Positions 1-64,000 of a stretch of 64,000 nt of DNA are shown in pieces. How positions within the stretch are numbered: the stretch's first letter is position 1; every line of letters starts with the position of its first letter. The notes beneath the pieces are model-generated. The model saw nothing but the letters and a program-made list of their open reading frames with translations, searched no databases and was not told where the DNA came from. The translations under genes were made by a program, and so were the position numbers. The stretch comes from an uncultured Gemmatimonadota bacterium (GTDB taxonomy: Bacteria; SM23-81; DAOVCL01): NCBI GenBank assembly GCA_964626665.1, contig CAZVGK010000001.1, positions 141,914-205,913 on the forward strand, in the 5' to 3' direction.

Positions 1-1
1 G

Positions 2-943
2 GAGGCTTCACCTTCCCAGCTCACCCTAATCCTGCACCCCCCGCAGGGTGAGGGGGAGATGCGGTTGGATGTAAACCTCTCTCAGGTGGATTCCTTCCTG
101 AACAGGGTAGCCCTCCAATCACTTAAGGATGCCTATGGGCTGAAAGGGGGAAAGGGTGAGGTAACCGCTAAAACTGGAATGGACCCTGCTGATCAGCTTC
201 ATCTTAAACTTAGTTTAAAAAAGGGGGAAATCGTCGGGGAGATAATTACCCCCAATCCAAAGGTGAAGAGGATAGTTGAGCAAGCCTTACCTCAGGTGAA
301 AAAGATACTCAGTCATGTGGGCATTGAGATGGATGGTCTCAAGGTCTCCTCTTCCCTTGCGCAGGGCAAGTCATCTCGGCCAGCCCATTCCAAACCGGTG
401 GCCTCTAATCTTCATAGCTCTCCGGGGGAAGAGCCAAAGAACTTGAAGATAAGCTTCTCCTCTCAGCCAATAAAACTGCAGACCACCCCTATGCACCACC
501 AATCCCCAACCTCCCACCAGGTTAAGGATCTAAATAACCTCATAGAGCAGCTTATAGGAAAACTTAAGGTAAACCTGCAGCACGGGAGGTCGGAGGCTAT
601 GGTCTCCCTGAAGCCGGACTATCTGGGGCACCTGCAGATAAAGCTCACCCTGGACGGTAAAAGCATTGTAGGAAAGATACTTGTGGACAATCCCCTGGCC
701 AAGAGTCTCATCCAGAACTCCCTACCTCATCTGCGAAGTTCCCTGGTTAACCTGGGCATTCAGGTGGAACACCTTGATGTCTTCGTGGGAGAGAGGTTTC
801 CCTCCCCGCAGCAGAGGTCATCCCCTAAGGGCAAAAGATATCAACCCCGTTTCTCGCCGCAGCCTCTTCTGGGGGCAGAGGCCCTCTCACCACCGTTGGG
901 GGTGAATATGGCTGCTGGAGGGGGAGTGGACTATTTGGCTTAG
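2..943 (+). CDS. fliK: Flagellar hook-length control protein FliK, C-terminal part; reading frame is open to the window edge so the 5' end is probably outside the window
   Basis: C-terminal region (SLKPDYLGHLQIKLTLDGKSIVGKILVDNPLAKSLI) resembles the FliK Flg_hook domain; Pro/Ser-rich linker before it; no in-frame stop between position 2 and the ATG at 59; sits just upstream of flgD. Confidence 0.6.
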   Translation, partial: EASPSQLTLILHPPQGEGEMRLDVNLSQVDSFLNRVALQSLKDAYGLKGGKGEVTAKTGMDPADQLHLKLSLKKGEIVGEIITPNPKVKRIVEQALPQVKKILSHVGIEMDGLKVSSSLAQGKSSRPAHSKPVASNLHSSPGEEPKNLKISFSSQPIKLQTTPMHHQSPTSHQVKDLNNLIEQLIGKLKVNLQHGRSEAMVSLKPDYLGHLQIKLTLDGKSIVGKILVDNPLAKSLIQNSLPHLRSSLVNLGIQVEHLDVFVGERFPSPQQRSSPKGKRYQPRFSPQPLLGAEALSPPLGVNMAAGGGVDYLA

Positions 944-960
944 CCCCCCATAGAAGAGCG

Positions 961-1000
961 AAAACAATCAATTAGCAATGAACAATTATCAATGGAAAAG
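961..1000. repeat. Partial copy of the caattatcaat MITE-like repeat
   Basis: aaaacaatcaattagcaatgaacaattatcaatggaaaag matches the terminal modules of the elements at 8584-8670, 12831-12912 and 30049-30140. Confidence 0.55.
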
Positions 1001-1035
1001 GAAACTGCAGGATTTTCCCTCTTTCAAAAGAAAGA

Positions 1036-1090
1036 GGTGGTAGAACCCCGATTCTGCCACCTACCGCCGTCAGATGAGGGCATCTGACGG
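1036..1090. repeat. Pair of hairpin-forming palindromes (REP-like) in the fliK-flgD spacer
   Basis: ggtggtagaa-ccccga-ttctgccacc and ccgtcagatg-aggg-catctgacgg; same stem sequence family as 4455-4479 and 4646-4669. Confidence 0.6.
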
Positions 1091-1145
1091 CTCAGTCTAA
1101 ATTTCCATTTTCCATCACTCAGGGCTCTGCCCTAACGGCACAGGA

Positions 1146-1205
1146 AAGTTTCATTTTTAATTCTTAATTGCTTTTTTCCGTGAGCTTCCGTGGTAAACTG
1201 TTAGC
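1146..1205. repeat. Repeat that is the inverted copy of 32247-32312
   Basis: Reverse complement matches 32247-32312 closely (estimated by eye at about 90 percent, one 6-nt indel). Confidence 0.7.
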
Positions 1206-1247
1206 CCTCAACAATGAAACCCAAATTTAGAAAGGAGGTGAAAAGAG

Positions 1248-1910
1248 ATGAGCAGCGAAATCATTGCTCCCCTTAGTTCCACAGGCGATCAAACCTCTTA
1301 CTTTACGGGGGGCGCGACCCTGGGGAAGGAGGATTTCCTCAAGCTCCTGATCATACAGCTTCAATATCAGGATCCCCTAAGCCCTATGGAGAACACGGAC
1401 TTTATGGCTCAACTTGCCCAATTCAGTAGCTTGGAACAGCTCCAGAATGTAAACTCCAATCTCCAGGCGAACTTTCTCCTCACCCAATCCCTGAACAACT
1501 CCTTGGCCACTAACCTGATCGGGAAGAGGGTCATTGCCCAGGGCAACCAGGTTTACTTAGCGGGAGATGAGGGGGAGGAGATAACCTTTGCCCTGGCCGC
1601 CGACGCTGGGGTCACCGTAGAGGTCTACGATGCCGCTGGAAACCTGGTGAAGACTCTCAAGGGTGGTGCCCTCTCCTCCGGGAGAAACCAAATCCACTGG
1701 GACGGTAAGGACAGTGATGGCAACCAACTTCCCCCTGGCAACTACACCTACAAGCTTACGGCTACCGACTCCGATGGGAATTCGGTGGATGTAACCACCT
1801 ATAGCACAGGGCTGATCGGTGGGGTCAGGTTCCAGGACGGCAATGCCGTTCTCATAATGGGAGACCAGGAAATTAACCTCTCCGATATAGTGGAGATTCT
1901 TACTCCATAG
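1248..1910 (+). CDS. flgD: Flagellar hook capping/assembly protein FlgD
   Basis: N-terminal motif FLKLLIIQLQYQDPLSPMENTDFMAQLAQFSSLEQL typical of FlgD; C-terminal Ig-like region; AGGAGG RBS before the ATG. Confidence 0.85.
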   Translation: MSSEIIAPLSSTGDQTSYFTGGATLGKEDFLKLLIIQLQYQDPLSPMENTDFMAQLAQFSSLEQLQNVNSNLQANFLLTQSLNNSLATNLIGKRVIAQGNQVYLAGDEGEEITFALAADAGVTVEVYDAAGNLVKTLKGGALSSGRNQIHWDGKDSDGNQLPPGNYTYKLTATDSDGNSVDVTTYSTGLIGGVRFQDGNAVLIMGDQEINLSDIVEILTP

Positions 1911-1926
1911 GGAAGGAGGTGATGAG

Positions 1927-2313
1927 ATGGTCGATATAATCCACGGTGCTCCAGTTAACCCTTTAACTTCTCCCCCTTCACAGGGGAGGAGGCCCCAGCT
2001 ACCCAACAATTCTCAAGCCTTTCGCCAGATCCTCAGCAAAAAGATAGAAGAAGGGAACTACAATTTGAGATTCTCCTCCCATGCAATGCAGAGGCTGGTG
2101 GCCCGGGGCATAAACTTAACCTCTTATGACCTGAATAGGGTTGACGGCGCTGTGGAGAGGGCAAAAGCAAAGGGGGCCAAGGACTCGCTGGTTCTTCTTG
2201 GCGATCTGGCCTTTTTAGTGAGTGTGGAAAACAGAACAGTTATCACCGCCCTGGTGGGCTCCTCCCTGAGGGAGAAGATCTTTACCCACATTGATAGTGC
2301 GGTGATAGCTTAA
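1927..2313 (+). CDS. Small flagellar operon protein of the kind often found between flgD and flgE (TIGR02530-like), function unknown
   Basis: Position between flgD and flgE, size 128 aa, GGAGG RBS; assignment is by synteny and my memory of the family, not by a motif. Confidence 0.4.
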   Translation: MVDIIHGAPVNPLTSPPSQGRRPQLPNNSQAFRQILSKKIEEGNYNLRFSSHAMQRLVARGINLTSYDLNRVDGAVERAKAKGAKDSLVLLGDLAFLVSVENRTVITALVGSSLREKIFTHIDSAVIA

Positions 2314-2392
2314 AACTGGGCTGGACCCCCATAGGGGAAGCCCAGGGTTGCCGAACGACGGAGGCAACCCAGGAAAAAGGGGGTAATTTAAG

Positions 2393-4438
2393 ATGATGCA
2401 GTCACTCTATGCCGGTGTATCCGGATTGAAAAACCATTTAACCAGGATGGATGTCATCGGCAACAACATAGCCAATGTGAACACCATTGGCTTCAAGTCG
2501 GGAAGGGTAACCTTCAAGGAGGCAATGTCCGCCCTCCTGCGGGGGGCTACCAGGCCCTCGTTGGAGAGGGGAGGGGTCAACCCGATGCAGATTGGCTTGG
2601 GGATGGCCATAGGCTCAATTGACAACATCTTCACCCAGGGGAGCTTAGAGACCACAGGCATTATCACCGATCTGGCCCTGCAGGGCGATGGTTTCTTTGT
2701 CCTCAGGGACGGGGAAAAGAGGTATTTTACCCGAGCCGGGGCCTTCCGGGTGGACTCCTTAGGGAGAATGGTTAGCCCTGATGGTCTGATAGTTCAAGGG
2801 AAGATGGCCGATGCCTTAGGGGTGATCGGGTCGGGAACCGCAGTGGGCGATATCACCCTACCCTTTGGCCAGAAGACGGCAGCAAAGGCCACATCGGAGA
2901 TAGGCTTCACCTGTAATCTGGATTCGAGGGAGAGCCCTTTGAGCTCCATCTTTGACTCCAAATCCCTCTTGGCTATTGAGGAGGGAAGCAACGATATGAG
3001 CGGCCTCTATGCCAATGGAAATGCTAACAGCGCACTCGCCCTCACCCCGGGCGATACGGTAACGGTGCAGATAGGCGCCACATCTGTAACCTATACCTAT
3101 GTGGAAACAGACTCCGGAGCCACGGCTGATGACTTTCACACCATCAATGACCTCATAGCCGAGGTGAACAATGATTTTTCCGGCACGATTACCGCAAGCA
3201 TAGACTTGGATGGAGCCATAAACTTCACCAATGGTTCAGGTGGGGATATCACCCTCACCATCACCAGCTCCAATGCCACCCTACAGAGTAGCTTGGGAGC
3301 AGAAGGGGGAGTAAGCATTGCCAATGGGGGGTCTCACCTAAGCGATCAGTTCTCCCATACCTCGATGGGAGGTGATCTCTTGGTTAACCTCAGGGATTCC
3401 GAGGGGAATGGTCTGGAGATTGTAGCCACTGATGTGATCAACATCAGCGGCTCCATCGGGGGAACAGGGATTGGAGCCAGCAGCTTCACCGCTACCTCAT
3501 CAAGTACCCTGACCGATCTGGCTACTGCTATCGAGACTGCTTTTGACACCTCTGCCGCCGCGGGAGGTAGTGACATAGCGGAGGTAACCATCGACAGTGA
3601 TGGTTCTATCAGGGTGGGAACTGTGGCTGGAGCTCCTTCTCAGGTAACATCGGTTACCGTGAACTGCAGTGGAAAACCTGTCTTCAACACGGCGATGACC
3701 TTTATGCAGACTCAGCAGCCCACCACCGTTTCCCACTCCACCTCCATAACTGCATATGACAGCCAGGGGGGAACTCATATAATCACCTTCACCTTCACCA
3801 AGGATGCTACCGCGGAAAACATATGGGACTGGACGGCCTCGGTAGAGGAGCCAGCCACGATGATCAGCGGCTATTCGGGGAAGGTGGAATTCAATACTGA
3901 CGGCTCCCTGAAGAGCTTTAGCTATGATACGGGGAGCAGCTTCAAGTTCGCCCCAGGGACCGGTGCGGATAGCCCGGTGGAGATTAGCCTCAACCCAGGT
4001 GAGATGGGGGGTTTCACTGGCGTCACCCAGTTTGCCTCCCCCTCTACCACCATTGCCTCCAGCCAGGATGGATATGGAATGGGAACCCTGGACTCCATAT
4101 CCATAGGTGAAGATGGGACGATCACCGGCTCCTTCACCAACGGCGTGCTCCGTACCTTGGCCCAGATCTCCCTGGCTTCCTTTAAAAATCCTGAGGGGTT
4201 GAAGAAAGCAGGGGACAGCCTCTACCAGGAGACCACCAACTCCGGACTTCCTCTGATTGGATCAGCAGGAACCACCGTCCACGCCACCATCTCCTCCGGG
4301 GCCTTAGAGATGTCCAATGTGGACCTGGCTCAGGAGTTCGTCAATATGATCGTCGCTCAGAGGGGATTCCAGGCTAACGCCAGGATCATTACCACCAGCG
4401 ATGATATGCTGCGAGAGCTGGTCAACCTGAAGAGGTAA
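2393..4438 (+). CDS. flgE: Flagellar hook protein FlgE (long form with central insertion domains)
   Basis: N-terminal rod/hook domain (SLYAGVSGLKNHLTRMDVIGNNIANVNTIGFK) and C-terminal domain (DLAQEFVNMIVAQRGFQANARIITTSDDMLRELVNL); Ser/Thr/Gly-rich middle. Confidence 0.9.
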   Translation: MMQSLYAGVSGLKNHLTRMDVIGNNIANVNTIGFKSGRVTFKEAMSALLRGATRPSLERGGVNPMQIGLGMAIGSIDNIFTQGSLETTGIITDLALQGDGFFVLRDGEKRYFTRAGAFRVDSLGRMVSPDGLIVQGKMADALGVIGSGTAVGDITLPFGQKTAAKATSEIGFTCNLDSRESPLSSIFDSKSLLAIEEGSNDMSGLYANGNANSALALTPGDTVTVQIGATSVTYTYVETDSGATADDFHTINDLIAEVNNDFSGTITASIDLDGAINFTNGSGGDITLTITSSNATLQSSLGAEGGVSIANGGSHLSDQFSHTSMGGDLLVNLRDSEGNGLEIVATDVINISGSIGGTGIGASSFTATSSSTLTDLATAIETAFDTSAAAGGSDIAEVTIDSDGSIRVGTVAGAPSQVTSVTVNCSGKPVFNTAMTFMQTQQPTTVSHSTSITAYDSQGGTHIITFTFTKDATAENIWDWTASVEEPATMISGYSGKVEFNTDGSLKSFSYDTGSSFKFAPGTGADSPVEISLNPGEMGGFTGVTQFASPSTTIASSQDGYGMGTLDSISIGEDGTITGSFTNGVLRTLAQISLASFKNPEGLKKAGDSLYQETTNSGLPLIGSAGTTVHATISSGALEMSNVDLAQEFVNMIVAQRGFQANARIITTSDDMLRELVNLKR

Positions 4439-4454
4439 TAGTTAAAATGAAAGA

Positions 4455-4479
4455 GGCGGCAGAACTGGGTTCTGCCGCC
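4455..4479. repeat. Perfect palindromic hairpin immediately after the flgE stop
   Basis: ggcggcagaac-tgg-gttctgccgcc; no strong U-run, so REP-like rather than a classic terminator. Confidence 0.6.
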
Positions 4480-4645
4480 ATCCTCTCTTCCCGTCAGGTG
4501 AGGGCACCTACCTGCTCAGGGGTTAATTCTCCCCCACTGGCGGGAGGGTAGCCGCACTTTTAGATTGCGAAAGGACGCAGACTGAAGTCTGCAGCTACCG
4601 GCGGGACAATATAGTAGCTGAGCGGTCAGGTCCCCTGATTTGACC

Positions 4646-4669
4646 GTGGCAGAACAAGGGTTCTGCCAC
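4646..4669. repeat. Second copy of the GGCAGAAC / GTTCTGCC hairpin
   Basis: gtggcagaac-aagg-gttctgccac followed by ctcgttccatttt (compare ttccatttt after the 1036-1090 hairpins). Confidence 0.6.
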
Positions 4670-4727
4670 CTCGTTCCATTTTGTGCCCCCAGCAGCAAAG
4701 TCAAGCTTCGCTAAACTGTGAGGAAGG

Positions 4728-6251
4728 ATGAAGTTATTTTACATCTCCACCTTTCTATCCCTTGTCCTCTTGGTCTCATCCTGTGCCAAGAAGCCGACCA
4801 AGGAAGAGAATCATCCACCGGTAATCAGCGAGCTTAAAGCCAGCAAATTAGCCGTGGATTTCCAAACGGATGTGACCATCACCGCCCAGGTTACCGATCA
4901 GGATGAGGATGAGCTCAGTGCAACCTGGAGGGCTAACTGGGGAAACTTTAAGGCTAGCTCCCAGGATTCGGCCATCTGGACATCGCCTTCTTCCCCAGCT
5001 ATCGCCACCCTGACATTGGTGGTTTCCGATGGAAAGGGGGGAGGGGACAGGGACAGTCTGCAGATAGGGGTGAGGGACAACCCACCCCAAATAACCGGCC
5101 TCATCGCCCGTTCTCCCAACCTCACCTTGGGGGGAGAGACGGTCATCCTTTGCACTGCTTCTGATCCCGATGGGGATACACTCAGCTATGCCTGGGAAGG
5201 GTCTGGAGGGGCCTTCTCGTGGCTCCAGGGCGACTCCTGCGGCTGGGTAGCCCCCTCCCAGGAGGGAATCTATCAAATCACAGTAAAGGTTGTAGATGGG
5301 AAAGGGGGAGAGGTGGGAGACAGCCTCAGTATGAAGGTATATAGGGAGTCTGGATGTTGCTGGGTCTCCGATACCTTTCACGATCAGGTGGTGAAGGTCT
5401 CTCCGCAGGGGATAGTGCTCTTTCGGGTGACAGGCTTCTCCCAGCCCTTTGGTATGGCCGTCAACCCCTTAGAGGAAGCCTGTTGGGTGGCGGATACCTA
5501 CAATAACAGGGTGGTAAAGCTGGATTCTCAGGGAGGAAATGAGGCCATTGTAACAGGATTTCAGGCTCCAAAGGCCCTGTCCTGTTTCTATATTGAAGGG
5601 GCCTGTTGGATAACCGATTCCGGAGGAGATCAGGTGGTGAAGGTCTCTTATGATGGGCAAGAGCTGCTTAGGGTGGGAGGATTCCATTCTCCCCAATCAG
5701 TGGCCGTTGATCAGGCAAACGGAGGCTGTTGGGTGGCTGACACTGGGGGGGATCGGGTCGTTTGGCTCTCCGCAACGGCGCCCGATGGAGCATTGGTGGA
5801 TAGCCTTCCCTCTACGGATGCGCTGATTGTAGGGGGGATGGGTAGTCCGATAGCGGTCTCCGTGAGCAGATTTGATGGCTCCTGCTGGGTAGCGGAGAAG
5901 GACTCCAATAGGGTAGCGAAGATCTCCTCCCAAGGGCAGGTATTGCTGCGCATTCAGGACTTGCAGGCCCCTCAATCGGTAAGCGTAAACTCCCGGGATG
6001 GATGTTGTTGGGTGGCAGATACGGGAGCCAACCGGGTAGTTAAGTTCTCCCCTTCCGGCGATCTCCTCTTAGAGGTGAAGGATCAATTCCACCAGCCATA
6101 CTCCGTAGCGGTGAACCCTACCGATGGTTCTTGTTGGGTGGCAGACACCTATGGCTATCGGGTGGTAAAACTGTCATCTCAAGGTGATCTCCTCTACGCG
6201 ATAGGGGGTTTTACCGCTCCCCGGGCCATCTCAGTGAACCCCGGCCAATGA
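4728..6251 (+). CDS. Predicted lipoprotein: two Ig/PKD-like domains followed by a seven-bladed NHL/YVTN-type beta-propeller; function unknown
   Basis: Signal peptide with lipobox (LLVSSC); seven tandem blades each starting CW[VI][AST]D...R or Q V[VA]K; embedded between flgE and flbD-motAB with host-like codon usage. Confidence 0.7.
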   Translation: MKLFYISTFLSLVLLVSSCAKKPTKEENHPPVISELKASKLAVDFQTDVTITAQVTDQDEDELSATWRANWGNFKASSQDSAIWTSPSSPAIATLTLVVSDGKGGGDRDSLQIGVRDNPPQITGLIARSPNLTLGGETVILCTASDPDGDTLSYAWEGSGGAFSWLQGDSCGWVAPSQEGIYQITVKVVDGKGGEVGDSLSMKVYRESGCCWVSDTFHDQVVKVSPQGIVLFRVTGFSQPFGMAVNPLEEACWVADTYNNRVVKLDSQGGNEAIVTGFQAPKALSCFYIEGACWITDSGGDQVVKVSYDGQELLRVGGFHSPQSVAVDQANGGCWVADTGGDRVVWLSATAPDGALVDSLPSTDALIVGGMGSPIAVSVSRFDGSCWVAEKDSNRVAKISSQGQVLLRIQDLQAPQSVSVNSRDGCCWVADTGANRVVKFSPSGDLLLEVKDQFHQPYSVAVNPTDGSCWVADTYGYRVVKLSSQGDLLYAIGGFTAPRAISVNPGQ

Positions 6252-6448
6252 TCCATCTTAGCAGACTGAATGGAAAACCTTTGGTGATCAATGCGGAGTT
6301 GATAGAGCTCATCGAGAGAACGCCAGATACCATTCTCACCCTGACTACAGGGAGAAAGATAATGGTCAAGGAAGATGTTGCCGAGGTAGTGGAAAAGGTG
6401 AAAGAATATCTGAGGGAAGTTAGAATATGGACATTACCACCTTCATAG
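6248..6448 (+). CDS. flbD: Flagellar protein FlbD
   Basis: 66 aa; MIHLSRLNGKPLVINAELIELIERTPDTILTLTTGRKIMVKEDVAEVVEKV matches the FlbD pattern; directly upstream of motA. Confidence 0.8.
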   Translation: MIHLSRLNGKPLVINAELIELIERTPDTILTLTTGRKIMVKEDVAEVVEKVKEYLREVRIWTLPPS

Positions 6449-7221
6449 GAATCATCAGCGGGGTCTTCGTTCTGGTAGTGGCCATCTTTATGGGTGGGGG
6501 ACTGGCTATCTTTATCAACATCCCCTCTTTGATGGTGGTGGTAGGTGGAACCTTTGCCGCCACCCTGATTAATTTTCCCCTGCCGGAGATGCTCAGGTTG
6601 ATCAAGGTGGTGAAAAACGCCTTCCTGCACAAGGTGATCTCCCCGGTGGAGACGATCAATAAATTGGTTCACTTTGCGGAGATAGCGCGGAAGAACGGTA
6701 TGTTGGCCCTGGACAAAGAGCTGAAGGATATCGAGGATGCTTTCTTAAGGGAGGGGATGCAGTTGGCTGTGGATGGGATGGATCCGGAGCTGATCAGAAA
6801 TGTCTTAGAGGTGGAGAAGGCCTTTTTAGAGGAGAGACATACGGTAGGTCAGGGGATCTGTAAGGCTATAGGCAAATATGCCCCCGCTTTTGGTATGATG
6901 GGGACCCTGATCGGACTTATCCAAATGTTGAGAAGCCTTGATGATCCCTCGAAGATAGGGCCGGGGATGGCCGTGGCCCTGATCACCACCTTCTATGGGG
7001 CGATGATAGCCAACCTCCTCTTCCTCCCCTTGGCGGGAAAGCTGGAGACTCTCTCCCAGCAGGAGATGCTGCTCAAGGATTTGGCCATAGAGGGGATACT
7101 CGCCATCCAGGCCGGGGATAGCCCGCGTATAGTTGAACAGAAGCTACGGGCCTTCCTGGCCCCCCATCTGCGGGCGGGGATAAAGAGAAGAAAAGCGGGG
7201 GGGGAGGAAAGTGGCAATTAA
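6427..7221 (+). CDS. motA: Flagellar motor stator protein MotA
   Basis: MotA/TolQ/ExbB-type membrane protein (YAPAFGMMGTLIGLIQML); followed by motB. Confidence 0.85.
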   Translation: MDITTFIGIISGVFVLVVAIFMGGGLAIFINIPSLMVVVGGTFAATLINFPLPEMLRLIKVVKNAFLHKVISPVETINKLVHFAEIARKNGMLALDKELKDIEDAFLREGMQLAVDGMDPELIRNVLEVEKAFLEERHTVGQGICKAIGKYAPAFGMMGTLIGLIQMLRSLDDPSKIGPGMAVALITTFYGAMIANLLFLPLAGKLETLSQQEMLLKDLAIEGILAIQAGDSPRIVEQKLRAFLAPHLRAGIKRRKAGGEESGN

Positions 7222-7963
7222 GAGAAAGAAGAAAAAGGCAGAGGAGGGAGCACCTGAATGGATGGTCACTTATGGGGATCTGATGACCCTGTTGATGACC
7301 TTCTTCGTTCTGCTCTTCTCCTTCTCCTCCATTCAGGAGTCAAAGTTTAGAAATGCCATTGGTTCCCTGAAGGGTGCTCTTGGCGTGCTGTTAAAGAACC
7401 CCAAGGCAATGAGCCAGATAAAATCTGATTCCCATTTTCTCCCGCAGAGGGAAAAACGATTGATGGAAGCACTGAAAAAGGTGAGAAATCTTTCCCAGGA
7501 GGGAAAGTTCAAAGGGCAGATAAAGCTGATCAAAACAAAGAAGGGATGGTTGATCAGTATTTCCAATCCGGTGATGTTCGATATTGGCAAGGCCGACATA
7601 AAGCTTGGGCTCTATCCGGTCTTGGATATGATTGCCGATGTGATCAGGGCCAAACCGATGGAGGTGCGAGTAGTGGGCCATACCTGCGATCTTCCCATTC
7701 ACACCAGCCAGTTCCCTTCCAACTGGGAGCTTTCGACCACCAGGGCGGTAAATGTGGTAAAATACTTGGAATCCAAGGGTATCCCGGGGGCCAAATTCTC
7801 GGCTGAGGGAAGGTCTAAATACTCCCCCATTGTCCCTAACGACTCGGAGGAGCACAGAAGGTTAAATCGGAGGGTGGAGATATACCTCGATTCTATCAAT
7901 CCCCCGGTGGTGCCAGTAGAATCGATTAACCCTGTCCCATGGTCAGGAAAGGAGAAAAGTTAA
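7211..7963 (+). CDS. motB: Flagellar motor stator protein MotB (OmpA-like C-terminal domain), GTG start
   Basis: N-terminal TM helix, plug region, OmpA-like domain (VGHTCDLPIHTSQFPSNWELSTTRAVNVVKYL...RRVEI); GTG start with G-rich RBS. Confidence 0.85.
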   Translation: MAIKRKKKKAEEGAPEWMVTYGDLMTLLMTFFVLLFSFSSIQESKFRNAIGSLKGALGVLLKNPKAMSQIKSDSHFLPQREKRLMEALKKVRNLSQEGKFKGQIKLIKTKKGWLISISNPVMFDIGKADIKLGLYPVLDMIADVIRAKPMEVRVVGHTCDLPIHTSQFPSNWELSTTRAVNVVKYLESKGIPGAKFSAEGRSKYSPIVPNDSEEHRRLNRRVEIYLDSINPPVVPVESINPVPWSGKEKS

Positions 7964-8550
7964 TGGCAACCAAAAAGACGGAAACTGAAAAAGAGAAGAA
8001 GGGAAACTCACCTGCCGAAGTTCCTGAGGCTAAGGTAAAAAAGGGGGGAGAGGGGGACCAGCCAAAGAAGGGATTTATTCCCGGCAGAATGAAGCTAATC
8101 GCCCTTCCCCTGATTGTGGCGATTATATCCTGGGTGGTCATTACCAAGGTTATCTCCCCAAAGCTACTGGCCCAGAAGAAGGATTTAGAGAAGAAGAAGA
8201 CAGAGCTGAAAGAGGAACCACCCAAGGAGAAGCCAAAGGACGACATGGTCGGCCAGATCTACACCATTGAAAACATTATAGTTAACCCGGCAGATTCTAA
8301 CGGGGAGAGGTTCGTTAAGACTTCCATAGCCTTGGAGATGGAGCAAGCCAAACTTGCCGAAGAGCTCACCAAGAGGGATGTTCAACTACGGGACATATTG
8401 ATAGGCATCTTCACCAGCAAGACGGTAGAGGAAATCACTAACCCCGCCAAGAGGGAAAGTCTCAGACAAGAAATCAAGGGAAAGATAAACTCCCTTCTGG
8501 TAGGTGAAAAAATAAAGAATGTCTATTTCACGGATCTGGTAATCCAATAG
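7963..8550 (+). CDS. fliL: Flagellar basal-body-associated protein FliL
   Basis: Single TM helix plus C-terminal FliL-type domain (IYTIENIIVNPADSNGERFVKTSIALEM); start moved to the internal ATG at 7963, which has an AGGAAAGGAG RBS. Confidence 0.8.
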   Translation: MATKKTETEKEKKGNSPAEVPEAKVKKGGEGDQPKKGFIPGRMKLIALPLIVAIISWVVITKVISPKLLAQKKDLEKKKTELKEEPPKEKPKDDMVGQIYTIENIIVNPADSNGERFVKTSIALEMEQAKLAEELTKRDVQLRDILIGIFTSKTVEEITNPAKRESLRQEIKGKINSLLVGEKIKNVYFTDLVIQ

Positions 8551-8564
8551 GTAACACTTACCAC

Positions 8565-8710
8565 GGAATGGACCTTCATCAATGATCAATTAACAATTAG
8601 CAATGGTCAATTAGCAAGTCTTAAAGAGGGAAAATCCTGAAGTGTCAATTTCCATTGATCATTGATTATTTCTGTGCCAGTCCGTGGCTATCGGTGGTGA
8701 ACAATTATTC
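8565..8710. repeat. Composite MITE-like intergenic repeat in the fliL-fliM spacer
   Basis: ccacggaa ... caattaacaattagcaatggtcaattagcaagtcttaaagagggaaaatcctgaagtgtcaatttccattgatcattg ... tttctgtgccagtccgtggctatcggtggtg. Confidence 0.7.
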
Positions 8711-8725
8711 CAATAGGAAGGAACA

Positions 8726-9730
8726 ATGCCGGGTATCTTATCCCAGGAGGAGATAGACCAATTAGTTTCATCGGTGTCTGAGGGCAAAGGTCAGGGGAGA
8801 AGGCCCCCTGGCGCTGAAAAGGAGGCGATCCCCTATGACTTCCGCCAGCAGAACATAATTCCTAAGGGGTCTTTGCACGCCTTCCAGATAGTCCACAGCG
8901 ATTTTGCCAAATCCTTGAGTGGCTTTCTCCTGAGGAGCGTAAAGACCGAACTAATCGTGAACTTGGCCACTGTCAACACCATTCCCTTAGGGGAGTTTAT
9001 AAAATCGCGGGAGAATCCCACTTATCTAAATTTAGTAAGGCTGAAACCCTTTGAGGGCAACCTGATTATAGATTCCTCTCCTAACTTGGTCTTCCTTCTT
9101 GTTGACCTCCTCTTCGGGGGGACGGGCAGTCCTCCTTCTACAAACGGGTTAATTACCCATATGGAAAGGAAGTTCATGCGGAAACTGATGGAAGGTATGC
9201 TCGAGGAGTTCAAAACCACCTGGGAGAAGATAACCCTCTTTCATCCTAAGATCGAAGAGGAGGAAACCGACCCCTCAATTGTGGGCTCACCATCTAACCT
9301 GGAGAACGCAATGATGGTCATCTACGAATTGAGCCTGGAAAAGGGATCAGAAACCCACCACCTCCTGAGTTTTTGTTATAGCGCTAAACTCCTCAAATCC
9401 CTGGTGGCCGTTCTGGGCCAGAAGAGAGGGGGAGAGGAGAGGGAAGTCCCTCCGCAAGAGCGGGATCAATCGGGGAAATTGAGGAAGAGCTTGGGTCAAG
9501 TGGAGGTCCCGGTGGAGGCAAAGTTGGGTGAGGCCCACCTGACCATTAGGGATATGATTGACCTGCAGGCAGGGGACATCATCAGGCTGAGCAACTATGT
9601 GGGTGGAGATCTAACGGTTGAGGTGAAGGGAAAGCCAAAGTTTCTTGCCCGTCCTGGGGCTTACCGGGGCAAGGCGGCCGTAGTGGTTACCTCAACCCTG
9701 AAGGAAGGAGTGGTGAAAGATGGCGAGTAA
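8726..9730 (+). CDS. fliM: Flagellar motor switch protein FliM
   Basis: N-terminal CheY-P binding motif (ILSQEEIDQLV), middle FliM domain, C-terminal FliN-like domain. Confidence 0.9.
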   Translation: MPGILSQEEIDQLVSSVSEGKGQGRRPPGAEKEAIPYDFRQQNIIPKGSLHAFQIVHSDFAKSLSGFLLRSVKTELIVNLATVNTIPLGEFIKSRENPTYLNLVRLKPFEGNLIIDSSPNLVFLLVDLLFGGTGSPPSTNGLITHMERKFMRKLMEGMLEEFKTTWEKITLFHPKIEEEETDPSIVGSPSNLENAMMVIYELSLEKGSETHHLLSFCYSAKLLKSLVAVLGQKRGGEEREVPPQERDQSGKLRKSLGQVEVPVEAKLGEAHLTIRDMIDLQAGDIIRLSNYVGGDLTVEVKGKPKFLARPGAYRGKAAVVVTSTLKEGVVKDGE

Positions 9731-10361
9731 AAAAGAGAAAGTGAGCCCACCTCCCCCGGAGGAGAAGCAGAGTAAAGAGGAGAAGGGAATTCCAGAGGTG
9801 GACGAAAATTTAGAGGAAAAGGATAAAAGCCAGAGGGAAGAGAAAACCCCTGAGGTAGCTGAAAATTTAGCGGGAGATCAGGAGGAAACTTCTGCTGGTG
9901 GAGGGGAGCAGGGTGGGGAACCTCTGGGAGAAGAACCAGGAGATGAGAGCAAAGCCTCCGGAGAGCAACCGGATCCTGATGCCAACTTAGAATGGCCAGA
10001 GGAGGATACCTCCTCTGGTGAAGAGTCAGCCCCCCAGGAGGAGGTGGCAGTTCAGGATGTCCAATTTGACCAGATTAAGCCCCAACAATCAAGTGGCCAA
10101 CCCAACAATATAGACATCCTCCTGGATGTTGACCTTCCCATCTCCGTGCAATTAGGAAAGACAACAATGACCATCCAGGAGCTCTTGGAAGTTGGCCCCG
10201 GTTCAGTGATCGAGCTGGACAAAATGGTGGGGAACCCAGTGGAGATCCTGGCTAACAACAAGACCATAGCCCAGGGAGAGGTAGTAGTTGTTGACGAAAA
10301 CTTTGGGGTGAAAATAACCTCCCTGATCAGCGCGGAAGAGAGGATAAAAAGCCTGAGATGA
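9720..10361 (+). CDS. fliN: Flagellar motor switch protein FliN/FliY with acidic N-terminal extension
   Basis: C-terminal SpoA/FliN domain (LDVDLPISVQLGKTTMTIQELLEVGPGSVIELDKMVGNPVEILANNKTIAQGEVVVVDENFGVKI). Confidence 0.85.
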   Translation: MASKKEKVSPPPPEEKQSKEEKGIPEVDENLEEKDKSQREEKTPEVAENLAGDQEETSAGGGEQGGEPLGEEPGDESKASGEQPDPDANLEWPEEDTSSGEESAPQEEVAVQDVQFDQIKPQQSSGQPNNIDILLDVDLPISVQLGKTTMTIQELLEVGPGSVIELDKMVGNPVEILANNKTIAQGEVVVVDENFGVKITSLISAEERIKSLR

Positions 10362-10906
10362 GGTTCCTCTTCCTGATAAGCTCCGTCCTAAATCCTCAGG
10401 GGCCTCCCCTTCCTCTCTCCTATCAGGATCCAACCCCCCTCTCCTCCGTGGGTTTCTGGGGCCTGGCGGGTAAAACCATTGGTTCACTCTTCCTTGTGCT
10501 GGGTTTAATTGTTTTGCTCATCTTTTTCCTCAAAAAACTCCACTTCCACAGCCCCTTCTCCAATGCCCGCTCTGGGATGATGAAGGTTATCTCTCACCAA
10601 ACTCTCCTCCCGAAAAGGGCCCTCTACTTGGTAAAGGTGGCTGATAAGTTCTTGGTTTTAGGGGTAACATCCTCGGAGATAAGTCTGATTACCGAACTGG
10701 AGAATGGGTTGGATGCCGATTTCGGATCTTCCCATCATCCCAGCGAATTTTCCCAACAGTTGGATAGTTTCCTCTCCAAATTCAAGGGTGGGGAGCCATC
10801 CCCGAAGAGGATGATATCCCTTCAATCAGACTTTCAGGGCAATCTAAGGAAGATACAGGAAAGAATAGGGAAACTGGAGAGGTTGGTCAACTCCAATTTG
10901 CAGTAG
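10358..10906 (+). CDS. Probable FliO/FliZ-like flagellar export protein (single-pass membrane protein)
   Basis: Position between fliN and fliP; one hydrophobic helix (IGSLFLVLGLIVLLIFFL); no sharper motif, start codon uncertain. Confidence 0.4.
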   Translation: MRFLFLISSVLNPQGPPLPLSYQDPTPLSSVGFWGLAGKTIGSLFLVLGLIVLLIFFLKKLHFHSPFSNARSGMMKVISHQTLLPKRALYLVKVADKFLVLGVTSSEISLITELENGLDADFGSSHHPSEFSQQLDSFLSKFKGGEPSPKRMISLQSDFQGNLRKIQERIGKLERLVNSNLQ

Positions 10907-10980
10907 CGCGGTGGCCAACCCCTGTTCTGCTGGGATCAGATCGGGGGGCTGACCACTCTGCCATCAAGGAGGTTTAAATC

Positions 10981-11754
10981 TTGAGAGATCAAAATTCATG
11001 GAAGAAGTTTAGATCGATCCTCCTGAGGAGGTTCCTTCCGCTGATCCTCCTGCTGTTTTTTTTCTCACCCCAGGCAAAGGCCTTTTCCTTTCCTCAGCTT
11101 CCGTTAGGGGGAGGGGGGACCCCCCAGAATGTCTCCACTGCCATAGAGATACTTCTCCTCCTCACCGTCATCTCCCTGGCCCCTGCCATCCTGGTCACCT
11201 TGACCTCCTTCACCCGCATTATTGTCGTTTTCTCCCTGTTGAGACGCTCTATGGGAACTATGCAGATGCCCCCCAACCAGGTGATGATCGGCCTGGCCCT
11301 TTTTCTCACCCTATTTGTAATGGCCCCCGTCTTCAATCAGATAAATGATCAGGCACTTAAACCATTTTTAGCCGAGAAGATAAGCCAACAGGAAGCCTAT
11401 GATCGCGGGATCCAGCCGCTGAGAGATTTTATGCTCAACCAAACAAGGGAGAAGGATCTGGCCCTCTTTGCCCATTTCGCTAAAATTGAGAGACCTAAGG
11501 GACCCTCTGACGTCCCTACCTATGTTATCATTCCCGCATTCATCATCAGTGAGCTGAAGACGGCCTTTCAGATGGGGTTTCTTATCTATTTGCCTTTTCT
11601 GATCATCGATATGGTGGTGGCCAGTGTGCTTATGTCAATGGGGATGTTGATGCTCCCCCCGATAATGATCTCCTTACCCTTTAAGATCCTCCTCTTTGTG
11701 ATGGTGGATGGATGGAATTTGGTGGTGAGATCATTGATAATGAGCTTTCACTAA
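10981..11754 (+). CDS. fliP: Flagellar export apparatus protein FliP (TTG start)
   Basis: Signal-peptide-like N-terminus and conserved FliP core ([25 protein letters not shown]); AGGAGG 8 nt upstream of the TTG. Confidence 0.9.
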
Positions 11755-11765
11755 AAGGATAAGGG

Positions 11766-12035
11766 ATGAGCCCAGAGACCTTTCTCTCCCTCTTTCGGGA
11801 GACCTTAATCACCACTCTTCTGGTGTCTGCACCTATGCTCCTTTCCGGGCTTTTGGTCGGGCTTTTAGTCAGCATATTTCAGGCGGTAACCTCAATTCAC
11901 GAGATGACCCTGACCTTTATCCCCAAGATCCTGGCGGTGGCCCTAGCCTTGCTCATTTTTCTTCCCTGGATGATAGCCAAACTGTTAGATTTTGCCTCTC
12001 ATCTCTTCATTAACCTCCTTTCCTATATCGGCTAA
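11766..12035 (+). CDS. fliQ: Flagellar export apparatus protein FliQ
   Basis: 89 aa, two TM helices, between fliP and fliR. Confidence 0.85.
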   Translation: MSPETFLSLFRETLITTLLVSAPMLLSGLLVGLLVSIFQAVTSIHEMTLTFIPKILAVALALLIFLPWMIAKLLDFASHLFINLLSYIG

Positions 12036-12037
12036 AT

Positions 12038-12817
12038 ATGAACCTCTCCTCCTTGGATCACCGTTCCCTTCTGGCCTTTAGCCTACTCTTTATTAGGGTG
12101 CTAGGGTTGATATTTGCGGCCCCCTTCTTTGGCAACACGGCCATCCCCAAGAGAACGAAGGTGGGGCTCTCTCTGGTCTTGGCCGGTCTCCTCCTCCCTT
12201 TTATTCCCTTTCCACCACCGGTCCCGGATGGTCCACTGCCCATAGCCCTTGCTGTAATTAAGGAACTTCTTATTGGCGTTATTTTGGGGTTTTCCGTCTT
12301 TCTGCTCTTTGAAGCCGTAGTCTTCTTCGGCCAGGTGGTTAGCTACCAGATGGGGTTTGCTATCGTCTCCTCCATTGATCCGGAATCCCAGCAAAGGGTC
12401 CCTATCATCGGAAAGTTTGAATACCTTTTGGTCTTTCTGGTCTTCCTAGCGGTGAACGGACACCACCTCCTCCTCTCCGGCCTCTACTCCAGCCTGCGGG
12501 TTATCCCCCTGGGGGAGGCATCCCTAAACTCCTCCCTCCTCCCCTTTATGATCGGTTCTACCAAAGGGGTATTTGCCATAGCCCTCAAGTTGGGGGCTCC
12601 TGTTATAGCTGCCCTTCTCTTCAGTGATTTAATAATGGGCCTGATGGCCAGGGCTATCCCTCAAATGAATGTTTTTATCATCGGTTATCCCATCAGGATC
12701 GGGGTTGGTTTTCTGGCCCTGGCCTTTGGCATCCCCCTTCTGGTGGGCAACCTGCATCAGCTTTTTCGGGGTTTGGGGGGGGAGATCGCTACCCTGCTCA
12801 GGATTTTAGCCCCCTGA
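12038..12817 (+). CDS. fliR: Flagellar export apparatus protein FliR
   Basis: 259 aa polytopic membrane protein immediately after fliQ. Confidence 0.85.
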   Translation: MNLSSLDHRSLLAFSLLFIRVLGLIFAAPFFGNTAIPKRTKVGLSLVLAGLLLPFIPFPPPVPDGPLPIALAVIKELLIGVILGFSVFLLFEAVVFFGQVVSYQMGFAIVSSIDPESQQRVPIIGKFEYLLVFLVFLAVNGHHLLLSGLYSSLRVIPLGEASLNSSLLPFMIGSTKGVFAIALKLGAPVIAALLFSDLIMGLMARAIPQMNVFIIGYPIRIGVGFLALAFGIPLLVGNLHQLFRGLGGEIATLLRILAP

Positions 12818-12825
12818 GTAGAGGC

Positions 12826-12920
12826 TTATACAATTATCAATTAGCAAGTTAAAATGAAATGAAGACCGAAGTGTCACTTTCCATTGATAATTGATAATTG
12901 ATCATGACCATTTCTTAGCG
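12826..12920. repeat. MITE-like intergenic repeat in the fliR-flhB spacer
   Basis: caattatcaattagcaagttaaaatgaa...gtgtcactttccattgataattgataattg...accatttcttagcggtgg; terminal inverted repeats caattatcaatt / aattgataattg. Confidence 0.7.
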
Positions 12921-12945
12921 GTGGACTTGAGCGCAAAGGAGAAAT

Positions 12946-14016
12946 ATGACCGAGGACTCCTTTCAGGAAAAGACTGAGAAGGCAACCCCCCGTCGGAGAC
13001 AAAAGGCCCGGGAAAGGGGGAATGTAGCTAAGAGCACCGAGTTGAACTCTGCCCTCATCCTCTTGGCCAGTCTTGCTGCTCTGGGATTTTTGGCCGCTGG
13101 TATGAGCAGAAGATTGATGGCTCTCTCTCGCTTCTTCCTCTCCCAGGGTTTTGCTATACAACTCAACCAGGTCAATCTCTATTCCTACTTTTGCTTTGTT
13201 CTCAAGGCAATTTTTACCTTATTTGCTCCCTTTCTCTTGGTGGTCGCCATCGCCGGGGTAGCTTCTAACCTGGCTCAGGTTGGTTTTCTCTTTACCCTGG
13301 AGCCCCTGAAACCAAAGCTAAGTACCCTCAATCCGCTGTCCGGGTTCAAGAGGCTTTTCTCCCTTAAGGGGCTCTTTGAACTACCCAAGGCGGTCTTCAA
13401 GCTAATTATTATCGGAATAATCAGTTATCTCACCATTAAGGGTAAGCTAACTCAATTCTTTCTCCTCTCTCAAATGGGATTAAATGCGATGTTAAAGGTT
13501 ATTGGGAAGGTTGCTTTACTCTTGGGGGTGAGGGTCTCCCTGGCGTTTCTCGTCCTGGCGGCAATTGACTATGCCTTTCAAAAGTGGGACTATGAAAAAA
13601 AGCTAAGGATGACCAAAGATGAGGTGAAAGAGGAGAGAAAGCAGTATGAGGGTGATCCATTGATCAAGGGAAGGATAAGGAGCGTGCAGAGGGAACTGGC
13701 TCGGAGGAGGATGATGAAGGAGATTCCCAAGGCCGATGTGATCATCACTAACCCTACTACCTTGGCGGTGGCCCTCAGGTATGATCCCGAAAAGATGTCT
13801 GCTCCTCAGGTGGTGGCCAAGGGGGCGAGGCTCCTGGCCCAGAAGATTATGGAATTGGCCAGGAAACATAATGTCCCCATAGTAGAGAACAGGAGGTTGG
13901 CCAGGCTGCTCTACAGAAAGGTCAAGGTTGGAGAGGAGGTACCTGTCGCCCTCTATCAGGCAGTGGCTGAGGTTCTTTCCTACATTTATAAGTTGAAGAA
14001 TAAGGTGATAGGCTAA
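12946..14016 (+). CDS. flhB: Flagellar export switch protein FlhB
   Basis: N-terminal MTEDSFQEKTEKATPRRRQKARERGNVAKS; autocleavage-type NPTT motif; GGAG RBS. Confidence 0.9.
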   Translation: MTEDSFQEKTEKATPRRRQKARERGNVAKSTELNSALILLASLAALGFLAAGMSRRLMALSRFFLSQGFAIQLNQVNLYSYFCFVLKAIFTLFAPFLLVVAIAGVASNLAQVGFLFTLEPLKPKLSTLNPLSGFKRLFSLKGLFELPKAVFKLIIIGIISYLTIKGKLTQFFLLSQMGLNAMLKVIGKVALLLGVRVSLAFLVLAAIDYAFQKWDYEKKLRMTKDEVKEERKQYEGDPLIKGRIRSVQRELARRRMMKEIPKADVIITNPTTLAVALRYDPEKMSAPQVVAKGARLLAQKIMELARKHNVPIVENRRLARLLYRKVKVGEEVPVALYQAVAEVLSYIYKLKNKVIG

Positions 14017-14163
14017 TAAAGCTTCGAATCTGTACAGATGGGGCTGCACGCTCTTTGTGGATGTTATCATCCACAAAGAGACTCCTTGCAAGCCCATGGT
14101 TACCAGAATGAAATATCGTCTCAAAGTTTAGTCACCTTAGCGAAGATAAGGCAACAGAAACCA

Positions 14164-16245
14164 ATGAGTAAACACCTTCCAGAAAATAGTTTTGTCTCCC
14201 AGCTAGCCAAGAGGGGAGATACCATTGCAGCCATTGGGGTGATTGTGGTTATTACCCTGATTGTCATCCCTTTACCCCCTCACCTGTTGGATGTTCTCCT
14301 CACCTTCAACATCGCCTTCTCCTTGATCATCATCCTGGTTTCTATGTATACCCTAAAGCCCCTTGACTTCTCCGTATTCCCCTCCCTTTTGTTGGTGGTC
14401 ACCCTCTTTCGGTTGGGCCTCAATGTATCTACCACCAGGCTTATCCTGTTGAAGGCCTATGCCGGAGATGTGATATTGGCCTTTGGCAATTTTGTGGTGG
14501 GGGGGAATTATGTGGTGGGGATAGTTATCTTCCTGGTGATAGTGGTTATTCAGTTTGTTGTTATTACCAAAGGAGCCACCAGGATAGCAGAGGTGGCGGC
14601 CAGGTTTACTTTGGATGCTATGCCGGGAAAGCAGATGGCCATTGATGCTGACCTCAATGCCGGCCTGATCGATGATGAAGAGGCCAGGAAGAGAAGGATG
14701 GAGATAGCCAGGGAGGCCAATTTCTATGGGGCAATGGATGGGGCATCTAAGTTCGTCAGGGGGGACGCAATTGCTGGCATCATCATCACTACGATCAATA
14801 TACTTGGCGGCCTGGTTATTGGAGTGCTCCAGAGGGGGATGCCCCTACCCACTGCCCTGCATACTTATACCTTGCTCACCGTTGGTGATGGGCTGGTGGC
14901 CCAGATCCCGGCCCTGGTTGTCTCCACTGCGGCGGGTATAATCGTCACCCGAGCTGCTGCTGAGGCGGATATGGGGGCCGATATAGTCAAACAATTGTTA
15001 GTGCAGCCAAAGCCCATTGCCCTGGTGGCCATCACCCTTCTTTTTGTGGGGTTGGTCCCTGGTTTGCCCATGGTCCCGTTCTTCATCCTTTCCGCAGCAG
15101 CGGGGGGCATTGCCTACTTCTCCCGCCAGGCGCAGAGAAGGTCGGAGGAGTTGCCCCCTCCAGAGGCTGACCTCCAACCACCCAAGGGGGGGATCGAGGA
15201 TATCAAACAGCTACTCCACATAGACCCTATGGAACTGGAGATAGGTTATGGGCTAATCCCCTTAGTGGACAAGGAACAGGGTGGTGATCTTCTCGATCGG
15301 GTCTCTATGATTCGCCGCCGCTCCGCCCTGGAATTGGGAATTATCGTTCCTCCCATTAGGATAAGGGATAATGTGGCCCTGGAGCCTGACTCCTATCTAA
15401 TTAAGATTAAGGGGACGGAGGTAACCAAAGGGAAGCTAAGGGGGGGGGCTCTCTTAGCTATGAACCCTGGCCTGGCTAAAGGTGAGATAGAGGGCACGCC
15501 CACATCTGAGCCGGTTTTTGGCCTTCCCGCCTACTGGATCGAGCCTTCCCAGAAGGGGAAGGCGGAGAGGATGGGCTACACCGTTGTTGAGCCTCCGGCG
15601 GTAGTGGCTACCCACCTATCCGAGGTGATCAGATCCCATGCCGATGAGCTGCTTGGTAGGCAGGATGTGCAGAACCTGGTAGATGGGATAAAGGAGAGCC
15701 ATCCGGCCGTGGTGGAGGAGCTTATCCCTAAGGTGATGGGAATAGGAGGGGTGCAGAAGGTCCTCCAGAGGTTGTTAAAGGAGCGAATAAGCATTAGGGA
15801 CCTGGTGACTATATTGGAGACTCTGGCAGATTATGGGCCCATGGTCAGGGATATAGACCAACTGACCGAATATGTAAGGCAATCCCTTTCCCGTTCCATC
15901 TGCAAACAGTTCTCCGATGAGCAGGGGGAGATAAAGTGTCTTACCCTGGATCCTAAGTTGGAGCAGATTCTCTCTGATTCCATTAAAAGGTCGGAGACAG
16001 GGGCAACCCTGGCCTTGGAGCCGGGAATCGTCCGTAAGCTCTTCGATAGCATATCCGCTAAGCTGGAGAAGTTTGCCCCGATCAATCAGCAGCCTGTAAT
16101 CCTCTGCCCGGCAAGCATAAGGGTCCACCTCCGCAGACTAATGGAAGGAATCCTGCCCAATTTGGTTGTTCTCTCCTATAAGGAGATTGCCCCTTCCATA
16201 AAGGTAAACTCCATAGGGATGATAGGACTGGAAGATGAGAGTTAA
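14164..16245 (+). CDS. flhA: Flagellar export apparatus protein FlhA
   Basis: FHIPEP family membrane domain and cytoplasmic domain; start placed at the internal ATG (MSKHLPENSF...), the 14038 start in the ORF track looks like an upstream over-extension. Confidence 0.9.
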   Translation: MSKHLPENSFVSQLAKRGDTIAAIGVIVVITLIVIPLPPHLLDVLLTFNIAFSLIIILVSMYTLKPLDFSVFPSLLLVVTLFRLGLNVSTTRLILLKAYAGDVILAFGNFVVGGNYVVGIVIFLVIVVIQFVVITKGATRIAEVAARFTLDAMPGKQMAIDADLNAGLIDDEEARKRRMEIAREANFYGAMDGASKFVRGDAIAGIIITTINILGGLVIGVLQRGMPLPTALHTYTLLTVGDGLVAQIPALVVSTAAGIIVTRAAAEADMGADIVKQLLVQPKPIALVAITLLFVGLVPGLPMVPFFILSAAAGGIAYFSRQAQRRSEELPPPEADLQPPKGGIEDIKQLLHIDPMELEIGYGLIPLVDKEQGGDLLDRVSMIRRRSALELGIIVPPIRIRDNVALEPDSYLIKIKGTEVTKGKLRGGALLAMNPGLAKGEIEGTPTSEPVFGLPAYWIEPSQKGKAERMGYTVVEPPAVVATHLSEVIRSHADELLGRQDVQNLVDGIKESHPAVVEELIPKVMGIGGVQKVLQRLLKERISIRDLVTILETLADYGPMVRDIDQLTEYVRQSLSRSICKQFSDEQGEIKCLTLDPKLEQILSDSIKRSETGATLALEPGIVRKLFDSISAKLEKFAPINQQPVILCPASIRVHLRRLMEGILPNLVVLSYKEIAPSIKVNSIGMIGLEDES

Positions 16246-17275
16246 GGTGTTTTCCGCCCCCTCAGTGAGGGAAGCGCTGAACAGGATAAAGGACGAACTT
16301 GGCTCCCAAGCGGTTATCCTGAAAACAGAGCAAGTGAAGGGGAAAGTAGAGATAACTGCAGCCACTGATGTCGATTATCCACCCCTACAGAGGCAAAGGG
16401 GTAGGGTAGAGGGGATATACGATGTCTTAGATGAGCTCAGGGAGAAGGTTGACGTCATCTCCCAGACCTTGGTTTCCTCCCCTTTTCTCCCTCGCTCTCC
16501 CCTTTCCCAGCTCTGGTTTGTGCTCTTGGGGCGAAGGATAGGGGAGGAGACTTCCCTCCAACTAATCAAAAACCTGAAGAAAGACCTCTTTTCCGGGGGA
16601 GATGAGGAGGTGTTGTGGGATGAGCTCATCTCCCAACTGAGTTTGTTCCTCCCCTCGGAGGAGATTGGGGAAAGGCCAAAGGGGCCAGCCGTCGTCGCCC
16701 TCGTTGGACCCACCGGAGTAGGGAAGACCACAACTATCTCTAAATTAGCAGTTAACTTCTCAACTCTGCAGAGGAAGAAGGTTGCCCTTATCAGCATAGA
16801 CAACTTCCGCCCGGCAGCAGGGGAGGAATTAGCCGAGATTGCTCAGAGCTTGGGAATCCCCTTGGAGCTGGCCAAGACTCCAGGGAGTATGGGAAAACTG
16901 CTGAGGGGTTTTCGGGATAGGGATTTCGTCTTTGTAGATACCGCAGGCCATAGCTATCTGGATACCCAGCAGATTTCAGAGTTGAAATCCTTTCTCCAGC
17001 GGCTGCCCTTGCCAGAGATCCATCTCGTCCTTTCCTCTGCGACTAAGCCGGAGGACAACCTTGAGGCCTGGAGGAGATTTCACCCTATACCCATCCACAA
17101 GCTCCTCTTTACCAAGCTTGATGAGACCACCTCCCCAGGGGGGATAATGGAGACCATTTTTAAGGCAAAGAGGCCGGTCTCCTACCTGACCAATGGACAG
17201 AGGATACCAGAGGATTTATGGGAAGCAGAAAGCAGAACGTTAGCCGAGATAGTTATGGGAGAGAGGACCTTATGA
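16235..17275 (+). CDS. flhF: Flagellar biosynthesis GTPase FlhF (SRP-type)
   Basis: GTPase motifs ALVGPTGVGKTTT, DTAGHS, TKLDET. Confidence 0.85.
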   Translation: MRVKVFSAPSVREALNRIKDELGSQAVILKTEQVKGKVEITAATDVDYPPLQRQRGRVEGIYDVLDELREKVDVISQTLVSSPFLPRSPLSQLWFVLLGRRIGEETSLQLIKNLKKDLFSGGDEEVLWDELISQLSLFLPSEEIGERPKGPAVVALVGPTGVGKTTTISKLAVNFSTLQRKKVALISIDNFRPAAGEELAEIAQSLGIPLELAKTPGSMGKLLRGFRDRDFVFVDTAGHSYLDTQQISELKSFLQRLPLPEIHLVLSSATKPEDNLEAWRRFHPIPIHKLLFTKLDETTSPGGIMETIFKAKRPVSYLTNGQRIPEDLWEAESRTLAEIVMGERTL

Positions 17276-18033
17276 GAAAAATCCCTTATATGATAAGCTT
17301 TCCCAGTGGAAAAGGGGGGGTGGGGAAAACCAATTTGGTGGCCAGTTTAGCAGTAGCCCTCTCCCAAAAGGGGAAGAGGGTAATGATCTTGGATGGGGAT
17401 TTGGGTTTGGCCAATGTGGACCTCCTCTTTGGGGTGAATCCATCTTTTACTCTCCAACATGTTCTCTTGGGGAGAAAGGATTTGCCGGAAATTATTGTAG
17501 ATGGTCCCCAGGGGGTGCAGATCATTCCAGCCAGTTCGGGGGTGGATGACCTCCTTAGACTGGAGGAAAGGGAGATGAAGAGGTTGATCAAGGAGTTCCG
17601 GCTCTTAGGTCAGAGCACAGATTTTCTCCTCATAGACACCCCCCCCGGCCTGAGTCCCAATGTGCTGAATTTTGTTTTGGCCTCTGATCTGGCCATAGTC
17701 ATTACCACCCCGGAGGTTACATCCATAACGGACGCCTATGCTACCATAAAGGTCATCTCCCTGCGACAGCCCACCCCGCAACTGCCCTTAGTAGTTAATA
17801 TGGTCGGGGGAAAGAGGGAGGCATCCGAGGTGGTAGAGAGGATTGGACTGGTGGCTGCCAGGTTCCTTAAGGTTCAGGTAGAGAATTTGGGGTTTATCCC
17901 CTCTGATCAATCGGTCCCCCGATCAGTGGCTAAGCAATTGCCATTTTACCTGGCTTTCCCGCATTCTCCCGCCTCCCAGGGGGTTGCCACCCTGGCCCAG
18001 AGGTTGATAAAGCGGGAACCCTTTGGTGAATGA
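17272..18033 (+). CDS. flhG: Flagellar number regulator FlhG/FleN (MinD-type ATPase)
   Basis: Deviant Walker A SGKGGVGKT; start chosen at the ATG overlapping the flhF stop (ATGA); the ORF track start at 17218 is the alternative. Confidence 0.8.
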   Translation: MRKIPYMISFPSGKGGVGKTNLVASLAVALSQKGKRVMILDGDLGLANVDLLFGVNPSFTLQHVLLGRKDLPEIIVDGPQGVQIIPASSGVDDLLRLEEREMKRLIKEFRLLGQSTDFLLIDTPPGLSPNVLNFVLASDLAIVITTPEVTSITDAYATIKVISLRQPTPQLPLVVNMVGGKREASEVVERIGLVAARFLKVQVENLGFIPSDQSVPRSVAKQLPFYLAFPHSPASQGVATLAQRLIKREPFGE

Positions 18034-18263
18034 ACCAGATAATCAACAGATTGGCCAAAGCCGTTGCCTTCTCCTTGGCTGCGGTTACCGTCATCTGCGG
18101 CCTTATCTTTGATGTTGGGATAGTAAGGATATTGGTGCGCACCTTAGCAGTTTATCTCTTCTTTTTCTATGAAATCAGATTTTTGGGGAGGATAATAGGG
18201 AGGATGATAGTCTCCGCGCTGGCCGAAGGGGAGACAACCCCAGAGGAGGAGGTGCAGAGCTAA
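18030..18263 (+). CDS. Hypothetical small membrane protein (77 aa) between flhG and fliA
   Basis: ORF only; two hydrophobic segments; translationally coupled position. Confidence 0.3.
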   Translation: MNQIINRLAKAVAFSLAAVTVICGLIFDVGIVRILVRTLAVYLFFFYEIRFLGRIIGRMIVSALAEGETTPEEEVQS

Positions 18264-18269
18264 TAGAAG

Positions 18270-18998
18270 ATGGATAACTCTCAAAGGGAAAAGTTACTCT
18301 TGAAGTATGCCCATCTGGTTAAGTATGTGGTAAACCGGATGTTGATTAGTATCCCTCCCTGTTTGGAGAAGGATGATCTGATCAGTGCCGGAACGATTGG
18401 TCTGTTGGAAGCAATTGAGAAGTATGACTCGGGGAAGGGGATAAACTTCGAGACCTATGCCATTTACCGCATCCGAGGGGCGATATTGGATGAGCTGAGG
18501 TCTGTTAACTGGGCACCCAGAACAGTTCAGGAGAAGGCACGGGAACTGGAGAGGGCCTATCGCCATTTGGAGCAGAGGTGGGGAAGGATGGCCACAGATG
18601 AGGAGATAACCCAGGAGTTAGGGATAACCCAGGAAGAACTTTATCGCAGGTTGGATGAGGCCCGGGGGATATCTACCCTCTCTCTGGAGCAATTTCAGTA
18701 CTCCCCTAATGGAGGAGGACAAGTAACCCTCTTAGATAGTTTGAGCAGCAGCTCCCCCTCTCCTCTGGCGGATACGGAAAGGGTGGAATTGAGGGAGGCC
18801 CTGGCCAATGTCCTCGCCACATTGCCCGAAAAGGAGAGGATGGTGATGACCCTTTACTACTATGAGGAGTTAACCCTCAAGGAGATTGGGGATGTGCTTC
18901 ACCTATCCGAGTCAAGGGTTTGTCAAATCCATACTAAGGTGATCATCAAACTGCGCGTAAGGTTGAGAAAGGTTTTAGAACCAGCAGGGGCCTCTTGA
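18270..18998 (+). CDS. fliA: Flagellar sigma factor FliA (sigma-28)
   Basis: Sigma-70 family regions 2-4; region 4 HTH (LTLKEIGDVLHLSESRVCQIHTKVIIKLR); downstream of flhFG. Confidence 0.85.
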   Translation: MDNSQREKLLLKYAHLVKYVVNRMLISIPPCLEKDDLISAGTIGLLEAIEKYDSGKGINFETYAIYRIRGAILDELRSVNWAPRTVQEKARELERAYRHLEQRWGRMATDEEITQELGITQEELYRRLDEARGISTLSLEQFQYSPNGGGQVTLLDSLSSSSPSPLADTERVELREALANVLATLPEKERMVMTLYYYEELTLKEIGDVLHLSESRVCQIHTKVIIKLRVRLRKVLEPAGAS

Positions 18999-19093
18999 GA
19001 GGTGGGAAGCTGCAAATTTTAAAGTGTAAGAGCAAAAATTACCTTTGTTTCCATCCCCATTAAAGCAACATCTTTCCTTTTACTTTGCCTTTT

Positions 19094-19165
19094 TCAATTC
19101 TCAATCTCTGGCTGCAAAACTTGACACAAATTTTAAGAAGTTGCCTTATGAAACCAGCTAAAGCT
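19094..19165. repeat. Intergenic repeat downstream of fliA, related to 62758-62815
   Basis: caatctctggctgcaaaac...ttatgaaaccagcta. Confidence 0.5.
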
Positions 19166-19175
19166 TAGAAGAGAG

Positions 19176-19424
19176 ATGGCTGAATCGATAGATTTTCCTA
19201 AAGACCTTCCGGAACCGGGAAATATCAACCGGGTCCAGGGGGTAGGACACCGCCCCAACGAATCGGAGAAGAGGAAATTTGCTCAGCTCTTAGAGAAGGA
19301 TGAGGAGAAGAAAAAGAAAAAGAAGGAGCACCTTCCCCCTGCGCCGCAGGGCGAGAAGGGTGAACCCCCTAAAAAGGGTTCTTCAGCAAATGGGCGGGGG
19401 AAATTCATCGATGTGACCGTTTGA
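19176..19424 (+). CDS. Hypothetical Lys/Glu-rich protein (82 aa)
   Basis: ORF only; low-complexity charged sequence; follows fliA. Confidence 0.3.
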   Translation: MAESIDFPKDLPEPGNINRVQGVGHRPNESEKRKFAQLLEKDEEKKKKKKEHLPPAPQGEKGEPPKKGSSANGRGKFIDVTV

Positions 19425-20557
19425 TGATGAGAGCTGAGAAGCTGAGGGGCAAGCCCTTATTCTACATAGCAGAACGACCTGGTGAGGATCTCCTCGCGGG
19501 CCTAAGGCCGGGTGCGGTTCTCCGAGGGAGGGTAGTGAGGATACTTCCTCCTGATAAGGCCATAGTTAGAATAAGGGGGTTAAACCTTGTGGCCGAAAAC
19601 CACAGCGGGCTAAAGAAAGGGGATCGTTTTCGGGCCGGGGTGAAGAAGATGGGCCTCCCTTTGGCCTTGACCCTTTTGGAGGAGAATCCCCCTGATGAAA
19701 TCTCCTCCCGCCTAAAGGAAATCGGCATCCAGCCCACCCCTCTAAACAGGGCTTTGGCACAGGCCCTATTGGCCAACGATTTTCCCTTAAACAGAGAGGA
19801 AATGGAAAGTTTTCTTTCCTTATGGAAGAGCGTTTCTTCTGGGTTGGGGGAGGATTCAGTTAGGATAAAAACTGTCATCCTTTTCAAAAAGCTGCAAGCT
19901 GCACCTTCCCCTGAGATGCTTGAGGCCCTTAAGGGGGAGAAGCTTCTTATGGGGAAGAAGATAGATGAGGCCATCCGCTTTTTTCCTCAGCTTGGTGAGG
20001 CCCTAAGCCATCTTCCCGTCCTCCCTGGTGACCCCCAATTTCCCGCCAGGGTGCAGAAGCTTCCTCAGGAGGAGGATGATGTTATAAGAAAGGCTCTACC
20101 TTTGTTGCAGGTGTCCCCGGCGAAGGTTACCCCTCAATTGAAGGATTTCATCAGGGATGTGGGCTATATCAGGGATTTGCAGTTCCTATCTGATAGCTCA
20201 AAGGTTATGACCTATCGGCAGATTCCTATCCAAGAGGGGGATAGGGTGCAAACCCTGCAGTTAAAGATCGAGGGGAAAGGCCGCTCGGTGTGGTTAAGGC
20301 TTTTAGGGGAGATCAGGAAGGGAGGGCGGGTTGAGCTAGTGGTTCACTTAGATGGCCAGAGGGTCCTTTTAAAGGTCTGGGCGGAAAAGGAAAGAGCCGG
20401 TTCCCTCTTTGAGGGAAAATTGCGGGAATTAGAGGAAAAGATAAAAGGCCTGGGCCTTAAGCTGGCCACCCCCCTTATCTGGCAGCAGAAGATCTCCCTC
20501 TCCCCTCTTTCGTTTCTCATCTCCTCTGGGGAGGGGGCCGTAGATCTCAAAGGGTGA
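19421..20557 (+). CDS. Hypothetical protein (378 aa), possibly flagellum-associated by context
   Basis: ORF with start overlapping the previous stop; no motif recognised. Confidence 0.4.
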   Translation: MMMRAEKLRGKPLFYIAERPGEDLLAGLRPGAVLRGRVVRILPPDKAIVRIRGLNLVAENHSGLKKGDRFRAGVKKMGLPLALTLLEENPPDEISSRLKEIGIQPTPLNRALAQALLANDFPLNREEMESFLSLWKSVSSGLGEDSVRIKTVILFKKLQAAPSPEMLEALKGEKLLMGKKIDEAIRFFPQLGEALSHLPVLPGDPQFPARVQKLPQEEDDVIRKALPLLQVSPAKVTPQLKDFIRDVGYIRDLQFLSDSSKVMTYRQIPIQEGDRVQTLQLKIEGKGRSVWLRLLGEIRKGGRVELVVHLDGQRVLLKVWAEKERAGSLFEGKLRELEEKIKGLGLKLATPLIWQQKISLSPLSFLISSGEGAVDLKG

Positions 20558-20568
20558 GGGGAAATTTG

Positions 20569-20633
20569 CAATTATCAATTAACAATGAGCAATTAAGAAA
20601 TCCCCCCTATACAATGGAAAAAGAGCAGAAAGA
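20569..20633. repeat. Partial copy of the caattatcaat repeat upstream of the DUF342-like gene
   Basis: caattatcaattaacaatgagcaattaagaaa...acaatggaaaaag. Confidence 0.5.
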
Positions 20634-20711
20634 AGATAGCATCCTTTATAGACTGGCCGCTGAGCTTGTCTCCTATCTCTATGACCTCGATCCGGAGGAG
20701 GAGGAATAAAA

Positions 20712-21575
20712 GTGGGGCAGACGAAGGTTATCGCAGGGGACATCGATCGGATGAGCGGAGATCTCTCCTTTGAGGGTTCCCTCAGGGTGGAGGGGAGTAT
20801 CAAGCGGGGACAGCGACTGAAGATCTCCGGAGACCTTCTGGTGGAGGGGGAGATTGAGGATGCGGAGGTGGAAACCGGTGGGATGATCACCGTTCAGGGA
20901 GGGATTACGGGAGAGGGTAAGGGGGTGATCTTGGCCTCCGGAGGGGTGAGAGCGAAGTATATAAATAATCAAACTGTAATCAGCCACAGTTTAGTGGAGG
21001 TGAGTGAGGAGATCAGGCAGGCCATCATAAAGGCCGATCAAATGGTGCTGGTTACCCAGGGGAGGGGTTGGATAGTAGGGGGCACAATTACTGCGGGGAG
21101 GGAGGTAAGGGCCAGGAACATTGGCAGTCGCTATGCTACTCCCACTATCATTAAGGTGGGTTTTCTCCCCGAGGTGTGGGATAAGTTGGATGGATTGAGG
21201 AGAAAGATAGCGATGAAGGAGAGGATAAGGACCCAGATGGGGAAGGAGCTGAGCTACCTGCGAAAGCTCAAGAAGCAGGAAGGAAAACTTCCCCCCAGGA
21301 AGGAGGAGCTACTTCAAGAGATAGACTTTCTCCATGGAATCTACCGGGACCAGCTTAAGGAGATGAAGGAGGAGTGGGATTTTTTGGAGAATCACCTCCA
21401 GGAGCTAACCGTGGGTCAGGTGACAGTGGAGGAGATGATCTTCCCCGGGGTGGTCATTAATATCTTAAACTCTCAACGAAAATTAGAGGAAGTCAAAAGG
21501 GGGGTTATCTTCAAAAAGGATAAGGATGAGGTAATTGACTTACCCTGGGAAGTTGGCAATTCCAAGGGCAAGTGA
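20712..21575 (+). CDS. FapA/DUF342-like protein (beta-helical repeats plus coiled-coil tail), GTG start
   Basis: Gly-rich repeats (GDLLVEGEIEDAEVETGGMITVQGGITGEGKGVILASGGVRAKYI) followed by a charged helical region; GGAGGAGGAGG RBS. Confidence 0.4.
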   Translation: MGQTKVIAGDIDRMSGDLSFEGSLRVEGSIKRGQRLKISGDLLVEGEIEDAEVETGGMITVQGGITGEGKGVILASGGVRAKYINNQTVISHSLVEVSEEIRQAIIKADQMVLVTQGRGWIVGGTITAGREVRARNIGSRYATPTIIKVGFLPEVWDKLDGLRRKIAMKERIRTQMGKELSYLRKLKKQEGKLPPRKEELLQEIDFLHGIYRDQLKEMKEEWDFLENHLQELTVGQVTVEEMIFPGVVINILNSQRKLEEVKRGVIFKKDKDEVIDLPWEVGNSKGK

Positions 21576-21764
21576 GAAGTGAAAAAGGGCCACATTTTTA
21601 TTTTTGACTTTTCGCAAGTGAAAAGGCAGTTGATGCTTATTGTCCTCTCAGATATCGGTAAGTCCAGAGTAAAGATCCGACCCCATCTTAACCGAGTTGA
21701 TTTCCTTTCTTTGACCTTACCTGTTAGACCCCCAAAAATGGGGGACGGTGGTGCAGAGAGTGCA

Positions 21765-22310
21765 TTAGCTCTTCCATTTATTTGAGATCCTTTCCCCGAT
21801 AAGACTTATCTCTTTCTTACTTACAACCCTGTTGATACATGAAGTAGTCACCCCTAAATGACGGGCAACTTCTGCTCCACTCATCCCTAACTTCTTTAAG
21901 GCCAATTGAGCAACTATAAACCTTCTATACCTATTTTGGGCTTCCTTTGTCCCTTCTCCAAATCTGGCCAATACCTCTTCTACTCTCTGTCATGACCTTT
22001 CTATCTTCCCCATTAAGGCTGAATGACCACACCAGGGATACCGATCAAGCTCTTCTAAGTTCTTCACCAATCCTGCTCGATATGGACATATCTGGTAAGC
22101 TCTAACAAAAAAGGGGTTTCTTCACATAGAATTGATTTATATCGGTTTTGAAAGAGGTATCCCTGCCTATTATTGAAGCTTACGGCGTATCCAGTCATCA
22201 GTTTCCTCATAGCCGAAGATAGAGATGTAACCCTGTGCGAATCAGGAGATGAAAATGGTTGGGAATCAAAGCCCAAGCATATATCTGCCCCATCGTCCCC
22301 TATGCTGTCT
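21765..22310 (-). pseudogene. Degraded IS200/IS605-family or RAYT-like (Y1 HuH) transposase, broken by frameshifts and in-frame stops
   Basis: Three reading frames on the - strand give consecutive pieces: ...IYAWALIPNHFHLLIRT (HuH motif), MRKLMTGYAVSFNNRQGYLFQNRYKSIL..., VKNLEELDRYPWCGHSALMGKIE, and a C-terminal HTH-like tail; no intact ORF. Confidence 0.55.
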
Positions 22311-22456
22311 GATAAGTATCTTCAAGAATATAGACTTTCACCTTTCAGATGAAAAAAGGGGATTAAACTCAATTTTTAAAAGCTCTTTATTTTAAATATC
22401 TGGTGATAATCTTGTGAAATCTCGTGGTTTCTTAACGCATAATCTGGGTTAAAGTT

Positions 22457-23671
22457 TTATCCTCTCTCTTGAATTTCAGGGGGGATTTGGCCGGGTTTTT
22501 TTATCCTTTTAATCAGGGCAGGGATTACCTGGAAGAGATCGCCCACTATAGCATAGGTGGCCACTTTGAAGATGGGGGCCTCTGGGTCCTTGTTTATGGC
22601 CACGATCACCTTTGCTGACTGCATGCCCACCAGATGTTGGATGGCCCCTGATATGCCGCAGGCTATATAGAGTTGCGGACAGACGGTCTTTCCGGTCTGA
22701 CCAACCTGATGGGAGTAGGGGATCCAACCGGCATCAACCGCGGCCCGGGAGGCCCCTACAGCTCCCCCTAAGGCTCTGGCCAACTCCTCTATCAGGTCAA
22801 ATTTAGAGGGATCACCTAAGCCCCTTCCCCCGGAGACGATGATGTCGGCCTCGGCTATGTTGATCGTCTCCCCCTCCTCCTTGACCACCTTGAGGAGCTT
22901 GCTGCGGGAGGGAAGCTCCTTCGGTTTAAACTCCTTGCGGATTAGTTGGCCCTCCCTCTTCTGGTCAACTGATCCTGCCCTCATTACCTTAGGTCTCACC
23001 GTGGCCATCTGGGGGCGGTGATGGGGGCAGGTGATGGTGGCCATAATATTCCCCCCAAATGCAGGACGGGTCTGGAGGAGAAGGCCGTTTTCCGGGTCGA
23101 TCTCCAGTCCCGTGCAGTCCGCGGTTAGACCCGTCTTTAATTTAGTGGCCACCCGGGGGATGAGGGATCTCCCCAAGCTAGTCCCCCCTCCGAGGACTAT
23201 CTCCGGTCGGTACTCCCGGATGAGGGCGACCAAGGCCTGGGTATAGGGCTCCACCAGAAAGTCCTCCAATTGAGGTGAGTCAACCAGGTAGACCCGGTCT
23301 GCCCCCCACTGGATCAGCTCCGCAGCCTTATCCTCTACCCCCCAGCCAAGCAGGACGGCGGATAGCTCGTCCCCTCTGGCCTGGGCGAGCCTTCTGCCCT
23401 CACCCAGAAGCTCAAAGCTTACCGGATTTAATTTCCCCTCTCTTTGCTCGGCGAAGATCCAAATCCCGGAATAGCCTCTTTCAGCCGGAAGCTCGCTCTT
23501 CCCCCTAATGAGGATGGCATTGAACTTGCAGGAGTCAACACAGGCTCCACAGAGAGTGCATCCCTGGCCGATAACGGCTAAGCCCTCGACCATCTCGATG
23601 GCTCCATAGGGGCAGACCCCCACGCAGGCTCCACATCCCACACACCTTTCTTGAATGACCTCTATGTTCAT
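22457..23671 (-). CDS. etfA: Electron transfer flavoprotein alpha subunit with N-terminal 2x[4Fe-4S] ferredoxin domain
   Basis: Two CxxCxxCxxxC(P) motifs, then ETF-alpha FAD-binding C-terminus ([33 protein letters not shown]); start set at internal ATG (MNIEV...). Confidence 0.85.
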
Positions 23672-23681
23672 AATATTTAAA

Positions 23682-23711
23682 AAAATAAGGGCCTCGGCTC
23701 TGGGACCCTTA
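23682..23711 (-). terminator. Candidate intrinsic terminator hairpin downstream of the rplQ-containing transcript
   Basis: Perfect 8-bp stem (aataaggg / cccttatt) with 14-nt loop, followed by a T-run on the - strand; abuts the etfA start. Confidence 0.35.
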
Positions 23712-23847
23712 TTTTTCACCTTGTTACAGTTTACAGGGATCAGTAGTCATGCGGTTATCGGAGCCTAGTTATCAGTTGTCACAGATTTCCTCCGCTCCCC
23801 GTCAACTGCCCTCTGATCCCTTGGGGTTGATCCCCGGGACTGTTATT

Positions 23848-24171
23848 CTATCCCTTGATTGCCTTTCTTAGCTTATACCGGATTTGGTCCATCTCATCCT
23901 TGGTAATCTTTTTGTCCTTAAGGGCCTTCCTAATGTATTTTACGACCTCGCGGACCTCTTCCTTCCTTACTCTCTTTTTTTTGAGGGCGGCCCTAAACTT
24001 CCGGAAAAGGGGCTTTACCCCTGTCCTGTCATAATTGGGGGGGAGGGACTGCTCGACCTTCACCTCCAATCCCTTAAACCCGTATTCTAACAGTCTCCCC
24101 TTGAGAAGGATTACGGCCAAAAGGATTAGCAAGGCCACGCCCAAGATGGAGAGCAAACAGCCCTTCCTCAT
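23848..24171 (-). CDS. Hypothetical small membrane-anchored basic protein (107 aa)
   Basis: ORF immediately downstream of rplQ; N-terminal hydrophobic helix, Lys/Arg-rich tail. Confidence 0.35.
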   Translation of the reverse strand: MRKGCLLSILGVALLILLAVILLKGRLLEYGFKGLEVKVEQSLPPNYDRTGVKPLFRKFRAALKKKRVRKEEVREVVKYIRKALKDKKITKDEMDQIRYKLRKAIKG

Positions 24172-24575
24172 TTCTTTTCTGTTTTCCCAGCAGGTTTCTC
24201 AGGTTCAACCTTCTCCACCCCCTCCTTGACCAATTGCAGGAGGGAGAGGGAAGCGCCATCCCCAGGACGGAAGCCGAGCTTGATCCTTCTCGTGCAGCCT
24301 CCGTTCCTCTCCCCATACCTCAGAGCGATATCATCAAATAGCTTAGCTATTATTGATTTATGCGGAAGCGTCCTCAGGGCAATTCTTCGGGAATGGAGGT
24401 CACCCTTCTTGCCCAAGCTGATTAGCTTCTCGGCCAACCTCTGGGCCTCCTTTGCCTTGACACTGGTAGTAGTTATGCTCTCGTGGAGGAAGAGGGAAGA
24501 GACCAGATTCCGCAGCGTTGCCCCTCGGTGGGCAGGATTTCTGCCCAGATGGTTGCCCTTCTTTAGGTGTCTCAA
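24168..24575 (-). CDS. rplQ: 50S ribosomal protein L17
   Basis: MRHLKKGNHLGRNPAHRGATLRNLVSSLFLHESITTT; follows rpoA. Confidence 0.9.
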   Translation of the reverse strand: MRHLKKGNHLGRNPAHRGATLRNLVSSLFLHESITTTSVKAKEAQRLAEKLISLGKKGDLHSRRIALRTLPHKSIIAKLFDDIALRYGERNGGCTRRIKLGFRPGDGASLSLLQLVKEGVEKVEPEKPAGKTEKK

Positions 24576-25555
24576 GATTTCTCCCCCTCCAGATAAGGCG
24601 AGACATCCATGCCAAAGGAGAGACCAAATTCGGCTAAGACCCTCTGTAGCTCGGAGAGGGATTTACGTCCAAAATTCCTGTATTTGAGCATCTCTGACTC
24701 TGTCTTTTGTACGAGATCATTTAAGGTGACTATATTGGCTGCCCGCAGACAATTGTTTGATCTCACGGATAGCTCTAATTCCTCTACCTTCATCTTGAGC
24801 AGGTTTCTTACCCGCAAGACCTCTTTGTTTACCTTAGTCTCCTCTACCTCCTCAAACTTGGTGGGGTGAAGTATGAATAGCTCCACATGCTCCTTTAATA
24901 TCTGGGCCGCATAGCTGAGGGCCTCCCCTGGGGTGATGCTCCCGTCCGTGCGGATCTGCAGGGTAAGCTTTTCAAAGTCTACCCGGTGGCCCACCCTGGT
25001 GCTATCCACTTGATAGTTGACCTTGGTCACCGGGGTGAAGATGGAATCGAGGTAGATAGTGCCAAATGGGTGATTCTGCTTTTTGTTCTGCTCAGCGGTA
25101 ACATAGCCTCTGCCAAAGCCAACTTCTATCTCACCCTTGATTTGAGCTCCATCATTTAAGGTGGCCAACCTGTGGTCAGGGTTTAGGATGAGGAAGTTCC
25201 CCCCCCCATCGATATCACCCGCTTTAAACTCTCCCTTACCCGATTTCTCAATGCCCACCATAACCGGTTTGTCCGCTAAGAACTTTATCCTTACCTCCTT
25301 TAGATTAAGCACTATTTCTGGGATATCCTCTACTACACCGGGAATGGTGGAATATTCATGAGGGACCCCTTCGACCCGGAGGGCGGTTATCGCTGCCCCT
25401 TGCAGAGAGGAGAGGAGAACCCGGCGGAGGGAATTCCCTAAGGTGATCCCAAAACCCCTCTCTAAGGGTTCGATGATGAACTTGCTGTAAACATCTGTCG
25501 CTGATTCTTCTTCTGCTACTAAGCTTTTGGGAAGTTGCAGGCTTGTCCACTTCAT
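24572..25555 (-). CDS. rpoA: DNA-directed RNA polymerase alpha subunit
   Basis: Conserved N-terminal assembly domain (IEPLERGFGITLGNSLRRVLLSSLQGAAI) and C-terminal domain (SVRSNNCLRAANIVTLNDL). Confidence 0.95.
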   Translation of the reverse strand: MKWTSLQLPKSLVAEEESATDVYSKFIIEPLERGFGITLGNSLRRVLLSSLQGAAITALRVEGVPHEYSTIPGVVEDIPEIVLNLKEVRIKFLADKPVMVGIEKSGKGEFKAGDIDGGGNFLILNPDHRLATLNDGAQIKGEIEVGFGRGYVTAEQNKKQNHPFGTIYLDSIFTPVTKVNYQVDSTRVGHRVDFEKLTLQIRTDGSITPGEALSYAAQILKEHVELFILHPTKFEEVEETKVNKEVLRVRNLLKMKVEELELSVRSNNCLRAANIVTLNDLVQKTESEMLKYRNFGRKSLSELQRVLAEFGLSFGMDVSPYLEGEKS

Positions 25556-25575
25556 CTAAAGATACTTCCTCCTTC

Positions 25576-26205
25576 TCACTTAGAATAGAGCTCCACAATC
25601 AATTTTTCGGTGATCGGCTCAGGTATCTGCTCTCTGGTGGGGAGGTCTAGGACCTCACCCTCCAACTTGGCCTTGTCTATCCTCAGCCAGCTCAGCTTAC
25701 CAAGCCTATCTGCGGCCTTCAGAGAGTCATGGATTATGGCTAAATCCCGGCTCTTCTCCCTTACCTTTACCACATCCTTTGGCTTTACTTGGTAGGAGGG
25801 GATGTTCACCTTCCTCTCGTTCACCTGGAAGTGGCTATGCCTCACCAACTGCCTGGCTGTTTTTCGAGAGGGGGCAAAACCGAGCCGGTAGACGGTGTTG
25901 TCTAACCGGGATTCTAAGGCCCGCAGAAGGTTCTCCCCGGTGATACCCTTTTTCCTTTCAGCCTTTTGGAAGTAGTTTCTGAACTGTTTCTCCATTATTC
26001 CATAGATCCTCCGCACCTTCTGCTTCTCCCTTAATTGAAGGCCGTACTCAGACATCCGGCGACGGCGGAGGACCCCATGTTGTCCGGGAAATGATTCCTT
26101 TTTCTCCAGGGCACACTTATCCGTGTAACACCGATCGCCCTTCAGAAAGAGTTTGGTCTTCTCCCGGCGACAGAGCTTGCAAACGGGGCCCTTGTATCTA
26201 GCCAT
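25576..26205 (-). CDS. rpsD: 30S ribosomal protein S4
   Basis: [31 protein letters not shown]. Confidence 0.95.
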
Positions 26206-26208
26206 CTC

Positions 26209-26604
26209 TTATACCCTCCTTCGCTTGGGAGGACGACAACCATTATGAGGAATGGGAGTAACATCCCTTATCGCTGTAATATTCAACCCGGCAGCCTGCA
26301 GGGATCTGATGGCGGCCTCCCTCCCGGATCCTGGCCCCTTCACTCTGACCTCCAAACTCTTCATCCCTCTATCCATTGCCCCTTTAGCAGAGGCCGTAGC
26401 CGCCTGCCCGGCCGCAAATGGGGTGCTCTTCTTAGAACCTTTAAAACCCGCCCTCCCCGCCGAGGCCCAGGATATAACCTTCCCTTGGGTATCGGTAATG
26501 GTTATTATCGTGTTGTTAAAGGTTGCCTGAATGTGAGCCACCCCTGATACCTCCACCCTCCCCTTTTTTCTTTTGGGCCTTCCTTTCGCTTTCTTATCTG
26601 CCAA
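26209..26604 (-). CDS. rpsK: 30S ribosomal protein S11
   Basis: [18 protein letters not shown]...[18 protein letters not shown]. Confidence 0.95.
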
Positions 26605-26620
26605 TTTTCACACCCCCTGA

Positions 26621-26992
26621 TTACCTTTTCCTTTTGGCTCCAATAGTTTTGCGGGAGCTCCTTCTCGTGCGGGAATTGGTTTTCGTCCTCTGGCCCCTCA
26701 CCGGAAGGTTCCTCCTGTGTCTAAATCCGCGATAAGAGCCGATTTCCATCAACCTCTTTATATTCATAGTCACCTCTGCTCTCCTGCTCCCTTCCACCTT
26801 GTAATCCGACTCTATAACCGACCTCAGCTTGGAGACTTCCTCCTCGCTGAGCTTGTTCACTCTAGTATCAGGAGAGACCCCGGTTTTCTTCAATATTTTA
26901 CTTGCAGAGGAGCGGCCTATACCATAAATATAAGTAAGGGCAATCTCTATCCTCTTGTCCTTTGGCAAATCAACGCCTGCTATCCTGGCCAA
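26621..26992 (-). CDS. rpsM: 30S ribosomal protein S13
   Basis: [26 protein letters not shown]. Confidence 0.95.
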
Positions 26993-27007
26993 CCTTAAAC
27001 CTCCTTT

Positions 27008-27142
27008 TTAACCTACCCTTCTGGGCTTACCCCTTTGTCTCTGTTTGTGACGGGGGTTTGAGCAGATGACCCGGAGGACCCCCTTCCTTCTAATTACCTT
27101 ACAGTGTTTGCAGAGGGGTTTTATGGAAACTTTGACTTTCAT
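27008..27142 (-). CDS. rpmJ: 50S ribosomal protein L36 (44 aa, below the ORF-track size cutoff)
   Basis: Hand translation of the - strand gives [44 protein letters not shown] with the C-x2-C...C-x4-H zinc ribbon; lies between infA and rpsM. Confidence 0.85.
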
Positions 27143-27357
27143 TTGTACCTGTAGGTTATCCTTCCTCGATTTAGGTCATAGGGGGAGAGTTCCACAGCCA
27201 CCCTATCTCCTGGGAGTATCTTGATATAATGCATCCTCATCTTCCCGGAGATGTGGGCTAAAACCCGGTGGCCATTTTTTAACTCCACCCTGAAAGTGGC
27301 ATTGGGAAGGGGCTCAATCACTACCCCGTCAACCTTTATCGTCTCCTGTTTAGCCAT
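27139..27357 (-). CDS. infA: Translation initiation factor IF-1
   Basis: [53 protein letters not shown]; start set at MAKQE. Confidence 0.9.
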
Positions 27358-28003
27358 CCCTGGCCTCAAGCTTTTCCGTTATTTCCTCAAAGACCGCCGT
27401 GGCATCTCCATCTCCCTCTACATCTATTAAGATCCCCTGAGCTCGGTAATACTCCTGCAACTCCTTTATCTCCTTAGCATAGATGGAGAGCCTTTTCTTG
27501 ATGGTTTGCGGGCGATCGTCTTCCCTTTGATAGAGCTCCCCCCCGCAGCGATCACAGATACCATCCGATTTTGGAGGGGCGGTGATTAAGTTATAGACGG
27601 CTCCACAGGATGAACAGACCCTCCGATTGGAGAGCCGACGCAGGATAACCTCCTGAGAAACCTCTATATCAATGACCCCAGTGAGAGTCCAATCCATATC
27701 CCTGCCTATTGCCTCTAACCCTTCGGCCTGGGCCAGGTCGCGGGGAAAACCATCTAAGATGAACCCTTCTGTACAGTCTTCTCCATGGAGTCTTAGCTTG
27801 ACCAACTCCATCATAATCTCATCAGGGACAAGTTCTCCCTTATCCCAAAACCTCTTGGCTTTCTTCCCCCAAGAAGAACCATCCCTCACAGCAGACCTCA
27901 ATATCTCCCCCGTAGAGATGTGGGGTATTCCATATTCCTGGCTGAGCATCTCTGCCTCAACGCCTTTCCCTGCCCCGGGTGGTCCCAAGATTACCAATCT
28001 CAT
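27350..28003 (-). CDS. adk: Adenylate kinase (zinc-lid type)
   Basis: P-loop GPPGAGKG; lid CSSCG...CDRCG. Confidence 0.9.
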
Positions 28004-29310
28004 CTCCTCCCCTTTATCTTCCCCTTCTTCATAAATCCATCATAATGCCTCATTACCAGATGAGACTCCACCTGTTTTAGGGTATCTAAGGCCACCCCCA
28101 CGATGATCAGAACGGAGGTTCCTCCAAAGAAGAAGGAGACATCCATTGACTGCATTAGAAAAAAGGGTAGGATGGCAATCGCGGCAAAGGAGAGGGCCCC
28201 AGGGAGGGTGATGCGGGTGAGTATTCTGTCTATGTAGTCTGCCGTCCTCTTCCCTGGCCGCACACCAGGGATGAAACCGCCATACCTCTTCATATTGTCT
28301 GCCAATTCCACCGGATTGAAGACGATGGCCGTGTAGAAGTAAGCGAAGAATACTATCAAGAGGGCATAGACGATGGAGTAAACAGCAGCACCAGGTGTAA
28401 ACCAGTTAGCAATTCCAGTTAATAACTCGCTCTTAGGGAAAAAAGTGGTGATGGTGCGGGGGGCAAACATCAGGGACTGGGCGAAGATGATGGGAATTAT
28501 CCCCGCGGCGTTCATATTAAGGGGGATGTGAGTGGACTGTCCACCATAGATCTTTCTCCCCACCACCCTTTTGGCATACTGCACCGGTATCCTCCTCTGT
28601 GCCTGGGTAATGATAACAACAAAGCTTATAACGGCCACCATAATGGCCAGGACCATCAACCCCTGAAAGGGAGAACGGGTGCCAGCGGCTAACTGCCTGC
28701 CTTCGTTGAGCACCGATCCCGGAAGCCTGGCTAATATCCCCACATAGATGATTAACGAGATCCCATTGCCAATCCCCTTCTCGGTCATCTGTTCCCCAAT
28801 CCACATAAGAAAGATGGTCCCTGTGGTCAGGGTAAGCATAGTCAAAAGTCTAAAACCAATCCCCGGGTGAACTACCGCAGAGATCCCCTCTGAGGTGACG
28901 ATGCTCTCCAAAAATATGCTCGCCCCATAGGATTGAAGGATACAGATGAGGATGGTGCCATACCTGGTGTACTGGGTTATCTTTCTCCTGCCCTCCTCCC
29001 CCTCTTTGTGCAGCTTCTGAAAGTAGGGGACGACAGCCCCTAAGAGTTGCATAATGATGGAGGAGGTGATGTAGGGCATTATCCCCAGGCCAAAGATGGC
29101 AGCGTTCTTAAAGGCTCCCCCAGCAAATATGTCGTAGAGGCCAAAGAGAGTTCCCTGAGCCTGGGCAAAGAAGCTTTTTAAAACCCCCATATCTATACCC
29201 GGAGTGGGAACATGGCAGCCAATTCGGTAAACAACAAGGAGGCCAATGGTAAAGAGAATCCTTTTCCTTAATTCGGGGATTTTGAATGTGTTTTGAAATG
29301 TCTGAAACAT
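28000..29310 (-). CDS. secY: Preprotein translocase subunit SecY
   Basis: 436 aa polytopic membrane protein in the canonical position after rplO. Confidence 0.9.
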   Translation of the reverse strand: MFQTFQNTFKIPELRKRILFTIGLLVVYRIGCHVPTPGIDMGVLKSFFAQAQGTLFGLYDIFAGGAFKNAAIFGLGIMPYITSSIIMQLLGAVVPYFQKLHKEGEEGRRKITQYTRYGTILICILQSYGASIFLESIVTSEGISAVVHPGIGFRLLTMLTLTTGTIFLMWIGEQMTEKGIGNGISLIIYVGILARLPGSVLNEGRQLAAGTRSPFQGLMVLAIMVAVISFVVIITQAQRRIPVQYAKRVVGRKIYGGQSTHIPLNMNAAGIIPIIFAQSLMFAPRTITTFFPKSELLTGIANWFTPGAAVYSIVYALLIVFFAYFYTAIVFNPVELADNMKRYGGFIPGVRPGKRTADYIDRILTRITLPGALSFAAIAILPFFLMQSMDVSFFFGGTSVLIIVGVALDTLKQVESHLVMRHYDGFMKKGKIKGRR

Positions 29311-29311
29311 C

Positions 29312-29770
29312 TCAGATTACCTCCGTGGTTCCCCCACTTGCCTCTATCTTTTCCTTGGCCGATCTACTGAATGCCTGAGCCCGGATGATCAGGGCTCCTT
29401 CCACCTGACCTTCGCCTAAAACCTTTAAGGGGATGGCTGTCCTCTTGATCAAACCATCTTTCTTTAAAAGGATTGGATCAATGACCTGGGAATCGGCATA
29501 TCTGCTCAGTTGCTTGAGGTTAACCACCTGATAGCGGACCGGGAAATGGTGCATCATAACAGATTTCTTCCCCCTCTTCATTCCCCTTTTAGGTACCCTT
29601 CTCTCCAGAGGCATCTGTCCCCCCTCAAACCAGGCCTTTGACTTGGAGCCGGATCTGGATCTTTGCCCTTTCTCCCCCCGACCGCTGGTTTTCCCCAGGC
29701 CTGAGCCAGGTCCCCTACCCACCCTTTTTCTCCTCTTCTTTGCCCCTGATGGCGGTCTAATCTGCATCAT
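29312..29770 (-). CDS. rplO: 50S ribosomal protein L15
   Basis: [22 protein letters not shown]. Confidence 0.9.
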
Positions 29771-29966
29771 TACAAAACTCCTCGACGGCTACCAAATGGC
29801 TTACCTTCCTCAGCATCCCCCTTATTTGCGGGGTATCCAGATGGGTCACTGTGTGATTTAACCTTTTAATCCCCAAAGCCTTAATGGTTAATTTCTGTCT
29901 GAGTGGATACCCGATCGCACTCTTTCTCTGAGTTATCTTCAATTTTTTGGCCATCCAATCTCCCAA
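29757..29966 (-). CDS. rpmD: 50S ribosomal protein L30
   Basis: [33 protein letters not shown]. Confidence 0.85.
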
Positions 29967-29999
29967 GAAAAAAATGACGGTTCACCACTGATTACTGAT

Positions 30000-30150
30000 C
30001 CCTGTTTTTCTGTGCATAGTCCGTGGTTATCTGTGGTAAATTATTACTCAATTAACGATTAGCAAGTTAAAATGAAGCCAGAAAATCCTGAGATGCGGGC
30101 CATTTTCCATTGATAATTGTTCATTGACCATTTCTTGGTCTGTCCGTGGT
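30000..30150. repeat. Composite AT-rich intergenic repeat (MITE-like) in the rpsE-rpmD spacer
   Basis: Contains ctgtttttctgtgcatagtccgtggttatctgtggt, then caattaacgattagcaagttaaaatgaa...gaaaatcctga...ttccattgataattg...accatttcttgg...tccgtggtg; related copies at 8565-8710 and 12826-12920. Confidence 0.7.
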
Positions 30151-30155
30151 GAGAA

Positions 30156-30662
30156 TTACGAAAAAAGCTCCTGCAGGGTTATCCCCCTCAGATTGGCCAC
30201 CATCTTGCCATCCCTGAGCCGCAAAAGGCCATTCATCGTGGCCTTAACCACATTATGGGGGTTAGAGGAGCCCAAGGATTTGGTAAGCACATTCTCCACT
30301 CCAGCCACCTCTAATACCGCCCTCACCGGCCCTCCGGCTATAACCCCTGTCCCTGGGGTCGCCGGCTTCATCAGCACTCTGCCTGCTCCAAACCTGCCTA
30401 AGATGGCATGGGGGATGGTTCCCCGGACAAGGGGGATCCTGATCATAGTCTTCCGGGCTGCCTCTGTGGCCTTTTTGATGGCCGCGGCAACCTCTTTGGC
30501 TTTGCCCAACCCTACTCCCACACTTCCCTGCCCATCGCCCACCGCCACCAACGCATTGAAACCAAACCTTCTCCCTCCTTTAACCACCTTGGCCACCCGA
30601 TTTAAGTAGATGAGCTTCTCCTCAAGTTCAATGCCCTCTTCCTCTTCCCTTTTGCCCTTCAA
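30156..30662 (-). CDS. rpsE: 30S ribosomal protein S5
   Basis: [35 protein letters not shown]. Confidence 0.95.
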
Positions 30663-30676
30663 ATTTTTCTCCCTTT

Positions 30677-31057
30677 CTAAAATCTTAATCCCCCTTCCCT
30701 GGCTCCCTCAGCGAGGGCCTTTACCCTTCCATGGTATTTATAGCCCCCGCGGTCGAAGACCACCTTCTCCACCCCTTTCTCCTTTAATTGCCCCGCTAAA
30801 ACCTGACCTAATAGCTTGGCCTTGGCTACCTTACCAGCCAAACCCTTGGCCTGTGGCGAGAGGGTGGGGGAGATGGTGGAGAGGAAGAGTATGGTTTTCT
30901 GAGCTTGGTCGTCGATGATCTGGGCATAGATCTGGCGTAGGCTCCGGTGGACGCTCAATCTGGGGCGCTCGGGGGTGCCCCAGACCCTCTTCCTTACCCT
31001 TCTCTTTCTCCTCTTCCAGGAGAGGATCTTTTTCCTGCTCTTGTCCGTGATTCCCAT
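30677..31057 (-). CDS. rplR: 50S ribosomal protein L18
   Basis: [20 protein letters not shown]. Confidence 0.9.
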
Positions 31058-31062
31058 AATCC

Positions 31063-31626
31063 TTAAGCTGCTGTTTTTCCGGCTTTCCGCCGTACCTTTT
31101 CCCCTTTGTATCTAATTCCCTTGCCTTTATAGGGGTCAGGTGGTTGAAATGATCTGAGCTTGGCAGCGATTTGACCCACCAGCTCCTTGTCAATGCCTTT
31201 AACGGTAATCGTCTCCACCACATCCTCCCGCCCCGCCCTAGCCATTAGCTGTACCTCAAGGTTTATCCCCTCAGGAGGTTCAAAGAGAATGGGGTGACAG
31301 TAACCCAACTGGAAGTTGAGCTTGCGGCCGATGAGATCGGCTTTGTAACCAACCCCGATAATCTGTAAGACTTTTTCAAACCCCCGGGATACGCCCTCCA
31401 CCATATTGGCCACCAGGGTTCTGGTCAGGCCATGAAGGGAGCGGTAAAACTTGGTATCAGAAGTACATCGGATGTGGAGCTTCCCCTCCTTCTCCTCCAC
31501 CTGGAGTCCTGCATGGATGCTCCTCTTCAGGATTCCCAGAGGGCCCTTTACCTTTAATATGTCCCCTTTTATCTCTACCTCCACCCCCTGCGGAAGGGGG
31601 ATGGGAGCTTTACCGACCCGCGACAA
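31063..31626 (-). CDS. rplF: 50S ribosomal protein L6
   Basis: [31 protein letters not shown]. Confidence 0.95.
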
Positions 31627-31635
31627 TCTTCCCTC

Positions 31636-32034
31636 CTACCATATATAACAGAGAACCTCCCCCCCAACTTCCTCTTTTCTGCAGAGTTTGTCCTGCAAAA
31701 TTCCCTTAGAGGTGGAAAGGATTGCTGTTCCCAAGCCATTTTGTACCCGGGGGACCTTATCCCTTCTTACATAGATCCTTAACCCCGGTTTGCTTATTCT
31801 CTTGAGGCCAGATATTACCGGGAGACCGTCAGGGGTATACCTCAGATAGATCCGCAACTTCCCCCGCCCCTCTTCCTCTAATTTCTTATAGTCAGCTATG
31901 TACTTCTCCTCCAAGAGAATCTGGGTTAGCTTCTCCTTAATTCTCGATGAGGGAAGTTCCACCGTGGCCAATCTGGCCTGGAGGCCATTTCTGATTCTGG
32001 TCAGCATATCTGCTATGGGATCTGTCATAGTCAT
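31636..32034 (-). CDS. rpsH: 30S ribosomal protein S8
   Basis: DPIADMLTRIRNG. Confidence 0.95.
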   Translation of the reverse strand: MTMTDPIADMLTRIRNGLQARLATVELPSSRIKEKLTQILLEEKYIADYKKLEEEGRGKLRIYLRYTPDGLPVISGLKRISKPGLRIYVRRDKVPRVQNGLGTAILSTSKGILQDKLCRKEEVGGEVLCYIW

Positions 32035-32046
32035 CGGCTTATCCCT

Positions 32047-32232
32047 TTACCAACTTGCCTTGGCCACGCCAGGGATTTCCCCGCGCAGGGCCAACTCCCG
32101 GAAGCATATTCTGCAGAGCCCAAATTTCCTCATATAGGCCCGGGAACGGCCGCAACGGGGACATCTGTTGTACTTTCTCACCTTGAACTTGGGTTCTCTC
32201 TTCGCTTTTACCTTTAAGGACTTCTTGGCCAA
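32047..32232 (-). CDS. rpsN: 30S ribosomal protein S14, zinc-binding type Z (61 aa)
   Basis: [20 protein letters not shown] zinc ribbon; position between rplE and rpsH. Confidence 0.9.
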
Positions 32233-32246
32233 TCCTTCTCCTTTCG

Positions 32247-32395
32247 TAACAGTTTACCACGGAATCTCACGGAAAAAAGCAATTAAGAATTGAAAATTAA
32301 AAATGAAACTTATGCTGGCCCCTCCTGATCTCTGAAGACTGATCTCTGTTTTTCTGTGCTAGTCCGTGGTCATCCGTGGTGAAATATTCTCTCCT
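32247..32395. repeat. Intergenic repeat block in the rplE-rpsZ spacer
   Basis: 32247-32312 is the near-exact reverse complement of 1146-1205; 32345-32390 matches the ctgtttttctgtgc-tagtccgtggt block at 30000-30043. Confidence 0.7.
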
Positions 32396-32397
32396 TT

Positions 32398-32937
32398 CTA
32401 CCTTCTGAGGGGCATACCCATCGCTCCTAAAAGCTCCAAGGCCTCTTCATCCGTTTTGGCCGTGGTGGCAATGGTAATGTCCATTCCTCTCAGTTTCTCC
32501 ACCTTATCGTAGTTTATCTCTGGGAAGATGACCTGTTCCTTAATTCCCAAGGTATAATTCCCCCGGCCATCAAAGGATTTTACGGGAAGCCCCCTAAAAT
32601 CCCTGATCCGAGGTATGGCTACATTAACCAATCTGTCCCAGAATTCATACATTCTCTCTCCGCGCAGGGTCACCTTGCACCCAATGGCCATTCCCGCCCT
32701 TAGCCGGAAGTTGGAGATGGATTTTTTAGCCCTGGTGATTACCGGCCTCTGCCCGGCAATCATAGTCAGATCATCCACGGCCGCATCCAGGAGCTTCGGG
32801 TTCTGAATGGCATCCCCTACTCCCATATTTATCACTATCTTCTCTAACTTAGGGGTCTGCAAGGGGTTCTTGTAGCCGAACTTCTTGCTTAAAAGGGGAA
32901 TTACCTCTTTGTTGTAATATTCCTTTAACCTGGCCAT
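32398..32937 (-). CDS. rplE: 50S ribosomal protein L5
   Basis: [43 protein letters not shown]; start set at MARLKEYY. Confidence 0.9.
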
Positions 32938-32938
32938 A

Positions 32939-33250
32939 TTAACCCAAAAGCTCCCCACACCGTTTGCAGTATCTACCCTTGCTTCCATCAGGAAGGACCC
33001 TGATGCCCATCTTTACCCCGCGGGCACAGTTGTTGCACCAGACCAGCACATTGGAGGCATTAATGGGGCCCTCCTTCGTTAAGATTCCCCCTTGTTGCCT
33101 TGTCTGGGTGGGTTTAGTGTGTCGTTTGACGAAGTTAACCCCTTCCACAATCAAGGCTCCCTTTTTGTGAAAGACCTTGAGAACTTTGCCGGTTTTTCCC
33201 TTATACTCACCCTCAGTGACTACTACTGTGTCTCCTTTTTTGGCCTTCAT
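32939..33250 (-). CDS. rplX: 50S ribosomal protein L24 with an apparent C-terminal Cys4 zinc ribbon
   Basis: KOW region [26 protein letters not shown]; C-terminus VWCNNCARG...[10 protein letters not shown]. Confidence 0.85.
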
Positions 33251-33615
33251 ATAACCTCAGGGGCTAAAGATACGATCTTCATAAACTCCTTTTCCCGCAA
33301 CTCCCGGGCTACAGGACCAAAGATCCTGGTTCCCTTGGGCTCCCTCTGATCATCGATCAAGACAGCGGCATTATCGCCAAACCTGATGTAAGAGCCATCA
33401 TCCCTTCTCAGTTCCTTCTTTGTCCTGACCACCACTGCCTTGACCACATCCCCTTTCTTAATCGGACTGCCGGGTAGGGCACTTTTTACGGAAACGACTA
33501 TTATATCGCCAATAGAGCCAAACCTGCGGCGAGAACCCCCTAAAATTCTCAGACATTGGATCGTCCTGGCTCCGGAGTTGTCGGCCACATTTAGTTTAGT
33601 GTACTCCTGGATCAT
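33247..33615 (-). CDS. rplN: 50S ribosomal protein L14
   Basis: [27 protein letters not shown]. Confidence 0.95.
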
Positions 33616-33895
33616 CTCCCTTTGCCTCCAAAATCCTCCCCTTCTGCAGGATCTCCACCACCCGCCACCTTTTCTCCTTGCTCAGTGGCTTGGTTTCCAT
33701 AACCTTTACCAGGTCTCCCACCTGGCATAAATTCCCCTCATCATGGGCCTTAAACCTTGAGGTTTTCTTAATTGTCTTGCCATAAAGGGGATGTTTAAGC
33801 AACCTCTCCACAGCCACCACCACGGTCTTATCCATGCCATTCCGCATTACCCGGCCCACCATCGTCTTCCTTCTCCCTCGGTTACTCCCGGACAT
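33596..33895 (-). CDS. rpsQ: 30S ribosomal protein S17
   Basis: [40 protein letters not shown]; exact start uncertain. Confidence 0.85.
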
Positions 33896-34115
33896 CGCTC
33901 TTCTCCTTGCTGGCCAGTGCCCGTATGCCCAAGTGATCCTCTTGCAGGATAGTCCTCACCCGGGCCAGATCCCTTCTGGCCATCCTTAACCTAAGGGGAT
34001 TTTCCAGTTTCCCCATAAAATTCTGGATCCTCAGGTTAAAGATCTCCTCCTGTAAGTCCCTCTCCCACTGGAGGACCTCATCCTTGGTCAGCTCCCGGAT
34101 CTTCTCTGGTTTCAT
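33882..34115 (-). CDS. rpmC: 50S ribosomal protein L29
   Basis: 77 aa helical protein; position between rplP and rpsQ. Confidence 0.85.
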
Positions 34116-34528
34116 AGGACTCCCTCTTGGGTGAGAAGCCTGGTCTTAATGGGCAATTTATAGGCGGCCAATTGCAGGGCCTCCTTGGCCAGATCCTTAG
34201 GGACACCTCCCAACTCAAAGAGAATCCTCCCCGGCTTGACCACTGCCACCCAGTATTCCGGTGAGCCCTTTCCTTTGCCCATTCTGGTTTCCGCGGGTTT
34301 GACAGTAACGGGTTTATCAGGGAAGATCCTAGTCCAGACTTTTCCCCCTCTTTTCACCTTTCTGGTCATCGCCACCCTGGCTGCCTCTATCTGCCGATTG
34401 GTTATCCAGGCCGGTTCCAGGGCCTGAATGGCGTATTCGCCGAAGTTTATCTCTGAGCCCCGATAGGACTTGCCCTTCATCCGGCCCCTCTGTTGTTTTC
34501 TAAATTTTACCCTTTTGGGCATTAACAT
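34112..34528 (-). CDS. rplP: 50S ribosomal protein L16
   Basis: [19 protein letters not shown]. Confidence 0.95.
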
Positions 34529-34555
34529 CCTATTGCCTCCTGACCAACCTCTCCT

Positions 34556-35206
34556 CTATAAAGCGGGTACGGCTCCCTTTTCAGGTAAGATCTCCCCTTT
34601 GTAAATCCAGATCTTGACCCCTATGCAACCATAGGTTGTATGAGCAGTGGCTTCACCGTAGTCAATGTCTGCCCTCAAGGTATGCAAAGGGACCCTCCCC
34701 TCCTTGTACTCCTCCTTGCGGGACATCTCTGCCCCCCCTATGCGCCCCTTGCAGGCTATCCTAAATCCGGCTGCTCCCATTCTCATTGCCGAAGTCACGG
34801 CCTTTTTCATCGCTCGGCGGAAGAACACCCTTCCCTCTAATTGGCGGGCTATGTTCTCGGAGACTAGCTGGGCGTCCAGCTCCGGTCGTTTGATCTCCAG
34901 TATATTGAGCATCATTTCCCTTTTCACTAGGTGTTGGAGCTCCCCCTTCAATTTCTCTACCTCCACCCCCTTACGGCCAATGACTACTCCCGGACGGGCG
35001 GTGTGCAGGTTTATGGTAACCTTTTTTGGGGTGCGGGTAATCTCCACTGAGGAAACCTCAGCATTTTTTAGTCGTCGTTTGATGTAGGCCCTGATCATTA
35101 AGTCCTCTTGTAAAAGCTGCGGGAAATCCCTCTTGGCGAACCAATTCGACTGCCAGCTTTTAATAACTTTCAACCTGAATCCTATGGGGTGAGTCTTCTG
35201 TCCCAA
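34556..35206 (-). CDS. rpsC: 30S ribosomal protein S3
   Basis: [24 protein letters not shown]; KH domain. Confidence 0.95.
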
Positions 35207-35291
35207 ATAAGTCCTCCTTTAAGTTAACCGTAATGTAAAAATGTTGGTTTACAGGATCTTTGTTTGTCTTGTCTATAAAAAAGGTGTTTAG

Positions 35292-35642
35292 CTAATCCCT
35301 GGTATCAGAGACCACTACGGTGATGTGGCTTGTCCTTCTCCTTATCCGCACTACCCTGCCCATTGTCTGGGGGCGAAACCTCTTCATAGTTGGTCCCTCA
35401 TCGGCCGTTGCCTTCTTAATAAACAGATCCTCAACGCTCAACTTTGAACTGCCCTCTATGTTGATGGCATTGGCTACAGCGGACTTTATCACCTTCTCCA
35501 AAAACCTGGAGGGCCGTTTTGGGGTAAACTGCAATATCTGGAGGGCGGAATTCACATCCTTCCCCCTGACCAGGTTTGTATACCTGCGGAGTTTATGGGG
35601 GGAAATTCTCTGATATTTTGCTACTGCAGTTGCTTCCATCAC
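35292..35642 (-). CDS. rplV: 50S ribosomal protein L22
   Basis: [38 protein letters not shown]. Confidence 0.9.
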
Positions 35643-35926
35643 CTTGGTGCCGTCGATCGTTCCGTTATCCTCCCACTGTGTCCCCGGAAGATTCGAGTGG
35701 GAGCGAACTCACCTAACTTGTGGCCCACCAAATTCTCGGAGATGTATACCGGCATAAATTTGTTGCCGTTGTGGATGGCTAAGGTGTGGCCGACGAAATC
35801 TGGGGTTATTGTTGAGCGTCGCGACCAGGTTTTGATTACCTTCTTCTGCCCGGTCTCATTGAGAAGTTTGATCTTCTTTAAGAGTTTAGCGTCAACATAG
35901 GGGCCCTTTTTCACCGATCTGGGCAT
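35639..35926 (-). CDS. rpsS: 30S ribosomal protein S19
   Basis: [19 protein letters not shown]. Confidence 0.95.
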
Positions 35927-35928
35927 TT

Positions 35929-36750
35929 TTAACCTCTCCTTCTGACTATGAGCTTATCCGAGGCCTTCTTCTTCCTTGTTTTATATCCCTTAGTGGCCAC
36001 TCCCCAGGGGGTGGTGGGATGCCTTCCTCCCGAGCTTTTCCCCTCACCTCCACCCATAGGGTGGTCAACGGGGTTCATGGCAACACCTCTGACTTTTGGG
36101 CGACGGCCCAGCCAACGGGTCTTTCCTGCCGTGCCAAAGGAGATCTTTTCGTGGTCTGGATTGCCTACCGTCCCAATGGTGGCTCCACATTGAGAGGGAA
36201 AGTTCCTTACTTCCCCGGAGGGAAGCCGCAACTGCACCCGTCTCCCTTCCTTGGCGACCACCTGGGCCCCCGCGCCTGCCCCCCGGACAATTTGCCCTCC
36301 CTTCCCTGGTTTGAGCTCCACATTGTGCACTATGGTGCCTAGGGGAACTCTTATTAGGGGAAGAAAATTGCCCACTCTGATCTCGGCCTGGGGTCCGGAG
36401 CTGATGCTGTCTCCTGGCTTGAGCCCTAGGGGGGCAATTATGTATCTCTTCTCCCCGTCCGCATAATTGAGCAAGGCTATCCTTGCCGAGCGGTTGGGAT
36501 CATACTCAATGGAGGCCACCTTGGCTGGGATACCGAACTTGTCCCTTCTGAAGTCGATGATCCGATAGCGCCTCTTGTGCCCTCCCCCGCGATGTCGCAT
36601 GGTTATCCTTCCCCTGTTGTTCCTCCCTCCCTTTTTCTTCAGGGGACGGAGAAGCGGCTTCTCCGGTTGGGTCCTGGTCAACTCCTCAAATGTGGGGGAG
36701 GTCTTAAACCTCATCCCTGAGGTGATTGGATTTAGCTTCTTAATGGCCAT
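35929..36750 (-). CDS. rplB: 50S ribosomal protein L2
   Basis: [25 protein letters not shown]...; conserved C-terminal GGGEGK. Confidence 0.95.
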
Positions 36751-36839
36751 AACTTCTTTCTCAATTTAAGCGTTTCGCTAAAGCCTTAAACACGAATTCC
36801 ACAAATATACAAATAGCACGAACTACAATTCTTGTAAAT

Positions 36840-36900
36840 TCCCAGGGGATCTGTTTTTAGGGATCCTCACTCTTAATTCACATTTCTGTTTTTCTCTGAG
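36840..36900. repeat. Short AT-rich repeat in the rplB upstream spacer, shared with 43105-43150
   Basis: aggatcctcactcttaattcacatttctgtttttctctgagggatcc here versus aggatcctcattcttaattcaaaattcttaattgcc at 43110-43146. Confidence 0.5.
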
Positions 36901-37025
36901 GGATCCCACTAATCAGCAGTCAGCTCCCCCCAATTTCCAATTTTCGCCCTTACGAGTATCGACTCTTCTATTCATGTAGATTCGTTTATTCGTGTCATTT
37001 GTGTTCTAAAGCTTCTACTTTGGCC

Positions 37026-40000
37026 TTATTTGAGTAACACCATTTTTCTGGTAAGCGAGAAATCTCCTGCTTGAAAACGGCAAAAATAGATACCACTTGT
37101 CACCTCTTTTCCACTCCGATCCTTGCCATCCCAGTAAGTTTTGTAATACCCACTTGACTTATCCTCATCCACCAGAGTTTTCACTAATTGCCCTTTTATA
37201 TTATAGATCTTGAGGGTCACATAGGTGTTTCCCGCGAGTCCGTAATTGATCTCCGTGATTAGGTTAAAAGGATTAGGGTAGTTCTGGGAGAGGGTAAACA
37301 CAGATGGCACTGGAGATTCGTTGCACGAGGGTACGGACTTTTTATCCTCTCGAACATAATGGCCGGTGGTGACCAGGACGAAATCCCTCTCATAATCACT
37401 CAACTGCTTGGGGGCAGAAAAGGCCAGCCTCACCTCTTGCCCAGGAATCAACTCGGCATAGACTCCATCTGGCTGCAAAAGGGACTTCAGGACAGAACCA
37501 TTTGCTGAGTGAAGGGCCTTAGCCAGTGGACAACTCCGAATCTTTAAGGACACATCTTCAGCCCCAACCAGCCCAATAAAATCTAAATCATAAGGTATCT
37601 GCCAAAGGAGACGCACCTCTACCTCTCTCCCCTCAGATACTCTCCATGGCAACTCTACCAACTCCGTATACTTGTTCTCCCTATAACTGATTCCCAATAC
37701 TGTCTGAGATTTGGGGAAATCATCTCCAATAATCAACATAGGTTCCGCTTTGGGACGCCTTTTGCTCTGGTCTTTAGCAACCGTTCCACCTATGACCAAG
37801 GCCACTTTCCTAATCCCTTTAACCTGGCCGAAATTAACCGTGAGCTCATCCCCTCCTCTCCCCCTGAAAACCAGACCATCCGCCGCTGAAACATATTTTG
37901 AGAATTCTCCACCCAAAGAATCAACAGCAGATATTGGGCCAGTCAGCTTCTTGTAACCCAATATCTTTCCCGATGTGCTAACTGCAACCTTAACTTCAGA
38001 TGGATGCTCCACCGCCATAAGCTGTAGCTGATCGATCCAGGAGTGTTCATTTTCAAATTCGCGAAGCTCAAGATAGTAGTTTCCGTCTTCAGGGACAAGG
38101 GGTTGTTGAAGCTGGTAGTAATCGCTTATGTCCTTACCCTCATTCTCCAGCAGTTCAGCAAGAGGTAGAAGGTTATTGTCCTCTACACTCTTCTCTCCAT
38201 CCCAGGTAAACACATAGGGACAACCATTGTAGGGCGAATGATGATGATAAAAAGCTCCCATATCTGCCCTTGTCCCATCAGGATCCTTTGGACTAAGGGG
38301 ATAACCTGTATCTATGCAAGGTGAACCCGCTTGTAGGTGATAATCACCATTGGCAGAATTTAAGAACATTGGATCAGCAGATATATCTTCTCTACCTACT
38401 GCACAACCCTGGTAGTTAACGCCATTACCCCATAGGTCATTGTAAGATATGTTTGGGAAAAGATCAACATCACTATAAATACCATAATCGCTATTACTGG
38501 TGATTATGGTATTTGTAATAGTCAGATAGCAGTTATCAATGCATCGAATACCCGTGTTATTACCAGGGATCGTGTTGTTGATAATATTTGGACAGCATTG
38601 TAGTGTGCATTGAACAGCAATATTATTATTAGTGAGCAAATTCCTCTCAATATCGGGGGAGGCAGAAAACATACAACCTATCCCAAAATGTGACATATCG
38701 GTAATGGTATTACTACGGATTTTGCAGAGATGAGATGATGACCCCCAGCAGAGGATACCATAGGTATCATCACCGTTGCCAAGGATTGAGTTGTTACTAA
38801 TAGTTAGATAGTTAGAAGTAGGTGAGCAGGCTAATCCCTCGTTTTCAACAGTAATCTTATTGTGGGAAATCTCCCCCCACCCATTAGCGACAACAGCATA
38901 TTGACAGTGACTTATCTCGCTGTTGCTTATGGTGGCAAATGAATTGAACCAGACCCCTTGATAGGCGTCTTTTATGGCGCAAAAATTTAAAGTTAAATTA
39001 CCACCATCGCCAATATGGGTGGATATCCCTCCCCAATCTGAGATAGAAGGGGCCGAAGTATTTGATGAACAAAAGGTAATTTCGTAGTCATCTACCCCGA
39101 TAGCCCTTAATGCCCCATCCACCAAAAGCTCACATTTATCTGGATAAAGCCCTATATTTTGGACATCACTATTTGCCGAGAAGTAAACAGTAACCCCAGG
39201 GTCTATAGTGAGGAGGGCTCCATCATCCACAGTTACATCGCCATATACATAGATGTCCCCTGACCAGGTGGTGTTTTCAGTAATATGTCCATGAACTCCA
39301 CATGCAAGTTCGGTTTCATAAGGTATGTTGTTGTGTTTAGTAACTGTAACCTTCAACTCATCATAGGTGGAAAAAGAGGTGTTGAAGGTCGCCTCTCCGT
39401 TAGCATCGGTATATTGGATTTCGTGATAGTCCTCACTCTCTTTCCATAGACATACCAAGGCATCCGGAACACCAGCATTGATAGTAATACTGCTGGGGCC
39501 GATCTGATAGAAGCAGGGATGGGAGACGGCAAGAGGTTGAGGCACCCCTGTCCAGATCCGCAGGGCCGGATCCCCAAGGACATGGAAATCCTCGAACTCA
39601 ACCCTGGTTACCTCGGGGGTAGGTGCCCATTTTGAAGGATATCCTGCCCCACCTGTGAGGACATATTTGTCGAACATCCAGAACTTGCCGTAGTTCAGGA
39701 TCGCACCCAACCGGTCTGTCGGGCTACCGATCTGTGTGCCGCAGTACCCGGGGTCGAAGTCGTCCCAGATGGCGTCGTAGAACCCCTTGCAAAGCTCATC
39801 GTTATACCCGCTGTAGCTGATCCTGGTCGAGCCGATGAAGCCCACAACCCCCTTCCCCTGGGCCTTCAACAGTGCCTCTCCCAGGCAATCCGTGATCAGA
39901 TAATCGGGGGAGTCCAGATCGGTCTCCCCATCGAACCATCCGGTCCGGCAATTAATGCTGAACATCACCGGGAGCTTATCACCGTTACCCAGGCTGGGAA

Positions 40001-41471
40001 TATCCTCGGTGACGAACCACGGCTTATTCCAACCATTGTAGCCACCAGATGGGGCATTATAGGAGTCTCCGTGATCCCGATGATTGACTAAGAAACATCC
40101 CTGGTTGATCGCATCGATCACGTCCTGGGTGGTGCCATCGAAGGTCAGATGCCCCGGGATGGGATCTCCATTGTGGTAGTACTGAGGGGTTGACCCTATT
40201 GAGCAGGTGTAAACCCTCTGACGGTCATACCCCTCGCCCTCTAAGAAATCCTGGACCACCTCAGAGGTGTAAATGAAAAACCTGTCCTCCCGGCCATCAG
40301 GTTTGAAGTCCTCGAAATGGCCCGCCAACAGAACCCGGTTGAACCACTCCGAGCTTGTTGTATACGGATCCCGCTCATACCCCAGGATCTTGTCCACGAC
40401 TATCCCGATATCCGACTCATCCACCGGCAACCTCCCCACCAGGATATCGGGGAAATCGACCAACTGAGTGTCAGGTGGGTCGTTCTCTGTATCGACTGTG
40501 GCGTAGTAGAGATCAGTCCCGACCTTTTCGTCTCCAAATGGATGAGGATACTTGTAATGGACTGGTAGAAGATCTGCATCGCCGACCAGAAGGAGAAAAG
40601 ATGGGGCCGGATCCCAGGTGTCATAGGCAACCTGGACATAATCGGCGATCTGGTCAGCCGTGGGATCACCCCCTAACTCCGAGAGCTTGACGACTCTGGT
40701 CTTGAGTCCTGTCCGCTGCCTCCATTCAGCTAAAGGCAGGATCTCATCGTAAAGGTCGTCATGCACCATGATCAGGTAGTCCGCCCCGTCGCCACCCTTC
40801 CCCTTCCCCCCACCCACTGGTTCGTAGTTGAGGGCCAGCCTGTTGAGCATAGACCGAAAATGGGGGGAATCCTTGGGGCTGGCCACGGATCCGGCACCAC
40901 TCACGCTCACCCTGAGCTCGGGATAGACCCTCAACTGCCCGGTAACAGGATTGTGCTGCACCGGGTAGAGGATGACCAGGACAAGCCTATGACCCCGAAG
41001 TACCCTGGGAAAGCTGAGGGCGACTATGTTCTTCGGGTAAAAGCCGTCCTCGGAATATAGGGAGTCATCCCTGACGAACTCGGTCGTGTCGTCCCACTCG
41101 ATCCGTGGCTCCTGGGCCGGATAGACCAGATACCCATCCAGGATCTGACTGGTCGAGTCGATGATGGTGACCGTGGGCTCGACCCCGGGCTCGATCTCCA
41201 TCAGTATGGCCACGGTGGGGAGCTCTGGCCGGCCGATCTCGGCGATATGCCCGCCGCCGGAAAACCTCAGCAGTTGATAGGTATCCCCCTCGGCCTCCAT
41301 GTCGTGGCTGATCAGACCATATGTCTCCAGCTCGATGATTTCCGAGCCAGAAAGGGTAATCTGCGGCCTGGTCGGAGTGGTCGCATCCCCAAAGGAGACC
41401 CACATTCCGTAACCAGCGCTGGGGACAAATCCCAGCAAGGCCACCACTATAAGAAAACGAATCGCCTTCAT
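37026..41471 (-). CDS. Secreted multidomain gingipain-like cysteine peptidase (family C25 fold) with parallel beta-helix repeats and a Por/T9SS-type C-terminal sorting domain
   Basis: Signal peptide; His region VNHRDHGDS and Cys region LPVMFSINCRTGWFDG with ...LGDPALRIWTGVP, resembling the gingipain catalytic domain; Asn/Gly/Ile-rich beta-helix repeats; C-terminus LSQNYPNPFN...IYNIKGQLVKTLVD...GIYFCRFQAGDFSLTRKMVLLK. Confidence 0.75.
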   Translation of the reverse strand: MKAIRFLIVVALLGFVPSAGYGMWVSFGDATTPTRPQITLSGSEIIELETYGLISHDMEAEGDTYQLLRFSGGGHIAEIGRPELPTVAILMEIEPGVEPTVTIIDSTSQILDGYLVYPAQEPRIEWDDTTEFVRDDSLYSEDGFYPKNIVALSFPRVLRGHRLVLVILYPVQHNPVTGQLRVYPELRVSVSGAGSVASPKDSPHFRSMLNRLALNYEPVGGGKGKGGDGADYLIMVHDDLYDEILPLAEWRQRTGLKTRVVKLSELGGDPTADQIADYVQVAYDTWDPAPSFLLLVGDADLLPVHYKYPHPFGDEKVGTDLYYATVDTENDPPDTQLVDFPDILVGRLPVDESDIGIVVDKILGYERDPYTTSSEWFNRVLLAGHFEDFKPDGREDRFFIYTSEVVQDFLEGEGYDRQRVYTCSIGSTPQYYHNGDPIPGHLTFDGTTQDVIDAINQGCFLVNHRDHGDSYNAPSGGYNGWNKPWFVTEDIPSLGNGDKLPVMFSINCRTGWFDGETDLDSPDYLITDCLGEALLKAQGKGVVGFIGSTRISYSGYNDELCKGFYDAIWDDFDPGYCGTQIGSPTDRLGAILNYGKFWMFDKYVLTGGAGYPSKWAPTPEVTRVEFEDFHVLGDPALRIWTGVPQPLAVSHPCFYQIGPSSITINAGVPDALVCLWKESEDYHEIQYTDANGEATFNTSFSTYDELKVTVTKHNNIPYETELACGVHGHITENTTWSGDIYVYGDVTVDDGALLTIDPGVTVYFSANSDVQNIGLYPDKCELLVDGALRAIGVDDYEITFCSSNTSAPSISDWGGISTHIGDGGNLTLNFCAIKDAYQGVWFNSFATISNSEISHCQYAVVANGWGEISHNKITVENEGLACSPTSNYLTISNNSILGNGDDTYGILCWGSSSHLCKIRSNTITDMSHFGIGCMFSASPDIERNLLTNNNIAVQCTLQCCPNIINNTIPGNNTGIRCIDNCYLTITNTIITSNSDYGIYSDVDLFPNISYNDLWGNGVNYQGCAVGREDISADPMFLNSANGDYHLQAGSPCIDTGYPLSPKDPDGTRADMGAFYHHHSPYNGCPYVFTWDGEKSVEDNNLLPLAELLENEGKDISDYYQLQQPLVPEDGNYYLELREFENEHSWIDQLQLMAVEHPSEVKVAVSTSGKILGYKKLTGPISAVDSLGGEFSKYVSAADGLVFRGRGGDELTVNFGQVKGIRKVALVIGGTVAKDQSKRRPKAEPMLIIGDDFPKSQTVLGISYRENKYTELVELPWRVSEGREVEVRLLWQIPYDLDFIGLVGAEDVSLKIRSCPLAKALHSANGSVLKSLLQPDGVYAELIPGQEVRLAFSAPKQLSDYERDFVLVTTGHYVREDKKSVPSCNESPVPSVFTLSQNYPNPFNLITEINYGLAGNTYVTLKIYNIKGQLVKTLVDEDKSSGYYKTYWDGKDRSGKEVTSGIYFCRFQAGDFSLTRKMVLLK

Positions 41472-41488
41472 CCTAACCTCCTTGACTT

Positions 41489-42703
41489 TTATCTCACCAA
41501 CATCAACTTCCTCACATTGGTGAGGGCTCTCCCTCTTCTGTTCTCAGCCCGCAACAGGCAAAGATATATCCCACTTGGTACTTCCTTCCCTCCCCCATCC
41601 CTCCCATCCCAGATCACCCGATGCTCTCCAGGTGGCTGTGGGCCATCCACCAGTGTCCGCACCACCTGTCCCAAGATGTTGTAGACCCTCAAGGTGGTTG
41701 GAACTGACCACTGACCACTGACCACTGGGGAAGGGAGGTGGTAGGGGATGACGGTACCCGAATTGAACGGGTTCGGATAGTTCTGGCCCAGGGCGAAAAA
41801 CCCTGGAACGATGGCCTTATCCTCAGATGGAACCCAATTGTGTGGCCTTGACCTGGGGTTTCTGACCCCATCGACCTCCCCAAATTGAGGACCTGTCGGC
41901 TCCGTGGAGGTGGTGGTGCAATCACCGTCGCCGATCGTGTCCACAGGAAAGCCAAGGGTGGTGTCGATATTCCCCTCACACTGCAGGTAGTTGCCGTCCA
42001 GGAAGCCCCCTCCCATGATGGTGTGGGATCCAAAGTTCCAACCGATGGTGAATATAATGTCGTTCTCCAACAACAAAGGATTGCTCGGTTCCAACCCAAA
42101 GAGCGCTCCTCCTCCTCCCGACCTCAAAAAGCAATATTCGATCACTGGAAAGGAAGAACTGTCACAGGCGACCAAAAACCCCCCCGTCTCAACCTGACTG
42201 CTCGTCCACATCAGCTTGCAGTGGGAGATGGTGGGAGAGGCGTTAGATATCTGGATCATTATACCCTCGGCACTGCTGGTGTGCTCCACCACACAGTACC
42301 TAAGAATGCACTCCGAATCCACACAGGTATCGTTAAATTTTATCCCCCCCCAGGCAGTCCAAGGCCACTCTTCACCATCGTCGGTGAAGCTAATCATCAC
42401 ATCTGGCTTCCCGCAGGCCTCTAAGGCCCCGTTGATGGTCAACCCAATAGCCTCCTCGAACTTCAACACCATCCCCGGATCTATGACCAGCTTGTCGTTG
42501 GCCGAGATGGTTAGGTTCCCACTTATCAGATAATACCCCTCATCCCGCCAGGTGACATCATCGGTAAGCTCGTCCACCATCTGCATGGTGTAAACCGTCC
42601 CATCCCCAGGGGAAACCCAATCGGCCCAGGCCAAAAGGGGGAAACACCAGATGATGCTGATAAAGACGATTAAACTCCTCCATTCTCTCATCCTCACCTC
42701 CAA
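41489..42703 (-). CDS. Secreted protein with Por/T9SS-type C-terminal sorting domain; central domain not assigned
   Basis: Signal peptide; C-terminus ALGQNYPNPFN...LRVYNILGQVVRTLVDGPQPPGEHRVIWDGRDGGGKEVPSGIYLC. Confidence 0.65.
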   Translation of the reverse strand: MEVRMREWRSLIVFISIIWCFPLLAWADWVSPGDGTVYTMQMVDELTDDVTWRDEGYYLISGNLTISANDKLVIDPGMVLKFEEAIGLTINGALEACGKPDVMISFTDDGEEWPWTAWGGIKFNDTCVDSECILRYCVVEHTSSAEGIMIQISNASPTISHCKLMWTSSQVETGGFLVACDSSSFPVIEYCFLRSGGGGALFGLEPSNPLLLENDIIFTIGWNFGSHTIMGGGFLDGNYLQCEGNIDTTLGFPVDTIGDGDCTTTSTEPTGPQFGEVDGVRNPRSRPHNWVPSEDKAIVPGFFALGQNYPNPFNSGTVIPYHLPSPVVSGQWSVPTTLRVYNILGQVVRTLVDGPQPPGEHRVIWDGRDGGGKEVPSGIYLCLLRAENRRGRALTNVRKLMLVR

Positions 42704-42790
42704 TTCCTTACCTCACCAATATCAACTTCCTCACGTTGGTGAGAGCTCTTCCTCTTCTGTAATATAGGGACACTTCCCAATAATTGTTAA
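42704..42790. repeat. Duplicate of the 404-aa gene 3' end plus junction (ghost of a CTD gene 3' end)
   Basis: 42691-42790 aligns with 41461-41560 (…ctcaccaaYatcaacttcctcacRttggtgagRgctctYcctcttctg…); on the - strand it would encode ...RALTNVRKLILVR-stop. Confidence 0.6.
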
Positions 42791-42935
42791 GTCCTCAAGC
42801 ACTATCGTCCCCTCTGTCTCCCTCGCTTATCTTTTCACCTTTGTACCAAATCTCTATAAGCCTTTGTCTTTCGTATTTTCGATCTCTGAATTCTTTTTGC
42901 CCACTCCTGTAGATTCTTTTATCCGCGTCACCTGT

Positions 42936-42959
42936 CCCGCACTTATGCATAAGTGCGGG
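42936..42959. repeat. Perfect 24-nt palindrome in the rplW-CTD gene spacer
   Basis: cccgcacttatgca|tgcataagtgcggg. Confidence 0.5.
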
Positions 42960-43104
42960 GTGAATATTCCAAAGCTCTACAGGTCAAGGGTTCTTAGGGC
43001 TTAAGCTCCTTCGCCGGACTTGGATAGAAGGGGCCTCAAAAGGCCCTTAACCTTGCACTAAAGTGCGGCAGAATGGACATTCCTCTAAGTTCCCAAAGGT
43101 CAGA

Positions 43105-43150
43105 GATCGGTCTTTAAGGATCCTCATTCTTAATTCAAAATTCTTAATTG
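43105..43150. repeat. Short AT-rich repeat downstream of rplW, shared with 36840-36900
   Basis: aggatcctcattcttaattcaaaattcttaattgcc; the ttcttaattg module also occurs at 1160-1180 and, inverted, at 32275-32295. Confidence 0.5.
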
Positions 43151-43153
43151 CCT

Positions 43154-43444
43154 TTACCCCCCCTCAAAGATGCTGATGATGTCTCCTTCCTTTAGTTTGA
43201 CAATAGCCTTCTTCCAATTTGACCGCCTGCCCTCGTATCTTCCCATTCTCTTCGGTTTCCCCTTCATGAGCATAGTCTTTACATCCAGGACATTCACCCG
43301 AAAGAGCTTCTCCACTGCCCACTTCACCTCTATCTTGTTAGCCCTTCTATCGACCACAAAGGCATATTGATTGCTCGCTTCCTTGAGATTGTTGCTCTTC
43401 TCCGTGATATAAGGCCTTTTGATGATTGTGCGGGGGTCTCTCAT
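43154..43444 (-). CDS. rplW: 50S ribosomal protein L23
   Basis: IIKRPYITEKSNNLKEASNQYAFVVDRRANKIEVKWAVEKLFRVNV. Confidence 0.9.
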   Translation of the reverse strand: MRDPRTIIKRPYITEKSNNLKEASNQYAFVVDRRANKIEVKWAVEKLFRVNVLDVKTMLMKGKPKRMGRYEGRRSNWKKAIVKLKEGDIISIFEGG

Positions 43445-44067
43445 GATAAAGCCTCCTTAAGGGTCGAAATGGCCTCTGGGGTGATAAGGAGGAAATCTGA
43501 ATTTAATATCTCATAGGCATTGGTATTCATAGCCGTTCGTAACTTTAAGCCCGCGAGGTTAGAGGTTGCCCGGAGAAGGTTGTGGTCAGCAGAGACCACC
43601 AGCAAAAGGCCCTTCTTCCCCTTTAACCCTAATCTTTCCAAGAAGGAGGCGAAGGCCTTTGTCTTTGGCGACTCCAGTTTTACCTCATCTAATCCCCAGA
43701 CTGCACCCCTTTGGGCCAGGGAGGAAAGGGCGGATTTGAGGGCTAACCGCCTCATTTTTTTGGGAATTTCCTTGTGCCTGGGGTGAGGAGAAGGACCAAA
43801 GGTTTTGCCCCCACCCACCCAGAGGGGAGAGTTGGAGCTTCCTGCCCTTGCCCTTCCGGTGCCCTTCTGTCTCCAGGGCTTGGCCCCTCCCCCCTTCATT
43901 TGGGAGCGGCCTTTAGCCATTGCTGTCCCCTGGCCCTGGTTATAGGAGTAGGCCTTAAGGTAGGCATAAAGGGCCCCTTGGTTAGGGGCGATCTCAAAGA
44001 CCTCTTTGGGGAGCTTCAAACTACCTATCTCTTCCCCGTTAAGGGAGTAGTGGGGGATCTCTTTCAT
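43441..44067 (-). CDS. rplD: 50S ribosomal protein L4
   Basis: GGGAKPWRQKGTGRARAGSSNSPLWVGGGKTFGP. Confidence 0.95.
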   Translation of the reverse strand: MKEIPHYSLNGEEIGSLKLPKEVFEIAPNQGALYAYLKAYSYNQGQGTAMAKGRSQMKGGGAKPWRQKGTGRARAGSSNSPLWVGGGKTFGPSPHPRHKEIPKKMRRLALKSALSSLAQRGAVWGLDEVKLESPKTKAFASFLERLGLKGKKGLLLVVSADHNLLRATSNLAGLKLRTAMNTNAYEILNSDFLLITPEAISTLKEALS

Positions 44068-44687
44068 CCTTGAACCTTTCTGACAATGAGGTAGCTCTGG
44101 GGTGGCCCGGGAAGAGATCCCTTGATGGCCAATAGATTCTTTTCAGGGATGAGCTTAACTAAGACTGAATTGCGCACAGTTACCCTTCTCCCTCCAGTCT
44201 TCCCCGCCATCTTTGTCCCCTTATAGACCCGGGAGGGACTGGAGGAGGCACCGATGGAACCTGGCGCCCGATGCCTGTCTGACTGCCCATGAGTCTTTGG
44301 CCCTCCCCGAAAGCCATATTTTTTCACTACGCCCATAAACCCCTTCCCCTTGGATATTCCCACCACATCCACGGTCTCCCCTGGGGAAAAGATATCCGCT
44401 TTTATCTCGGTTCCCACTTTCATCTCCTCCCCCCAGTCCTTAAATTCCCGCAATATCCGATAGCTGGTTACCCCGGCCCCTTTGAAATGGCCCAAGAGGG
44501 GTTTGGTTACCTTCTTCTCCTTGATGGGCTCAAAGCCCAATTGCAGGGCGCTGTAGTCGTCCCTCTCCGGGGTCTTTACCTGCACGACTTGGCAGGGGCC
44601 AGCCTCGACCAAGGTCACTGGTAGGGATTTTCCGTCCTCTCCGAAGATGGTGGTCATCCCCAATTTTTTGCCGATTATTCCCCTCAT
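44064..44687 (-). CDS. rplC: 50S ribosomal protein L3
   Basis: MRGIIGKKLGMTTIFGEDG...; FRGGPKTHGQSDRHRAPGSIG. Confidence 0.95.
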   Translation of the reverse strand: MRGIIGKKLGMTTIFGEDGKSLPVTLVEAGPCQVVQVKTPERDDYSALQLGFEPIKEKKVTKPLLGHFKGAGVTSYRILREFKDWGEEMKVGTEIKADIFSPGETVDVVGISKGKGFMGVVKKYGFRGGPKTHGQSDRHRAPGSIGASSSPSRVYKGTKMAGKTGGRRVTVRNSVLVKLIPEKNLLAIKGSLPGPPQSYLIVRKVQG

Positions 44688-44690
44688 CGC

Positions 44691-44999
44691 TCAGACTCTT
44701 ATCTCCACATCCACTCCGGCAGGAAGGTCTAACCTCATCAAGGAGTCTACCGTCTGAGGAGTGGTATCTTCAATGTCTATAAGCCTTTTGTGGATTCTGG
44801 TCTCAAATTGCTCCCGGGATTTTTTGTCCACATGGGGGGAGCGTAAAACAGTATAGATGGACCGCTTGGTGGGTAGAGGTATGGGACCTAAGACCTTGGC
44901 CCCTGCCCTCTTAGCTGCCCTGACGATCTCACCGGTTGAGCGGTCAAGCATCACATGATCATAGGCTTTTAGCCTAATTCTTATCTTCTGGCCTGGCAC
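44691..44999 (-). CDS. rpsJ: 30S ribosomal protein S10 (GTG start)
   Basis: [43 protein letters not shown]; GGAGG RBS. Confidence 0.95.
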
Positions 45000-45041
45000 C
45001 TATTAACCTCCTCTTTCTTGAGACTGAAACTCATCAAGATA

Positions 45042-46934
45042 CTATTTGAGAAGCGCCATCTTTTTAGCAACTTTAACATCCCCAGCTTGGATTTTATAAA
45101 AATAAACCCCACTTGCCACCTCTTGCCCATTGTCGTCTCTTCCTCCCCAACAGATATTATACCGGCCGGCTCTTTGTCTCTCATCTACTAAGGTTTTAAC
45201 CTTCTGTCCTAAGAGATTGTAAACAACCAAACTCACCTGGGCATCCATCGGAAGTTCATAGCCTATCTCGGTCTCCGGGTTGAAAGGATTGGGGAAATTC
45301 TGGGCCACAAAAAACTCCTTTGGCAATTTTTCGTCTTCATTGGGTTCTACAAACACTTCGACTGAGTAAGACGCCTCCATAACCCCCCAGATGTTATAGA
45401 CCTCGATGGTTATTGTGCTGTCCCAAACTTCATCCATAGGATCTTCGTAACTAAAGGTGAAGCCTGTCACTTGGTCATTAGGCGGATAACCTCCAAAGTC
45501 AGTTGGATGAATGGTTATCCCATTATGTGTGGGGTTGTCGTCCCCACAGTTGTGTTGGTCATCATAGTCCACATACTTATCATAACTCCATCCTCCTGTG
45601 CCCGAGCCGTATACCCGCACCCTATTCAGATCAAGTTCGTTCCCAGGCACTGTCACCCAAAAAGAGGCTCTCGGCGAATGGGAGCTAACACCCCATATGG
45701 TCATATTTTCAGTATCTGTATGGGGCAAAACATTCATCGGGTTCCTTAAGTAAGAAAAGGCGGTTCCACCCAGGTAATCCTCAGCATGTAAGTGATCAAG
45801 CCCAATATGCCTAATCCCTCCAATTCTGGTCAGTCCAGCAAAAACACTATCTCCAAAATTTACACTGGGATTTACATGCACATATTCCATACGCTGATTT
45901 GGAATCACAGCATCTCTAATCCTAACCGACTGGCTGCCTATGTGATCAACAACACCGGTAAAAACAGCGTAAACATCATCCTCTGTCGCAGGATTATCAT
46001 CATCATCAATGTCAAGTCCGCCATGCCAATCAAAGGTAGTGTCATTCCCAGAGATTAGGATTCTCGGCCCAAAGGGACTGGTTAAACTATGAAGGGGTGT
46101 GGTGTTTCGAGACAAAGGCCAGTAATAATTCTCCGTTCTAATTCTCAGAATAACATCGTCAACAAATGCGCCTTTATGTGTCTGAGTGCCATCGCTTTCG
46201 AAAGCAAACGCTATCCAAACTTGAGGGTGACCACAAACATTACCTATGTCAGGGACATTGGTCAGATCGAAGTTTTCAAAGCGCCAGACATCCCCTCCAT
46301 CGCCATAGGCCGCATAACCTGAGAAATTTGTGCCATCGATTGATGCAAGTCGAGAGAACATATCAGCTTCGTACATCGTACGACACCAATAATAAAAGTG
46401 CAGCTCCGCATCGGTGACGTTGCCAACACTAAGGTCGCAAGGACCCCAAATCATAAAGGTGAGAACATTATTGGCATAATCATCAAACTCTGGATCAAGG
46501 CCATTTACCCCATCCCGGCAACACCATGCACTATATTTTCCTGAATGAGGATTATAGTCATCTTTACCCCATAAATGACCGGTGGGATTGCCTGTGTGCC
46601 CAACATCTCGGCGGCTCCAAGCATATCTGGGAAAAGACGATTCGAAATCTTCGGTCATAATGTTAACCCAATGTGGCAGAAGGAGGGCATCATTCCCATC
46701 TTTGATGTTTCCATTCTGGCTGTTTCCCATATGTATAATGCGTACACTTTCTGAAAGTTCTGAATTTTTGCCACAAGAAACCAATGCTTTATCTCCATCC
46801 AGCAATTGATAGTGAATCTTCTGCGAGCTGACAAATTCCCCGATTTCAACTTTAGCTAAAGCAACGGTAGCACCTATTAGAGGAAACCCTATTATAAAAG
46901 AAGCACATATTCCTAATTTCCAATGAACCTGCAT
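45042..46934 (-). CDS. Secreted protein with a possible M23-like metallopeptidase region and a Por/T9SS-type C-terminal sorting domain
   Basis: Signal peptide; HGGLDI and LDHLHAE resemble the M23 HxxxD and HxH motifs (tentative); C-terminus FFVAQNFPNPFN...VYNLLGQKVKTLVD...GVYFYKIQAGDVKVAKKMALLK; AT-rich third codon positions. Confidence 0.6.
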   Translation of the reverse strand: MQVHWKLGICASFIIGFPLIGATVALAKVEIGEFVSSQKIHYQLLDGDKALVSCGKNSELSESVRIIHMGNSQNGNIKDGNDALLLPHWVNIMTEDFESSFPRYAWSRRDVGHTGNPTGHLWGKDDYNPHSGKYSAWCCRDGVNGLDPEFDDYANNVLTFMIWGPCDLSVGNVTDAELHFYYWCRTMYEADMFSRLASIDGTNFSGYAAYGDGGDVWRFENFDLTNVPDIGNVCGHPQVWIAFAFESDGTQTHKGAFVDDVILRIRTENYYWPLSRNTTPLHSLTSPFGPRILISGNDTTFDWHGGLDIDDDDNPATEDDVYAVFTGVVDHIGSQSVRIRDAVIPNQRMEYVHVNPSVNFGDSVFAGLTRIGGIRHIGLDHLHAEDYLGGTAFSYLRNPMNVLPHTDTENMTIWGVSSHSPRASFWVTVPGNELDLNRVRVYGSGTGGWSYDKYVDYDDQHNCGDDNPTHNGITIHPTDFGGYPPNDQVTGFTFSYEDPMDEVWDSTITIEVYNIWGVMEASYSVEVFVEPNEDEKLPKEFFVAQNFPNPFNPETEIGYELPMDAQVSLVVYNLLGQKVKTLVDERQRAGRYNICWGGRDDNGQEVASGVYFYKIQAGDVKVAKKMALLK

Positions 46935-46952
46935 AACTCCCCCTACTCTAAG

Positions 46953-48353
46953 TCAAAGACTAGCCTTAACTTTTTGAACCACTTTTCTTCCCCTATCCAA
47001 AATGATGAAAGACCTCATCCCATTTTCGTAACTCATCATAGGGAGGATGCGAACTGTGTCATAAGACTTCTTGCATATTTCACCTGTTTCTAAACTAAAG
47101 ATAACGGCAACCTCCTCAAATTTTAAGCTAACTCTCTCCCTTCTGCGCATCGTAGTAACAAAGCTCTTGTTAATGGTAGATGCGCAACATTGATGCCAAT
47201 AACTATTCCAGTCTTTCCCTAAAACTTTTCTCCATCTTCTTTTTCCAGTAAGAAGATCAAAGATATCTATCGTAGATGGAGGCCCACTTTCGGCAAGGAG
47301 ACTCTTAGAGTCGTCAATAAAACAGAACCAGTTTAATCCTCCTACTTTTTCTATCCGCCTTTCGGGCCCCATTGCTGCCTCTATCGTCACAAAGTCTTTG
47401 CTGTTCCACAATATATCCCCTTCATTGCTTAATACTACCAGTCTCCTCTCCCCGCCGCTTCTCTCTTCACCCGGAAGATTGGAATAGTCCACCGCAATGG
47501 CCATAAACTTCCCACTTTCACTCACCTCAAGTTGCGGTATTTCTGTTGGATTAAAAAACAATCTAAAGTGAAGGGGATCTCCTAATCTTTCACCAATATC
47601 AATTTCCCACTTCGTTTTTAAATTCTTTACATTAAAAAGAAGCAACTTGACATAAGGCCTTTCCAGGTTGTATCCCTTGAAATAGACGACTTCGCTGTCA
47701 TTTAAAAATGTGGCCACCCAATTAAATTCCGTGCGTATAATTTTAGAACCTCTCTCAATGGATTCCTTCCCTTTGTCCCACCATAACTCCTCACCAGTTC
47801 TATTATCAAAAACCCTGAAATATCCACCCCACCTTTCGACACCGCTTTTGTGAGTTGTTATGGCATAGTCACCTTTGGGCGATAAGGTGAGTCCTGGTGC
47901 AAAAAGAGGAGTCTCCCACTTGAGATTGCCATCCTTGTCGTAACTCTTCGTAATCACCCACTCACATCCGGCACGAGAATTTATGATTACTTCTCCCCCT
48001 TCCGCTGAGATCGACACATTATCCACTCCACCATAATATTCGCCACGTTCATCTGGCTTCAGGTCAAATCTCTTCTCCCACAAAATATTTCCATTAGGCC
48101 CCAAATAGTAAACAACACTGCAAAGGCCTTCCCTCTTATCAAAAATATCTGTCAGAACAACTATGTTCTCATTGCCAACCTGGATGTCTCGTATCTTGCC
48201 TCCAAATTCCCTTTCCCAAATCAGCTTTGAGTTGGGGAATAAGCCCTTTGCCGGCGATTCCGCTATGGCACTGCCTACCCACATCATCAACAACGCCAAT
48301 ACAGAGAGAGCCAGAACCCTCAGGATTCCTTTTCTCAACACTTGCTTCCCCAT
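46953..48353 (-). CDS. Hypothetical secreted or membrane-anchored protein (466 aa), possibly beta-propeller-like
   Basis: N-terminal signal/anchor (LRVLALSVLALLMMWVGSAIA); Trp/Gly-rich repeats; AT-rich codon usage like the neighbouring 630-aa gene; 18 bp upstream of it. Confidence 0.55.
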   Translation of the reverse strand: MGKQVLRKGILRVLALSVLALLMMWVGSAIAESPAKGLFPNSKLIWEREFGGKIRDIQVGNENIVVLTDIFDKREGLCSVVYYLGPNGNILWEKRFDLKPDERGEYYGGVDNVSISAEGGEVIINSRAGCEWVITKSYDKDGNLKWETPLFAPGLTLSPKGDYAITTHKSGVERWGGYFRVFDNRTGEELWWDKGKESIERGSKIIRTEFNWVATFLNDSEVVYFKGYNLERPYVKLLLFNVKNLKTKWEIDIGERLGDPLHFRLFFNPTEIPQLEVSESGKFMAIAVDYSNLPGEERSGGERRLVVLSNEGDILWNSKDFVTIEAAMGPERRIEKVGGLNWFCFIDDSKSLLAESGPPSTIDIFDLLTGKRRWRKVLGKDWNSYWHQCCASTINKSFVTTMRRRERVSLKFEEVAVIFSLETGEICKKSYDTVRILPMMSYENGMRSFIILDRGRKVVQKVKASL

Positions 48354-48449
48354 TTTAAAGCCTCCAAATTAGAGATATACCCTCCCATAGTAACCACCAA
48401 AATTTCTCCTAAACCTCACCCCTTTCCTTTGAGGAAAACAGAAATACTC

Positions 48450-49655
48450 CTATTTTATAACCTCTGCTACGACCCCTGCTCCCACGGTTCTTCCCCCCTC
48501 CCTGATGGCAAACCGTAGCTCCTTCTCCATCGCTATCGGCGTGATTAGCTCCCCCTCTATGGTCACATTATCCCCGGGCATGACCATCTCTACCCCCTCC
48601 GGTAGCTTTACCACCCCAGTCACATCCGTGGTGCGAAAATAAAACTGCGGCCTATACCCACCGAAGAAAGGTGTATGCCTACCCCCTTCCTCCTTCGTCA
48701 ATACATAGACCTCACCCTTAAACTTGGTATGCGGGGTGATCGACCCCGGGGCTGCTATTACCATCCCCCTCTCTAACTCATCCCTGTTTACCCCCCGCAA
48801 CAGCAAACCCACATTGTCCCCAGCCTCTGCCCGATCCAGGATCTTCCGAAACATCTCTACCCCAGTCACTACCGTCTTCTTCGTTTCCCTGATCCCTACC
48901 CTCTCCACCGCATTCCCTACCTTCACCGTCCCCCTCTCTACCCTCCCTGTCCCTACTGTCCCTCGCCCAGTAATGGAAAATACATCCTCCACAGACAGCA
49001 AGAAGGGCTTATCCAAATCCCTCTTCGGCTGAGGTATATACTTGTCCACCGCATCCATTAGCTCATAGATGCTCTTGAAGGCCTCACTCTCCTTCACCTC
49101 AGGGTTGGCTGCTGCCTCCATCGCCCGCAGGGCACTTCCCCTGATCACCGGCACCTCATCCCCCGGGAAGCTATACTCCGTGAGCAACTCCCTGACCTCT
49201 AACTCTACCAAATCCAATAGCTCAGGATCATCTACCTGATCTACCTTGTTCATATAGACTACTATATAGGGCACCCCTACCTGCCTGGCCAAAAGGATGT
49301 GCTCCCTGGTCTGGGGCATCGGCCCATCAGCAGCGGATACCACCAGGATGGCCCCATCCATCTGCGCCGCCCCGGTGATCATATTCTTCACATAATCGGC
49401 ATGCCCCGGACAGTCTATGTGCGCATAATGCCTGGCGGCGGTCTCATACTCCACATGGGCTATCGCTATGGTTAACCCCCGCTCCTTCTCCTCAGGAGCA
49501 TTGTCTATAGAATCAAATGTCCGGGCCTCCGCCAGGCCCTTCCTATGCAAGATCATGGTAATCGCCGCGGTCAAAGTGGTCTTCCCATGATCCACATGCC
49601 CAATAGTCCCTATGTTTATGTGCGGCTTCGTGCGCTCAAACTTCTTCTTCGCCAT
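48450..49655 (-). CDS. tuf: Elongation factor Tu
   Basis: [15 protein letters not shown]...DCPGHADY... Confidence 0.97.
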
Positions 49656-49671
49656 CTATCTATTCCTCCTT

Positions 49672-51765
49672 TTAAAACCTTCTTCCCCTTAGCCGGGAGA
49701 TGATCTCCTCGGCTATAGGTTTGGGAACCTTGGCATAACGGGAAAAATGCATTGAATGTAATGCCCTCCCCTGGGTAAGTGACCTGAGATCCGTGGCATA
49801 GCCAAACATCTCGGAAAGGGGAAGGCTGGCCTCTATCACTCGATTCTCCCCCCTAGTGGTAATTCCCTCTATCTTTCCCCTCTTGGAATTTAAATTCCCC
49901 ATTACATTGCCCAGATAGCTCTCCGGCACCACTACCTCCAAGGAGACGATGGGCTCTAAGAGAACAGGGGAGGCCCGCAAGGCTGCCTGGCGAAAGGCCA
50001 TAGAGGCCGCTATCCTAAAGGCAAGCTCTGAGGAGTCCACATCATGATAGGAACCTCCAATCAGCTCAACCTCAACATCCTCTACTGGATAGCCGGCTAG
50101 AACCCCGTTGCGCATGGTTTCCTTCAATCCTTTCTCTGTGGCCTTAATGTATTCCTTGGGGATGAAAACCCCCTGGAGGGCAGTCTGAAAGGAAAATCCT
50201 TCCCCAGATTCCCGCGGGGAGAGCCTAATGATGACATGCCCATATTGGCCTCTTCCCCCGGTCTGTCTGATGAACTTCCCTTCCCCTTCCCCCACTTGGA
50301 TAATGGTCTCCCGGTAAGCCACCTGTGGATTTCCCACCCTGGCCCGCACCTTGAACTCCCTGAGCATCCGTTCGGTGATCACCTCCAAATGCAACTCCCC
50401 CATACCCGAAATTATGGTCTGCCCCGTCTCCTTGTTCATCTCAACCGTAAAGGTGGGATCCTCCTCGCTTAACCTTCTGAGGGCCAAATCGAGCTGATCC
50501 TGATCGGCTTTTGTGCGAGGCTCTATGGCCACGGAGATGACCGGCTTGGGAAATTCCATCTTCTCCAGGAGGATGGGGCGCTCCACAGCGGAGAGGGTGT
50601 CTCCGGTAGTGACCTTTTTGAGGCCTACTAAGGCGGCAATCTCTCCGGCGACAAGCTCCTGGCGGTCCTGACTTCGATTTGCATGCATCAGGAGAATCCT
50701 TCCTACCCTCTCTCGTTTACCAGTGGAGACATTGAGAACCACTGAACCGGCTTTTAACCTCCCCGAATATGACCGCACAAAGGCCAACTTCCCCGCCTGG
50801 GTGCCTGCCATTATCTTAAAGACTAAAGCGGAAAAGGGCTCATTTGGGGAGGCCTTCCTTTGCTCTTCCTCTTCCGTGTAGGGGTTTGTCCCGGTTACCG
50901 GCGGCATATCAAGGGGGGAGGGAAGATAATCAACTATACCATCCAAGAGCCTCTGTACCCCTTGATTTCTGAAAGCTGCCCCACAGAGCACGGGAATGAT
51001 CTCCCCCTTTAAAGTGGCCTTCCTCAGAGGAGAGATGATTTCGTTGGCCTTGATTTCCTCCCCCTCTAGGAATTTCTCCAAGAGCCGATCATCGTATTCG
51101 GAGAGGGCTTCCAGCAGGTTTTCCCGTGATTGGACCGCGGCTTCCCTTAGCTCGGGGGGAATGGGAAGATCATCGTAGGTGGCCCCCAAATTCTCCTGGT
51201 GATAAAAGCGGGCGGTCATCGTGACCAAATCCACCATTCCCCGAAAGGAATCTCCCTGGCCTATGGGAATTTGGGTGGGAATCGCATTAGCCCTAAGTCT
51301 TTCCCTGATCATCTCCACTGCCTTTTCGAAGTCTGTCCCCACCCTGTCTAACTTGTTGATAAAGACGATGCGAGGGACCTTGTACTTGTTGGCCTGCCTC
51401 CAAACGGTCTCCGACTGGGGCTCCACTCCGGCCACACCACAGAAGATGATTATTGCTCCATCTAGAATTCTCAGAGAACGTTCTACTTCAACTGTAAAAT
51501 CAACATGCCCAGGCGTGTCGATAATGTTTATCCGATGGCCATTCCAGAAGCAGGTGGTGGCTGCAGAGGTAATAGTAATTCCCCGCTGTTTCTCCTGTTC
51601 CATCCAATCCATAGTGGCCGCCCCATCGTCTACCTCCCCCATCCTGTGCACTTTCCCGGTGTAGTAGAGGATCCTCTCGGTGGTCGTCGTCTTCCCCGCA
51701 TCTATATGGGCCATCAATCCTATATTGCGTGTCTTTTCTAAGGGGTAATTCCTTATCTGCTCCAT
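49672..51765 (-). CDS. fusA: Elongation factor G
   Basis: [26 protein letters not shown]...DTPGHVDF. Confidence 0.97.
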
Positions 51766-51799
51766 AAATTGCCTCGAAAATCAGGGCGCCCTCCATTCC

Positions 51800-52270
51800 T
51801 TACCACCTGTAATGGGCAAAGGCCCTATTAGCCTCAGCCATTTTGTGAGTAACCTCTTTTTTCTTGATGGCTCCTCCCTCCCCGCGGAAGGCGGCCACCA
51901 ACTCTGCAGCCAACTTCTCAGCCATGCTCTTCCCCGGACGCTCCTGGGCATAGGAGATCAGCCATCTAATGGCCAACGCCGTCCGCCGTTGGGGCCTTAC
52001 TTCGATGGGGACCTGATAGGTGGCCCCACCAACCCGGCGGGACTTTACCTCTAAAACCGGTTTGACATTGTTCAAGGCCTTATTAAAGATGTCCAATCCC
52101 CTTTCCCCCCCCTTCTCCTGAGCCAGATCCAATGCCCGATAGAGTATCCTCTCCGCCAATCCCCGCTTCCCTCCCTCCATCAGACAGTTGATGAACTTGT
52201 TGACCAAAGAGTTGTTGTATTTGGGATCGGGAGCTATCTCCCTCTTGGTTACCTTTCTCCTTCTGGGCAT
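51800..52270 (-). CDS. rpsG: 30S ribosomal protein S7
   Basis: [31 protein letters not shown]. Confidence 0.95.
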
Positions 52271-52276
52271 GGCAGT

Positions 52277-52648
52277 TTATTTTCCCCTCTTTGTCCCGTA
52301 TTTAGATCTTCCCTGTTTTCTATCCTCTACCCCACTGGTGTCCAGGGTACCCCGGATAATATGGTACCTGATGCCGGGTAGATCCTTGACCCTTCCTCCC
52401 CTTACCAGGACAATGGAGTGTTCTTGGAGGTTATGCCCTTCACCCGGTATATAAGCGGTTACCTCCACCCCTGAGGTTAGCCTAACCCTGGCTACCTTTC
52501 GTAGGGCGGAGTTTGGCTTTTTGGGGGTAGAGGTATAGACCCTGGTACAAACTCCTCTTCGCTGAGGGGAACCCTTGAGACCAGGCATGACCCCCTTTGT
52601 CCGGCTCCTCGCTCTGCCTTTTCTAATCATTTGGTTGATAGTGGGCAC
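52277..52648 (-). CDS. rpsL: 30S ribosomal protein S12
   Basis: [13 protein letters not shown]...[11 protein letters not shown]. Confidence 0.97.
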
Positions 52649-52713
52649 ATCTCCTCCTTAAGAATTTAAAAATGGGGTATAAAAGTTTCAATGTAATAAT
52701 AAAATTTTCGGAG

Positions 52714-55700
52714 TCAAGCTTTTTCTACCAACTCCAAATTATTTTCCTCCCCTTTCTCCCTTCTTTGATTCACCCGGAGCTTTCTGTATCTCTCCAGCCC
52801 GGTCCCTGCAGGGATGAGATGGCCCATAATGACATTCTCCTTAAGGCCTAAAAGCTCGTCCCTTTTCCCCATAATTGCCGCTTTAGAGAGGACCCTGGTC
52901 GTCTCCTGAAAGGAGGCAGCGGAGACGAAGCTATCTGTGCTTAAGGCTGCCTTTGTTATCCCTAAGAGGAGGGGTTGGAAGGTCGCCGGTTCCCCACCTT
53001 CCTTCATTACCCGAGCGTTCTCCTCCTGGAACCTGAACTTGTCCACCTGTTCCCCCTCCAAGAATTCGGTATCCCCTGGATCCTCCACCTTAATCTTACG
53101 GAGCATCTGTCTCACGATGACCTCCACATGCTTGTCATTTATTCTCACCCCTTGCAGCCTGTACACCTCCTGGACCTCATTGACCAGGTATTCTTGCACC
53201 GCCTTTGATCCCTTTATTCTGAGGATATCTCGGGGATCGATGGGGCCCTCGCAGAGCTTCTCACCGGCCTTAACCCGGTCCCCCTCATGCACCCGGAAGT
53301 GTTTCCCTAGGGGGATTAGATACTCCTTCACCTCCTCATTCTCTCCCTCTACCAGCACCTGTCTGGCTCCCCTGATGAGCTTGCCAAACTTTACTCTTCC
53401 ATCAATCTCACTGACCACTGCTGGGTTCTTGGGGTGGCGGGCCTCGAAGAGCTCGGCCACCCGGGGGAGGCCGCCGGTAATGTCCCTGGTCTTGCTGATC
53501 TCCTTGGGGATCTTGACCAGAGGGTCCCCGGCTCCCACCATACCCTCATCGTTGACCATCAGATGGGACCCCGTGGGAACAGAATAGCTGGCTATGCTCT
53601 TTCCGCTCTTGTCTAAGATGGCGATATAGGGGTGTAACAGCTTTTCCCTGTCCTCGACCACCACCTTTTGGCGGAGGCCAGTGGTCTCATCCAGCTCTTC
53701 CTTGACGGTAATGCCCCGCACCAGGTCGGAGAAGGAGACCTTTCCTCCCTTTTCGACGAGGATAGAGATAGAATATGGATCCCATTCAAAGAGGGTGTCT
53801 CCCCTCTTTACCCTTTCTCCATCCTTAACCCGTAAGATGGCTCCATAGGGGAGGGAATATTTGCCCCTTTCCCTGCCCTCCTCGTCCAGGAGATATATCT
53901 CCCCCTGACGGTTAAGGACGACCAGTCCCCCTTCCCTCTCCACTAAGTCAAGGTTTTTAAATCTAATTTGGGCGTCCAGTTTGGCCGACATCTTGGACTG
54001 GGCCGCTATTCTCCCGGCAGTTCCCCCTATATGAAATGTTCTCAAGGTGAGCTGGGTTCCAGGCTCGCCAATGCTCTGGGCAGCCATTACCCCCACTGCT
54101 TCGCCCAATTCCGCCATTCTCCCCGTGGCTAAGTTGCGACCGTAACATTTGGCACACACCCCCTTGTGGGCCTCACAGGTGAGGACCGACCTGATCATCA
54201 GCGATTCTATGCCGTTCTCCTCGATGATGGTTGCCTTTTCCTCGTCGATTTCCTCTCCAGCCTTTACTAAGAGCTCGTCGGTCAGTGGACTGTAGACATC
54301 CTCCAGGGCTACTCTCCCCAATATCCTATCCTTTAAGGATTCGATTACCTCCTCCGCCTCCTTCAGGGCGGAGATCTCTAAGCCCAAGATGGTGCCACAG
54401 TCCTCCTCGGTGATGATTACATCCTGGGCCACATCGACCAGCCTTCTGGTGAGATAGCCGGCATCAGCGGTTTTCAGGGCCGTATCTGCCAATCCCTTCC
54501 GGGCGCCATGGGTGGAGACGAAGAACTCCAATACAGAGAGCCCCTCCTTGAAGTTTGAGGTTATAGGTGACTCGATTATCTCCCCCACGCCACCGGTGAT
54601 CTTCCTCTGGGGTTTGGTCATCAGACCCCTCATTCCGGAGAGCTGCCTAATCTGATCCTGGCTGCCCCGGGCCCCGGATTCGGCCATCATAAAGATGGGG
54701 TTAAAGCCACCTTGGTCCTTTTCCATCTCCTTGAGCATGACCGCGGCCACCTCATTGGTGGTGCGCGTCCAGATATCGATGACCTTGTTATACCTTTCCC
54801 CATCCGTAATTATCCCCTTTTCATACTGCTTTTGGATTTGCTCCACCTTCTGGAAGGCCTGAGCAACCAACTCCTTCTTCTGGGGGGGAATGACGAAGTC
54901 ATCGATCCCCACGGTGAGACCGCTGCGGGTGGCGTAATCGAAGCCCATCTGTTTCACTTTGTCCAGGAAACCAGTAGTTTTCTTGTTTCCCAATAACCTA
55001 TGGATCTGATAGACGATCTCCTCCATCTCCTTTTTATTCAAACACTTGTTAATATAACCCAACTCGGGGGGAACTATCTCATTGAAGATCACCCTTCCAG
55101 GGGTGGTCTCTATTATTTGAGAATCTATCCTTAGCTTGATCTTTGTGTGTAACCCTAACTGGCCGGCATCGAGGGCCACCAAAGCCTCGTCCGGATTGGA
55201 GAAGGCTCTTGGCTTCACCTGCTCATTAGGACTCTCTTTGGTCAGGTAGTGCAGGCCTAAAACCATATCCTGGCTAGGGATGGCCAGGGGCCTTCCATTG
55301 GCGGGGGAAAGGATGTTGTTTACCGAATTCATCAGCACAGCCGCCTCCAATTGGGCCTCAAAGCTCAGGGGTACATGGACGGCCATTTGATCCCCATCGA
55401 AATCGGCATTAAATGCTGCGCAGACCAAGGGGTGGAGCTTGATGGCCTTCCCCTCCACCAGCACGGGTTGAAACCCTTGAATGCCCAAGCGATGTAAGGT
55501 GGGAGCCCGATTTAGCAGGATGGGGTGATTCTCGATGATCTCCTCTAATGTATCCCAAACCTGGGGATGTTCCCTCTCCACCAGCCTCTTGGCGCTCTTA
55601 ATGGTTTGGACCAGTCCCTTCTCCTCTAATTTGCTGATGATGAATGGTTTAAACAGCTCTAAGGCCATCGTTTTGGGTAATCCGCACTGGTGGAGCTTTA

Positions 55701-56769
55701 GTTTAGGGCCGATGACGATCACCGAACGACCGGAGTAGTCAACCCTTTTGCCCAACAGGTTTTGGCGGAACCTCCCCCTCTTTCCCTTTAAAAGATCGGA
55801 GAGGGAACGCAAAGGCCTCTTAGATCTTCCCCTTACTGATGATGCCCGCCTGCCGTTATCTAAGAGGGCATCCACCGCTTCCTGTAACATCCTCTTCTCA
55901 TTCTTCAGGATCACCGAAGGGGCCCTCATCTCGATCAATTTCTTTAGCCGGTTATTCCTGTTGATCACCCGGCGATAAAGATCGTTGAGGTCGCTGGTGG
56001 CAAACCTTCCTCCCTCCAAGGGGACAAGGGGCCTCAAGTCAGGCGGAATGACCGGAAGGACCTCCAGCATCATCCATTCAGGCCGATTAACCGATTGCCT
56101 GAAGGCCTCCACAACCCGTAATCTTTTTAGAAGGGATTTCTTCTGCTGTTCAGAGGTCTCTACCTTTAGCTTGGCCCGTAGCTCCGCAGAGAGCTCCACC
56201 ACATCAATTTTGCTTAAGAGGTCCTTTATAGCTTCCCCTCCCATCTTGGCTACACACTCTTTCCCCTCCTCCTGCAACTCCACCCATTCTGCCTCTGAAA
56301 GGAGCTCCTTTGGCTTGGCACCACTGTCTCCTGGCTCAATGACTACATAGGACTCGTAATAAAGCACCCTCTCCAATTCCCTAATGGACATATCCAGGAG
56401 ATGGCCTATATAACTGGGCACGGACTTGAAATACCAGATATGGGAAACGGGCACGGCCAGCTCTATATGCCCCATCCTCTCCCTTCTCACCTTGGAGAGG
56501 GTTACCTCCACTCCGCAGCGATCGCAGATTACCCCCTTGTATCTGGCCCGCTTATATTTGCCACAATGGCACTCAAAATCCTTCACCGGGCCGAATATCC
56601 GCTCGCAGAAGAGACCATCCCTCTCCGGCTTGAAGGTGCGATAGTTTATCGTCTCCGGACTGGTTACCTCCCCATAGGACCAGCTTCTTATCGTCTCCGG
56701 GGAGGCCAAGCCTATCCTGATGGCCGAAAAGTCCGTGGGTTTCTTGGGCTCTGGCTGGGCAAATTCCAC
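52714..56769 (-). CDS. rpoC: DNA-directed RNA polymerase beta' subunit
   Basis: Zinc-binding CHCGKYKR...CDRCGV; catalytic NADFDGD. Confidence 0.97.
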
Positions 56770-56781
56770 TAAGCTCGCCTC

Positions 56782-59700
56782 CTAATTTTCCTCCTCTAAC
56801 TTGACATCCAAGCAGAGGCTCTGAAGTTCTTTGACCAATACATTAAAGGACTCCGGTATCCCTGGCTCAGAGGCATTTTCCCCCTTGACAATGGCCTCGT
56901 AGATCCGGGAACGGCCGGTAACATCGTCTGATTTGATGGTGAGCATCTCCTGCAGGCTGTAAGCCGCCCCATAGGCCTCCAAGGCCCAAACCTCCATCTC
57001 CCCAAACCTCTGACCACCAAACTGTGCCTTTCCCCCTAAGGGTTGTTGGGTAACCAGGGAGTAGGGACCTATGGAGCGTGCATGGATCTTGTCATCAACT
57101 AGGTGCCAAAGCTTCATCATATACATATAACCCACTGTAATCTTAGAGGAGAAGGACTCACCGGTGAGGCCGTTGTAGAGGGTCGTCTTTCCATCTGAGG
57201 GAAGACCTGCCTCCTTTAAGGCATCCTTTACCTCTTCTATCTCTGCCCCAGCGAAGACCGGGTTTTCTACCCAAAAGCCCTGTTTCCCGGCAGCCCACCC
57301 CAGGTGGGTTTCCATAACCTGACCCACATTCATCCGGGAGGGAACCCCTAAGGGATTGAGCACCATATCCACTGGGGTTCCATCCGCCAGATAAGGCATA
57401 TCCTCCACAGGGAGGATCTTGGCCACCACCCCCTTATTCCCATGCCGGCCAGCCATCTTGTCTCCCATGGAGAGCCTCCTTTTGGTGGCCACCCAAACCT
57501 TTACCAGCTTGAGCACACCGGGGGGGAGCTCATCCCCCCGGAGTATCTTCTCGAGCTCCGTCTCCAGCCTGTTCCGGTTAAATTCGATAAAGCGAGCACC
57601 AGTGCGCAGGATGTCTCCTGCCTTTCTGTTTCTCTCCTGGTTGCTGGTCAAGGGGAGATCAAAGGGGATGAGGTCGAAGCAGACCCTCTCCAAGTCCTTG
57701 TTCTTGTATCTTGTCCCCTTTTTGATCACCGCCTGGCCATCCTTCCCCGGAAAGTCACTCACGGCGACCCCTCCAGAAAGGAGAGGTATTAACCTTTCAT
57801 CCCTTCTTCTTTTTATATCGGATATGAGCCAATCAAACCTTGACTTAACCTCCTTGCTCTCCTTTTCCTCCTTACTCCTGGCCTCCGGAGTGTGTTCTTT
57901 GCGGGAGAAGACCTTTGTGGCGGTGACTATCCCTTTCATTCCCGGGGGAGTCTTAAGGGAGGCATCCCGCACATCGCCCGCCTTCTCCCCAAATATGGCC
58001 CGCAGTAGCCTTTCCTCCGGGGAAATCTCCGTCTCGCCTTTGGGGGTTATCTTTCCCACCAGGATGTCCCCGGCATCCACCTCTGATCCCACAACTATTA
58101 TCCCTTCCGTGTCGAGGTTTCGCAAGGCATCCTCACCCACATTGGGTATCTCCCTGGTCAGCTCCTCTGGGCCTCTCTTGGTATCCCTCACCTGGAGCTC
58201 AAACTCCTGGATATGTACCGAGGTGTAGGTGTCCTTCCCCAATAGCCTCTCACTCACCACCACCGCATCCTCATAGTTGTATCCCTCCCAGGGCAGAAAG
58301 GCCACCAAAACATTGGATCCCAGGGCAAGTTCCCCCCGGTCGGTGGCCATCCCATCGGCGATGACCTCCCCCTTTTCCACCCACTCCCCCTTTTGCACCA
58401 ATGGCCTCTGATTTATGCAGGTATCTTGATTTGATCTATTGAATTTTCTTAGCTTATATTCGGTTATCCCAAAGAGACCCGCTTCCCCCAGCAGATCTCC
58501 CTCCGGCCGGATTACTATTCTATCCGCACTTACGGACTCCACCCAACCGCTTTCCTTAGCCACAATTGCCCTTCCGCTGTCGCGAGCAACTTTTCCCTCC
58601 ACTCCCGTTCCTACCAGCGGAGCCTGTGGAAAGAGCAAAGGAACCGCCTGCCTCTGCATATTGGAGCCCATTAGGGCTCGGTTGGCATCGTCGTGTTCTA
58701 AGAAGGGGATGAGGGAGGCGGAGACGCTCACTAGTTGGGCCGGGGAGACATCCATATAGTCTATCTCCTCCGGGCTGACCAGGGAAAATTCCCCCTTCTT
58801 CCTGGCCTTGATTTTGGAAGTAAGGAACTCCCTCTGGGGTGATAATTTGGCATTTGCCTGAGCTATGGTATACCTGTCCTCCTCCTCGGCGCTGAGGTAT
58901 TCTACCTTATCGGTCACCCTCCCCTTCTCCACCTTCCAGTAAGGGGTAACCAGGAAGCCATATTCGTCCACCTGAGCATAGGTGGTCAAGGAGGTGATCA
59001 GTCCGATGTTTGGACCCTCTGGGGTCTCAATTGGACAGATGCGGCCATAATGGGTGCGGTGCACATCCCGTACCTCGAACCCCGCCCTTTCCCGGGATAG
59101 TCCACCAGGCCCCAAGGCGCTCAACCGGCGCTTGTTGGTTAATTCGGCCAAGGGGTTGGTCTGATCCAGGAACTGGGAGAGCTGAGAGGTGCCGAAGAAG
59201 GCCTCCACAACTGAGGAAACCGTCTTGGCATTTACCAGGTCTCGGGGGGTAATCGCCTCCGCCTCCCGCCGGCTCATCCTCTCCCTAATTGCCCTAGCCA
59301 TTCTGGTGAGTCCGATGCTAAAGGTGTTGGCTAGCTGTTCACCCACCCCTTTCAGCCTGCGGTTCCCTAAATGGTCTATATCGTCAAAGTGGCCATTGCC
59401 CAACTTCGCTTCCATCAGTGCTCTGACCATACAGACCACGTCATCTGGATGGAGCCCGATGTGATCCAAAGGAAGGTCTAATCCCAGCCTATTATTCATC
59501 CTGTATCTGCCCACCAACCCCAAGTTAAACCTCTGGGGGCTAAAACAGAGCCTCTCTAAAAAGGATTTTGCCGTCTCTATATTCGGCGCCTCCCCTCCCC
59601 GCATAAAGCTATAAATGTAGTAAAGGGCCTCTTCGGTGGACTTCGTCTGATCCCTCTTCATGGTGTTTCTGATGGGATCTGCTTCCCTCTTCTCTCGCAG

Positions 59701-60546
59701 CGATAAGACCTCCACTTCACCTATCCCCGCATCCGGCAATCTCGCCCCATCCTCCTCCTTAATCCTTTGGCCAGTCTCTAAGAGGATTTCCCCCGTATCC
59801 TGGTTGATCACATCCTGCGCGCAGATCTTTCCGAGGAGCGCATCCTTCTTGGCCAACTTTAGCTTCTTGGTTGAGTAGAAGAGCTTGAATATCTCCTCAT
59901 CCCTGGAATAACCAATGGCCCGGAGAAATGTGGTTACAGGTATCTTCCTTCTGTGGTTGATGTAGACATAAAGGGTGTCATTTATGTCCAAGAGAAACTC
60001 CATCCAGGACCCCTGATAGGGGATGATGCGGGAGGAGAACATCCTCTTGCCATTTGGGTGAACAATGGACTCGAAGAATGGGCCCGGTGAGCGGTGCAGT
60101 TGGCTAACCACGACCCTCTCTGCCCCGTTGACGATGAATGTTCCCTTTTCGGTCATCAAAGGGAGCTCCCCTAAATAGACCTCCTGTTCGATTACCTCCC
60201 TTACTGGCCTTTCCTTTGTGGTTGGATCCTTTACCAGGAGCCGCAGCACCGCCTTAAGGGGAGCACCATAGGTCACATTCCTTTCCTTACACTCATCCAC
60301 CGTATGTTTCGGTTCTCCTGTCCCATATCTGACAAACTCCAGGCTGTAGATATGGTGGATGTCTTGGATGGGAAAGATATTGCGGAAGACTCCTTCCAAT
60401 CCCTTCTTCTCCCTCTTTCCCGGGGGGAGATTGGCCTGGAGGAAGGATTCGAAGGAGGCAAGCTGAAGCTGCAAAAAATGGAGCATCGGAGCTGCACCCG
60501 GCAGTTTGTTGTAGCTACGGCGATTAATCCTTTCTTTCCTGGGCAC
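56782..60546 (-). CDS. rpoB: DNA-directed RNA polymerase beta subunit
   Basis: 1254 aa; conserved beta-subunit blocks; position between rplL and rpoC. Confidence 0.97.
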   Translation of the reverse strand: MPRKERINRRSYNKLPGAAPMLHFLQLQLASFESFLQANLPPGKREKKGLEGVFRNIFPIQDIHHIYSLEFVRYGTGEPKHTVDECKERNVTYGAPLKAVLRLLVKDPTTKERPVREVIEQEVYLGELPLMTEKGTFIVNGAERVVVSQLHRSPGPFFESIVHPNGKRMFSSRIIPYQGSWMEFLLDINDTLYVYINHRRKIPVTTFLRAIGYSRDEEIFKLFYSTKKLKLAKKDALLGKICAQDVINQDTGEILLETGQRIKEEDGARLPDAGIGEVEVLSLREKREADPIRNTMKRDQTKSTEEALYYIYSFMRGGEAPNIETAKSFLERLCFSPQRFNLGLVGRYRMNNRLGLDLPLDHIGLHPDDVVCMVRALMEAKLGNGHFDDIDHLGNRRLKGVGEQLANTFSIGLTRMARAIRERMSRREAEAITPRDLVNAKTVSSVVEAFFGTSQLSQFLDQTNPLAELTNKRRLSALGPGGLSRERAGFEVRDVHRTHYGRICPIETPEGPNIGLITSLTTYAQVDEYGFLVTPYWKVEKGRVTDKVEYLSAEEEDRYTIAQANAKLSPQREFLTSKIKARKKGEFSLVSPEEIDYMDVSPAQLVSVSASLIPFLEHDDANRALMGSNMQRQAVPLLFPQAPLVGTGVEGKVARDSGRAIVAKESGWVESVSADRIVIRPEGDLLGEAGLFGITEYKLRKFNRSNQDTCINQRPLVQKGEWVEKGEVIADGMATDRGELALGSNVLVAFLPWEGYNYEDAVVVSERLLGKDTYTSVHIQEFELQVRDTKRGPEELTREIPNVGEDALRNLDTEGIIVVGSEVDAGDILVGKITPKGETEISPEERLLRAIFGEKAGDVRDASLKTPPGMKGIVTATKVFSRKEHTPEARSKEEKESKEVKSRFDWLISDIKRRRDERLIPLLSGGVAVSDFPGKDGQAVIKKGTRYKNKDLERVCFDLIPFDLPLTSNQERNRKAGDILRTGARFIEFNRNRLETELEKILRGDELPPGVLKLVKVWVATKRRLSMGDKMAGRHGNKGVVAKILPVEDMPYLADGTPVDMVLNPLGVPSRMNVGQVMETHLGWAAGKQGFWVENPVFAGAEIEEVKDALKEAGLPSDGKTTLYNGLTGESFSSKITVGYMYMMKLWHLVDDKIHARSIGPYSLVTQQPLGGKAQFGGQRFGEMEVWALEAYGAAYSLQEMLTIKSDDVTGRSRIYEAIVKGENASEPGIPESFNVLVKELQSLCLDVKLEEEN

Positions 60547-60562
60547 TTACTGGGACCTCCTT

Positions 60563-60994
60563 TTACTTAAGCTCTACTGAGGCTCCCACCTCCTCAAGCT
60601 TCGCCTTTAGTTCCTTGGCCTCCTCCTTGGTAACCCCCTCCTTGACCGGTTTGGGGGCCTTGTCCACCAGTTCCTTGGCCTCTTTAAGCCCCAGCCCAGT
60701 AGAGGCGCGCACCACCTTTATTACCTGGATTTTCTTATCGCCAATGGAGGAGAGCACCACATCGAATTCTGTTTTCTCCTCGGGGGCCTCCTCCGCGGCT
60801 AGGCCTTGGGCTGGGCCTGCAGCCTGCGCCACCGGAGGAGCGGCAGTAACCCCAAATTTCTCCTGGAGCTTATCCACCAGGTCAGATAGCTCCAATACAG
60901 TCAGCTTCTCAATTGCTTCTAAAACCGCCCCGATCGGGTCCTTCTTCTTGGACGACTTCTTTACCGGAGCCTTTTTGGCAACAGCTTCAGCCAT
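60563..60994 (-). CDS. rplL: 50S ribosomal protein L7/L12 with a Lys-rich N-terminal extension
   Basis: C-terminal domain [56 protein letters not shown]; AGGAGGG RBS before the ATG at 60994. Confidence 0.9.
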
Positions 60995-61514
60995 TTTTAC
61001 CCTCCTTTAGAGACTGAATAGCCACTAATGTCCCCACCAAATTGCGGATTATCCCCTGTAGGGTTCCAGTCAATCCGGCAATGGGAGAACCGATCGTCGA
61101 GAGCAGCCTACTCAGGAGGATATCCCTGGGTGGCAACCCTTGCACCCTCTCTGCTAAGGAGGGGCCACCAATTTCCCCTTCAAAGAGAATGCCCTTTATT
61201 TTCGGTTTCTCCTTCTCCCGGGCGAATTCCGCCAATGCCCTGGCCGGCTCAATGGAGTCTGCACTGCTGGTTACCAGGGCAGTTGGCCCCTGCAGATAAG
61301 TCAGTAGGCCCTCCAATTCAGCCTGGCGGACGGCAATTCTGGCCAGGGTGTTCTTCACCACTCTGAAATTGACCGCTCTTGCCCTTAAATTCCGCCGTAG
61401 TTGGTTCATATCATCGACCTTTAGGCCGCTAAAATCTGCCAGAACCACAGACTGGCTAGCGGAGAGCATGCCGGTCAAATCATCTACTATAGCTTTTTTC
61501 TCCTTTTTGGCCAT
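60987..61514 (-). CDS. rplJ: 50S ribosomal protein L10
   Basis: 175 aa; position between rplA and rplL. Confidence 0.9.
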
Positions 61515-62221
61515 TAGGCCTCCCGCAAAACTATCCTTATATCCGCCACATCTACCTTAATTCCTATCCCCATTGTAGAGGAGACAGTTGCTGTTTTCAA
61601 ATACTGGCCTTTAGCCGCTGGGGGTCGCGCTCCCATCACCGAGGCCAACAGGGCTTTGACATTCTCCAGCAGCGCCTCCTGGGAAAAGGAGGCTTTGCCA
61701 ATGGGGGCATGGAGATTCCCGGCTTTGTCCACCCGGTATTCTATCTTCCCCCCCTTGGCATCCTTTACTGCCTTGGCCACATCAAGGGTAACGGTTCCTG
61801 ACTTGGGGTTGGGCATCAGACCCCTGGGGCCTAATATCCTTCCTAATTTGCCCACAGTTCCCATCATATCTGGTGTAGCGATAATCACGTCGACATCCGT
61901 CCATCCTCCGGCCAACTTCTCGATATACTCATCTGAGCCCACCCAATCTGTCCCTGCCGCTTCCGCCTCCTTCTCCTTCTCCCCTCTGGTGAGGACCAGA
62001 ACCCTTACCTCCCTACCTGTTCCGTTGGGTAGAACCACGGTCCCGCGCACCATCTGATCGGCCTTTCGCGGGTCAACGCCTAACCTGAGGGCAACCTCTA
62101 CCGTCTCATCAAAACGGGAGTTGGCGGTATCCTTTACCATTTGCAAGGCCTGCCCCAAGGGAATTTTTTGATCCTTTTCCACCTTCTCTCGGGAGGCCTG
62201 ATATCTTTTACCCCTCTTCAT
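61514..62221 (-). CDS. rplA: 50S ribosomal protein L1
   Basis: [29 protein letters not shown]... Confidence 0.95.
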
Positions 62222-62645
62222 CTACAACCTCCAAGCCCATACTTCTTGCTGTCCCCTCTACCTGTCTCATTGCCGCCTCTATTTCGGTGGCATTCAGATC
62301 CACGAGTTTTAGCTCTGCTATTTCTTTAACCTGCTTGCGGCTGACTTTCCCTACCTTGTTGCGATTGGGCTCCGGGGATCCTTTCTCTATCCCTGCTGCC
62401 TTAGCCAGCAGGACCGCAGCGGGAGGGGTTTTGGTAATGAAGGTAAATGTTCTGTCGGCATAGATGGTTAAAACCACAGGGATGATCAACCCCTCTTGTT
62501 TCGCTGTTTGGGAGTTAAATGCCTTGCAGAACTCCATGATGTTTACCCCATACTGTCCCAAGGCTGGCCCCACAGGGGGGGCAGGATTGGCTTTGCCCGC
62601 GGGTATCTGTAGCTTAACTGTACCTAATATCTTCTTCTTGGCCAA
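62208..62645 (-). CDS. rplK: 50S ribosomal protein L11
   Basis: [34 protein letters not shown]. Confidence 0.95.
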
Positions 62646-62757
62646 TATCTTCCCCTTTACGAAGCTGCGCCTTCCCGTTTAGGGTAAACTTGCTGACGAT
62701 TGGAAGAACTAGGTTGGGCGAAGCTTAAAATTGTAAATTGCAAAAGTCAAAACTATC

Positions 62758-62815
62758 TTATTTTTCAATGGCTGGCTGCAAACATTCGGCCTTCCGATGA
62801 AACCAGCTAGATACT
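62758..62815. repeat. Intergenic repeat in the nusG-rplK spacer, related to 19094-19165
   Basis: Shared blocks caatggctggctgcaaaca / caatctctggctgcaaaac and gatgaaaccagcta / tatgaaaccagcta on the same strand. Confidence 0.5.
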
Positions 62816-63334
62816 TTGCACTTGGAGGAAGTCGAGCTCCACAGGAGTGGAACGGCCAAATATGCTGACCAGCACCTTGACCCTTCCCCTCTCCGGATTC
62901 ACCTCGCTGACCACCCCGGAGAAATCGGTAAAGGGACCATCCGTAACCTTGATGGCATCGCCCACCTTAAAGGGAACCTCTATCTTTTCCCCTTGCTGGT
63001 GGCTGACCTGCTCAAAGATCCTTTCTACCTCCACTTGAGGTAAGGGTTGGGGCTTACCCTTGGCCCCCACGAAGTTAGTAATCCCTGGAGTGCTGACTAC
63101 TAAATGGCTGGTCTCCTTGTCTAAGTCCATCTCCACGAGGACATAACTGGGGAGGAACTTCTTCGTAGTTACCATCCTTTTCCCCTTCTTCATCTCCACC
63201 ACCTGTTCGGTGGGGACTAAAACCTTCCCTATCCTTTCCTGGAGCCCCTGCGCGGCAATTGCCTTTTCCAAGCTCTTCTTCACCCTCTGTTCATGTCCAG
63301 AAAGGGTATGGACAACATACCACATCTTCTTCAT
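62807..63334 (-). CDS. nusG: Transcription termination/antitermination factor NusG
   Basis: MWYVVHTLSGHEQRVKKSLE (NGN domain) and C-terminal KOW. Confidence 0.95.
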   Translation of the reverse strand: MKKMWYVVHTLSGHEQRVKKSLEKAIAAQGLQERIGKVLVPTEQVVEMKKGKRMVTTKKFLPSYVLVEMDLDKETSHLVVSTPGITNFVGAKGKPQPLPQVEVERIFEQVSHQQGEKIEVPFKVGDAIKVTDGPFTDFSGVVSEVNPERGRVKVLVSIFGRSTPVELDFLQVQSI

Positions 63335-63519
63335 CTGCCCAAGACAAGATTGGCCAGGTTGGAGAGACCGAGATCTACCGCCCCAATGAAGATGGCCAGG
63401 AGTAAGGAGACGACAACTACCACGATGGTGGAGGTGATCACCTCCTCCCTGGTGGACCAGGTGATTTTCCCCATCTCCAGCTTGACCTCTTTTAGGAATT
63501 TCCTGATTTTCTCTATCAT
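63331..63519 (-). CDS. secE: Preprotein translocase subunit SecE
   Basis: Short single-TM protein (KITWSTREEVITSTIVVVVVSLLLAIFIGAVD); start set at MIEKIR so it does not overlap the tRNA. Confidence 0.8.
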   Translation of the reverse strand: MIEKIRKFLKEVKLEMGKITWSTREEVITSTIVVVVVSLLLAIFIGAVDLGLSNLANLVLGR

Positions 63520-63525
63520 AATAGC

Positions 63526-63602
63526 TGGCAGGCCTGGAGGGATTCGAACCCCCAACTTCCGGTTTTGGAGACCGGCGCTCTAGCCGTTAGAGCTACAGGC
63601 CT
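63526..63602 (-). tRNA. tRNA-Trp (anticodon CCA), CCA end encoded
   Basis: Hand-folded cloverleaf: acceptor AGGCCTG/CAGGCCT, D-stem GCTC/GAGC, anticodon stem CCGGT/ACCGG with loop CTCCAAA, T-arm GGGGG-TTCGAAT-CCCTC. Confidence 0.9.
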
Positions 63603-63608
63603 GCGATT

Positions 63609-63758
63609 TTACCTTGTCTCCCGGTGAATGGTATGTTTCTTACAGAACTTGCAATATTTTTTAAAGCTTAGCCTATCCGGATGTTTCCTCTTGTTCTTCG
63701 TAGTGGTATAATTTCTCCGCTTACACTCCGTGCAGGCCAAGGTAACTATTTCTCTCAT
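63609..63758 (-). CDS. rpmG: 50S ribosomal protein L33 (49 aa, below the ORF-track size cutoff)
   Basis: Hand translation: [49 protein letters not shown] with C-x2-C...C-x2-C zinc ribbon; start ATG overlaps the tuf copy 2 stop (ATGA). Confidence 0.85.
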
Positions 63759-64000
63759 TTTATGACCTCAGCTACGACCCCTGCTCCCACGGTTCTTCCC
63801 CCCTCCCTGATGGCAAACCGCAACTCTTTTTCCATGGCGATGGGCGTGATCAGCTCCCCCTCTATGGTCACATTATCCCCAGGCATGACCATCTCTACCC
63901 CCTCCGGTAGCTTTACCACCCCAGTCACATCCGTGGTGCGAAAATAAAACTGCGGCCTATACCCACCGAAGAAAGGTGTATGCCTACCCCCTTCCTCCTT
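63755..64000 (-). CDS. tuf: Elongation factor Tu, second copy (3' portion only; continues beyond the window)
   Basis: 63766-64000 is nearly identical to the 3' end of tuf at 48451-48690, with a few synonymous differences and a different stop codon. Confidence 0.9.

Follow-up and report, generated by a model that had tools for sequence, protein, structure and literature searches.

Correia elements of Neisseria duplicate a TA dinucleotide and MITEAba12 of Acinetobacter a 9-bp target, whereas the repeats described here are flanked by duplications of 8 bp; BOX elements are not known to be bounded by one of 8 bp. Bacterial MITEs are defined as elements of ~50-600 bp without coding capacity (PMC6382973), a definition that MITEAba12 shares with the present repeats, together with small size, non-coding content, inverted ends and presumed movement in trans (PMC6382973); its parent, ISAba12, has been identified, whereas no parent of our family was found in the data searched. 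The Correia (NEMIS) elements resemble the present repeats in their length of ~100-200 bp, inverted ends, frequent co-transcription, invertibility and RNA hairpins (PMC10969869), but they have strong promoters as well as an IHF site, and RNase III cleaves them. In the present family, promoter-like sites occur at the level of shuffled sequence, and the two matches to the IHF consensus WATCAAnnnnTTR in the window both lie outside the elements, at chance level. The pneumococcal BOX, RUP and SPRITE repeats are likewise modular, clustered, intergenic and open to nested insertion (PMC3049150, PMC10969869), but are set apart, by their descriptions, by different modules. Chunjie, a MITE of Geobacter uraniireducens, has, in the part of its description given in PMC10969869, conserved inverted ends and direct repeats, variable size and many partial copies without ends, as is the case here, and one copy lies within an operon that is intact (Chen et al. 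2008, via PMC10969869). Compared by these descriptions, host and sequence are unrelated as far as known, and the present copies differ in occupying essential ribosomal and flagellar operons, in recreating a ribosome-binding site and in having swapped interiors.

We analyzed a 64,000-nt stretch of DNA from an uncultured Gemmatimonadota bacterium (the window), in which a first-pass annotation had noted AT-rich MITE-like repeats within operon spacers. This observation was confirmed: the modules it described are found in all five stretches that it listed, although two of these are mere fragments. The repeats very probably represent a previously undescribed MITE family, as judged from sequence features, comprising small non-coding transposons of ~150 bp with inverted ends and 8-bp target duplications. 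The kind of element is ordinary; its setting, in the very short spacers that separate flagellar and ribosomal-protein genes in this uncultured organism, is unusually clear. The copies and fragments in the window are the following, with strand given where one was assigned.

8551..8708: copy B, complete, 158 bp, type II interior, ends GTAACACTTACCACGGA (left) and TCCGTGGCTATCGGTGGTGAACAATTAT (right); situated between the stop codon of fliL and the ribosome-binding site of fliM
8543..8550: left target-site duplication of B, TCCAATAG, which includes the fliL stop TAG
8709..8716: right target-site duplication of B, TCCAATAG, followed by the fliM ribosome-binding site GGAAGGA
32246..32390, minus strand: copy F, complete canonical type I of 145 bp, located between rplE and rpsN and oriented like the genes (nhmmer E=7e-34)
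32238..32245: target-site duplication of F, CTCCTTTC, which reads GAAAGGAG on the gene strand and is the working rpsN ribosome-binding site
32391..32398: second copy of the F duplication, CTCCTTTC, which adjoins the stop codon of rplE and overlaps it
29974..30159, minus strand: copy E, a 186-bp composite within one duplication between rpsE and rpmD, made up of a type I unit with an internal deletion (29974-30047) and a type II unit (30048-30159)
29967..29973: left target-site duplication of E, GAAAAAA, with 7/8 bases matching the right copy
30160..30167: right target-site duplication of E, GAAAAAAG
12826..12925: copy C, type II, old and degenerate, between fliR and flhB, with its left end truncated and its right end reduced to GCGGTGGAC
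965..1024: part of mosaic spacer A, half a type II core, inverted (reverse complement of 8623-8673)
1034-1115: part of mosaic spacer A, an unrelated repeat family
1146..1203: a single type I end (...TTCCGTGAGCTTCCGTGGTAAACTGTTA) within mosaic spacer A, 95% complementary to 32247-32301
20568..20597: fragment D, 30 nt, a CAATTAn heptamer array only
43096..43158: fragment G, derived from a type I interior (GCAATTAAGAATTttGAATTAAGAATGA) and located right after the rplW stop, which has a 40-nt direct repeat in common with 36848-36887

Several boundaries were thereby revised. The loci placed at 8565-8710 and 30000-30150 were right, but duplications and empty sites shift their bounds to those of copies B and E. 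The stretch at 961-1000 is related sequence but only part of the mosaic spacer, the one at 20569-20633 shrinks to fragment D, and the one at 12826-12920 is the degenerate copy C. Complete copy F and fragment G had been overlooked.

In a self-alignment with blastn-short, the spacers matched one another over several modules in collinear order, at E values down to 1e-19. In chance controls, TTTCCATTGATMATTG occurs four times against 0.09 expected, and TCCGTGGnnATCnGTGGTRAA, allowing up to three mismatches, five times against 0.07. The elements actually terminate in GTAAYnnTTCACCACGGAwwnyCACGGA and its inverse; these sequences, present at both termini, form terminal inverted repeats of ~22-29 nt (GTAAYnn-TTCACCACGGA-wwny-CACGGA), in which two, sometimes three, CACGGA units per end are spaced at 10-11 bp. 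The tccgtggtg motif, earlier counted as one module among others, is present and belongs to these ends, while the CAATTA arms proposed as termini (caattatcaatt/aattgataattg) exist but are part of an internal palindrome (hairpin). The element first recognized is a real repeat but corresponds to just one kind of interior, type II. The family as a whole is larger and modular, and its interiors fall into at least three types that are swapped at orthologous sites. Complete copies measure ~100-190 bp, with one of 304 bp, hold no ORF of ≥60 aa confined to the element, and have a GC content of 31-39% (38% in copy B, 38-39% for the family as a whole) against 51% for the window; in these properties, and in their inverted termini, fixed-length duplication, numerous dispersed copies and sites that are filled in some genomes and empty in others, they agree with MITEs.

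Direct repeats at 10-11 bp are a layout typical of winged-helix regulators. The 7-nt direct repeats of the ends, spaced in this way, could accordingly be read as cis-regulatory operators for a response regulator (TCCGTGG repeats at an 11-bp period), spread by recombination rather than transposition, and several copies do lie 15-50 nt upstream of start codons. We consider this reading very improbable, since other copies lie downstream of convergent gene ends, occur in both orientations and adjoin functionally unrelated genes, and since the family bears insertion signatures (duplications and empty sites) and is absent from close relatives that have the same operons.

The search for target-site duplications supports transposition directly. 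Perfect 8/8 duplications flank complete copies at six independent sites (B and F in the window, L129/L163, L142, L159 and L169), and 7/8 duplications were found at three further sites, against zero 8/8 and one 7/8 duplication in displaced control windows; at several copies (C, L145, L148 and others) no duplication was recognizable. Comparison with relatives revealed the corresponding empty sites. The rplE-rpsN junction is empty in L173 and L174 and filled in the window, L172 and L131; rpsE-rpmD is empty in L174 and filled in the window and L172, where the S5 C-terminus reads ELFS*, against ELFA* in the L174 protein. At fliP-fliQ, L169 alone has an insertion, with the duplication AAAGGATA. At all three junctions the filled and empty sites reconstruct exactly, and outgroup junctions are tight (21 bp at fliR-flhB, 7 bp at fliP-fliQ). 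The proposal that normally tight junctions had been widened is thus borne out by the empty rpsE-rpmD site and the outgroup fliR-flhB spacing, with rplE-rpsN and fliP-fliQ as additional sites. Together with dozens of other copies, the perfect duplications and precise empty sites support the claim that the repeats are, or once were, mobile.

Two other accounts of these junctions were weighed against insertion as MITEs. Movement by a tyrosine (HUH) transposase acting on single-strand hairpins, as for REP/BIME-like or IS200/IS605-derived palindromes, would fit the strictly intergenic placement and the type II interior, which is a long imperfect palindrome. We give this origin very little credence, because such elements come without target duplication or long terminal inverted repeats, whereas here 8-bp duplications accompany ends of 22-29 nt, and because type I copies have no central palindrome. 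An artefact of metagenome assembly, with chimeric joins at repeats, might be suspected from the mostly short ribosomal-operon contigs of this clade and from L169, which begins inside an element; it is hardly conceivable in view of identical junctions in six independent assemblies (L001-L006; JGI, Logan) and orthologous filled sites in a separate NCBI MAG. The repeats themselves probably explain why the clade's ribosomal-operon contigs assemble poorly.

In the MITE reading, a DDE-type transposase encoded elsewhere would bind the terminal repeats, and an 8-bp staggered cut at insertion would give rise to the 8-bp target-site duplication. Surviving copies sit only between genes, typically a few bases from the upstream stop codon; the duplication recreates a ribosome-binding site beside the downstream gene, and the GTAA end of the element is usable as a stop codon, as in copy E, whose terminal GTAA supplies the rpsE stop (30156-30158). 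Insertions in the spc ribosomal and flagellar export operons may be tolerated because the ribosome-binding site is regenerated and a stop supplied, which gives their harmlessness a concrete basis. Their presence implies that this organism can do without tight translational coupling at L5-S14 and S5-L30. The before-and-after sites are unusually clean for operons usually thought untouchable. The elements are presumably co-transcribed and read through in the operon transcript without polarity, given that no terminator-like site was found within an element on the gene strand and that copies persist in essential operons; overall, terminator-like sites are not clearly above shuffle level.

MITEs by origin might since have been kept for the host, as RNase III or RNase E sites, as stabilizing hairpins that uncouple cistrons, or as protein-binding heptamer arrays, and Correia and ERIC elements do act in such ways (PMC10969869). 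In RNA folding, a check suggested by the first-pass annotation, the ends pair with each other when B, F and the copy in L169 are folded to minimum energy, and some insertions are common to species with ~93% identical L5. However, fold z-scores are just -1 to -3, with the antisense strand equally strong or stronger, and the alignment fold of 22 copies yielded only the invariant end stem, with zero compensatory pairs. Rfam 15 gave no match at the gathering threshold or at E≤1. Selection for a host function is improbable for the further reasons that copies occur in both orientations, that one and the same site accepts interiors of different kinds as well as an inversion and a deletion of 70 bp, and that elements are missing in close relatives.

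A metagenome scan detected 41 loci with many different flanks, and nhmmer recorded 63 hits across 374 kb. The distinct type I copies, 27 in number, all lie between genes, and their occurrence in both orientations relative to genes agrees with what had been claimed from the window. Pairwise identity of copies ranges from 75 to 95% (median 85%), and the family looks moderately old. The two-unit end motif occurs seven times in the window, three times each in L169 and L172, zero times in 82 kb of other relatives, and four times in 862 kb of unrelated genomes. The family has expanded in the lineage of the window and in the nearest relative sampled. A reference-genome scan with the 16-mer TTTCCATTGATMATTG, too short a pattern for this purpose, gave chance hits only, none with a second module. 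The FlhB closest to the clade from outside is at most 53% identical, and the repeats thus add a MITE family, well documented, from a lineage that is uncultured and branches deeply.

The parent transposase was sought by screening for paired ends at distances of 0.4-3.5 kb and by examining the ORFs of the fetched loci. An autonomous partner that has these ends was not detected in ~0.4 Mb of fetched sequence, in scanned viral contigs or, by blastn, in a plasmid collection, and a full-text literature search for the end sequences returned unrelated primers only. The sole transposase seen, a DDE_Tnp_1 protein in L167, was rejected as the partner, as its ends differ (ACCCAAGTTTGACA). The 6.3-kb insert beside fragments G and H was ruled out as parent element: its products are a C25 peptidase and a protein with a FlgD_ig domain, and it has no transposase. 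Members of the IS66 family generate an 8-bp direct repeat and have a 20-30-bp terminal repeat starting GTAAGCG (PMC11946415). An IS66-like parent is only a lead: the 8-bp duplication and the GTAA start are common to both, but the ends here read GTAAC/T followed by TTCACCACGGA, and across the family they start GTAAC, GTAAT or GTGAT, so that agreement with GTAAGCG covers the first four bases only. No IS66-type transposase with these ends was present in the fetched loci.

Orthologous-site comparison revealed that copies continue to change after insertion. Heptamer arrays gain or lose 7-nt units, copies undergo internal deletion, and whole interiors are exchanged between family members, with ends and duplication unchanged. 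The ~58-nt hairpin core of copy C is inverted in L168 and deleted in L169, and fragment D, present in the window and L169, is missing from L168. Phase-variable inversion of the palindromic core was rejected for the present: the species of the window has a single orientation in all six assemblies, and the inversion, at one site, separates species only. A more far-reaching interpretation, that the repeats are recombination scaffolds remodeling the most highly expressed operons of the lineage, including capture of secreted-protein genes into S10/spc, is unlikely. The 8-bp duplication combined with subterminal unit arrays might point to a transposase family undescribed in bacteria, which is less likely still. 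In the window, repeat fragments G and H enclose such cargo (the C25 peptidase, and proteins with a type IX secretion C-terminal domain), and related cargo occupies another ribosomal junction in a relative.

Collinear multi-module similarity, with single matches to E = 1e-19, emerged from a repeat search and from aligning the spacers to the window with blastn-short, and the modules that the first-pass annotation had described for an AT-rich, MITE-like family were found in all five stretches it had named. The same searches added three overlooked pieces, namely a complete copy that occupies 32246-32390 in the rplE-rpsN gap and two fragments (1146-1203; 43096-43158). For two diagnostic patterns the counts lie far above chance, with 4 matches against 0.09 expected for TTTCCATTGATMATTG and 5 against 0.07 for TCCGTGGnnATCnGTGGTRAA. 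Pfam confirmed the neighbouring genes (fliK-like/flgD, fliL/fliM, fliR/flhB, a fliK-like gene/fapA, rpsE/rpmD and rplE/rpsN), and the flagellar locus, including the same repeats, is present in six independent assemblies. The original observation is real and its interpretation correct in outline; the core it had proposed also exists, but as one alternative interior (type II) between ends common with type I.

When metagenomes were scanned with a 23-nt end motif, 41 loci with a wide variety of flanks were recovered (fetched loci, including relatives, carry L-numbers) and then aligned on the motif. The alignment defined the canonical element (type I) as GTAAYnn-TTCACCACGGATAACCACGGACT-agCACAGAAAAACAGGGATCAG...(CTGATnn + AGAATTn heptamer arrays)...GCTTTTTTCCGTGAGATTCCGTGGTGAA-nnrTTAC. 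Type II has a palindromic alternative interior, CAATTAnCnATTAGCAAG ... GAAAATCCTGA ... TTTCCATTGATAATTG, between these ends, and is carried by the window copies at 8551-8708 (copy B, fliL-fliM) and 29974-30159 (copy E, rpsE-rpmD) and by L138, L160 and L170, while a third interior of ~300 bp occurs in L159 and L169.

The claim that these insertions expanded tight operon junctions was borne out by filled and empty sites in relatives, fetched through FlhB (81-86% identity) and L5 (84-93%), and by short spacers in an outgroup at 52%. The fliP-fliQ junction is empty in the window and two relatives (CTAAAAGGATAAGGGATG), and L169 holds there a 149-bp type I element with AAAGGATA on either side. Likewise, rplE-rpsN reads GGTAGAAAGGAGAAGGTTTGGCC when empty (L173 and L174) and is filled in the window and L172 by an element between two GAAAGGAG copies, and rpsE-rpmD, an 8-nt spacer in L174, is filled in the window and L172 by an element between two TTTTTTC copies. 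Such junctions are normally tight, since the outgroup spacers measure 21 bp (fliR-flhB), 7 bp (fliP-fliQ) and 2 bp (flhB-flhA). With termini set 7 nt outside TTCACCAC and all end pairs checked systematically, perfect 8/8 duplications appeared at six independent sites (window B, TCCAATAG; window F, the rplE-rpsN copy, CTCCTTTC; L129/L163, L142, L159 and L169) and 7/8 duplications at three more; displaced control windows gave zero 8/8 and one 7/8.

Each of the 27 distinct type I copies sits in a gap between ORFs. Both orientations occur, as initially reported: about 11 copies run in the direction of the flanking genes and about 7 in the opposite one. The window duplications adjoin or contain the upstream stop codon, and the distal copy restores the downstream ribosome-binding site, with GAAAGGAG serving rpsN and TCCAATAG followed by GGAAGGA serving fliM. 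At rpsE the insertion point falls in the last codons, and S5 ends ELFS* instead of ELFA* because the terminal GTAA of the element now supplies the stop codon. Since the elements contain no intrinsic-terminator-like site on the gene strand and promoter-like matches occur at chance level, we infer that they are transcribed by read-through within operons.

A structured RNA or regulatory site was considered and rejected. Folding, one of the checks originally proposed, gave single-sequence structures modestly more stable than shuffles (z ~0 to -3), with antisense folds equal or stronger; a consensus fold of 22 copies retained the invariant end stem only, with zero compensatory change. Rfam yielded no match to the elements at gathering threshold or E<=1, and the IHF consensus is absent from them.

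No transposase with the family ends was found in the fetched loci, viral contig scans or a plasmid collection. An insertion sequence at L167:414-2404, separated by ~100 bp from the nearby type I copy, was rejected as partner: it encodes a 555-aa DDE_Tnp_1 transposase and has its own inverted ends, ACCCAAGTTTGACA. Besides IS66, 8-bp duplications are made by ISL3, IS256, IS6, IS1595 and ISAs1, which are possible transposase families of the elements. IS66 as reported (PMC11946415) matches the family in its 8-bp duplication and GTAA start, but its signature GTAAGCG is absent from the family ends. In unrelated metagenome contigs (L128, L136, L156, L161), short elements carry similar CCGTGG-repeat ends, so the transposase family acting on them is probably widespread.

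By the bacterial definition in PMC6382973 the elements are MITEs, showing every testable feature except an identified parent. Chunjie of Geobacter is closest in behaviour, likewise inserting into an operon without breaking it; Correia elements share inversion and possible RNA-hairpin formation, and pneumococcal BOX/RUP/SPRITE share modularity and nesting (PMC10969869). The family belongs to none of these, and a full-text literature search gave no match to its end sequences. What it offers is a clean insertion-site series within essential operons rather than a new principle.

Identity among copies is 75-95% (median 85%). The two-unit end motif occurs 7 times in the window and 3 times each in L169 and L172. 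Across 82 kb from the other relatives and the outgroup it is missing, and 862 kb from unrelated genomes contain it 4 times. More family pieces, including a ~370-bp element, lie in the 18 kb on either side of the window on its contig. Judged from this distribution, the family expanded in one sub-lineage. Sequence chosen regardless of repeats holds ~1 family locus per 6-8 kb, an extrapolation and not a census. At L176:113-483 and 643-867, which is 8 kb to the left of the window, the ~370-bp element, with the same inverted ends, separates a cobalamin riboswitch aptamer (Rfam RF00174, 89.5 bits, minus strand) from the start of its downstream gene.

Type I copies differ in length through their internal heptamer arrays (GGGATCA/GTAATCA units). 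At orthologous sites the ends are identical and the interiors differ: left flanks and ends match at 100% between L155, with a type I interior, and L138, with type II, and at fliL-fliM the window carries type II, L169 type III (sharing with the window the flank and the unusual right end, GGCTATCGGTGG), and L171 a 258-bp variant. This pattern argues for exchange of interiors by recombination between copies. The ~58-nt core of the fliR-flhB copy lies in opposite orientations in L168 and the window (52/58 identities, reverse strand) between collinear flanks, and a 70-bp deletion of that core distinguishes L169 from L170, whose FlhB proteins are the same. Only one orientation was seen across six assemblies of the window's own species, which gives no evidence for within-population switching.

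The window also holds other repeats and inserts, among them one in the S10 ribosomal operon.

Features of the rplW-rplB insert
36751-43153: 6.3-kb insert in the S10 operon, between rplW and rplB
37026-41471, minus strand: Peptidase_C25 protein, 1481 aa, with beta-helix and type IX secretion C-terminal domains
41489-42703, minus strand: FlgD_ig-domain protein, 404 aa

This insert is bracketed by 40-nt direct repeats (36848-36887 and 43105-43144); the spacer is only 178 bp in L172, and L173 has similar cargo at rplX-rplE instead. A 53-nt direct repeat (91% identical; 41489-41541 and 42708-42760), with one copy at the FlgD_ig-domain gene's 3' end or just past it and the other 1.2 kb upstream, suggests a trace of a decayed tandem paralogue. 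A second insert, at rpsJ-tuf (45042-48353; GC 42-46% vs 51%), encodes two proteins, one of 630 aa with a type IX secretion C-terminal domain and one of 466 aa that is PQQ_2-like; its borders show no repeat pieces, and L172 lacks it, having only a partial 90-aa ORF without domain call ahead of rpsJ.

A distinct MITE-like family of CACGAAT units, with ends GAACACGAATGACACGAATAAACGAATC... and ...GGAATTCGTGTT, lies upstream of rplB (36775-37015; also L172:2150-2290), and its arrays often adjoin type I ends elsewhere (L133, L134, L152, L160). A further short repeat family, ggtagaaccccgattctgccacctaccgccgtcagatgagggcatctgacgg..., occurs at 1034-1115 and 4618-4683 and in many metagenome loci (L165 x3, L132, L142, L146, L149, L172). 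The flhB-flhA spacer contains a perfect hairpin, CTCTTTGTGGATGTTATCATCCACAAAGAG (14047-14081), conserved in L169/L170, repeated in L144, L152 and L165 and followed by a degenerate CCGTGG-type motif. Upstream of an ETF/ferredoxin gene (22457-23719, minus), ~130 nt at 22312-22450 have counterparts at 76-78% identity in L134, L137, L150 (there ~80 nt upstream of an ORF), L157 and L164; they have no Rfam match and may represent a shared leader or operator. Between flgE and flbD, the flagellar operon encodes a 507-aa protein (4728-6251), kept in all relatives, with ~123-nt internal repeats and only weak precomputed domain calls (Vgb_lyase; faint NHL, PKD, SGL and Big_9). Finally, a 249-nt direct repeat (95% identity; 48447-48695 and 63752-64000) corresponds to two tuf copies on either side of the rpoBC/ribosomal cluster.

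Follow-up and report, generated by a model that had tools for sequence, protein, structure and literature searches.

A probable dead TIRtron that retains both TIRs, between the flagellar cluster and etfA of a Zixibacteria-like bacterium

The closest described relatives of the locus reported here are the Y1 transposases of subclass 2.1, which are long TnpA-REP-like proteins with a C-terminal extension of the Bac_DnaA_C, HTH_23, or HTH_28 type and without REPs (Quentin et al. 2018, PMC6006769). Quentin et al. equated this subclass with the TIRYTs, or "TIRtrons," of Di Nocera et al. 2013 (PMC6006769). TIRYTs are bounded by terminal inverted repeats (TIRs), many of which have the motif GGGGWSAS, and in some genomes the TIRs form families of repeats (Di Nocera et al. 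2013, PMC3733652). The class was described from genome sequence only, and functional assays were proposed as future work (PMC3733652, PMC6006769).

We analyzed a 64-kb stretch of DNA (the window) and found a Y1 (HuH) transposase pseudogene at 21765-22300 on the minus strand. The locus is very probably a dead, internally deleted TIRtron (a TIRYT, of Y1 subclass 2.1) that kept both of its TIRs. As in the described TIRtrons (PMC3733652), a RAYT-like Y1 gene is accompanied by TIRs instead of REPs, the tips of the TIRs fit GGGG[AT][CG], the TIRs lie at a fixed short distance from the ends of the ORF or overlap them, and solo, dimeric, or clustered copies of the TIR occur elsewhere. Unlike those TIRtrons, the window's copy is a pseudogene; its tip is GGGGACG[AGT], with G instead of A at position 7; and its host is from an uncultivated Zixibacteria-like lineage that was outside that study. 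With subclass 2.1 (more precisely 2.1.2; PMC6006769), the family shares a long protein, a C-terminal extension similar to Bac_DnaA_C, HTH_23, or HTH_28, the lack of nearby REPs, and a Ser next to the catalytic Tyr (NRYKS). The window's copy differs in having lost the N-terminal third and the linker, and it was assigned to 2.1.2 by these features, not by a tree.

A sequence-only reading had proposed an eroded Y1 transposase, from motifs that are spread over three minus-strand frames. When we translated these frames for 21700-22460, we found all of the quoted motifs. The segments read ...GQIYAWALIPNHFHLLIRTG in one frame, VTSLSSAMRKLMTGYAVSFNNRQGYLFQNRYKSILCEETPFLLELTRYVH in another, and, in the last, RAGLVKNLEELDRYPWCGHSALMGKIERS, a stop codon, QRVEEVLARFGEGTKEAQNRYRRFIVAQLALKKLGMSGAEVARHLGVTTSCINRVVSKKEISLIGERISNKWKS, and another stop codon. 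Pfam analysis of the four separate ORF fragments gave HTH matches only, and none to Y1; the fragments had to be stitched together before similarity to Y1 showed. The stitched 177-aa translation has 1879 homologues among the 5.8 billion proteins that we searched (best E = 5.6e-53). The best homologues are intact proteins of about 330 aa with Y1_Tnp (and Bac_DnaA_C). PF01797 is present in most of the homologues, and PF08299 is additionally present in some. Searching the window with intact relatives (tblastn) placed four pieces, spread over three frames, in collinear order, and the 64 kb contained just this one copy of the transposase. In the alignment, HFH of the HUH motif matches the family-invariant H60 and H62, and the Tyr of QNRYKS (codon 22141..22139) matches the invariant catalytic Y102. 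The homology, the collinear pieces, and the retained HUH motif and Tyr bear out the earlier proposal. The remnant itself scores below threshold against Pfam's Y1_Tnp (18.6 bits, threshold 23) and against REP_Tyr_transpos (NCBIfam NF047646; 30.8 bits, cutoff 80), so the family assignment rests on the homologues. The tail matches HTH_23 with E = 3.1e-5 (24.1 bits, threshold 24.6) and HTH_28 weakly.

Table 1. Features of the relic and the flanking genes, in window coordinates
Feature	Position	Strand	Remarks
Left (5') TIR, GGGGACGATGGGGCAGA	22284..22300	-	Tip at 22300; 15/17 positions match the right arm
Coding piece A, aa ~47-68 of ~331-aa protein	22231..22283	-	Holds HFH; tblastn, alignment
HUH segment, YAWALIPNHFHLL	22281..22243	-	HFH at 22257..22249, within NHFHLL
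1-nt deletion, frameshift	near 22231	-	End of piece A
Coding piece B, aa ~69-121, other frame	22082..22231	-	Catalytic-Tyr motif NRYKS
9-nt in-frame deletion, FN---NRQGY	~22166-22172	-	Inside piece B
LFQNRYKS core	22147..22133 (NRYKS)	-	Frame translation
~10-nt deletion, frame shifted again	22080..22081	-	L-N-P of conserved HLNPLR gone; sequence and alignment gap
Coding piece C, aa ~126-156, RAGLVKNLEELDRYPWCGHSALMGKIERS	21993..22079	-	tblastn, alignment
ELDRYPWCGHS	22040..22020 (YPWCGHS)	-	Frame translation
In-frame TGA (TGG>TGA)	21990..21992	-	At conserved Trp, RxW-Q; alignment
Coding piece D	21768..21989	-	aa ~158-180 (QRVEEVLARFG...RYRRFI) and HTH tail, aa ~285-324
~310-nt deletion junction	21915/21914	-	aa ~181-284 lost; tblastn, alignment
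HTH tail core, GMSGAEVARHLGVTTSCINR	21887..21828	-	
Original TAA stop of transposase	21765..21767	-	
Right (3') TIR, GGGGACGGTGGTGCAGAGAGTGC	21741..21763	+	Tip at 21741, inward reading on + strand; 21741..21757 is the arm compared with the left TIR
Hairpin GACCCCC-AAAAAT-GGGGGAC	21727..21746		Right TIR tip and sequence just outside element
fapA	20712-21575	+	PF03961; last gene of flagellar cluster
etfA	22457-23719	-	Fer4+ETF; ends ribosomal-rpoA-rplQ-107aa block

By tblastn and alignment, the window retains about aa 47-68, 69-121, 126-180, and 285-324 of the protein (Table 1). There is no uninterrupted ORF over the catalytic domain: we found two frameshifts, one nonsense codon, and two large losses. 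We considered whether TGA might be reassigned as a sense codon, but this would make no difference, as the frameshifts and deletions by themselves disable the gene. The N-terminus had been noted as missing, and aa 1 to ~46 are indeed lost, through a ~180-nt deletion that leaves the 5' TIR abutting codon ~47. Because that TIR was kept and is joined to codon ~47, the N-terminus went in a deletion inside the element, which itself was not truncated. The distance from TIR to TIR is 560 nt, as compared to 995-1085 nt for intact relatives. Among 47 family-invariant residues, 32 are kept (including H60, H62, and Y102), 13 are deleted, and just two are substituted. Since the surviving parts are nearly unsubstituted, the decay was chiefly by deletion.

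The TIR is present in exactly two copies in the window, inverted, at both edges of the protein homology. The sequence-only reading's proposal that a mobile element once inserted between the flagellar cluster and the etfA/ribosomal block is supported. There are no further copies of the TIR, and no REPs, in the 64 kb. The tips (GGGGACGA and GGGGACGG) match GGGGWSAS at seven of the eight positions; position 7 deviates. The first seven nucleotides, GGGGACG, are common to the window's TIRs and the GGGGACGT-tipped TIRs of full-length relatives at four other loci (L007, L008, L009, and L013). The probability of finding this family-derived 7-mer by chance at both edges, correctly oriented, is about 7e-6. 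A generic inverted repeat this good arises in 2% of shuffles of the 881-nt spacer that contains the relic (P ~ 0.02), so what identifies the TIRs is their position and their similarity to the family; we dropped the generic test as sole evidence and used the family motif and its position instead. The window's right TIR closely resembles those of L007 (GGGGACGTTGGTGCAAAGA) and L008 (GGGGACGTTCGTGCAGAGCGTGC). The TIRs are perfect in L009 (25 nt, GGGGACGTAGGTTCTCAAGCAACTT) and in L013 (20 nt, GGGGACGTCTATGATTTTAT), they are 43 nt long in L008 (GGGGACGTTCGTGCAGAGCGTGC...), and both ends of L007 carry AAAGGGGACGT. We saw no target-site duplication flanking the window's element or its relatives.

The four elements with full-length genes are arranged alike. 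The left tip lies about 58-66 nt before the ATG (MPR...), and the right TIR either overlaps the stop codon or lies shortly behind it. In intact relatives, these 58-66 nt and 46 codons separate the tip from YAWAL. The reconstructed proteins begin with MPRQARLDAPG... and have 331-333 aa (L007-L009) or 297 aa (L013).

At three of these loci (L007 5884-6879, L008 5857-6858, and L009 5857-6855), the start of the gene was called 39-50 codons too late. This yields database proteins of 284-292 aa (P0005, P0025, and P0003), while the DNA encodes an uninterrupted N-terminus (331-333 aa). Because of such late calls, many database entries of the TIRYT family look N-truncated without being so. For L007-L009, the uninterrupted MPR... 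N-terminus in the DNA led us to reject the idea that the "intact" relatives are N-truncated as well.

The sequence-only reading described the protein as RAYT/IS200-like. That it is a Y1 protein with an HTH tail stands, but its family can be named more precisely, as neither the RAYTs nor IS200/IS605, given the TIRs, the lack of REPs, and the missed cutoff. The intact relatives pass the threshold of Pfam's Y1_Tnp (29-43 bits versus 23) and match Bac_DnaA_C weakly, but they score just 52-66 bits against the RAYT equivalog (NF047646), whose cutoff is 80. A search for repeats found no REP-like palindromic arrays in 21500-22500. With no flanking REPs, and with the RAYT cutoff missed even by the intact relatives, this is not a REP-associated RAYT. 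RAYTs (TnpA-REP; E. coli YafM-type, 4ER8) do share the HUH motif and the single catalytic Tyr with our family, and they give its best structural match, but they are about 165 aa, end without an HTH tail, and have REP/BIME hairpins on their flanks, which are absent here. Similarly, TnpA proteins of IS200/IS605 (IS608, ISDra2, and IS200; 2A6M, 2XMA, and 2F4F) have the Y1 HuH fold and PF01797, but they are about 130-150 aa, lack an HTH tail, and act on elements with subterminal imperfect hairpins rather than TIRs, which are often multi-copy and paired with tnpB. In contrast, the intact relatives of the window's element have 297-333 aa and an HTH tail, and their TIRs, of 20-43 nt, are perfect or nearly so.

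We checked the fold on a family member (full-length P0100) rather than on the remnant. An AF2 model of P0100 from a 94-sequence alignment has a pLDDT of 89.9. When this model was compared to the PDB with Foldseek, the top match was 4ER8, which is E. coli TnpA-REP with a REP hairpin (E = 1.8e-6, TMt 0.70), followed by the TnpA proteins of IS200, ISDra2, and IS608 (2F4F, 2XMA, and 2A6M). Searching the PDB by sequence (phmmer) or by profile (hmmsearch) gave no true match; the single matches, to S100-A13 and to a capsid protein, are spurious, and the fold search was needed. Judging from the model, the family is predicted to work like the HuH/Tyr single-strand nucleases of the RAYT or IS200 type, though it belongs to neither family.

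The relic lies within an 881-nt spacer between the convergent genes fapA and etfA. On the fapA side, the cluster encodes FlhB, FlhA, an SRP54-type GTPase (FlhF-like), a ParA/MinD-type ATPase (FlhG-like), a FliA-type sigma factor, and a weakly FliK-like protein. On the other side (22457-24575), the Fer4-fused etfA directly follows rplQ and a gene for a ~107-aa protein without a Pfam match, and there is no adjacent etfB.

We found a single related reference genome, the Candidatus Zixiibacteriota MAG L015, whose FapA is 82% identical. L015 is collinear with 12671-21546 of the window, at 77-83% nucleotide identity, and departs exactly at the end of fapA. Beyond fapA, L015 has convergent genes that we named, from their translations, as rpoD-, dnaG-, and mutS2-like. 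On the other side, relatives whose EtfA is 80-89% identical (L021-L024) all keep the order rpoA-rplQ-(~107 aa)-etfA, but the sequence after etfA differs. In L024, etfA is followed by a gene for a 1089-aa protein, whose C-terminus we take to be a T9SS sorting domain. The contigs of the three other relatives end 232-312 nt after etfA. There is no trace of a TIR or of Y1 downstream of etfA in L021-L024. Since each flank is conserved in relatives but their adjacency is not, the relic lies at a genuine synteny breakpoint, as judged from one informative relative on each side. The region had earlier been described as rearranged, with the pseudogene as support. The synteny with relatives upholds the breakpoint, but the pseudogene alone is no evidence for it.

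The element might itself have brought the flagellar cluster and the etfA/ribosomal block together, for instance by recombination between two TIRtron copies or by aberrant transposition. The breakpoint coincides with the element, as collinearity with L015 extends to the 3' end of fapA and no further; the sequence after etfA is variable among relatives; and the L015 spacer holds a TIR-tip-like AAAGGGGGACGTT. However, both TIRs belong to a single element and are collinear with one gene, instead of forming the chimera expected from recombination between copies. Convergent gene ends are also common neutral insertion sites, and common breakpoints anyway, and there is but one informative relative per side. 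We therefore consider a causal role to be unlikely. More plausibly, the relic would lie at the breakpoint because the intergenic site is permissive and variable.

The sequence in the L015 spacer, at 9239-9270 downstream of fapA, is a solitary TIR-tip-like CAAAGGGGGACGTTAATAAAATTAT (GGGGACGT), with P ~ 0.02 in 685 nt and no nearby homology to Y1. Possibly this is a solo TIR in the corresponding place.

We also looked for the TIR elsewhere. An exact scan of JGI metagenome contigs found the exact 23-nt right TIR at five unrelated loci. The scan was incomplete (it did not return the window's own contig, although this contig carries the pattern), so its negatives are weak. The first locus, L016, is a miniature of 200 nt from TIR to TIR that contains just the segment for the HTH tail and is 84% identical to the window. 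L017 keeps about 110 nt of the tail, frameshifted. L018 (Ga0209635_10202932) has three direct copies of the TIR in a GA-rich array, and L019 and L020 are solo TIRs. There is no Y1 ORF at any of L016-L020. Within the L018 array, the TIR core GGACGGTGGTGCAGAGAGTGCAGA is found at offsets of 0, 381, and 666 from the first tip, amid GA-rich repeats (AGAGCGGAGAGCAAAGAG...), and a transposase gene is absent.

Another decaying copy, from the window's sample series, is at L010 4001-5202 (Ga0315548_1003669). It encodes P0096, which at 69% has the highest identity to the window's Y1 core. It has an in-frame stop after codon 305, beyond which the HTH tail continues in frame, and an extra insertion of about 60 aa in the middle. 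Its right TIR has the tip GGGGACGCC, and its left TIR is not detectable. This copy adjoins a PemK toxin gene and a DDE transposase.

Could the 560-nt remnant be a MITE-like non-autonomous element that is mobilized in trans by an intact TIRYT elsewhere in the genome, and that kept both TIRs owing to this mobilization? Like MITEs and other internally deleted IS derivatives, the remnant kept its ends and lost its interior (both TIRs survive although about 520 nt are gone), and the miniature L016 is a 200-nt version of this design. Five unrelated loci carry the identical 23-nt TIR, among them that miniature and the three-copy array of L018, and repeat families of TIRs were reported in some genomes (Di Nocera et al., PMC3733652). 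On the other hand, the window's derivative shows no sign of amplification, unlike MITEs, and no target-site duplication; a second copy of it was not found in the JGI scan, which is weak evidence given that the scan was incomplete. The breakpoints in L016 and the window differ, which points to independent decay. Also, no intact protein above 69% identity was found among 5.8 billion proteins, with the same samples included, and the left TIR is reduced to 17 nt. Mobilization in trans thus seems quite improbable, and we prefer a dead element that decayed in place.

We next consider whether the HTH tail could have a function of its own. One JGI pipeline called a 68-aa HTH ORF at 21765..21971 (minus strand) in the contig L002; this ORF is the tail of the pseudogene. 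The ORF might have survived by exaptation, as a small regulator that binds DNA, with decay limited to the remainder of the gene: it is open, similar to HTH_23, and called as a gene in one assembly, and the tails from the window and L016 have pN/pS = 0.34 (44 codons). But the ORF starts with TTG inside a pseudogene and spans the junction of the ~310-nt deletion, a consensus scan found no sigma-70-like promoter match upstream, the homologous tail in L017 is frameshifted, and the gene caller for a different assembly chose an ORF on the opposite strand. The pN/pS of 0.34 fits just as well with divergence that arose when the parent genes still worked; as that divergence may predate inactivation, we rejected the ratio as evidence for selection. 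We think that exaptation is very unlikely, and that the relic most likely has no function now.

The spacer's two 68-aa ORFs, 21579-21785 (plus strand) and 21765-21971 (minus strand), are mutually exclusive and were called by different JGI pipelines. The plus-strand ORF lies mostly outside the element and crosses the right TIR. Both are probably artefacts. A scan of 21300-22700 against Rfam found nothing at E <= 1. In a consensus scan for terminators, neither fapA nor etfA had a convincing candidate in the spacer: the single match lies inside the pseudogene and is within the expectation from shuffles, and the hairpin at the right TIR tip was not scored as a terminator.

We also noticed a palindrome elsewhere in the window. 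A perfect 30-nt palindrome, CTCTTTGTGGATG-TTAT-CATCCACAAAGAG, lies at 14050-14079, at the start of the flhA ORF and just after flhB. It consists of two inverted 9-mers that resemble DnaA boxes. The window has no other copy, and by chance 0 would be expected. The palindrome is kept at the same place in the Zixibacteria relative (L015 1341-1370), and 29 nt of it are identical at L017 2851-2879, in an unrelated contig with a solo TIR about 500 nt away. The palindrome could be a binding site for a regulator or for DnaA. We rejected a link to the DnaA_C-like tail of the transposase, as the window has one copy, 7.7 kb away, and there is none beside the intact TIRtrons.

The remaining alternative, that the transposase gene is truly intact and that its frameshifts arose during sequencing or assembly, is extremely unlikely: the source is metagenome assemblies and one of the frameshifts is a single-base deletion, but two JGI contigs, of 151 kb and 103 kb, match 14572-35555 of the window at 100% identity, a third JGI contig (all three are from different samples) and a Logan contig from another assembler are likewise identical over the remnant, and the lesions include a nonsense codon and deletions of 10, ~180, and ~310 nt. 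This identity across independent assemblies, together with the sizes of the deletions, excludes sequencing or homopolymer error. Thus, the two frameshifts and the in-frame TGA are genuine, as the sequence-only reading had supposed.

Several independent assemblies break at the edges of the spacer. A 42.7-kb JGI contig stops at 21479, within the 3' end of fapA, and Logan contigs from 11-15 samples begin or end at 22407-22424, about 105 nt beyond the left TIR. Strain heterogeneity or a repeat may account for these breaks. We sought an empty site or a fuller allele in contigs that encode the exact FapA or RpoA proteins and found the same sequence only.

These observations suggest a history for the locus. 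The ancestor would have been a mobile or formerly mobile element of about 1.0-1.1 kb with a single gene and with TIRs tipped GGGGACG. Its protein would have combined a RAYT-like Y1 nuclease domain at the N-terminus with a DNA-binding tail similar to DnaA_C or HTH_23 at the C-terminus, joined by a linker. It presumably inserted into the intergenic region between the convergent genes fapA and etfA of a Zixibacteria-like bacterium, by the HuH/Tyr single-strand mechanism that is known for RAYTs and IS200/IS605, and afterwards would have decayed to 560 nt, mostly by deletion, with both TIRs kept. To our knowledge, transposition of a TIRYT has never been shown experimentally.

Decayed transposases in intergenic spacers are commonplace, and this one is an ordinary genomic fossil. 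For annotation, the locus should be labeled as a TIRYT/TIRtron pseudogene, not as RAYT or IS200. The finding carries the little-studied TIRYT class into an uncultivated phylum, and it documents a conserved architecture: a GGGGACGT tip, an ATG about 60 nt further in, and a right TIR that either overlaps the stop codon or comes after it. The verified synteny breakpoint should be of use for comparative genomics of the Zixibacteria. More broadly, TIRtrons decay into TIR-bounded miniatures and solo TIRs, which provide material for asking whether TIRYTs mobilize TIRs as RAYTs mobilize REPs. A more speculative scenario, which we doubt, is that GGGGACG-tipped TIRtrons are or were recently active in Zixibacteria-like genomes, that they yield TIR-bounded miniatures (the window's 560-nt element and the 200-nt L016) and solo or arrayed TIRs, and that one such insertion or recombination event gave rise to the lineage-specific fusion of the flagellar cluster with rpoA-rplQ-etfA. 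If true, this would be a first natural-history handle on the mobility of TIRYTs.

Follow-up and report, generated by a model that had tools for sequence, protein, structure and literature searches.

The four-cysteine ribosomal protein uL24 of an uncultured bacterium is a known and widespread isoform with a putative zinc site

The gene analysed in this work, rplX, is located in a long same-strand ribosomal superoperon of the spc type, where it is flanked by rplN and rplE (Table 1). The window referred to below is the whole 64-kb stretch of DNA that was analysed (64,000 nucleotides, from an uncultured bacterium). Residues 1-101 of the rplX product are matched by the NCBIfam profile TIGR01079 (rplX_bact) with 111 bits (cut-off 53.7), and the protein carries the two expected Pfam domains, KOW (PF00467, 34.6 bits) and the L24 C-terminal domain (PF17136, 82.8 bits). 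An identical protein is present on JGI metagenome contigs, e.g. the 151.7-kb Ga0315538_1000011, and the order rplN-rplX-rplE is also found at three metagenome loci (L001-L003). The window L24 is thus an ordinary bacterial ribosomal protein uL24 in its four-cysteine form.

Table 1. Features of the window discussed in the text, with positions counted from its first nucleotide
Feature	Position	Strand	Basis or remark
rplX, uL24, C+ (Cys4) isoform	32939..33250	-	ORF, 103 aa; profile, alignment and model matches
First CxxC knuckle of L24, C72-N-N-C75	33026..33037	-	codons C72 33035-33037, C75 33026-33028
Second CxxC knuckle of L24, C95-K-R-C98	32957..32968	-	codons C95 32966-32968, C98 32957-32959
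rplN, L14	33247..33615	-	neighbour of rplX
rplE, L5	32398..32937 or 32988, depending on start	-	neighbour of rplX
rpsN, uS14, short 61-aa C+ form CPRC...CRIC	32047..32232	-	ORF, motif scan; PF00253 on the identical gene in L002
73-aa ORF competing with rpsN	32039..32260		same ORF as in contig L001
rpmJ, bL36, C+ form CKHC...CSNPRH (CxxxxH)	27008..27142	-	gene map; motif from translation
rpsD, uS4, C+ form CKLC...CYTDKC	25576..26205	-	gene map; fits the (CXXC)-(CXXXXC) pattern of PMC10450194
rpmG, bL33, C+ form CTEC...CKFC	63609..63758	-	motif scan; named from sequence and position upstream of secE-nusG
Adenylate kinase (adk), Cys4 lid CSSC...CDRC	27350..28003	-	lid of the putative zinc-binding type
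Signal-peptide protein genes within the superoperon, first block	37026..42703	-	between rplB and rplW
Signal-peptide protein genes within the superoperon, second block	45042..48353	-	between rpsJ and tuf
Flagellar/motility-like cluster	59..21575	+	judged from translations alone

Several features of the neighbourhood deserve a description of their own. The longest rplE ORF begins at 32988, the start used by the metagenome gene calls, and overlaps the tail of the L24 gene by 50 nt. The long form is probably over-extended, because the L5-like sequence starts no earlier than an ATG at position 32937 (MARLKEYY...), a single base past the L24 stop codon. Further upstream, the S10 region of the superoperon is broken at two places by genes for signal-peptide proteins transcribed from the same strand. 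The block between rplB and rplW encodes a protein of 1481 aa (gingipain-like Peptidase_C25 with propeptide, beta-helix and Por_Secre_tail, a C-terminal sorting domain like those of type IX secretion) together with one of 404 aa, and that between rpsJ and tuf encodes proteins of 630 aa (with Por_Secre_tail) and 466 aa. In a relative whose L24 is 82% identical, the same class of genes is found between rplX and rplE instead (L084:6079-12750), the sorting domains of the two organisms being 53% identical; in a more distant Zixibacteria MAG the interruption is absent. The insertion positions differ between the two relatives. The arrangement suggests that type IX secretion cargo genes were lodged repeatedly inside the ribosomal operon, and as an oddity this interruption by secreted-protein genes outranks the L24 motif. 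The superoperon directly adjoins a flagellar/motility-like cluster, whose ORFs appear FlgE-, MotA/B-, FliP/Q/R-, FlhB/A/F- and sigma-28-like. Between adk and infA the window holds no methionine aminopeptidase gene, unlike the usual tail of the spc operon.

The window L24 contains exactly four cysteines, C72/C75 and C95/C98, arranged as two CxxC pairs. This C-terminal Cys4 tail had been pointed out in a sequence-only reading, and its sequence is exactly as quoted there. All four cysteines are kept in its nearest database homologues, four proteins of 79-87% identity, and also in a Candidatus Zixiibacteriota MAG, which at 85% identity is the nearest species genome. Cysteine likewise occupies these four columns in the majority of homologues to an identity of about 48%. 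Since these columns stay Cys while the neighbouring residues vary, the alignments indicate that the arrangement is real and under selection and no chance pattern.

The top sequence match in the PDB is L24 of Thermus thermophilus (phmmer, E 1.2e-22), represented by several hundred ribosome entries. The two proteins belong to the same family, are of nearly equal length (PDB 4V8A chain AY, 4Y4Y, 10PX chain 1Y) and align without gaps, with Cys in the same four columns and a common CxxC-x19-CxxC spacing: C72-N-N-C75 pairs with C-P-A-C of Thermus, and C95-K-R-C98 with C-A-K-C. They differ in that overall identity is only ~45%, that the Thermus protein has an extra 4-residue N-terminal and a short C-terminal extension, and that Thermus is a thermophile, while the source of the window is an uncultured, Zixibacteria-like bacterium. 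Given the gapless alignment, the window cysteines are homologous to the four of T. thermophilus uL24, which are presumed Zn ligands.

An AlphaFold2 model of the window L24 was built from a 52-sequence alignment (mean pLDDT 87.5) and compared with solved structures by Foldseek. In the model, according to DSSP, C72 ends the strand E68-72 and the first CxxC spans the turn before E77-79, while C95 ends the strand E91-95 and is followed by a turn; this predicted placement of the CxxC pairs at strand ends and turns would fit the layout of two zinc knuckles. The predicted structure, a KOW barrel with a C-terminal beta domain, matches the uL24 fold of solved chains with TM scores of 0.85-0.95. The T. 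thermophilus chain 4v8a_AY superimposes on it with TM 0.95 and an rmsd of 1.1 Å over 103 columns, and the Cys-free L24 proteins of Bacillus, Listeria, Staphylococcus and others reach TM 0.85-0.94. B. subtilis L24 is as similar overall as the Thermus protein, yet lacks Cys at the four columns. The Cys-free (C-) uL24 of E. coli, B. subtilis and S. aureus share with the window L24 the family, the fold, the operon position and C-terminal hairpins with the conserved R93 and G99, but their Cys positions are replaced, e.g. by D/P...K/T and A/S...K/S, which leaves no metal site. Since the fold is the same with or without the cysteines, the most plausible reading of the predicted L24 site is a structural metal clamp within a common fold, with no new domain.

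We therefore regard the window L24, with a probability of roughly 0.9, as the standard, single-copy uL24 in its metal-binding C+ isoform, with four thiolates around one Zn2+. Its N-terminal KOW barrel and C-terminal beta-sheet domain would contact 23S rRNA close to the polypeptide exit tunnel, as they do throughout the bacteria. The C-terminal beta-hairpins end in the two CxxC turns, and these would most likely gather the four thiolates around one Zn2+, giving a zinc-ribbon-like clamp of the kind listed in PMC10450194 for uL24 of T. thermophilus. The metal would cross-brace the small domain, leaving fold and ribosomal role unchanged. By analogy with the Thermus protein, zinc would be bound by the window L24 itself, and the site may have been retained as an ancestral or stabilising feature.

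Most of the sampled C+ L24 proteins come from lineages whose names are usually associated with anaerobes, so that substitution by iron is conceivable. The cysteines might then hold another cofactor (Fe in a rubredoxin-like site, or an Fe-S cluster), or they might form a redox dithiol/disulfide pair near the tunnel exit; an Fe-S cluster does occupy a similar Cys motif in T. thermophilus uS4 (PMC10450194). The same source, however, assigns Zn2+ to uL24, and zinc ribbons canonically have one CxxC...CxxC set on two hairpin turns. Against a redox or catalytic role stands the unchanged fold of the Cys-free forms, which speaks for a structural function. We consider another cofactor or a redox pair unlikely.

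Zinc-responsive paralogue pairs are familiar from other C+ proteins (summarised in PMC10450194): for L31, L33, S14 and S18, a C+ copy made when zinc is replete is matched by a Zur-controlled C- copy. It may also be asked whether the C+ L24 belongs to such a pair. The window, however, contains a single rplX, in the canonical operon slot, and no second L24 gene was found in the 64 kb or in three other gene-listed neighbourhoods. Nothing within the 64-kb window suggests a zinc-starvation switch between L24 copies, and we judge such a pair to be very improbable.

The four-cysteine, zinc-type reading of L24 leads to the question of how widespread the form is. The CxxC...CxxC motif is present in 108 of the 120 best homologues, at identities down to 46%, in a sample biased towards the query because the search was seeded by shared words. 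Among 80 loci from species-representative genomes of many phyla, 60 carry the Cys4 form; they include Desulfobacterales, Endomicrobia/Elusimicrobia, Acidobacteria, Methylomirabilota and Rokubacteria, as well as Spirochaetia, Omnitrophota, Edwardsbacteria, some Eisenbacteria and others. In the candidate phylum Eisenbacteria the loci of this sample are mixed (7 Cys4, 9 Cys-free), and the occurrence of both states within it therefore points to repeated loss of the site. A less biased count was obtained with the Cys-free N-terminal 70 residues as query against 1.84 billion representatives of 50%-identity clusters. This search gave many frameshifted or chimeric singletons, and only the 52 sequences aligning end to end with the L24 profile were kept; 17 of these full-length representatives are Cys4 and 35 are not. 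Because the motif recurs in all three samples, Cys4 L24 is a common isoform across many bacterial phyla and not a lineage-specific one.

The system of C+ and C- ribosomal proteins, reportedly set out by Makarova et al. in 2001, is said to comprise S14, S18, L28, L31, L32, L33 and L36. It has been extended to uL24 and uS4 in a 2023 NAR paper (PMC10450194). Summarising earlier structures, that paper counts T. thermophilus uL24 as one of the ribosomal proteins that coordinate zinc; it defines C+ uL24 by the pattern (CXXC)-(CXXC), and its survey of this isoform covers 2021 bacteria. The C-terminal domain of the window L24 fits this definition (C72xxC75, C95xxC98). Like the other members of the system, L24 is a small ribosomal protein with a pair of knuckles of the Cys4 (or Cys3His) kind that has been lost repeatedly in evolution; it is larger than the others, and neither duplicated C+/C- L24 paralogues nor zinc-regulated switching is evident here. 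According to the survey, the uL24 site does not vary among bacteria with growth at 80 °C or more and is strictly conserved only in these, the stabilising role being correlative. Non-thermophilic outliers rich in C+ forms were noted among Deltaproteobacteria, Endomicrobia, Acidobacteria and others and were linked to slow divergence from the root (PMC10450194), and Cys4 L24 is seen in these same groups in our 80-locus sample.

The zinc-type L24 is thus real, but it is already known, widespread and present in the literature. That the Cys4 tail is an innovation of the source organism's lineage, founding a new class of zinc ribosomal proteins, is hardly credible: the classic list does lack L24 and the literature on the point is sparse, but the identical arrangement occurs in T. 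thermophilus, and the motif is spread over many phyla and has been surveyed (PMC10450194). The sequence-only reading had proposed a possibly lineage-specific zinc-binding L24. The layout of its Cys4 site and the correspondence of its columns with Thermus L24 stand, and the lineage-specific or undescribed status does not, as the form is both common in samples from many phyla and described. The seven-protein list that it gave, from which L24 is missing, is incomplete.

The name L24 itself calls for some caution. The bacterial protein is uL24, whose eukaryotic equivalent is L26. The archaeal/eukaryotic eL24 (L24e) is a treble-clef zinc finger protein (PMC4999995); it shares with the window L24 only the name and zinc binding, which in the window L24 is putative, and the two families are unrelated. 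Publications retrieved for L24 and zinc deal mostly with this treble-clef eL24 or with herpesvirus UL24, and both were set aside as unrelated. Further literature searches turned up no useful earlier account of a zinc ribbon in bacterial L24.

The ribosomal proteins of the window capable of carrying a metal site are S4, S14, L24, L33 and L36, and all five are C+. Two side observations touch on such Cys-rich proteins. On one metagenome contig (L001:3991-4212) a 73-aa ORF with no recorded Pfam match was called instead of the 61-aa S14 gene, which was called on an otherwise identical contig (L002:4019-4204). The window contains this competing ORF too, and its call in place of S14 is an annotation artefact. 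The adenylate kinase gene of the window encodes a Cys4 lid, which by its sequence would be of the zinc-binding type.

According to PMC10450194, thermophiles or slowly diverging lineages typically show such an all-C+ profile. As a rough proxy for growth temperature, IVYWREL gave 64 °C for the translation genes and 44 °C for the flagellar genes; it was rejected as too dependent on the gene set. One might speculate that in a possibly non-thermophilic Zixibacteria lineage, apparently of sediments, the C+ set with uL24 at the tunnel exit owes its retention to something other than heat stability, such as a zinc store, or redox or metal sensing for ribosome assembly or nascent-chain handling. The basis for this idea consists of the C+ forms and of the closest named relatives being sediment metagenome bins, and nothing more; we give it a very slight chance, and slow divergence from the ancestral state has been offered for C+-rich outliers (PMC10450194).

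The discovery value of these results is small. Their use lies in correcting the familiar list of zinc and zinc-free bacterial ribosomal proteins, which omits uL24 and uS4. For the source organism, the all-C+ set is a small ecological or evolutionary hint; for the family, the Cys4 uL24 is to be regarded as a normal, widespread isoform.

Follow-up and report, generated by a model that had tools for sequence, protein, structure and literature searches.

Genes for a C25 peptidase and a second secreted-type protein lie between rplW and rplB in the S10 operon of an uncultured bacterium

The S10-spc-alpha cluster is the textbook example of gene order kept by selection for stoichiometric co-expression, and within it rplW and rplB are neighbours in almost all bacteria. 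General conservation of the cluster is documented (PMC2837039). The canonical S10 operon is contiguous, with short spacers, and reads rpsJ-rplC-rplD-rplW-rplB-rpsS-rplV-rpsC-rplP-rpmC-rpsQ. All of these genes are present, co-oriented and in canonical order in the locus described here, which lies in a 64-kb stretch of DNA (“the window”; coordinates refer to it, and the features given are on its minus strand). Gene set, order and strand are kept. The adjacency of rplW and rplB, on the contrary, is broken by 6.4 kb of non-ribosomal genes, and several further spacers of the cluster, expanded to 137-189 nt, contain hairpin repeats.

The upstream half of the operon (rpsJ-rplC-rplD-rplW, 43154-44999) was assigned from the ORF listing with Pfam and NCBIfam matches. 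It contains S10 (rpsJ, 44691-44999), L3 (rplC, 44064-44687), L4 (rplD, 43441-44067) and, as its closing gene, L23 (rplW, 43154-43444; PF00276 at E=1e-34, NF004363 above its cut-off). The downstream half, on the same minus strand, opens with L2 (rplB, 35929-36750; TIGR01171, 420 bits). According to the gene list of the source contig, rplB is followed by rpsS, rplV, rpsC, rplP and so on to secY, adk and infA, with no more breaks. From the stop of L23 to the start of L2 there are 6403 nt (36751-43153), which hold two co-oriented ORFs. The split between rplW and rplB, first seen in the first-pass annotation, is real.

We compared this gap with a gene-order baseline made of loci from a GTDB genome scan (L2) and a metagenome scan (L23); among the matches listed, these scans returned distant taxa only, with at most 71% (L2) and 59% (L23) identity. 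The L23-L2 gap ranges from -1 to 326 nt in 156 other diverse loci, with a median of about 30 nt, and exceeds 326 nt in none (0/156). Internal S10-operon junctions above 400 nt are found in 2 of approximately 1400 junction measurements in the diverse baseline loci. The interruption had been called exceptional from general knowledge, and it measures as such, with 6403 nt against at most 326 nt. A literature search for T9SS cargo within ribosomal operons gave nothing relevant, nor did one by assembly and sample accession.

The larger gene of the insert (37026-41471) begins 17 nt past the end of the other and encodes 1481 aa. Pfam and NCBIfam place the product in the C25 (gingipain-family) cysteine peptidases, and the systems to compare are RgpB and Kgp of Porphyromonas gingivalis (MEROPS C25; PDB 1CVR, 4IEF, 5MUN). 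Like these, it has an inhibitory-type N-terminal prodomain (Propeptide_C25, PF08126, residues 59-193; 69.2 bits, cut-off 22), for which the PDB matches are the RgpB and Kgp prodomains. The catalytic domain comes next (Peptidase_C25, PF01364, residues 232-639; E=6e-63), at 213.7 bits above the curated cut-off of 23 and covering the full profile (1-374 of 374), and is followed by the Ig-like domain (PF03785, residues 644-718; 27.6 bits, cut-off 25). In a phmmer alignment to RgpB (4IEF_B), from which residue numbers were counted, His467 (NHRDHGD) aligns with the GHG His211 and Cys508 (SINCRTG) with the VAC Cys244. With HMM matches above cut-off and the His/Cys dyad aligned, the peptidase is predicted to be intact, and its earlier description as gingipain-like holds. 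Lastly, as in RgpB and Kgp, a signal peptide is combined with a type A C-terminal sorting domain (CTD): Por_Secre_tail lies at the extreme C-terminus, residues 1398-1478 of 1481 (TIGR04183, 34.0 bits, cut-off 23; PF18962, 29.7 bits, cut-off 27).

Unlike in RgpB and Kgp, the host is an uncultured, non-Bacteroidota lineage, and the gene adjoins a dedicated beta-solenoid CTD partner within the S10 operon. The similarity in sequence is remote (phmmer E ~1e-10), and there is no Pfam match to haemagglutinin/adhesin domains. In their place the protein has a right-handed beta-helix (Beta_helix/NosD, residues 827-1050) and about 340 residues without a domain match. On these grounds we rejected a gingipain proper, that is an Rgp/Kgp ortholog. 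PorU sortase (NF033707; PDB 6ZA2) shares the C25-type fold family and a CTD and gives a weak NCBIfam match; the window protein differs in carrying a gingipain-type prodomain. PorU orthology was also rejected, because NF033707 reaches only 86.9 bits against a cut-off of 420; the PDB sequence matches are gingipains, not PorU.

The second gene, termed here the partner, was listed as an ORF of 404 aa from a TTG (41489-42703). The ORF stands, and its length probably does not: translation more likely starts at the ATG at 42691, for the 400 aa (41489-42691) called on the public contig. The product is a secreted-type protein with a signal peptide and a putative T9SS-type CTD. Its AF2 model is beta-rich, with a beta-solenoid-like N-terminal domain, and the modelled C-terminal beta-sandwich matches FlgD-Ig and the CTDs of PorZ (5M11) and PorU (6ZA2). 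At DNA level, this CTD and the CTD of the C25 gene share 77% identity (repeat D1).

Signal peptides can be read straight from both insert proteins (MKAIRFLIVVALLGFVPSAGYG and MREWRSLIVFISIIWCFPLLAWA). The first-pass annotation had given each of them a signal peptide and a T9SS CTD. For the C25 protein this stands in full, with TIGR04183 at 34.0 bits; for the partner, TIGR04183 stays just below its cut-off (19.7 bits, cut-off 23) and the candidate CTD passes FlgD_ig (39.5 bits, cut-off 27). Both proteins look like Sec/T9SS-type cargo. None of the T9SS machinery genes (PorK/L/M/N, Sov, PorV, PorU, PorZ) lies within the 64-kb window. Export would proceed through Sec and then a T9SS-like route, the peptidase would be a zymogen activated through removal of its prodomain, and the partner may work with it at the cell surface.

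As for the relatives, five near ones (86-90% L2 identity), reached by an L2 index search, have rplB directly after rplW. The order rplW-spacer-rplB, without insert, is seen at loci L164, L165, L166 and L168; L167, whose contig includes no more of rplW than its 3' end, has the same insert-free spacer, and L170, a short contig, starts within an insert-free spacer. Identity of L2 relatives drops from 86-90% straight to 74% or less, so this clade is small and isolated. Over nine r-proteins, the closest taxa that have a name (KSB1, Zixibacteria and Ignavibacteria) share 58-60% identity. Within the clade, the window lineage is the most divergent member (80-84% nucleotide identity, against 84-85% among the others). 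Clade rplW-rplB spacers are repeat-bearing and partly conserved, and measure 117-203 nt compared with a median of about 30 nt in other loci. Judged by gene order, the insertion is lineage-specific, present in one species and absent from its relatives, and the arrangement is not widespread and probably not ancestral.

The insert is flanked by an imperfect direct duplication of about 66 nt, the 5' part of the ancestral rplW-rplB spacer. Copy 1 (AGAATTTTGAATTAAGAATGAGGATCC...GGGAACTTAGAGGAAT, 43079-43145) aligns with the single spacer of L164 and L166, and with copy 2 (36828-36888) at about 83% identity (repeat D4). The 24-nt core of the two copies occurs twice in the 64-kb window, with 0 occurrences expected by chance.

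Next to copy 1 is a 318-nt filler (42761-43078) that contains a GC hairpin. It includes a perfect 24-nt palindrome (42936-42959) and an E-like repeat (42905-42935, repeat D8), then AAAAAGAATTCAGAGATCGAAA at 42877-42898. The filler has no homology to L171 or L082, two loci described below, and its segment 42877-42926 matches part of the L168 spacer, which has no insert, at 80% identity. The filler is followed by a 53-nt stub (42708-42760), the 3' end of a P0269-like CTD-protein gene, encoding ...RRGRALTNVRKLILVR and a stop. This assignment is confirmed by tblastn with P0269, and the 3' end of the 400-aa gene resembles the stub as well, at 91% identity (repeat D3). The stub is a remnant of the cassette's former upstream neighbour.

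On the rplB side, the E arm (ACACGAATAAACGAATCTACATGAAT, 36965-37005) lies just 3' of the C25 stop. It forms direct repeat D8 with 42905-42935 and is also present in the L168-type spacer. In the MFE structure it pairs with 36790-36825 and forms the 5' side of a long hairpin whose other side belongs to the conserved rplB leader. The rplB-proximal spacer as a whole folds at -80 kcal/mol (z=-5.4), and it alone folds better than shuffled sequence; the L168, L166 and rplE-rpsN spacers do not. The leader itself (36751-36827) is found in all clade members and is composed of the 3' arm ATTCGTG...ATTCGTG, a small AGCGAAACGCT hairpin and the RBS. Its last 46 nt are 100% identical to L164, with about 55% at third codon positions of the flanking genes. 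A long recombination tract was rejected as the source of this identity, the peak being limited to the leader and the first ~60 nt of rplB. The Rfam scan of 35.5-49 kb (E<=1) gave a single match, a spurious snoRNA, so no known r-protein leader is present in the spacers.

The repeats D3, D4 and D8 bear out the earlier remark that the spacers around the insert are repeat-rich. Hairpin-type intergenic repeats, with inverted arms around an AT-rich core, are found close to gene starts in several ribosomal spacers, at positions that vary between relatives. They may be comparable to REP/BIME, Correia/NEMIS and MITE-like elements, with the difference that their arms consist of heptamers in tandem (CACGGAx, ACAGGAT, CACGAAT).

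Wherever both neighbours are readable, the partner and C25 genes stand side by side. Non-ribosomal loci with this pair are L082 (partner 62%, C25 54% identity), L083 (39% and 50%), L179 (32% and 36%) and, in reversed order, L173. The flanks of the cassette differ in each other context. By this gene order the two genes are a conserved module, and its recurrence across distant uncultured lineages suggests that the two proteins function together.

At L171, also non-ribosomal, a gene 84% identical to the partner is located 22 nt past P0269, in a neighbourhood with GWxTD-domain and DUF2089 genes. DNA homology between the window and L171 begins at 42760, inside the stub, and reaches 83.9% over 521 nt. 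This locus fits both an intragenomic move and a horizontal acquisition of the cassette. Composition points neither way on a foreign origin: the partner and the first 600 C25 codons have host-like GC3. Past codon 600, where similarity to P0002 fades, GC3 in the C25 gene falls from 0.66-0.75 to 0.35-0.51; low values like those of this 3' half are also seen in two older resident genes of 466 and 630 aa.

We consider it probable that a pre-existing two-gene module inserted into the rplW-rplB spacer in the ancestor of one species-level lineage. The source would be a non-ribosomal locus with the gene order P0269-like CTD gene, partner, C25, from which the module would have taken the 53-nt stub of the upstream gene along. 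The landing spacer was presumably already long (117-203 nt) and repeat-bearing, as in the clade. The route would be recombination at intergenic repeats or hairpin elements, short and dispersed, perhaps with a circular intermediate that integrated in the Campbell manner; neither transposition nor integrase action would take part. The event would have left the 5' part of the spacer directly duplicated (~66 nt), with one copy on each side. The flanking copies share only about 83% identity, which points to an old event or to recombining sequences that differed from the start, and the mechanism is put forward as a proposal. The insertion would have been tolerated because the conserved rplB leader and RBS stayed intact. 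Transcription may read through the cassette to supply rplB, or the spacer may give a restart or processing site.

Several other explanations were weighed against this insertion. An artefact of assembly or binning, in which a ribosomal contig was wrongly joined to an unrelated protease contig, would suit a metagenome assembly and the shifts in composition inside the insert, but it has next to no probability. Assemblies from JGI, Logan and NCBI yielded 23 contigs that encode the identical L23, with the partner and C25 genes next in 23/23 and an insert-free order in 0/23; 21 contigs, between 20 kb and 1 Mb long, encode the identical C25 protein with unchanged neighbours, and one short contig was recovered in 17 samples. 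These 21-23 independent contigs, from differing samples and assemblers, reproduce both junctions without any chimera, and both junctions hold interpretable homologous sequence in the form of the duplicated spacer halves. The insertion is genuine and fixed in this species-level lineage. An improbable account, less so than the chimera, is that the cassette was ancestral between rplW and rplB and that the relatives deleted it through flanking repeats, leaving their spacers as scars. It draws on the abnormal length of all clade spacers (117-203 nt, where the median elsewhere is about 30 nt), on flanking repeats diverged enough (83%) to imply some age, and on the L168-type spacer, which holds the E arm and AAAAAGAATTCAG..., segments that stand beside the cassette in the window. 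In that insert-free spacer, these E-like and AAAAAGAATTCAG segments could be the scar of a former insertion and not a dispersed repeat. The window lineage, being the most divergent, may also be basal in the clade, so that ancestral gain with one loss would be only one step less parsimonious. Against it, at least one extra step is needed, more if the window lineage is not basal, and the spacers of L164 and L166 can be aligned as one plain copy, free of sequence from the cassette. The P0269-like stub and cassette at non-ribosomal loci elsewhere (L171 at 84%, L082, L083, L173, L179) also make the ribosomal position the derived one. Slightly less probable still is a self-mobile element, such as a transposon, an integrative island or a MITE-bounded composite, that targets the rplW-rplB site. 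The direct repeats around the insert speak for it, as do the dispersed hairpin repeats in several ribosomal spacers, variable in relatives, which could act like MITE ends. On the other side, the insert has no ORF or domain of a transposase, integrase or recombinase, its only sizeable ORFs being the two cargo genes; a tRNA scan found none nearby, the sole tRNA of the window lying at 63.5 kb; and a repeat search found no terminal inverted repeats joining the insert ends. Typical target-site duplications are far shorter than 66 nt, and the flanking repeat, at ~66 nt and 83% identity, is unlike one. The cassette flanks, moreover, differ in all other contexts.

The first-pass annotation had offered a tolerated mobile insertion or growth-rate-coupled protease expression. 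“Tolerated insertion” agrees with the insert-free relatives, and “mobile” finds no support, with no transposase, integrase, tRNA or terminal inverted repeats in the searches above. Of the two readings, the tolerated insertion is the better supported, because the junctions are not chimeric and the arrangement is not widespread and probably not ancestral. Growth-rate coupling is suggested by the co-orientation, the lack of terminator-like sites and the lack of a promoter-like site before rplB. Its adaptive form, in which read-through from the S10 promoter ties protease output to ribosome synthesis and led to fixation, is compatible with the insertion history and adds only the claim of a selected function; we find it possible, although doubtful. 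The cassette is co-oriented with the operon and its two genes are 17 nt apart. A scan with E. coli-type consensus, which may not be the host's, found no terminator-like site (hairpin plus T-run) on the operon strand of either spacer. Nor did it find a sigma-70-like promoter in the 275 nt that precede rplB, which makes co-transcription by read-through plausible. Some transcription source is required by rplB and more than 20 downstream essential genes, the insertion is fixed (23/23 contigs), and a CTD-protein gene also lies directly before rpsJ in the clade. On the other hand, the same scan, with the same reservation about its consensus, found one promoter-like site just before the cassette (TTAACA-18-TATATT, 42761-42790), a consensus match only, so the cassette may have its own promoter. 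Strong hairpins after rplW, including the 24-nt perfect palindrome, could attenuate or process transcripts, and the long conserved rplB leader predates the insertion and may hold a promoter unlike the E. coli consensus. Relatives manage without the arrangement, and fixation in a single species can be neutral. Rather unlikely is the further proposal that the cassette is integral to the S10 transcription unit and that the heptamer hairpins act both as sites of RNA processing or stabilisation and as landing pads for recombination. Were it true, transcription would have to cross a secreted-protease module to reach rplB and about 25 essential downstream genes, the output of exoprotease would be coupled to ribosome synthesis, and foreign cassettes could enter one of the most conserved operons.

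The rplW-rplB insertion is a real, rare gene-order variant made of known protein families, within the scope of a single uncultured species. It places 6.4 kb of fixed, well-delimited, unrelated secreted-protein genes between two of the tightest neighbours in the cluster. The empty site in sister lineages and the donor-type locus in another genome make it a clean natural experiment on the tolerance of operon interruption, and on how the downstream ribosomal genes are expressed, by read-through, internal restart or processing. It also defines a small, hitherto unremarked module of a beta-solenoid CTD protein and a prodomain-bearing C25 peptidase.

A locus of an Ignavibacteria MAG (L037) was considered as an independent insertion of T9SS cargo before rplB and rejected. 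Like the window, it has rplB without rplW before it and T9SS-CTD genes upstream on the same strand. Unlike the window, the upstream operon half is missing within 10 kb, which makes it a translocation of the operon and not an insertion between retained halves. A hairpin and a 286-nt AT-rich region precede its rplB.

Lastly, a separate non-ribosomal pair is present between tuf and rpsJ (45042-48353), consisting of the 466-aa and 630-aa genes mentioned above. The 466-aa protein is secreted and PQQ/beta-propeller-like, and the 630-aa protein is a CTD protein with TIGR04183 above cut-off (33.2 bits). Orthologs of the pair are found at the same position in L164 and L165, with 63% and 34% identity. 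This pair is older than the rplW-rplB insert and sits at an often-variable junction, as the tuf-rpsJ distance exceeds 400 nt in 11 of 76 diverse loci.

ORF layout and the gene calls of the source contig place a block of translation genes on the minus strand of the window: fusA and tuf (48450-49655), then S10, L3, L4 and L23 (43154-44999), then L2, S19, L22, S3, L16, L29, S17, L14, L24, L5 and onward (from 36750 downwards). In the source contig the block extends as far as SecY, Adk and InfA. Two co-oriented ORFs lie in the 6403 nt that separate the stop codon of L23 (43154) from the start of L2 (36750). The first, here the partner gene, was listed from a TTG (41489-42703, minus strand), but we place its start at the ATG at 42691, which follows a GGAGGT motif and agrees with the public gene call, giving 400 aa. 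The second (37026-41471, minus strand, 1481 aa) starts 17 nt past the partner gene and encodes a C25 peptidase. The split operon of the first-pass annotation is therefore correct in its coordinates and its description.

The gingipain-like peptidase proposed there is borne out by profile matches. These are Propeptide_C25 (residues 59-193), Peptidase_C25 (232-639, 213.7 bits), the C25 Ig-like domain (644-718) and Beta_helix/NosD (827-1050), followed by about 340 residues with no domain assignment and a type A sorting domain (1398-1478; TIGR04183, 34 bits, cut-off 23). In the PDB its only relatives by sequence are gingipain structures (catalytic domain and prodomains; 1CVR, 4IEF, 5MUN), and His467 and Cys508 align with the catalytic dyad of RgpB. 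PorU was ruled out as its identity (86.9 bits vs a cut-off of 420). The partner has a clear signal peptide (…LLAWA/DW). Its AlphaFold model (pLDDT 66 overall, about 80 in both domains) combines a beta-rich N-terminal domain with a C-terminal beta-sandwich that matches FlgD-Ig as well as the PorZ and PorU CTDs; Pfam Beta_helix is present in P0271, a relative. Both proteins had been credited with sorting CTDs. That of the C25 protein passes TIGR04183, whereas that of the partner lies slightly below the cut-off, although its homology to the window's two other CTDs is plain. Both proteins are predicted to be Sec- and T9SS-type cargo, and both are new members of known families.

Assemblies from JGI, Logan and NCBI gave 23 contigs with the exact L23 sequence, and in all 23 rplW is followed by the partner and C25 genes, with no insert-free allele of the species among them. 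A further 21 matches to the exact C25 protein are contigs of between 20 kb and 1 Mb that have the same neighbours around it, and one short contig was found again in 17 samples. A chimeric assembly, raised earlier as a concern for both junctions, is contradicted by this agreement. The insert is no assembly artefact and is fixed in the species.

As a baseline for gene order we used roughly 160 diverse loci from two homology scans. Among the matches listed, the L23-L2 gap lies between -1 and 326 nt with a median of about 30, and only two gaps at any S10-to-L5 junction exceed 400 nt (434 and 951 nt). Insertion inside the S10 operon is thus rare, of the order of 1% or less of lineages, and the gene-order event seen here is a rare variant in an operon that is very conserved. 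Two loci among the matches listed have the rplW-rplB junction broken in another manner. On the short contig Ga0335395_10038028 (370-3000), rplD-rplW are followed by three opposite-strand ORFs without a Pfam match, and rplB is absent within 2.6 kb. The break in the MAG of Ignavibacteria bacterium BS750m-G4 (JADHVP010000007.1, 4884-10001) is independent: rplB there comes after M16 peptidases, MoxR and three CTD proteins, with a hairpin and an AT-rich region of 286 nt in between. The genes on the strand of rplB include one for a CarboxypepD_reg protein and three of the BNR/Ycf48-like Por_Secre_tail kind. Since this rplB has a new upstream region and neither rplW nor rplD within 10 kb upstream, the arrangement is a translocation.

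L2 homologs form eight clusters with 86-90% identity, and the next ones have 74% or less; the clade is small and isolated. The nearest named taxa (KSB1, Zixibacteria, Ignavibacteria) share 58-60% identity over nine r-proteins. In all near relatives with context (L164, L165, L166, L167, L168 and L170), rplW or its 3' end is followed by a long spacer (117-203 nt) and then directly by rplB, so the insert is absent and the arrangement is not widespread. The window lineage is the most divergent member of the clade, and the polarity of the change therefore rests on the outgroups and on the anatomy of the insert. Taken on these grounds, the cassette appears to be a lineage-specific gain of the window species.

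By alignment, the single spacer of the relatives equals two pieces of the window's spacers put together: the beginning of the one on the rplW side and the end of the one on the rplB side. About 66 nt (AGAAtTtTGAATTAAGA…GGGAAyTTA.A.GAAT) are present on both sides of the cassette at about 83% identity, copy 1 at 43079-43145 and copy 2 at 36828-36888 (both minus strand), and the 24-nt core of this duplication occurs only twice in the window vs 0 expected. Copy 1 is followed by a 318-nt filler with hairpins, a perfect 24-nt palindrome and an E-like segment, and the filler by a 53-nt stub that encodes …RRGRALTNVRKLILVR and a stop and is 91% identical to the 3' end of the partner gene. The insert-free spacer of L168 also has E-like and AAAAAGAATTCAG segments. 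A 51-aa ORF within the filler (42795-42950, minus strand) appears in a single public gene call (L177), overlaps both the palindrome and the E-like repeat, and is probably spurious.

A donor-type arrangement in locus L171 (NCBI GCA_030670005.1) accounts for the stub. There the 296-aa CTD protein P0269 is encoded 22 nt upstream of a gene with 84% identity to the partner, and the neighbourhood has GWxTD-domain and DUF2089 genes. DNA homology between the window and L171 is 83.9% over 521 nt and begins exactly at 42760, inside the stub. The cassette therefore comes from a locus of the order P0269-like, partner, C25, and was cut within the upstream gene. In L171 (4101-6739), two tandem GWxTD-domain proteins and a DUF2089/SHOCT-like cluster precede the non-ribosomal home-type locus.

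Partner and C25 make up a conserved module: their genes adjoin in the window and in four further loci, all four in non-ribosomal contexts. Identities for partner and C25 are 62% and 54% in L082 (neighbours RadC, SymE and TrmB), 39% and 50% in L083, and 32% and 36% in L179, where the spacer is 13 nt; in L173 the gene order is reversed. Comparing window 37026-39636 with 39637-41471, the C25 gene is a mosaic, both in composition and in phylogeny. DNA homology to L082 stops at 39636, and past residue ~760 protein identity to the homolog P0002 is down to about 25%, from about 68% before. Identity to P0002 is 54-68% for the 5' part, which has the prodomain, catalytic and Ig domains, and about 25% or none for the 3' part with its beta-helix, unassigned region and CTD, and GC3 drops from 0.66-0.75 to 0.35-0.51 beyond codon 600. 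Together, these breaks suggest that the C-terminal half or its domains were swapped.

The tolerated insertion offered in the first-pass annotation is supported and sharpened. With the empty site, the donor-type locus, the gene stub and the flanking duplication, the evolutionary reconstruction is unusually complete. A mobile element in the strict sense is not supported: ORF, domain, repeat and tRNA scans gave no recombinase, tRNA or terminal inverted repeat for the insert, and the flanking duplication, at 66 nt, was rejected as a target-site duplication.

Dispersed intergenic repeat or hairpin elements are found in the genome, in two other long spacers of the spc operon (rplE-rpsN and rpsE-rpmD) and upstream of several plus-strand genes. 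They have in common tandem-heptamer arms (CACGGAx…/…TCCGTGG), a CA.AGAAAAACAGA motif and an AT-rich core; the motif is often, not always, within the elements with such a core. Arm types are CACGGAx/TCCGTGG, CACGAAT/ATTCGTG and ACAGGAT/ATCCTGT, and relatives have analogous ACAGGAT/ATCCTGT hairpins at other junctions. A family-like set of structured elements, with inverted arms around the AT-rich core, lies at 32261-32397, 29967-30155 and 36751-37025 (minus strand) and at 944-1247, 8551-8725 and 12818-12945 (plus strand) of the window, and in the relatives at L164 8017-8131, L166 2789-2901 and 3553-3672, and L167 2418-2547. They stand just ahead of gene starts, including several S10 and spc operon junctions, at positions that differ between relatives, and may be REP/MITE-like or RNA processing sites. 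The rplB-proximal spacer has the same design, with an arm directly 3' of the C25 stop pairing with the conserved rplB leader (fold of -80 kcal/mol, z=-5.4). The lack of mobility features, along with these repeats and this spacer, favours entry of the cassette by recombination at such elements. A circular intermediate integrating through a homeologous copy, for example, would account for the flanking duplication.

The 46 nt that immediately precede rplB show 100% identity between the window (36751-36796) and L164 (6511-6556), despite flanking genes 79-80% identical and third codon positions at about 55%. The identity peak is limited to this leader and the first ~60 nt of rplB, and the leader has no Rfam match. 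This pattern suggests a constrained, clade-specific leader, putatively functional, that is older than the insertion and was left intact by it.

On the operon strand, consensus scans gave neither a hairpin-plus-T-run terminator in the two spacers nor a promoter-like site ahead of rplB; one promoter-like TTAACA-18-TATATT lies at 42790-42761, directly upstream of the stub. Read-through co-transcription, an internal promoter missed by the consensus and RNA processing at the hairpins are each possible, and the growth-rate-coupled protease expression proposed earlier is plausible.

Lastly, a further non-ribosomal pair separates tuf from rpsJ (45042-48353, minus strand), encoding a secreted, PQQ/beta-propeller-like protein of 466 aa and a 630-aa protein with a T9SS CTD. 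The pair is kept in position in L164 and L165 (1365-4537 in each; 34% and 63% identity), where the counterparts before rpsJ have 415 and 625 aa and the upstream neighbour is other than tuf. GC3 of the 466-aa and 630-aa genes is low (0.41-0.44), though they are old residents. Among the matches listed, 11 of 76 loci have a tuf-S10 gap above 400 nt, and this pair is unremarkable. A 249-nt direct repeat with 95% identity (48447-48695 and 63752-64000) duplicates the 3' end of tuf at the window edge, adjoining tRNA-Trp (63526-63602). This fits a second tuf copy ahead of the next large gene block, presumably secE-nusG-rplKAJL-rpoBC.
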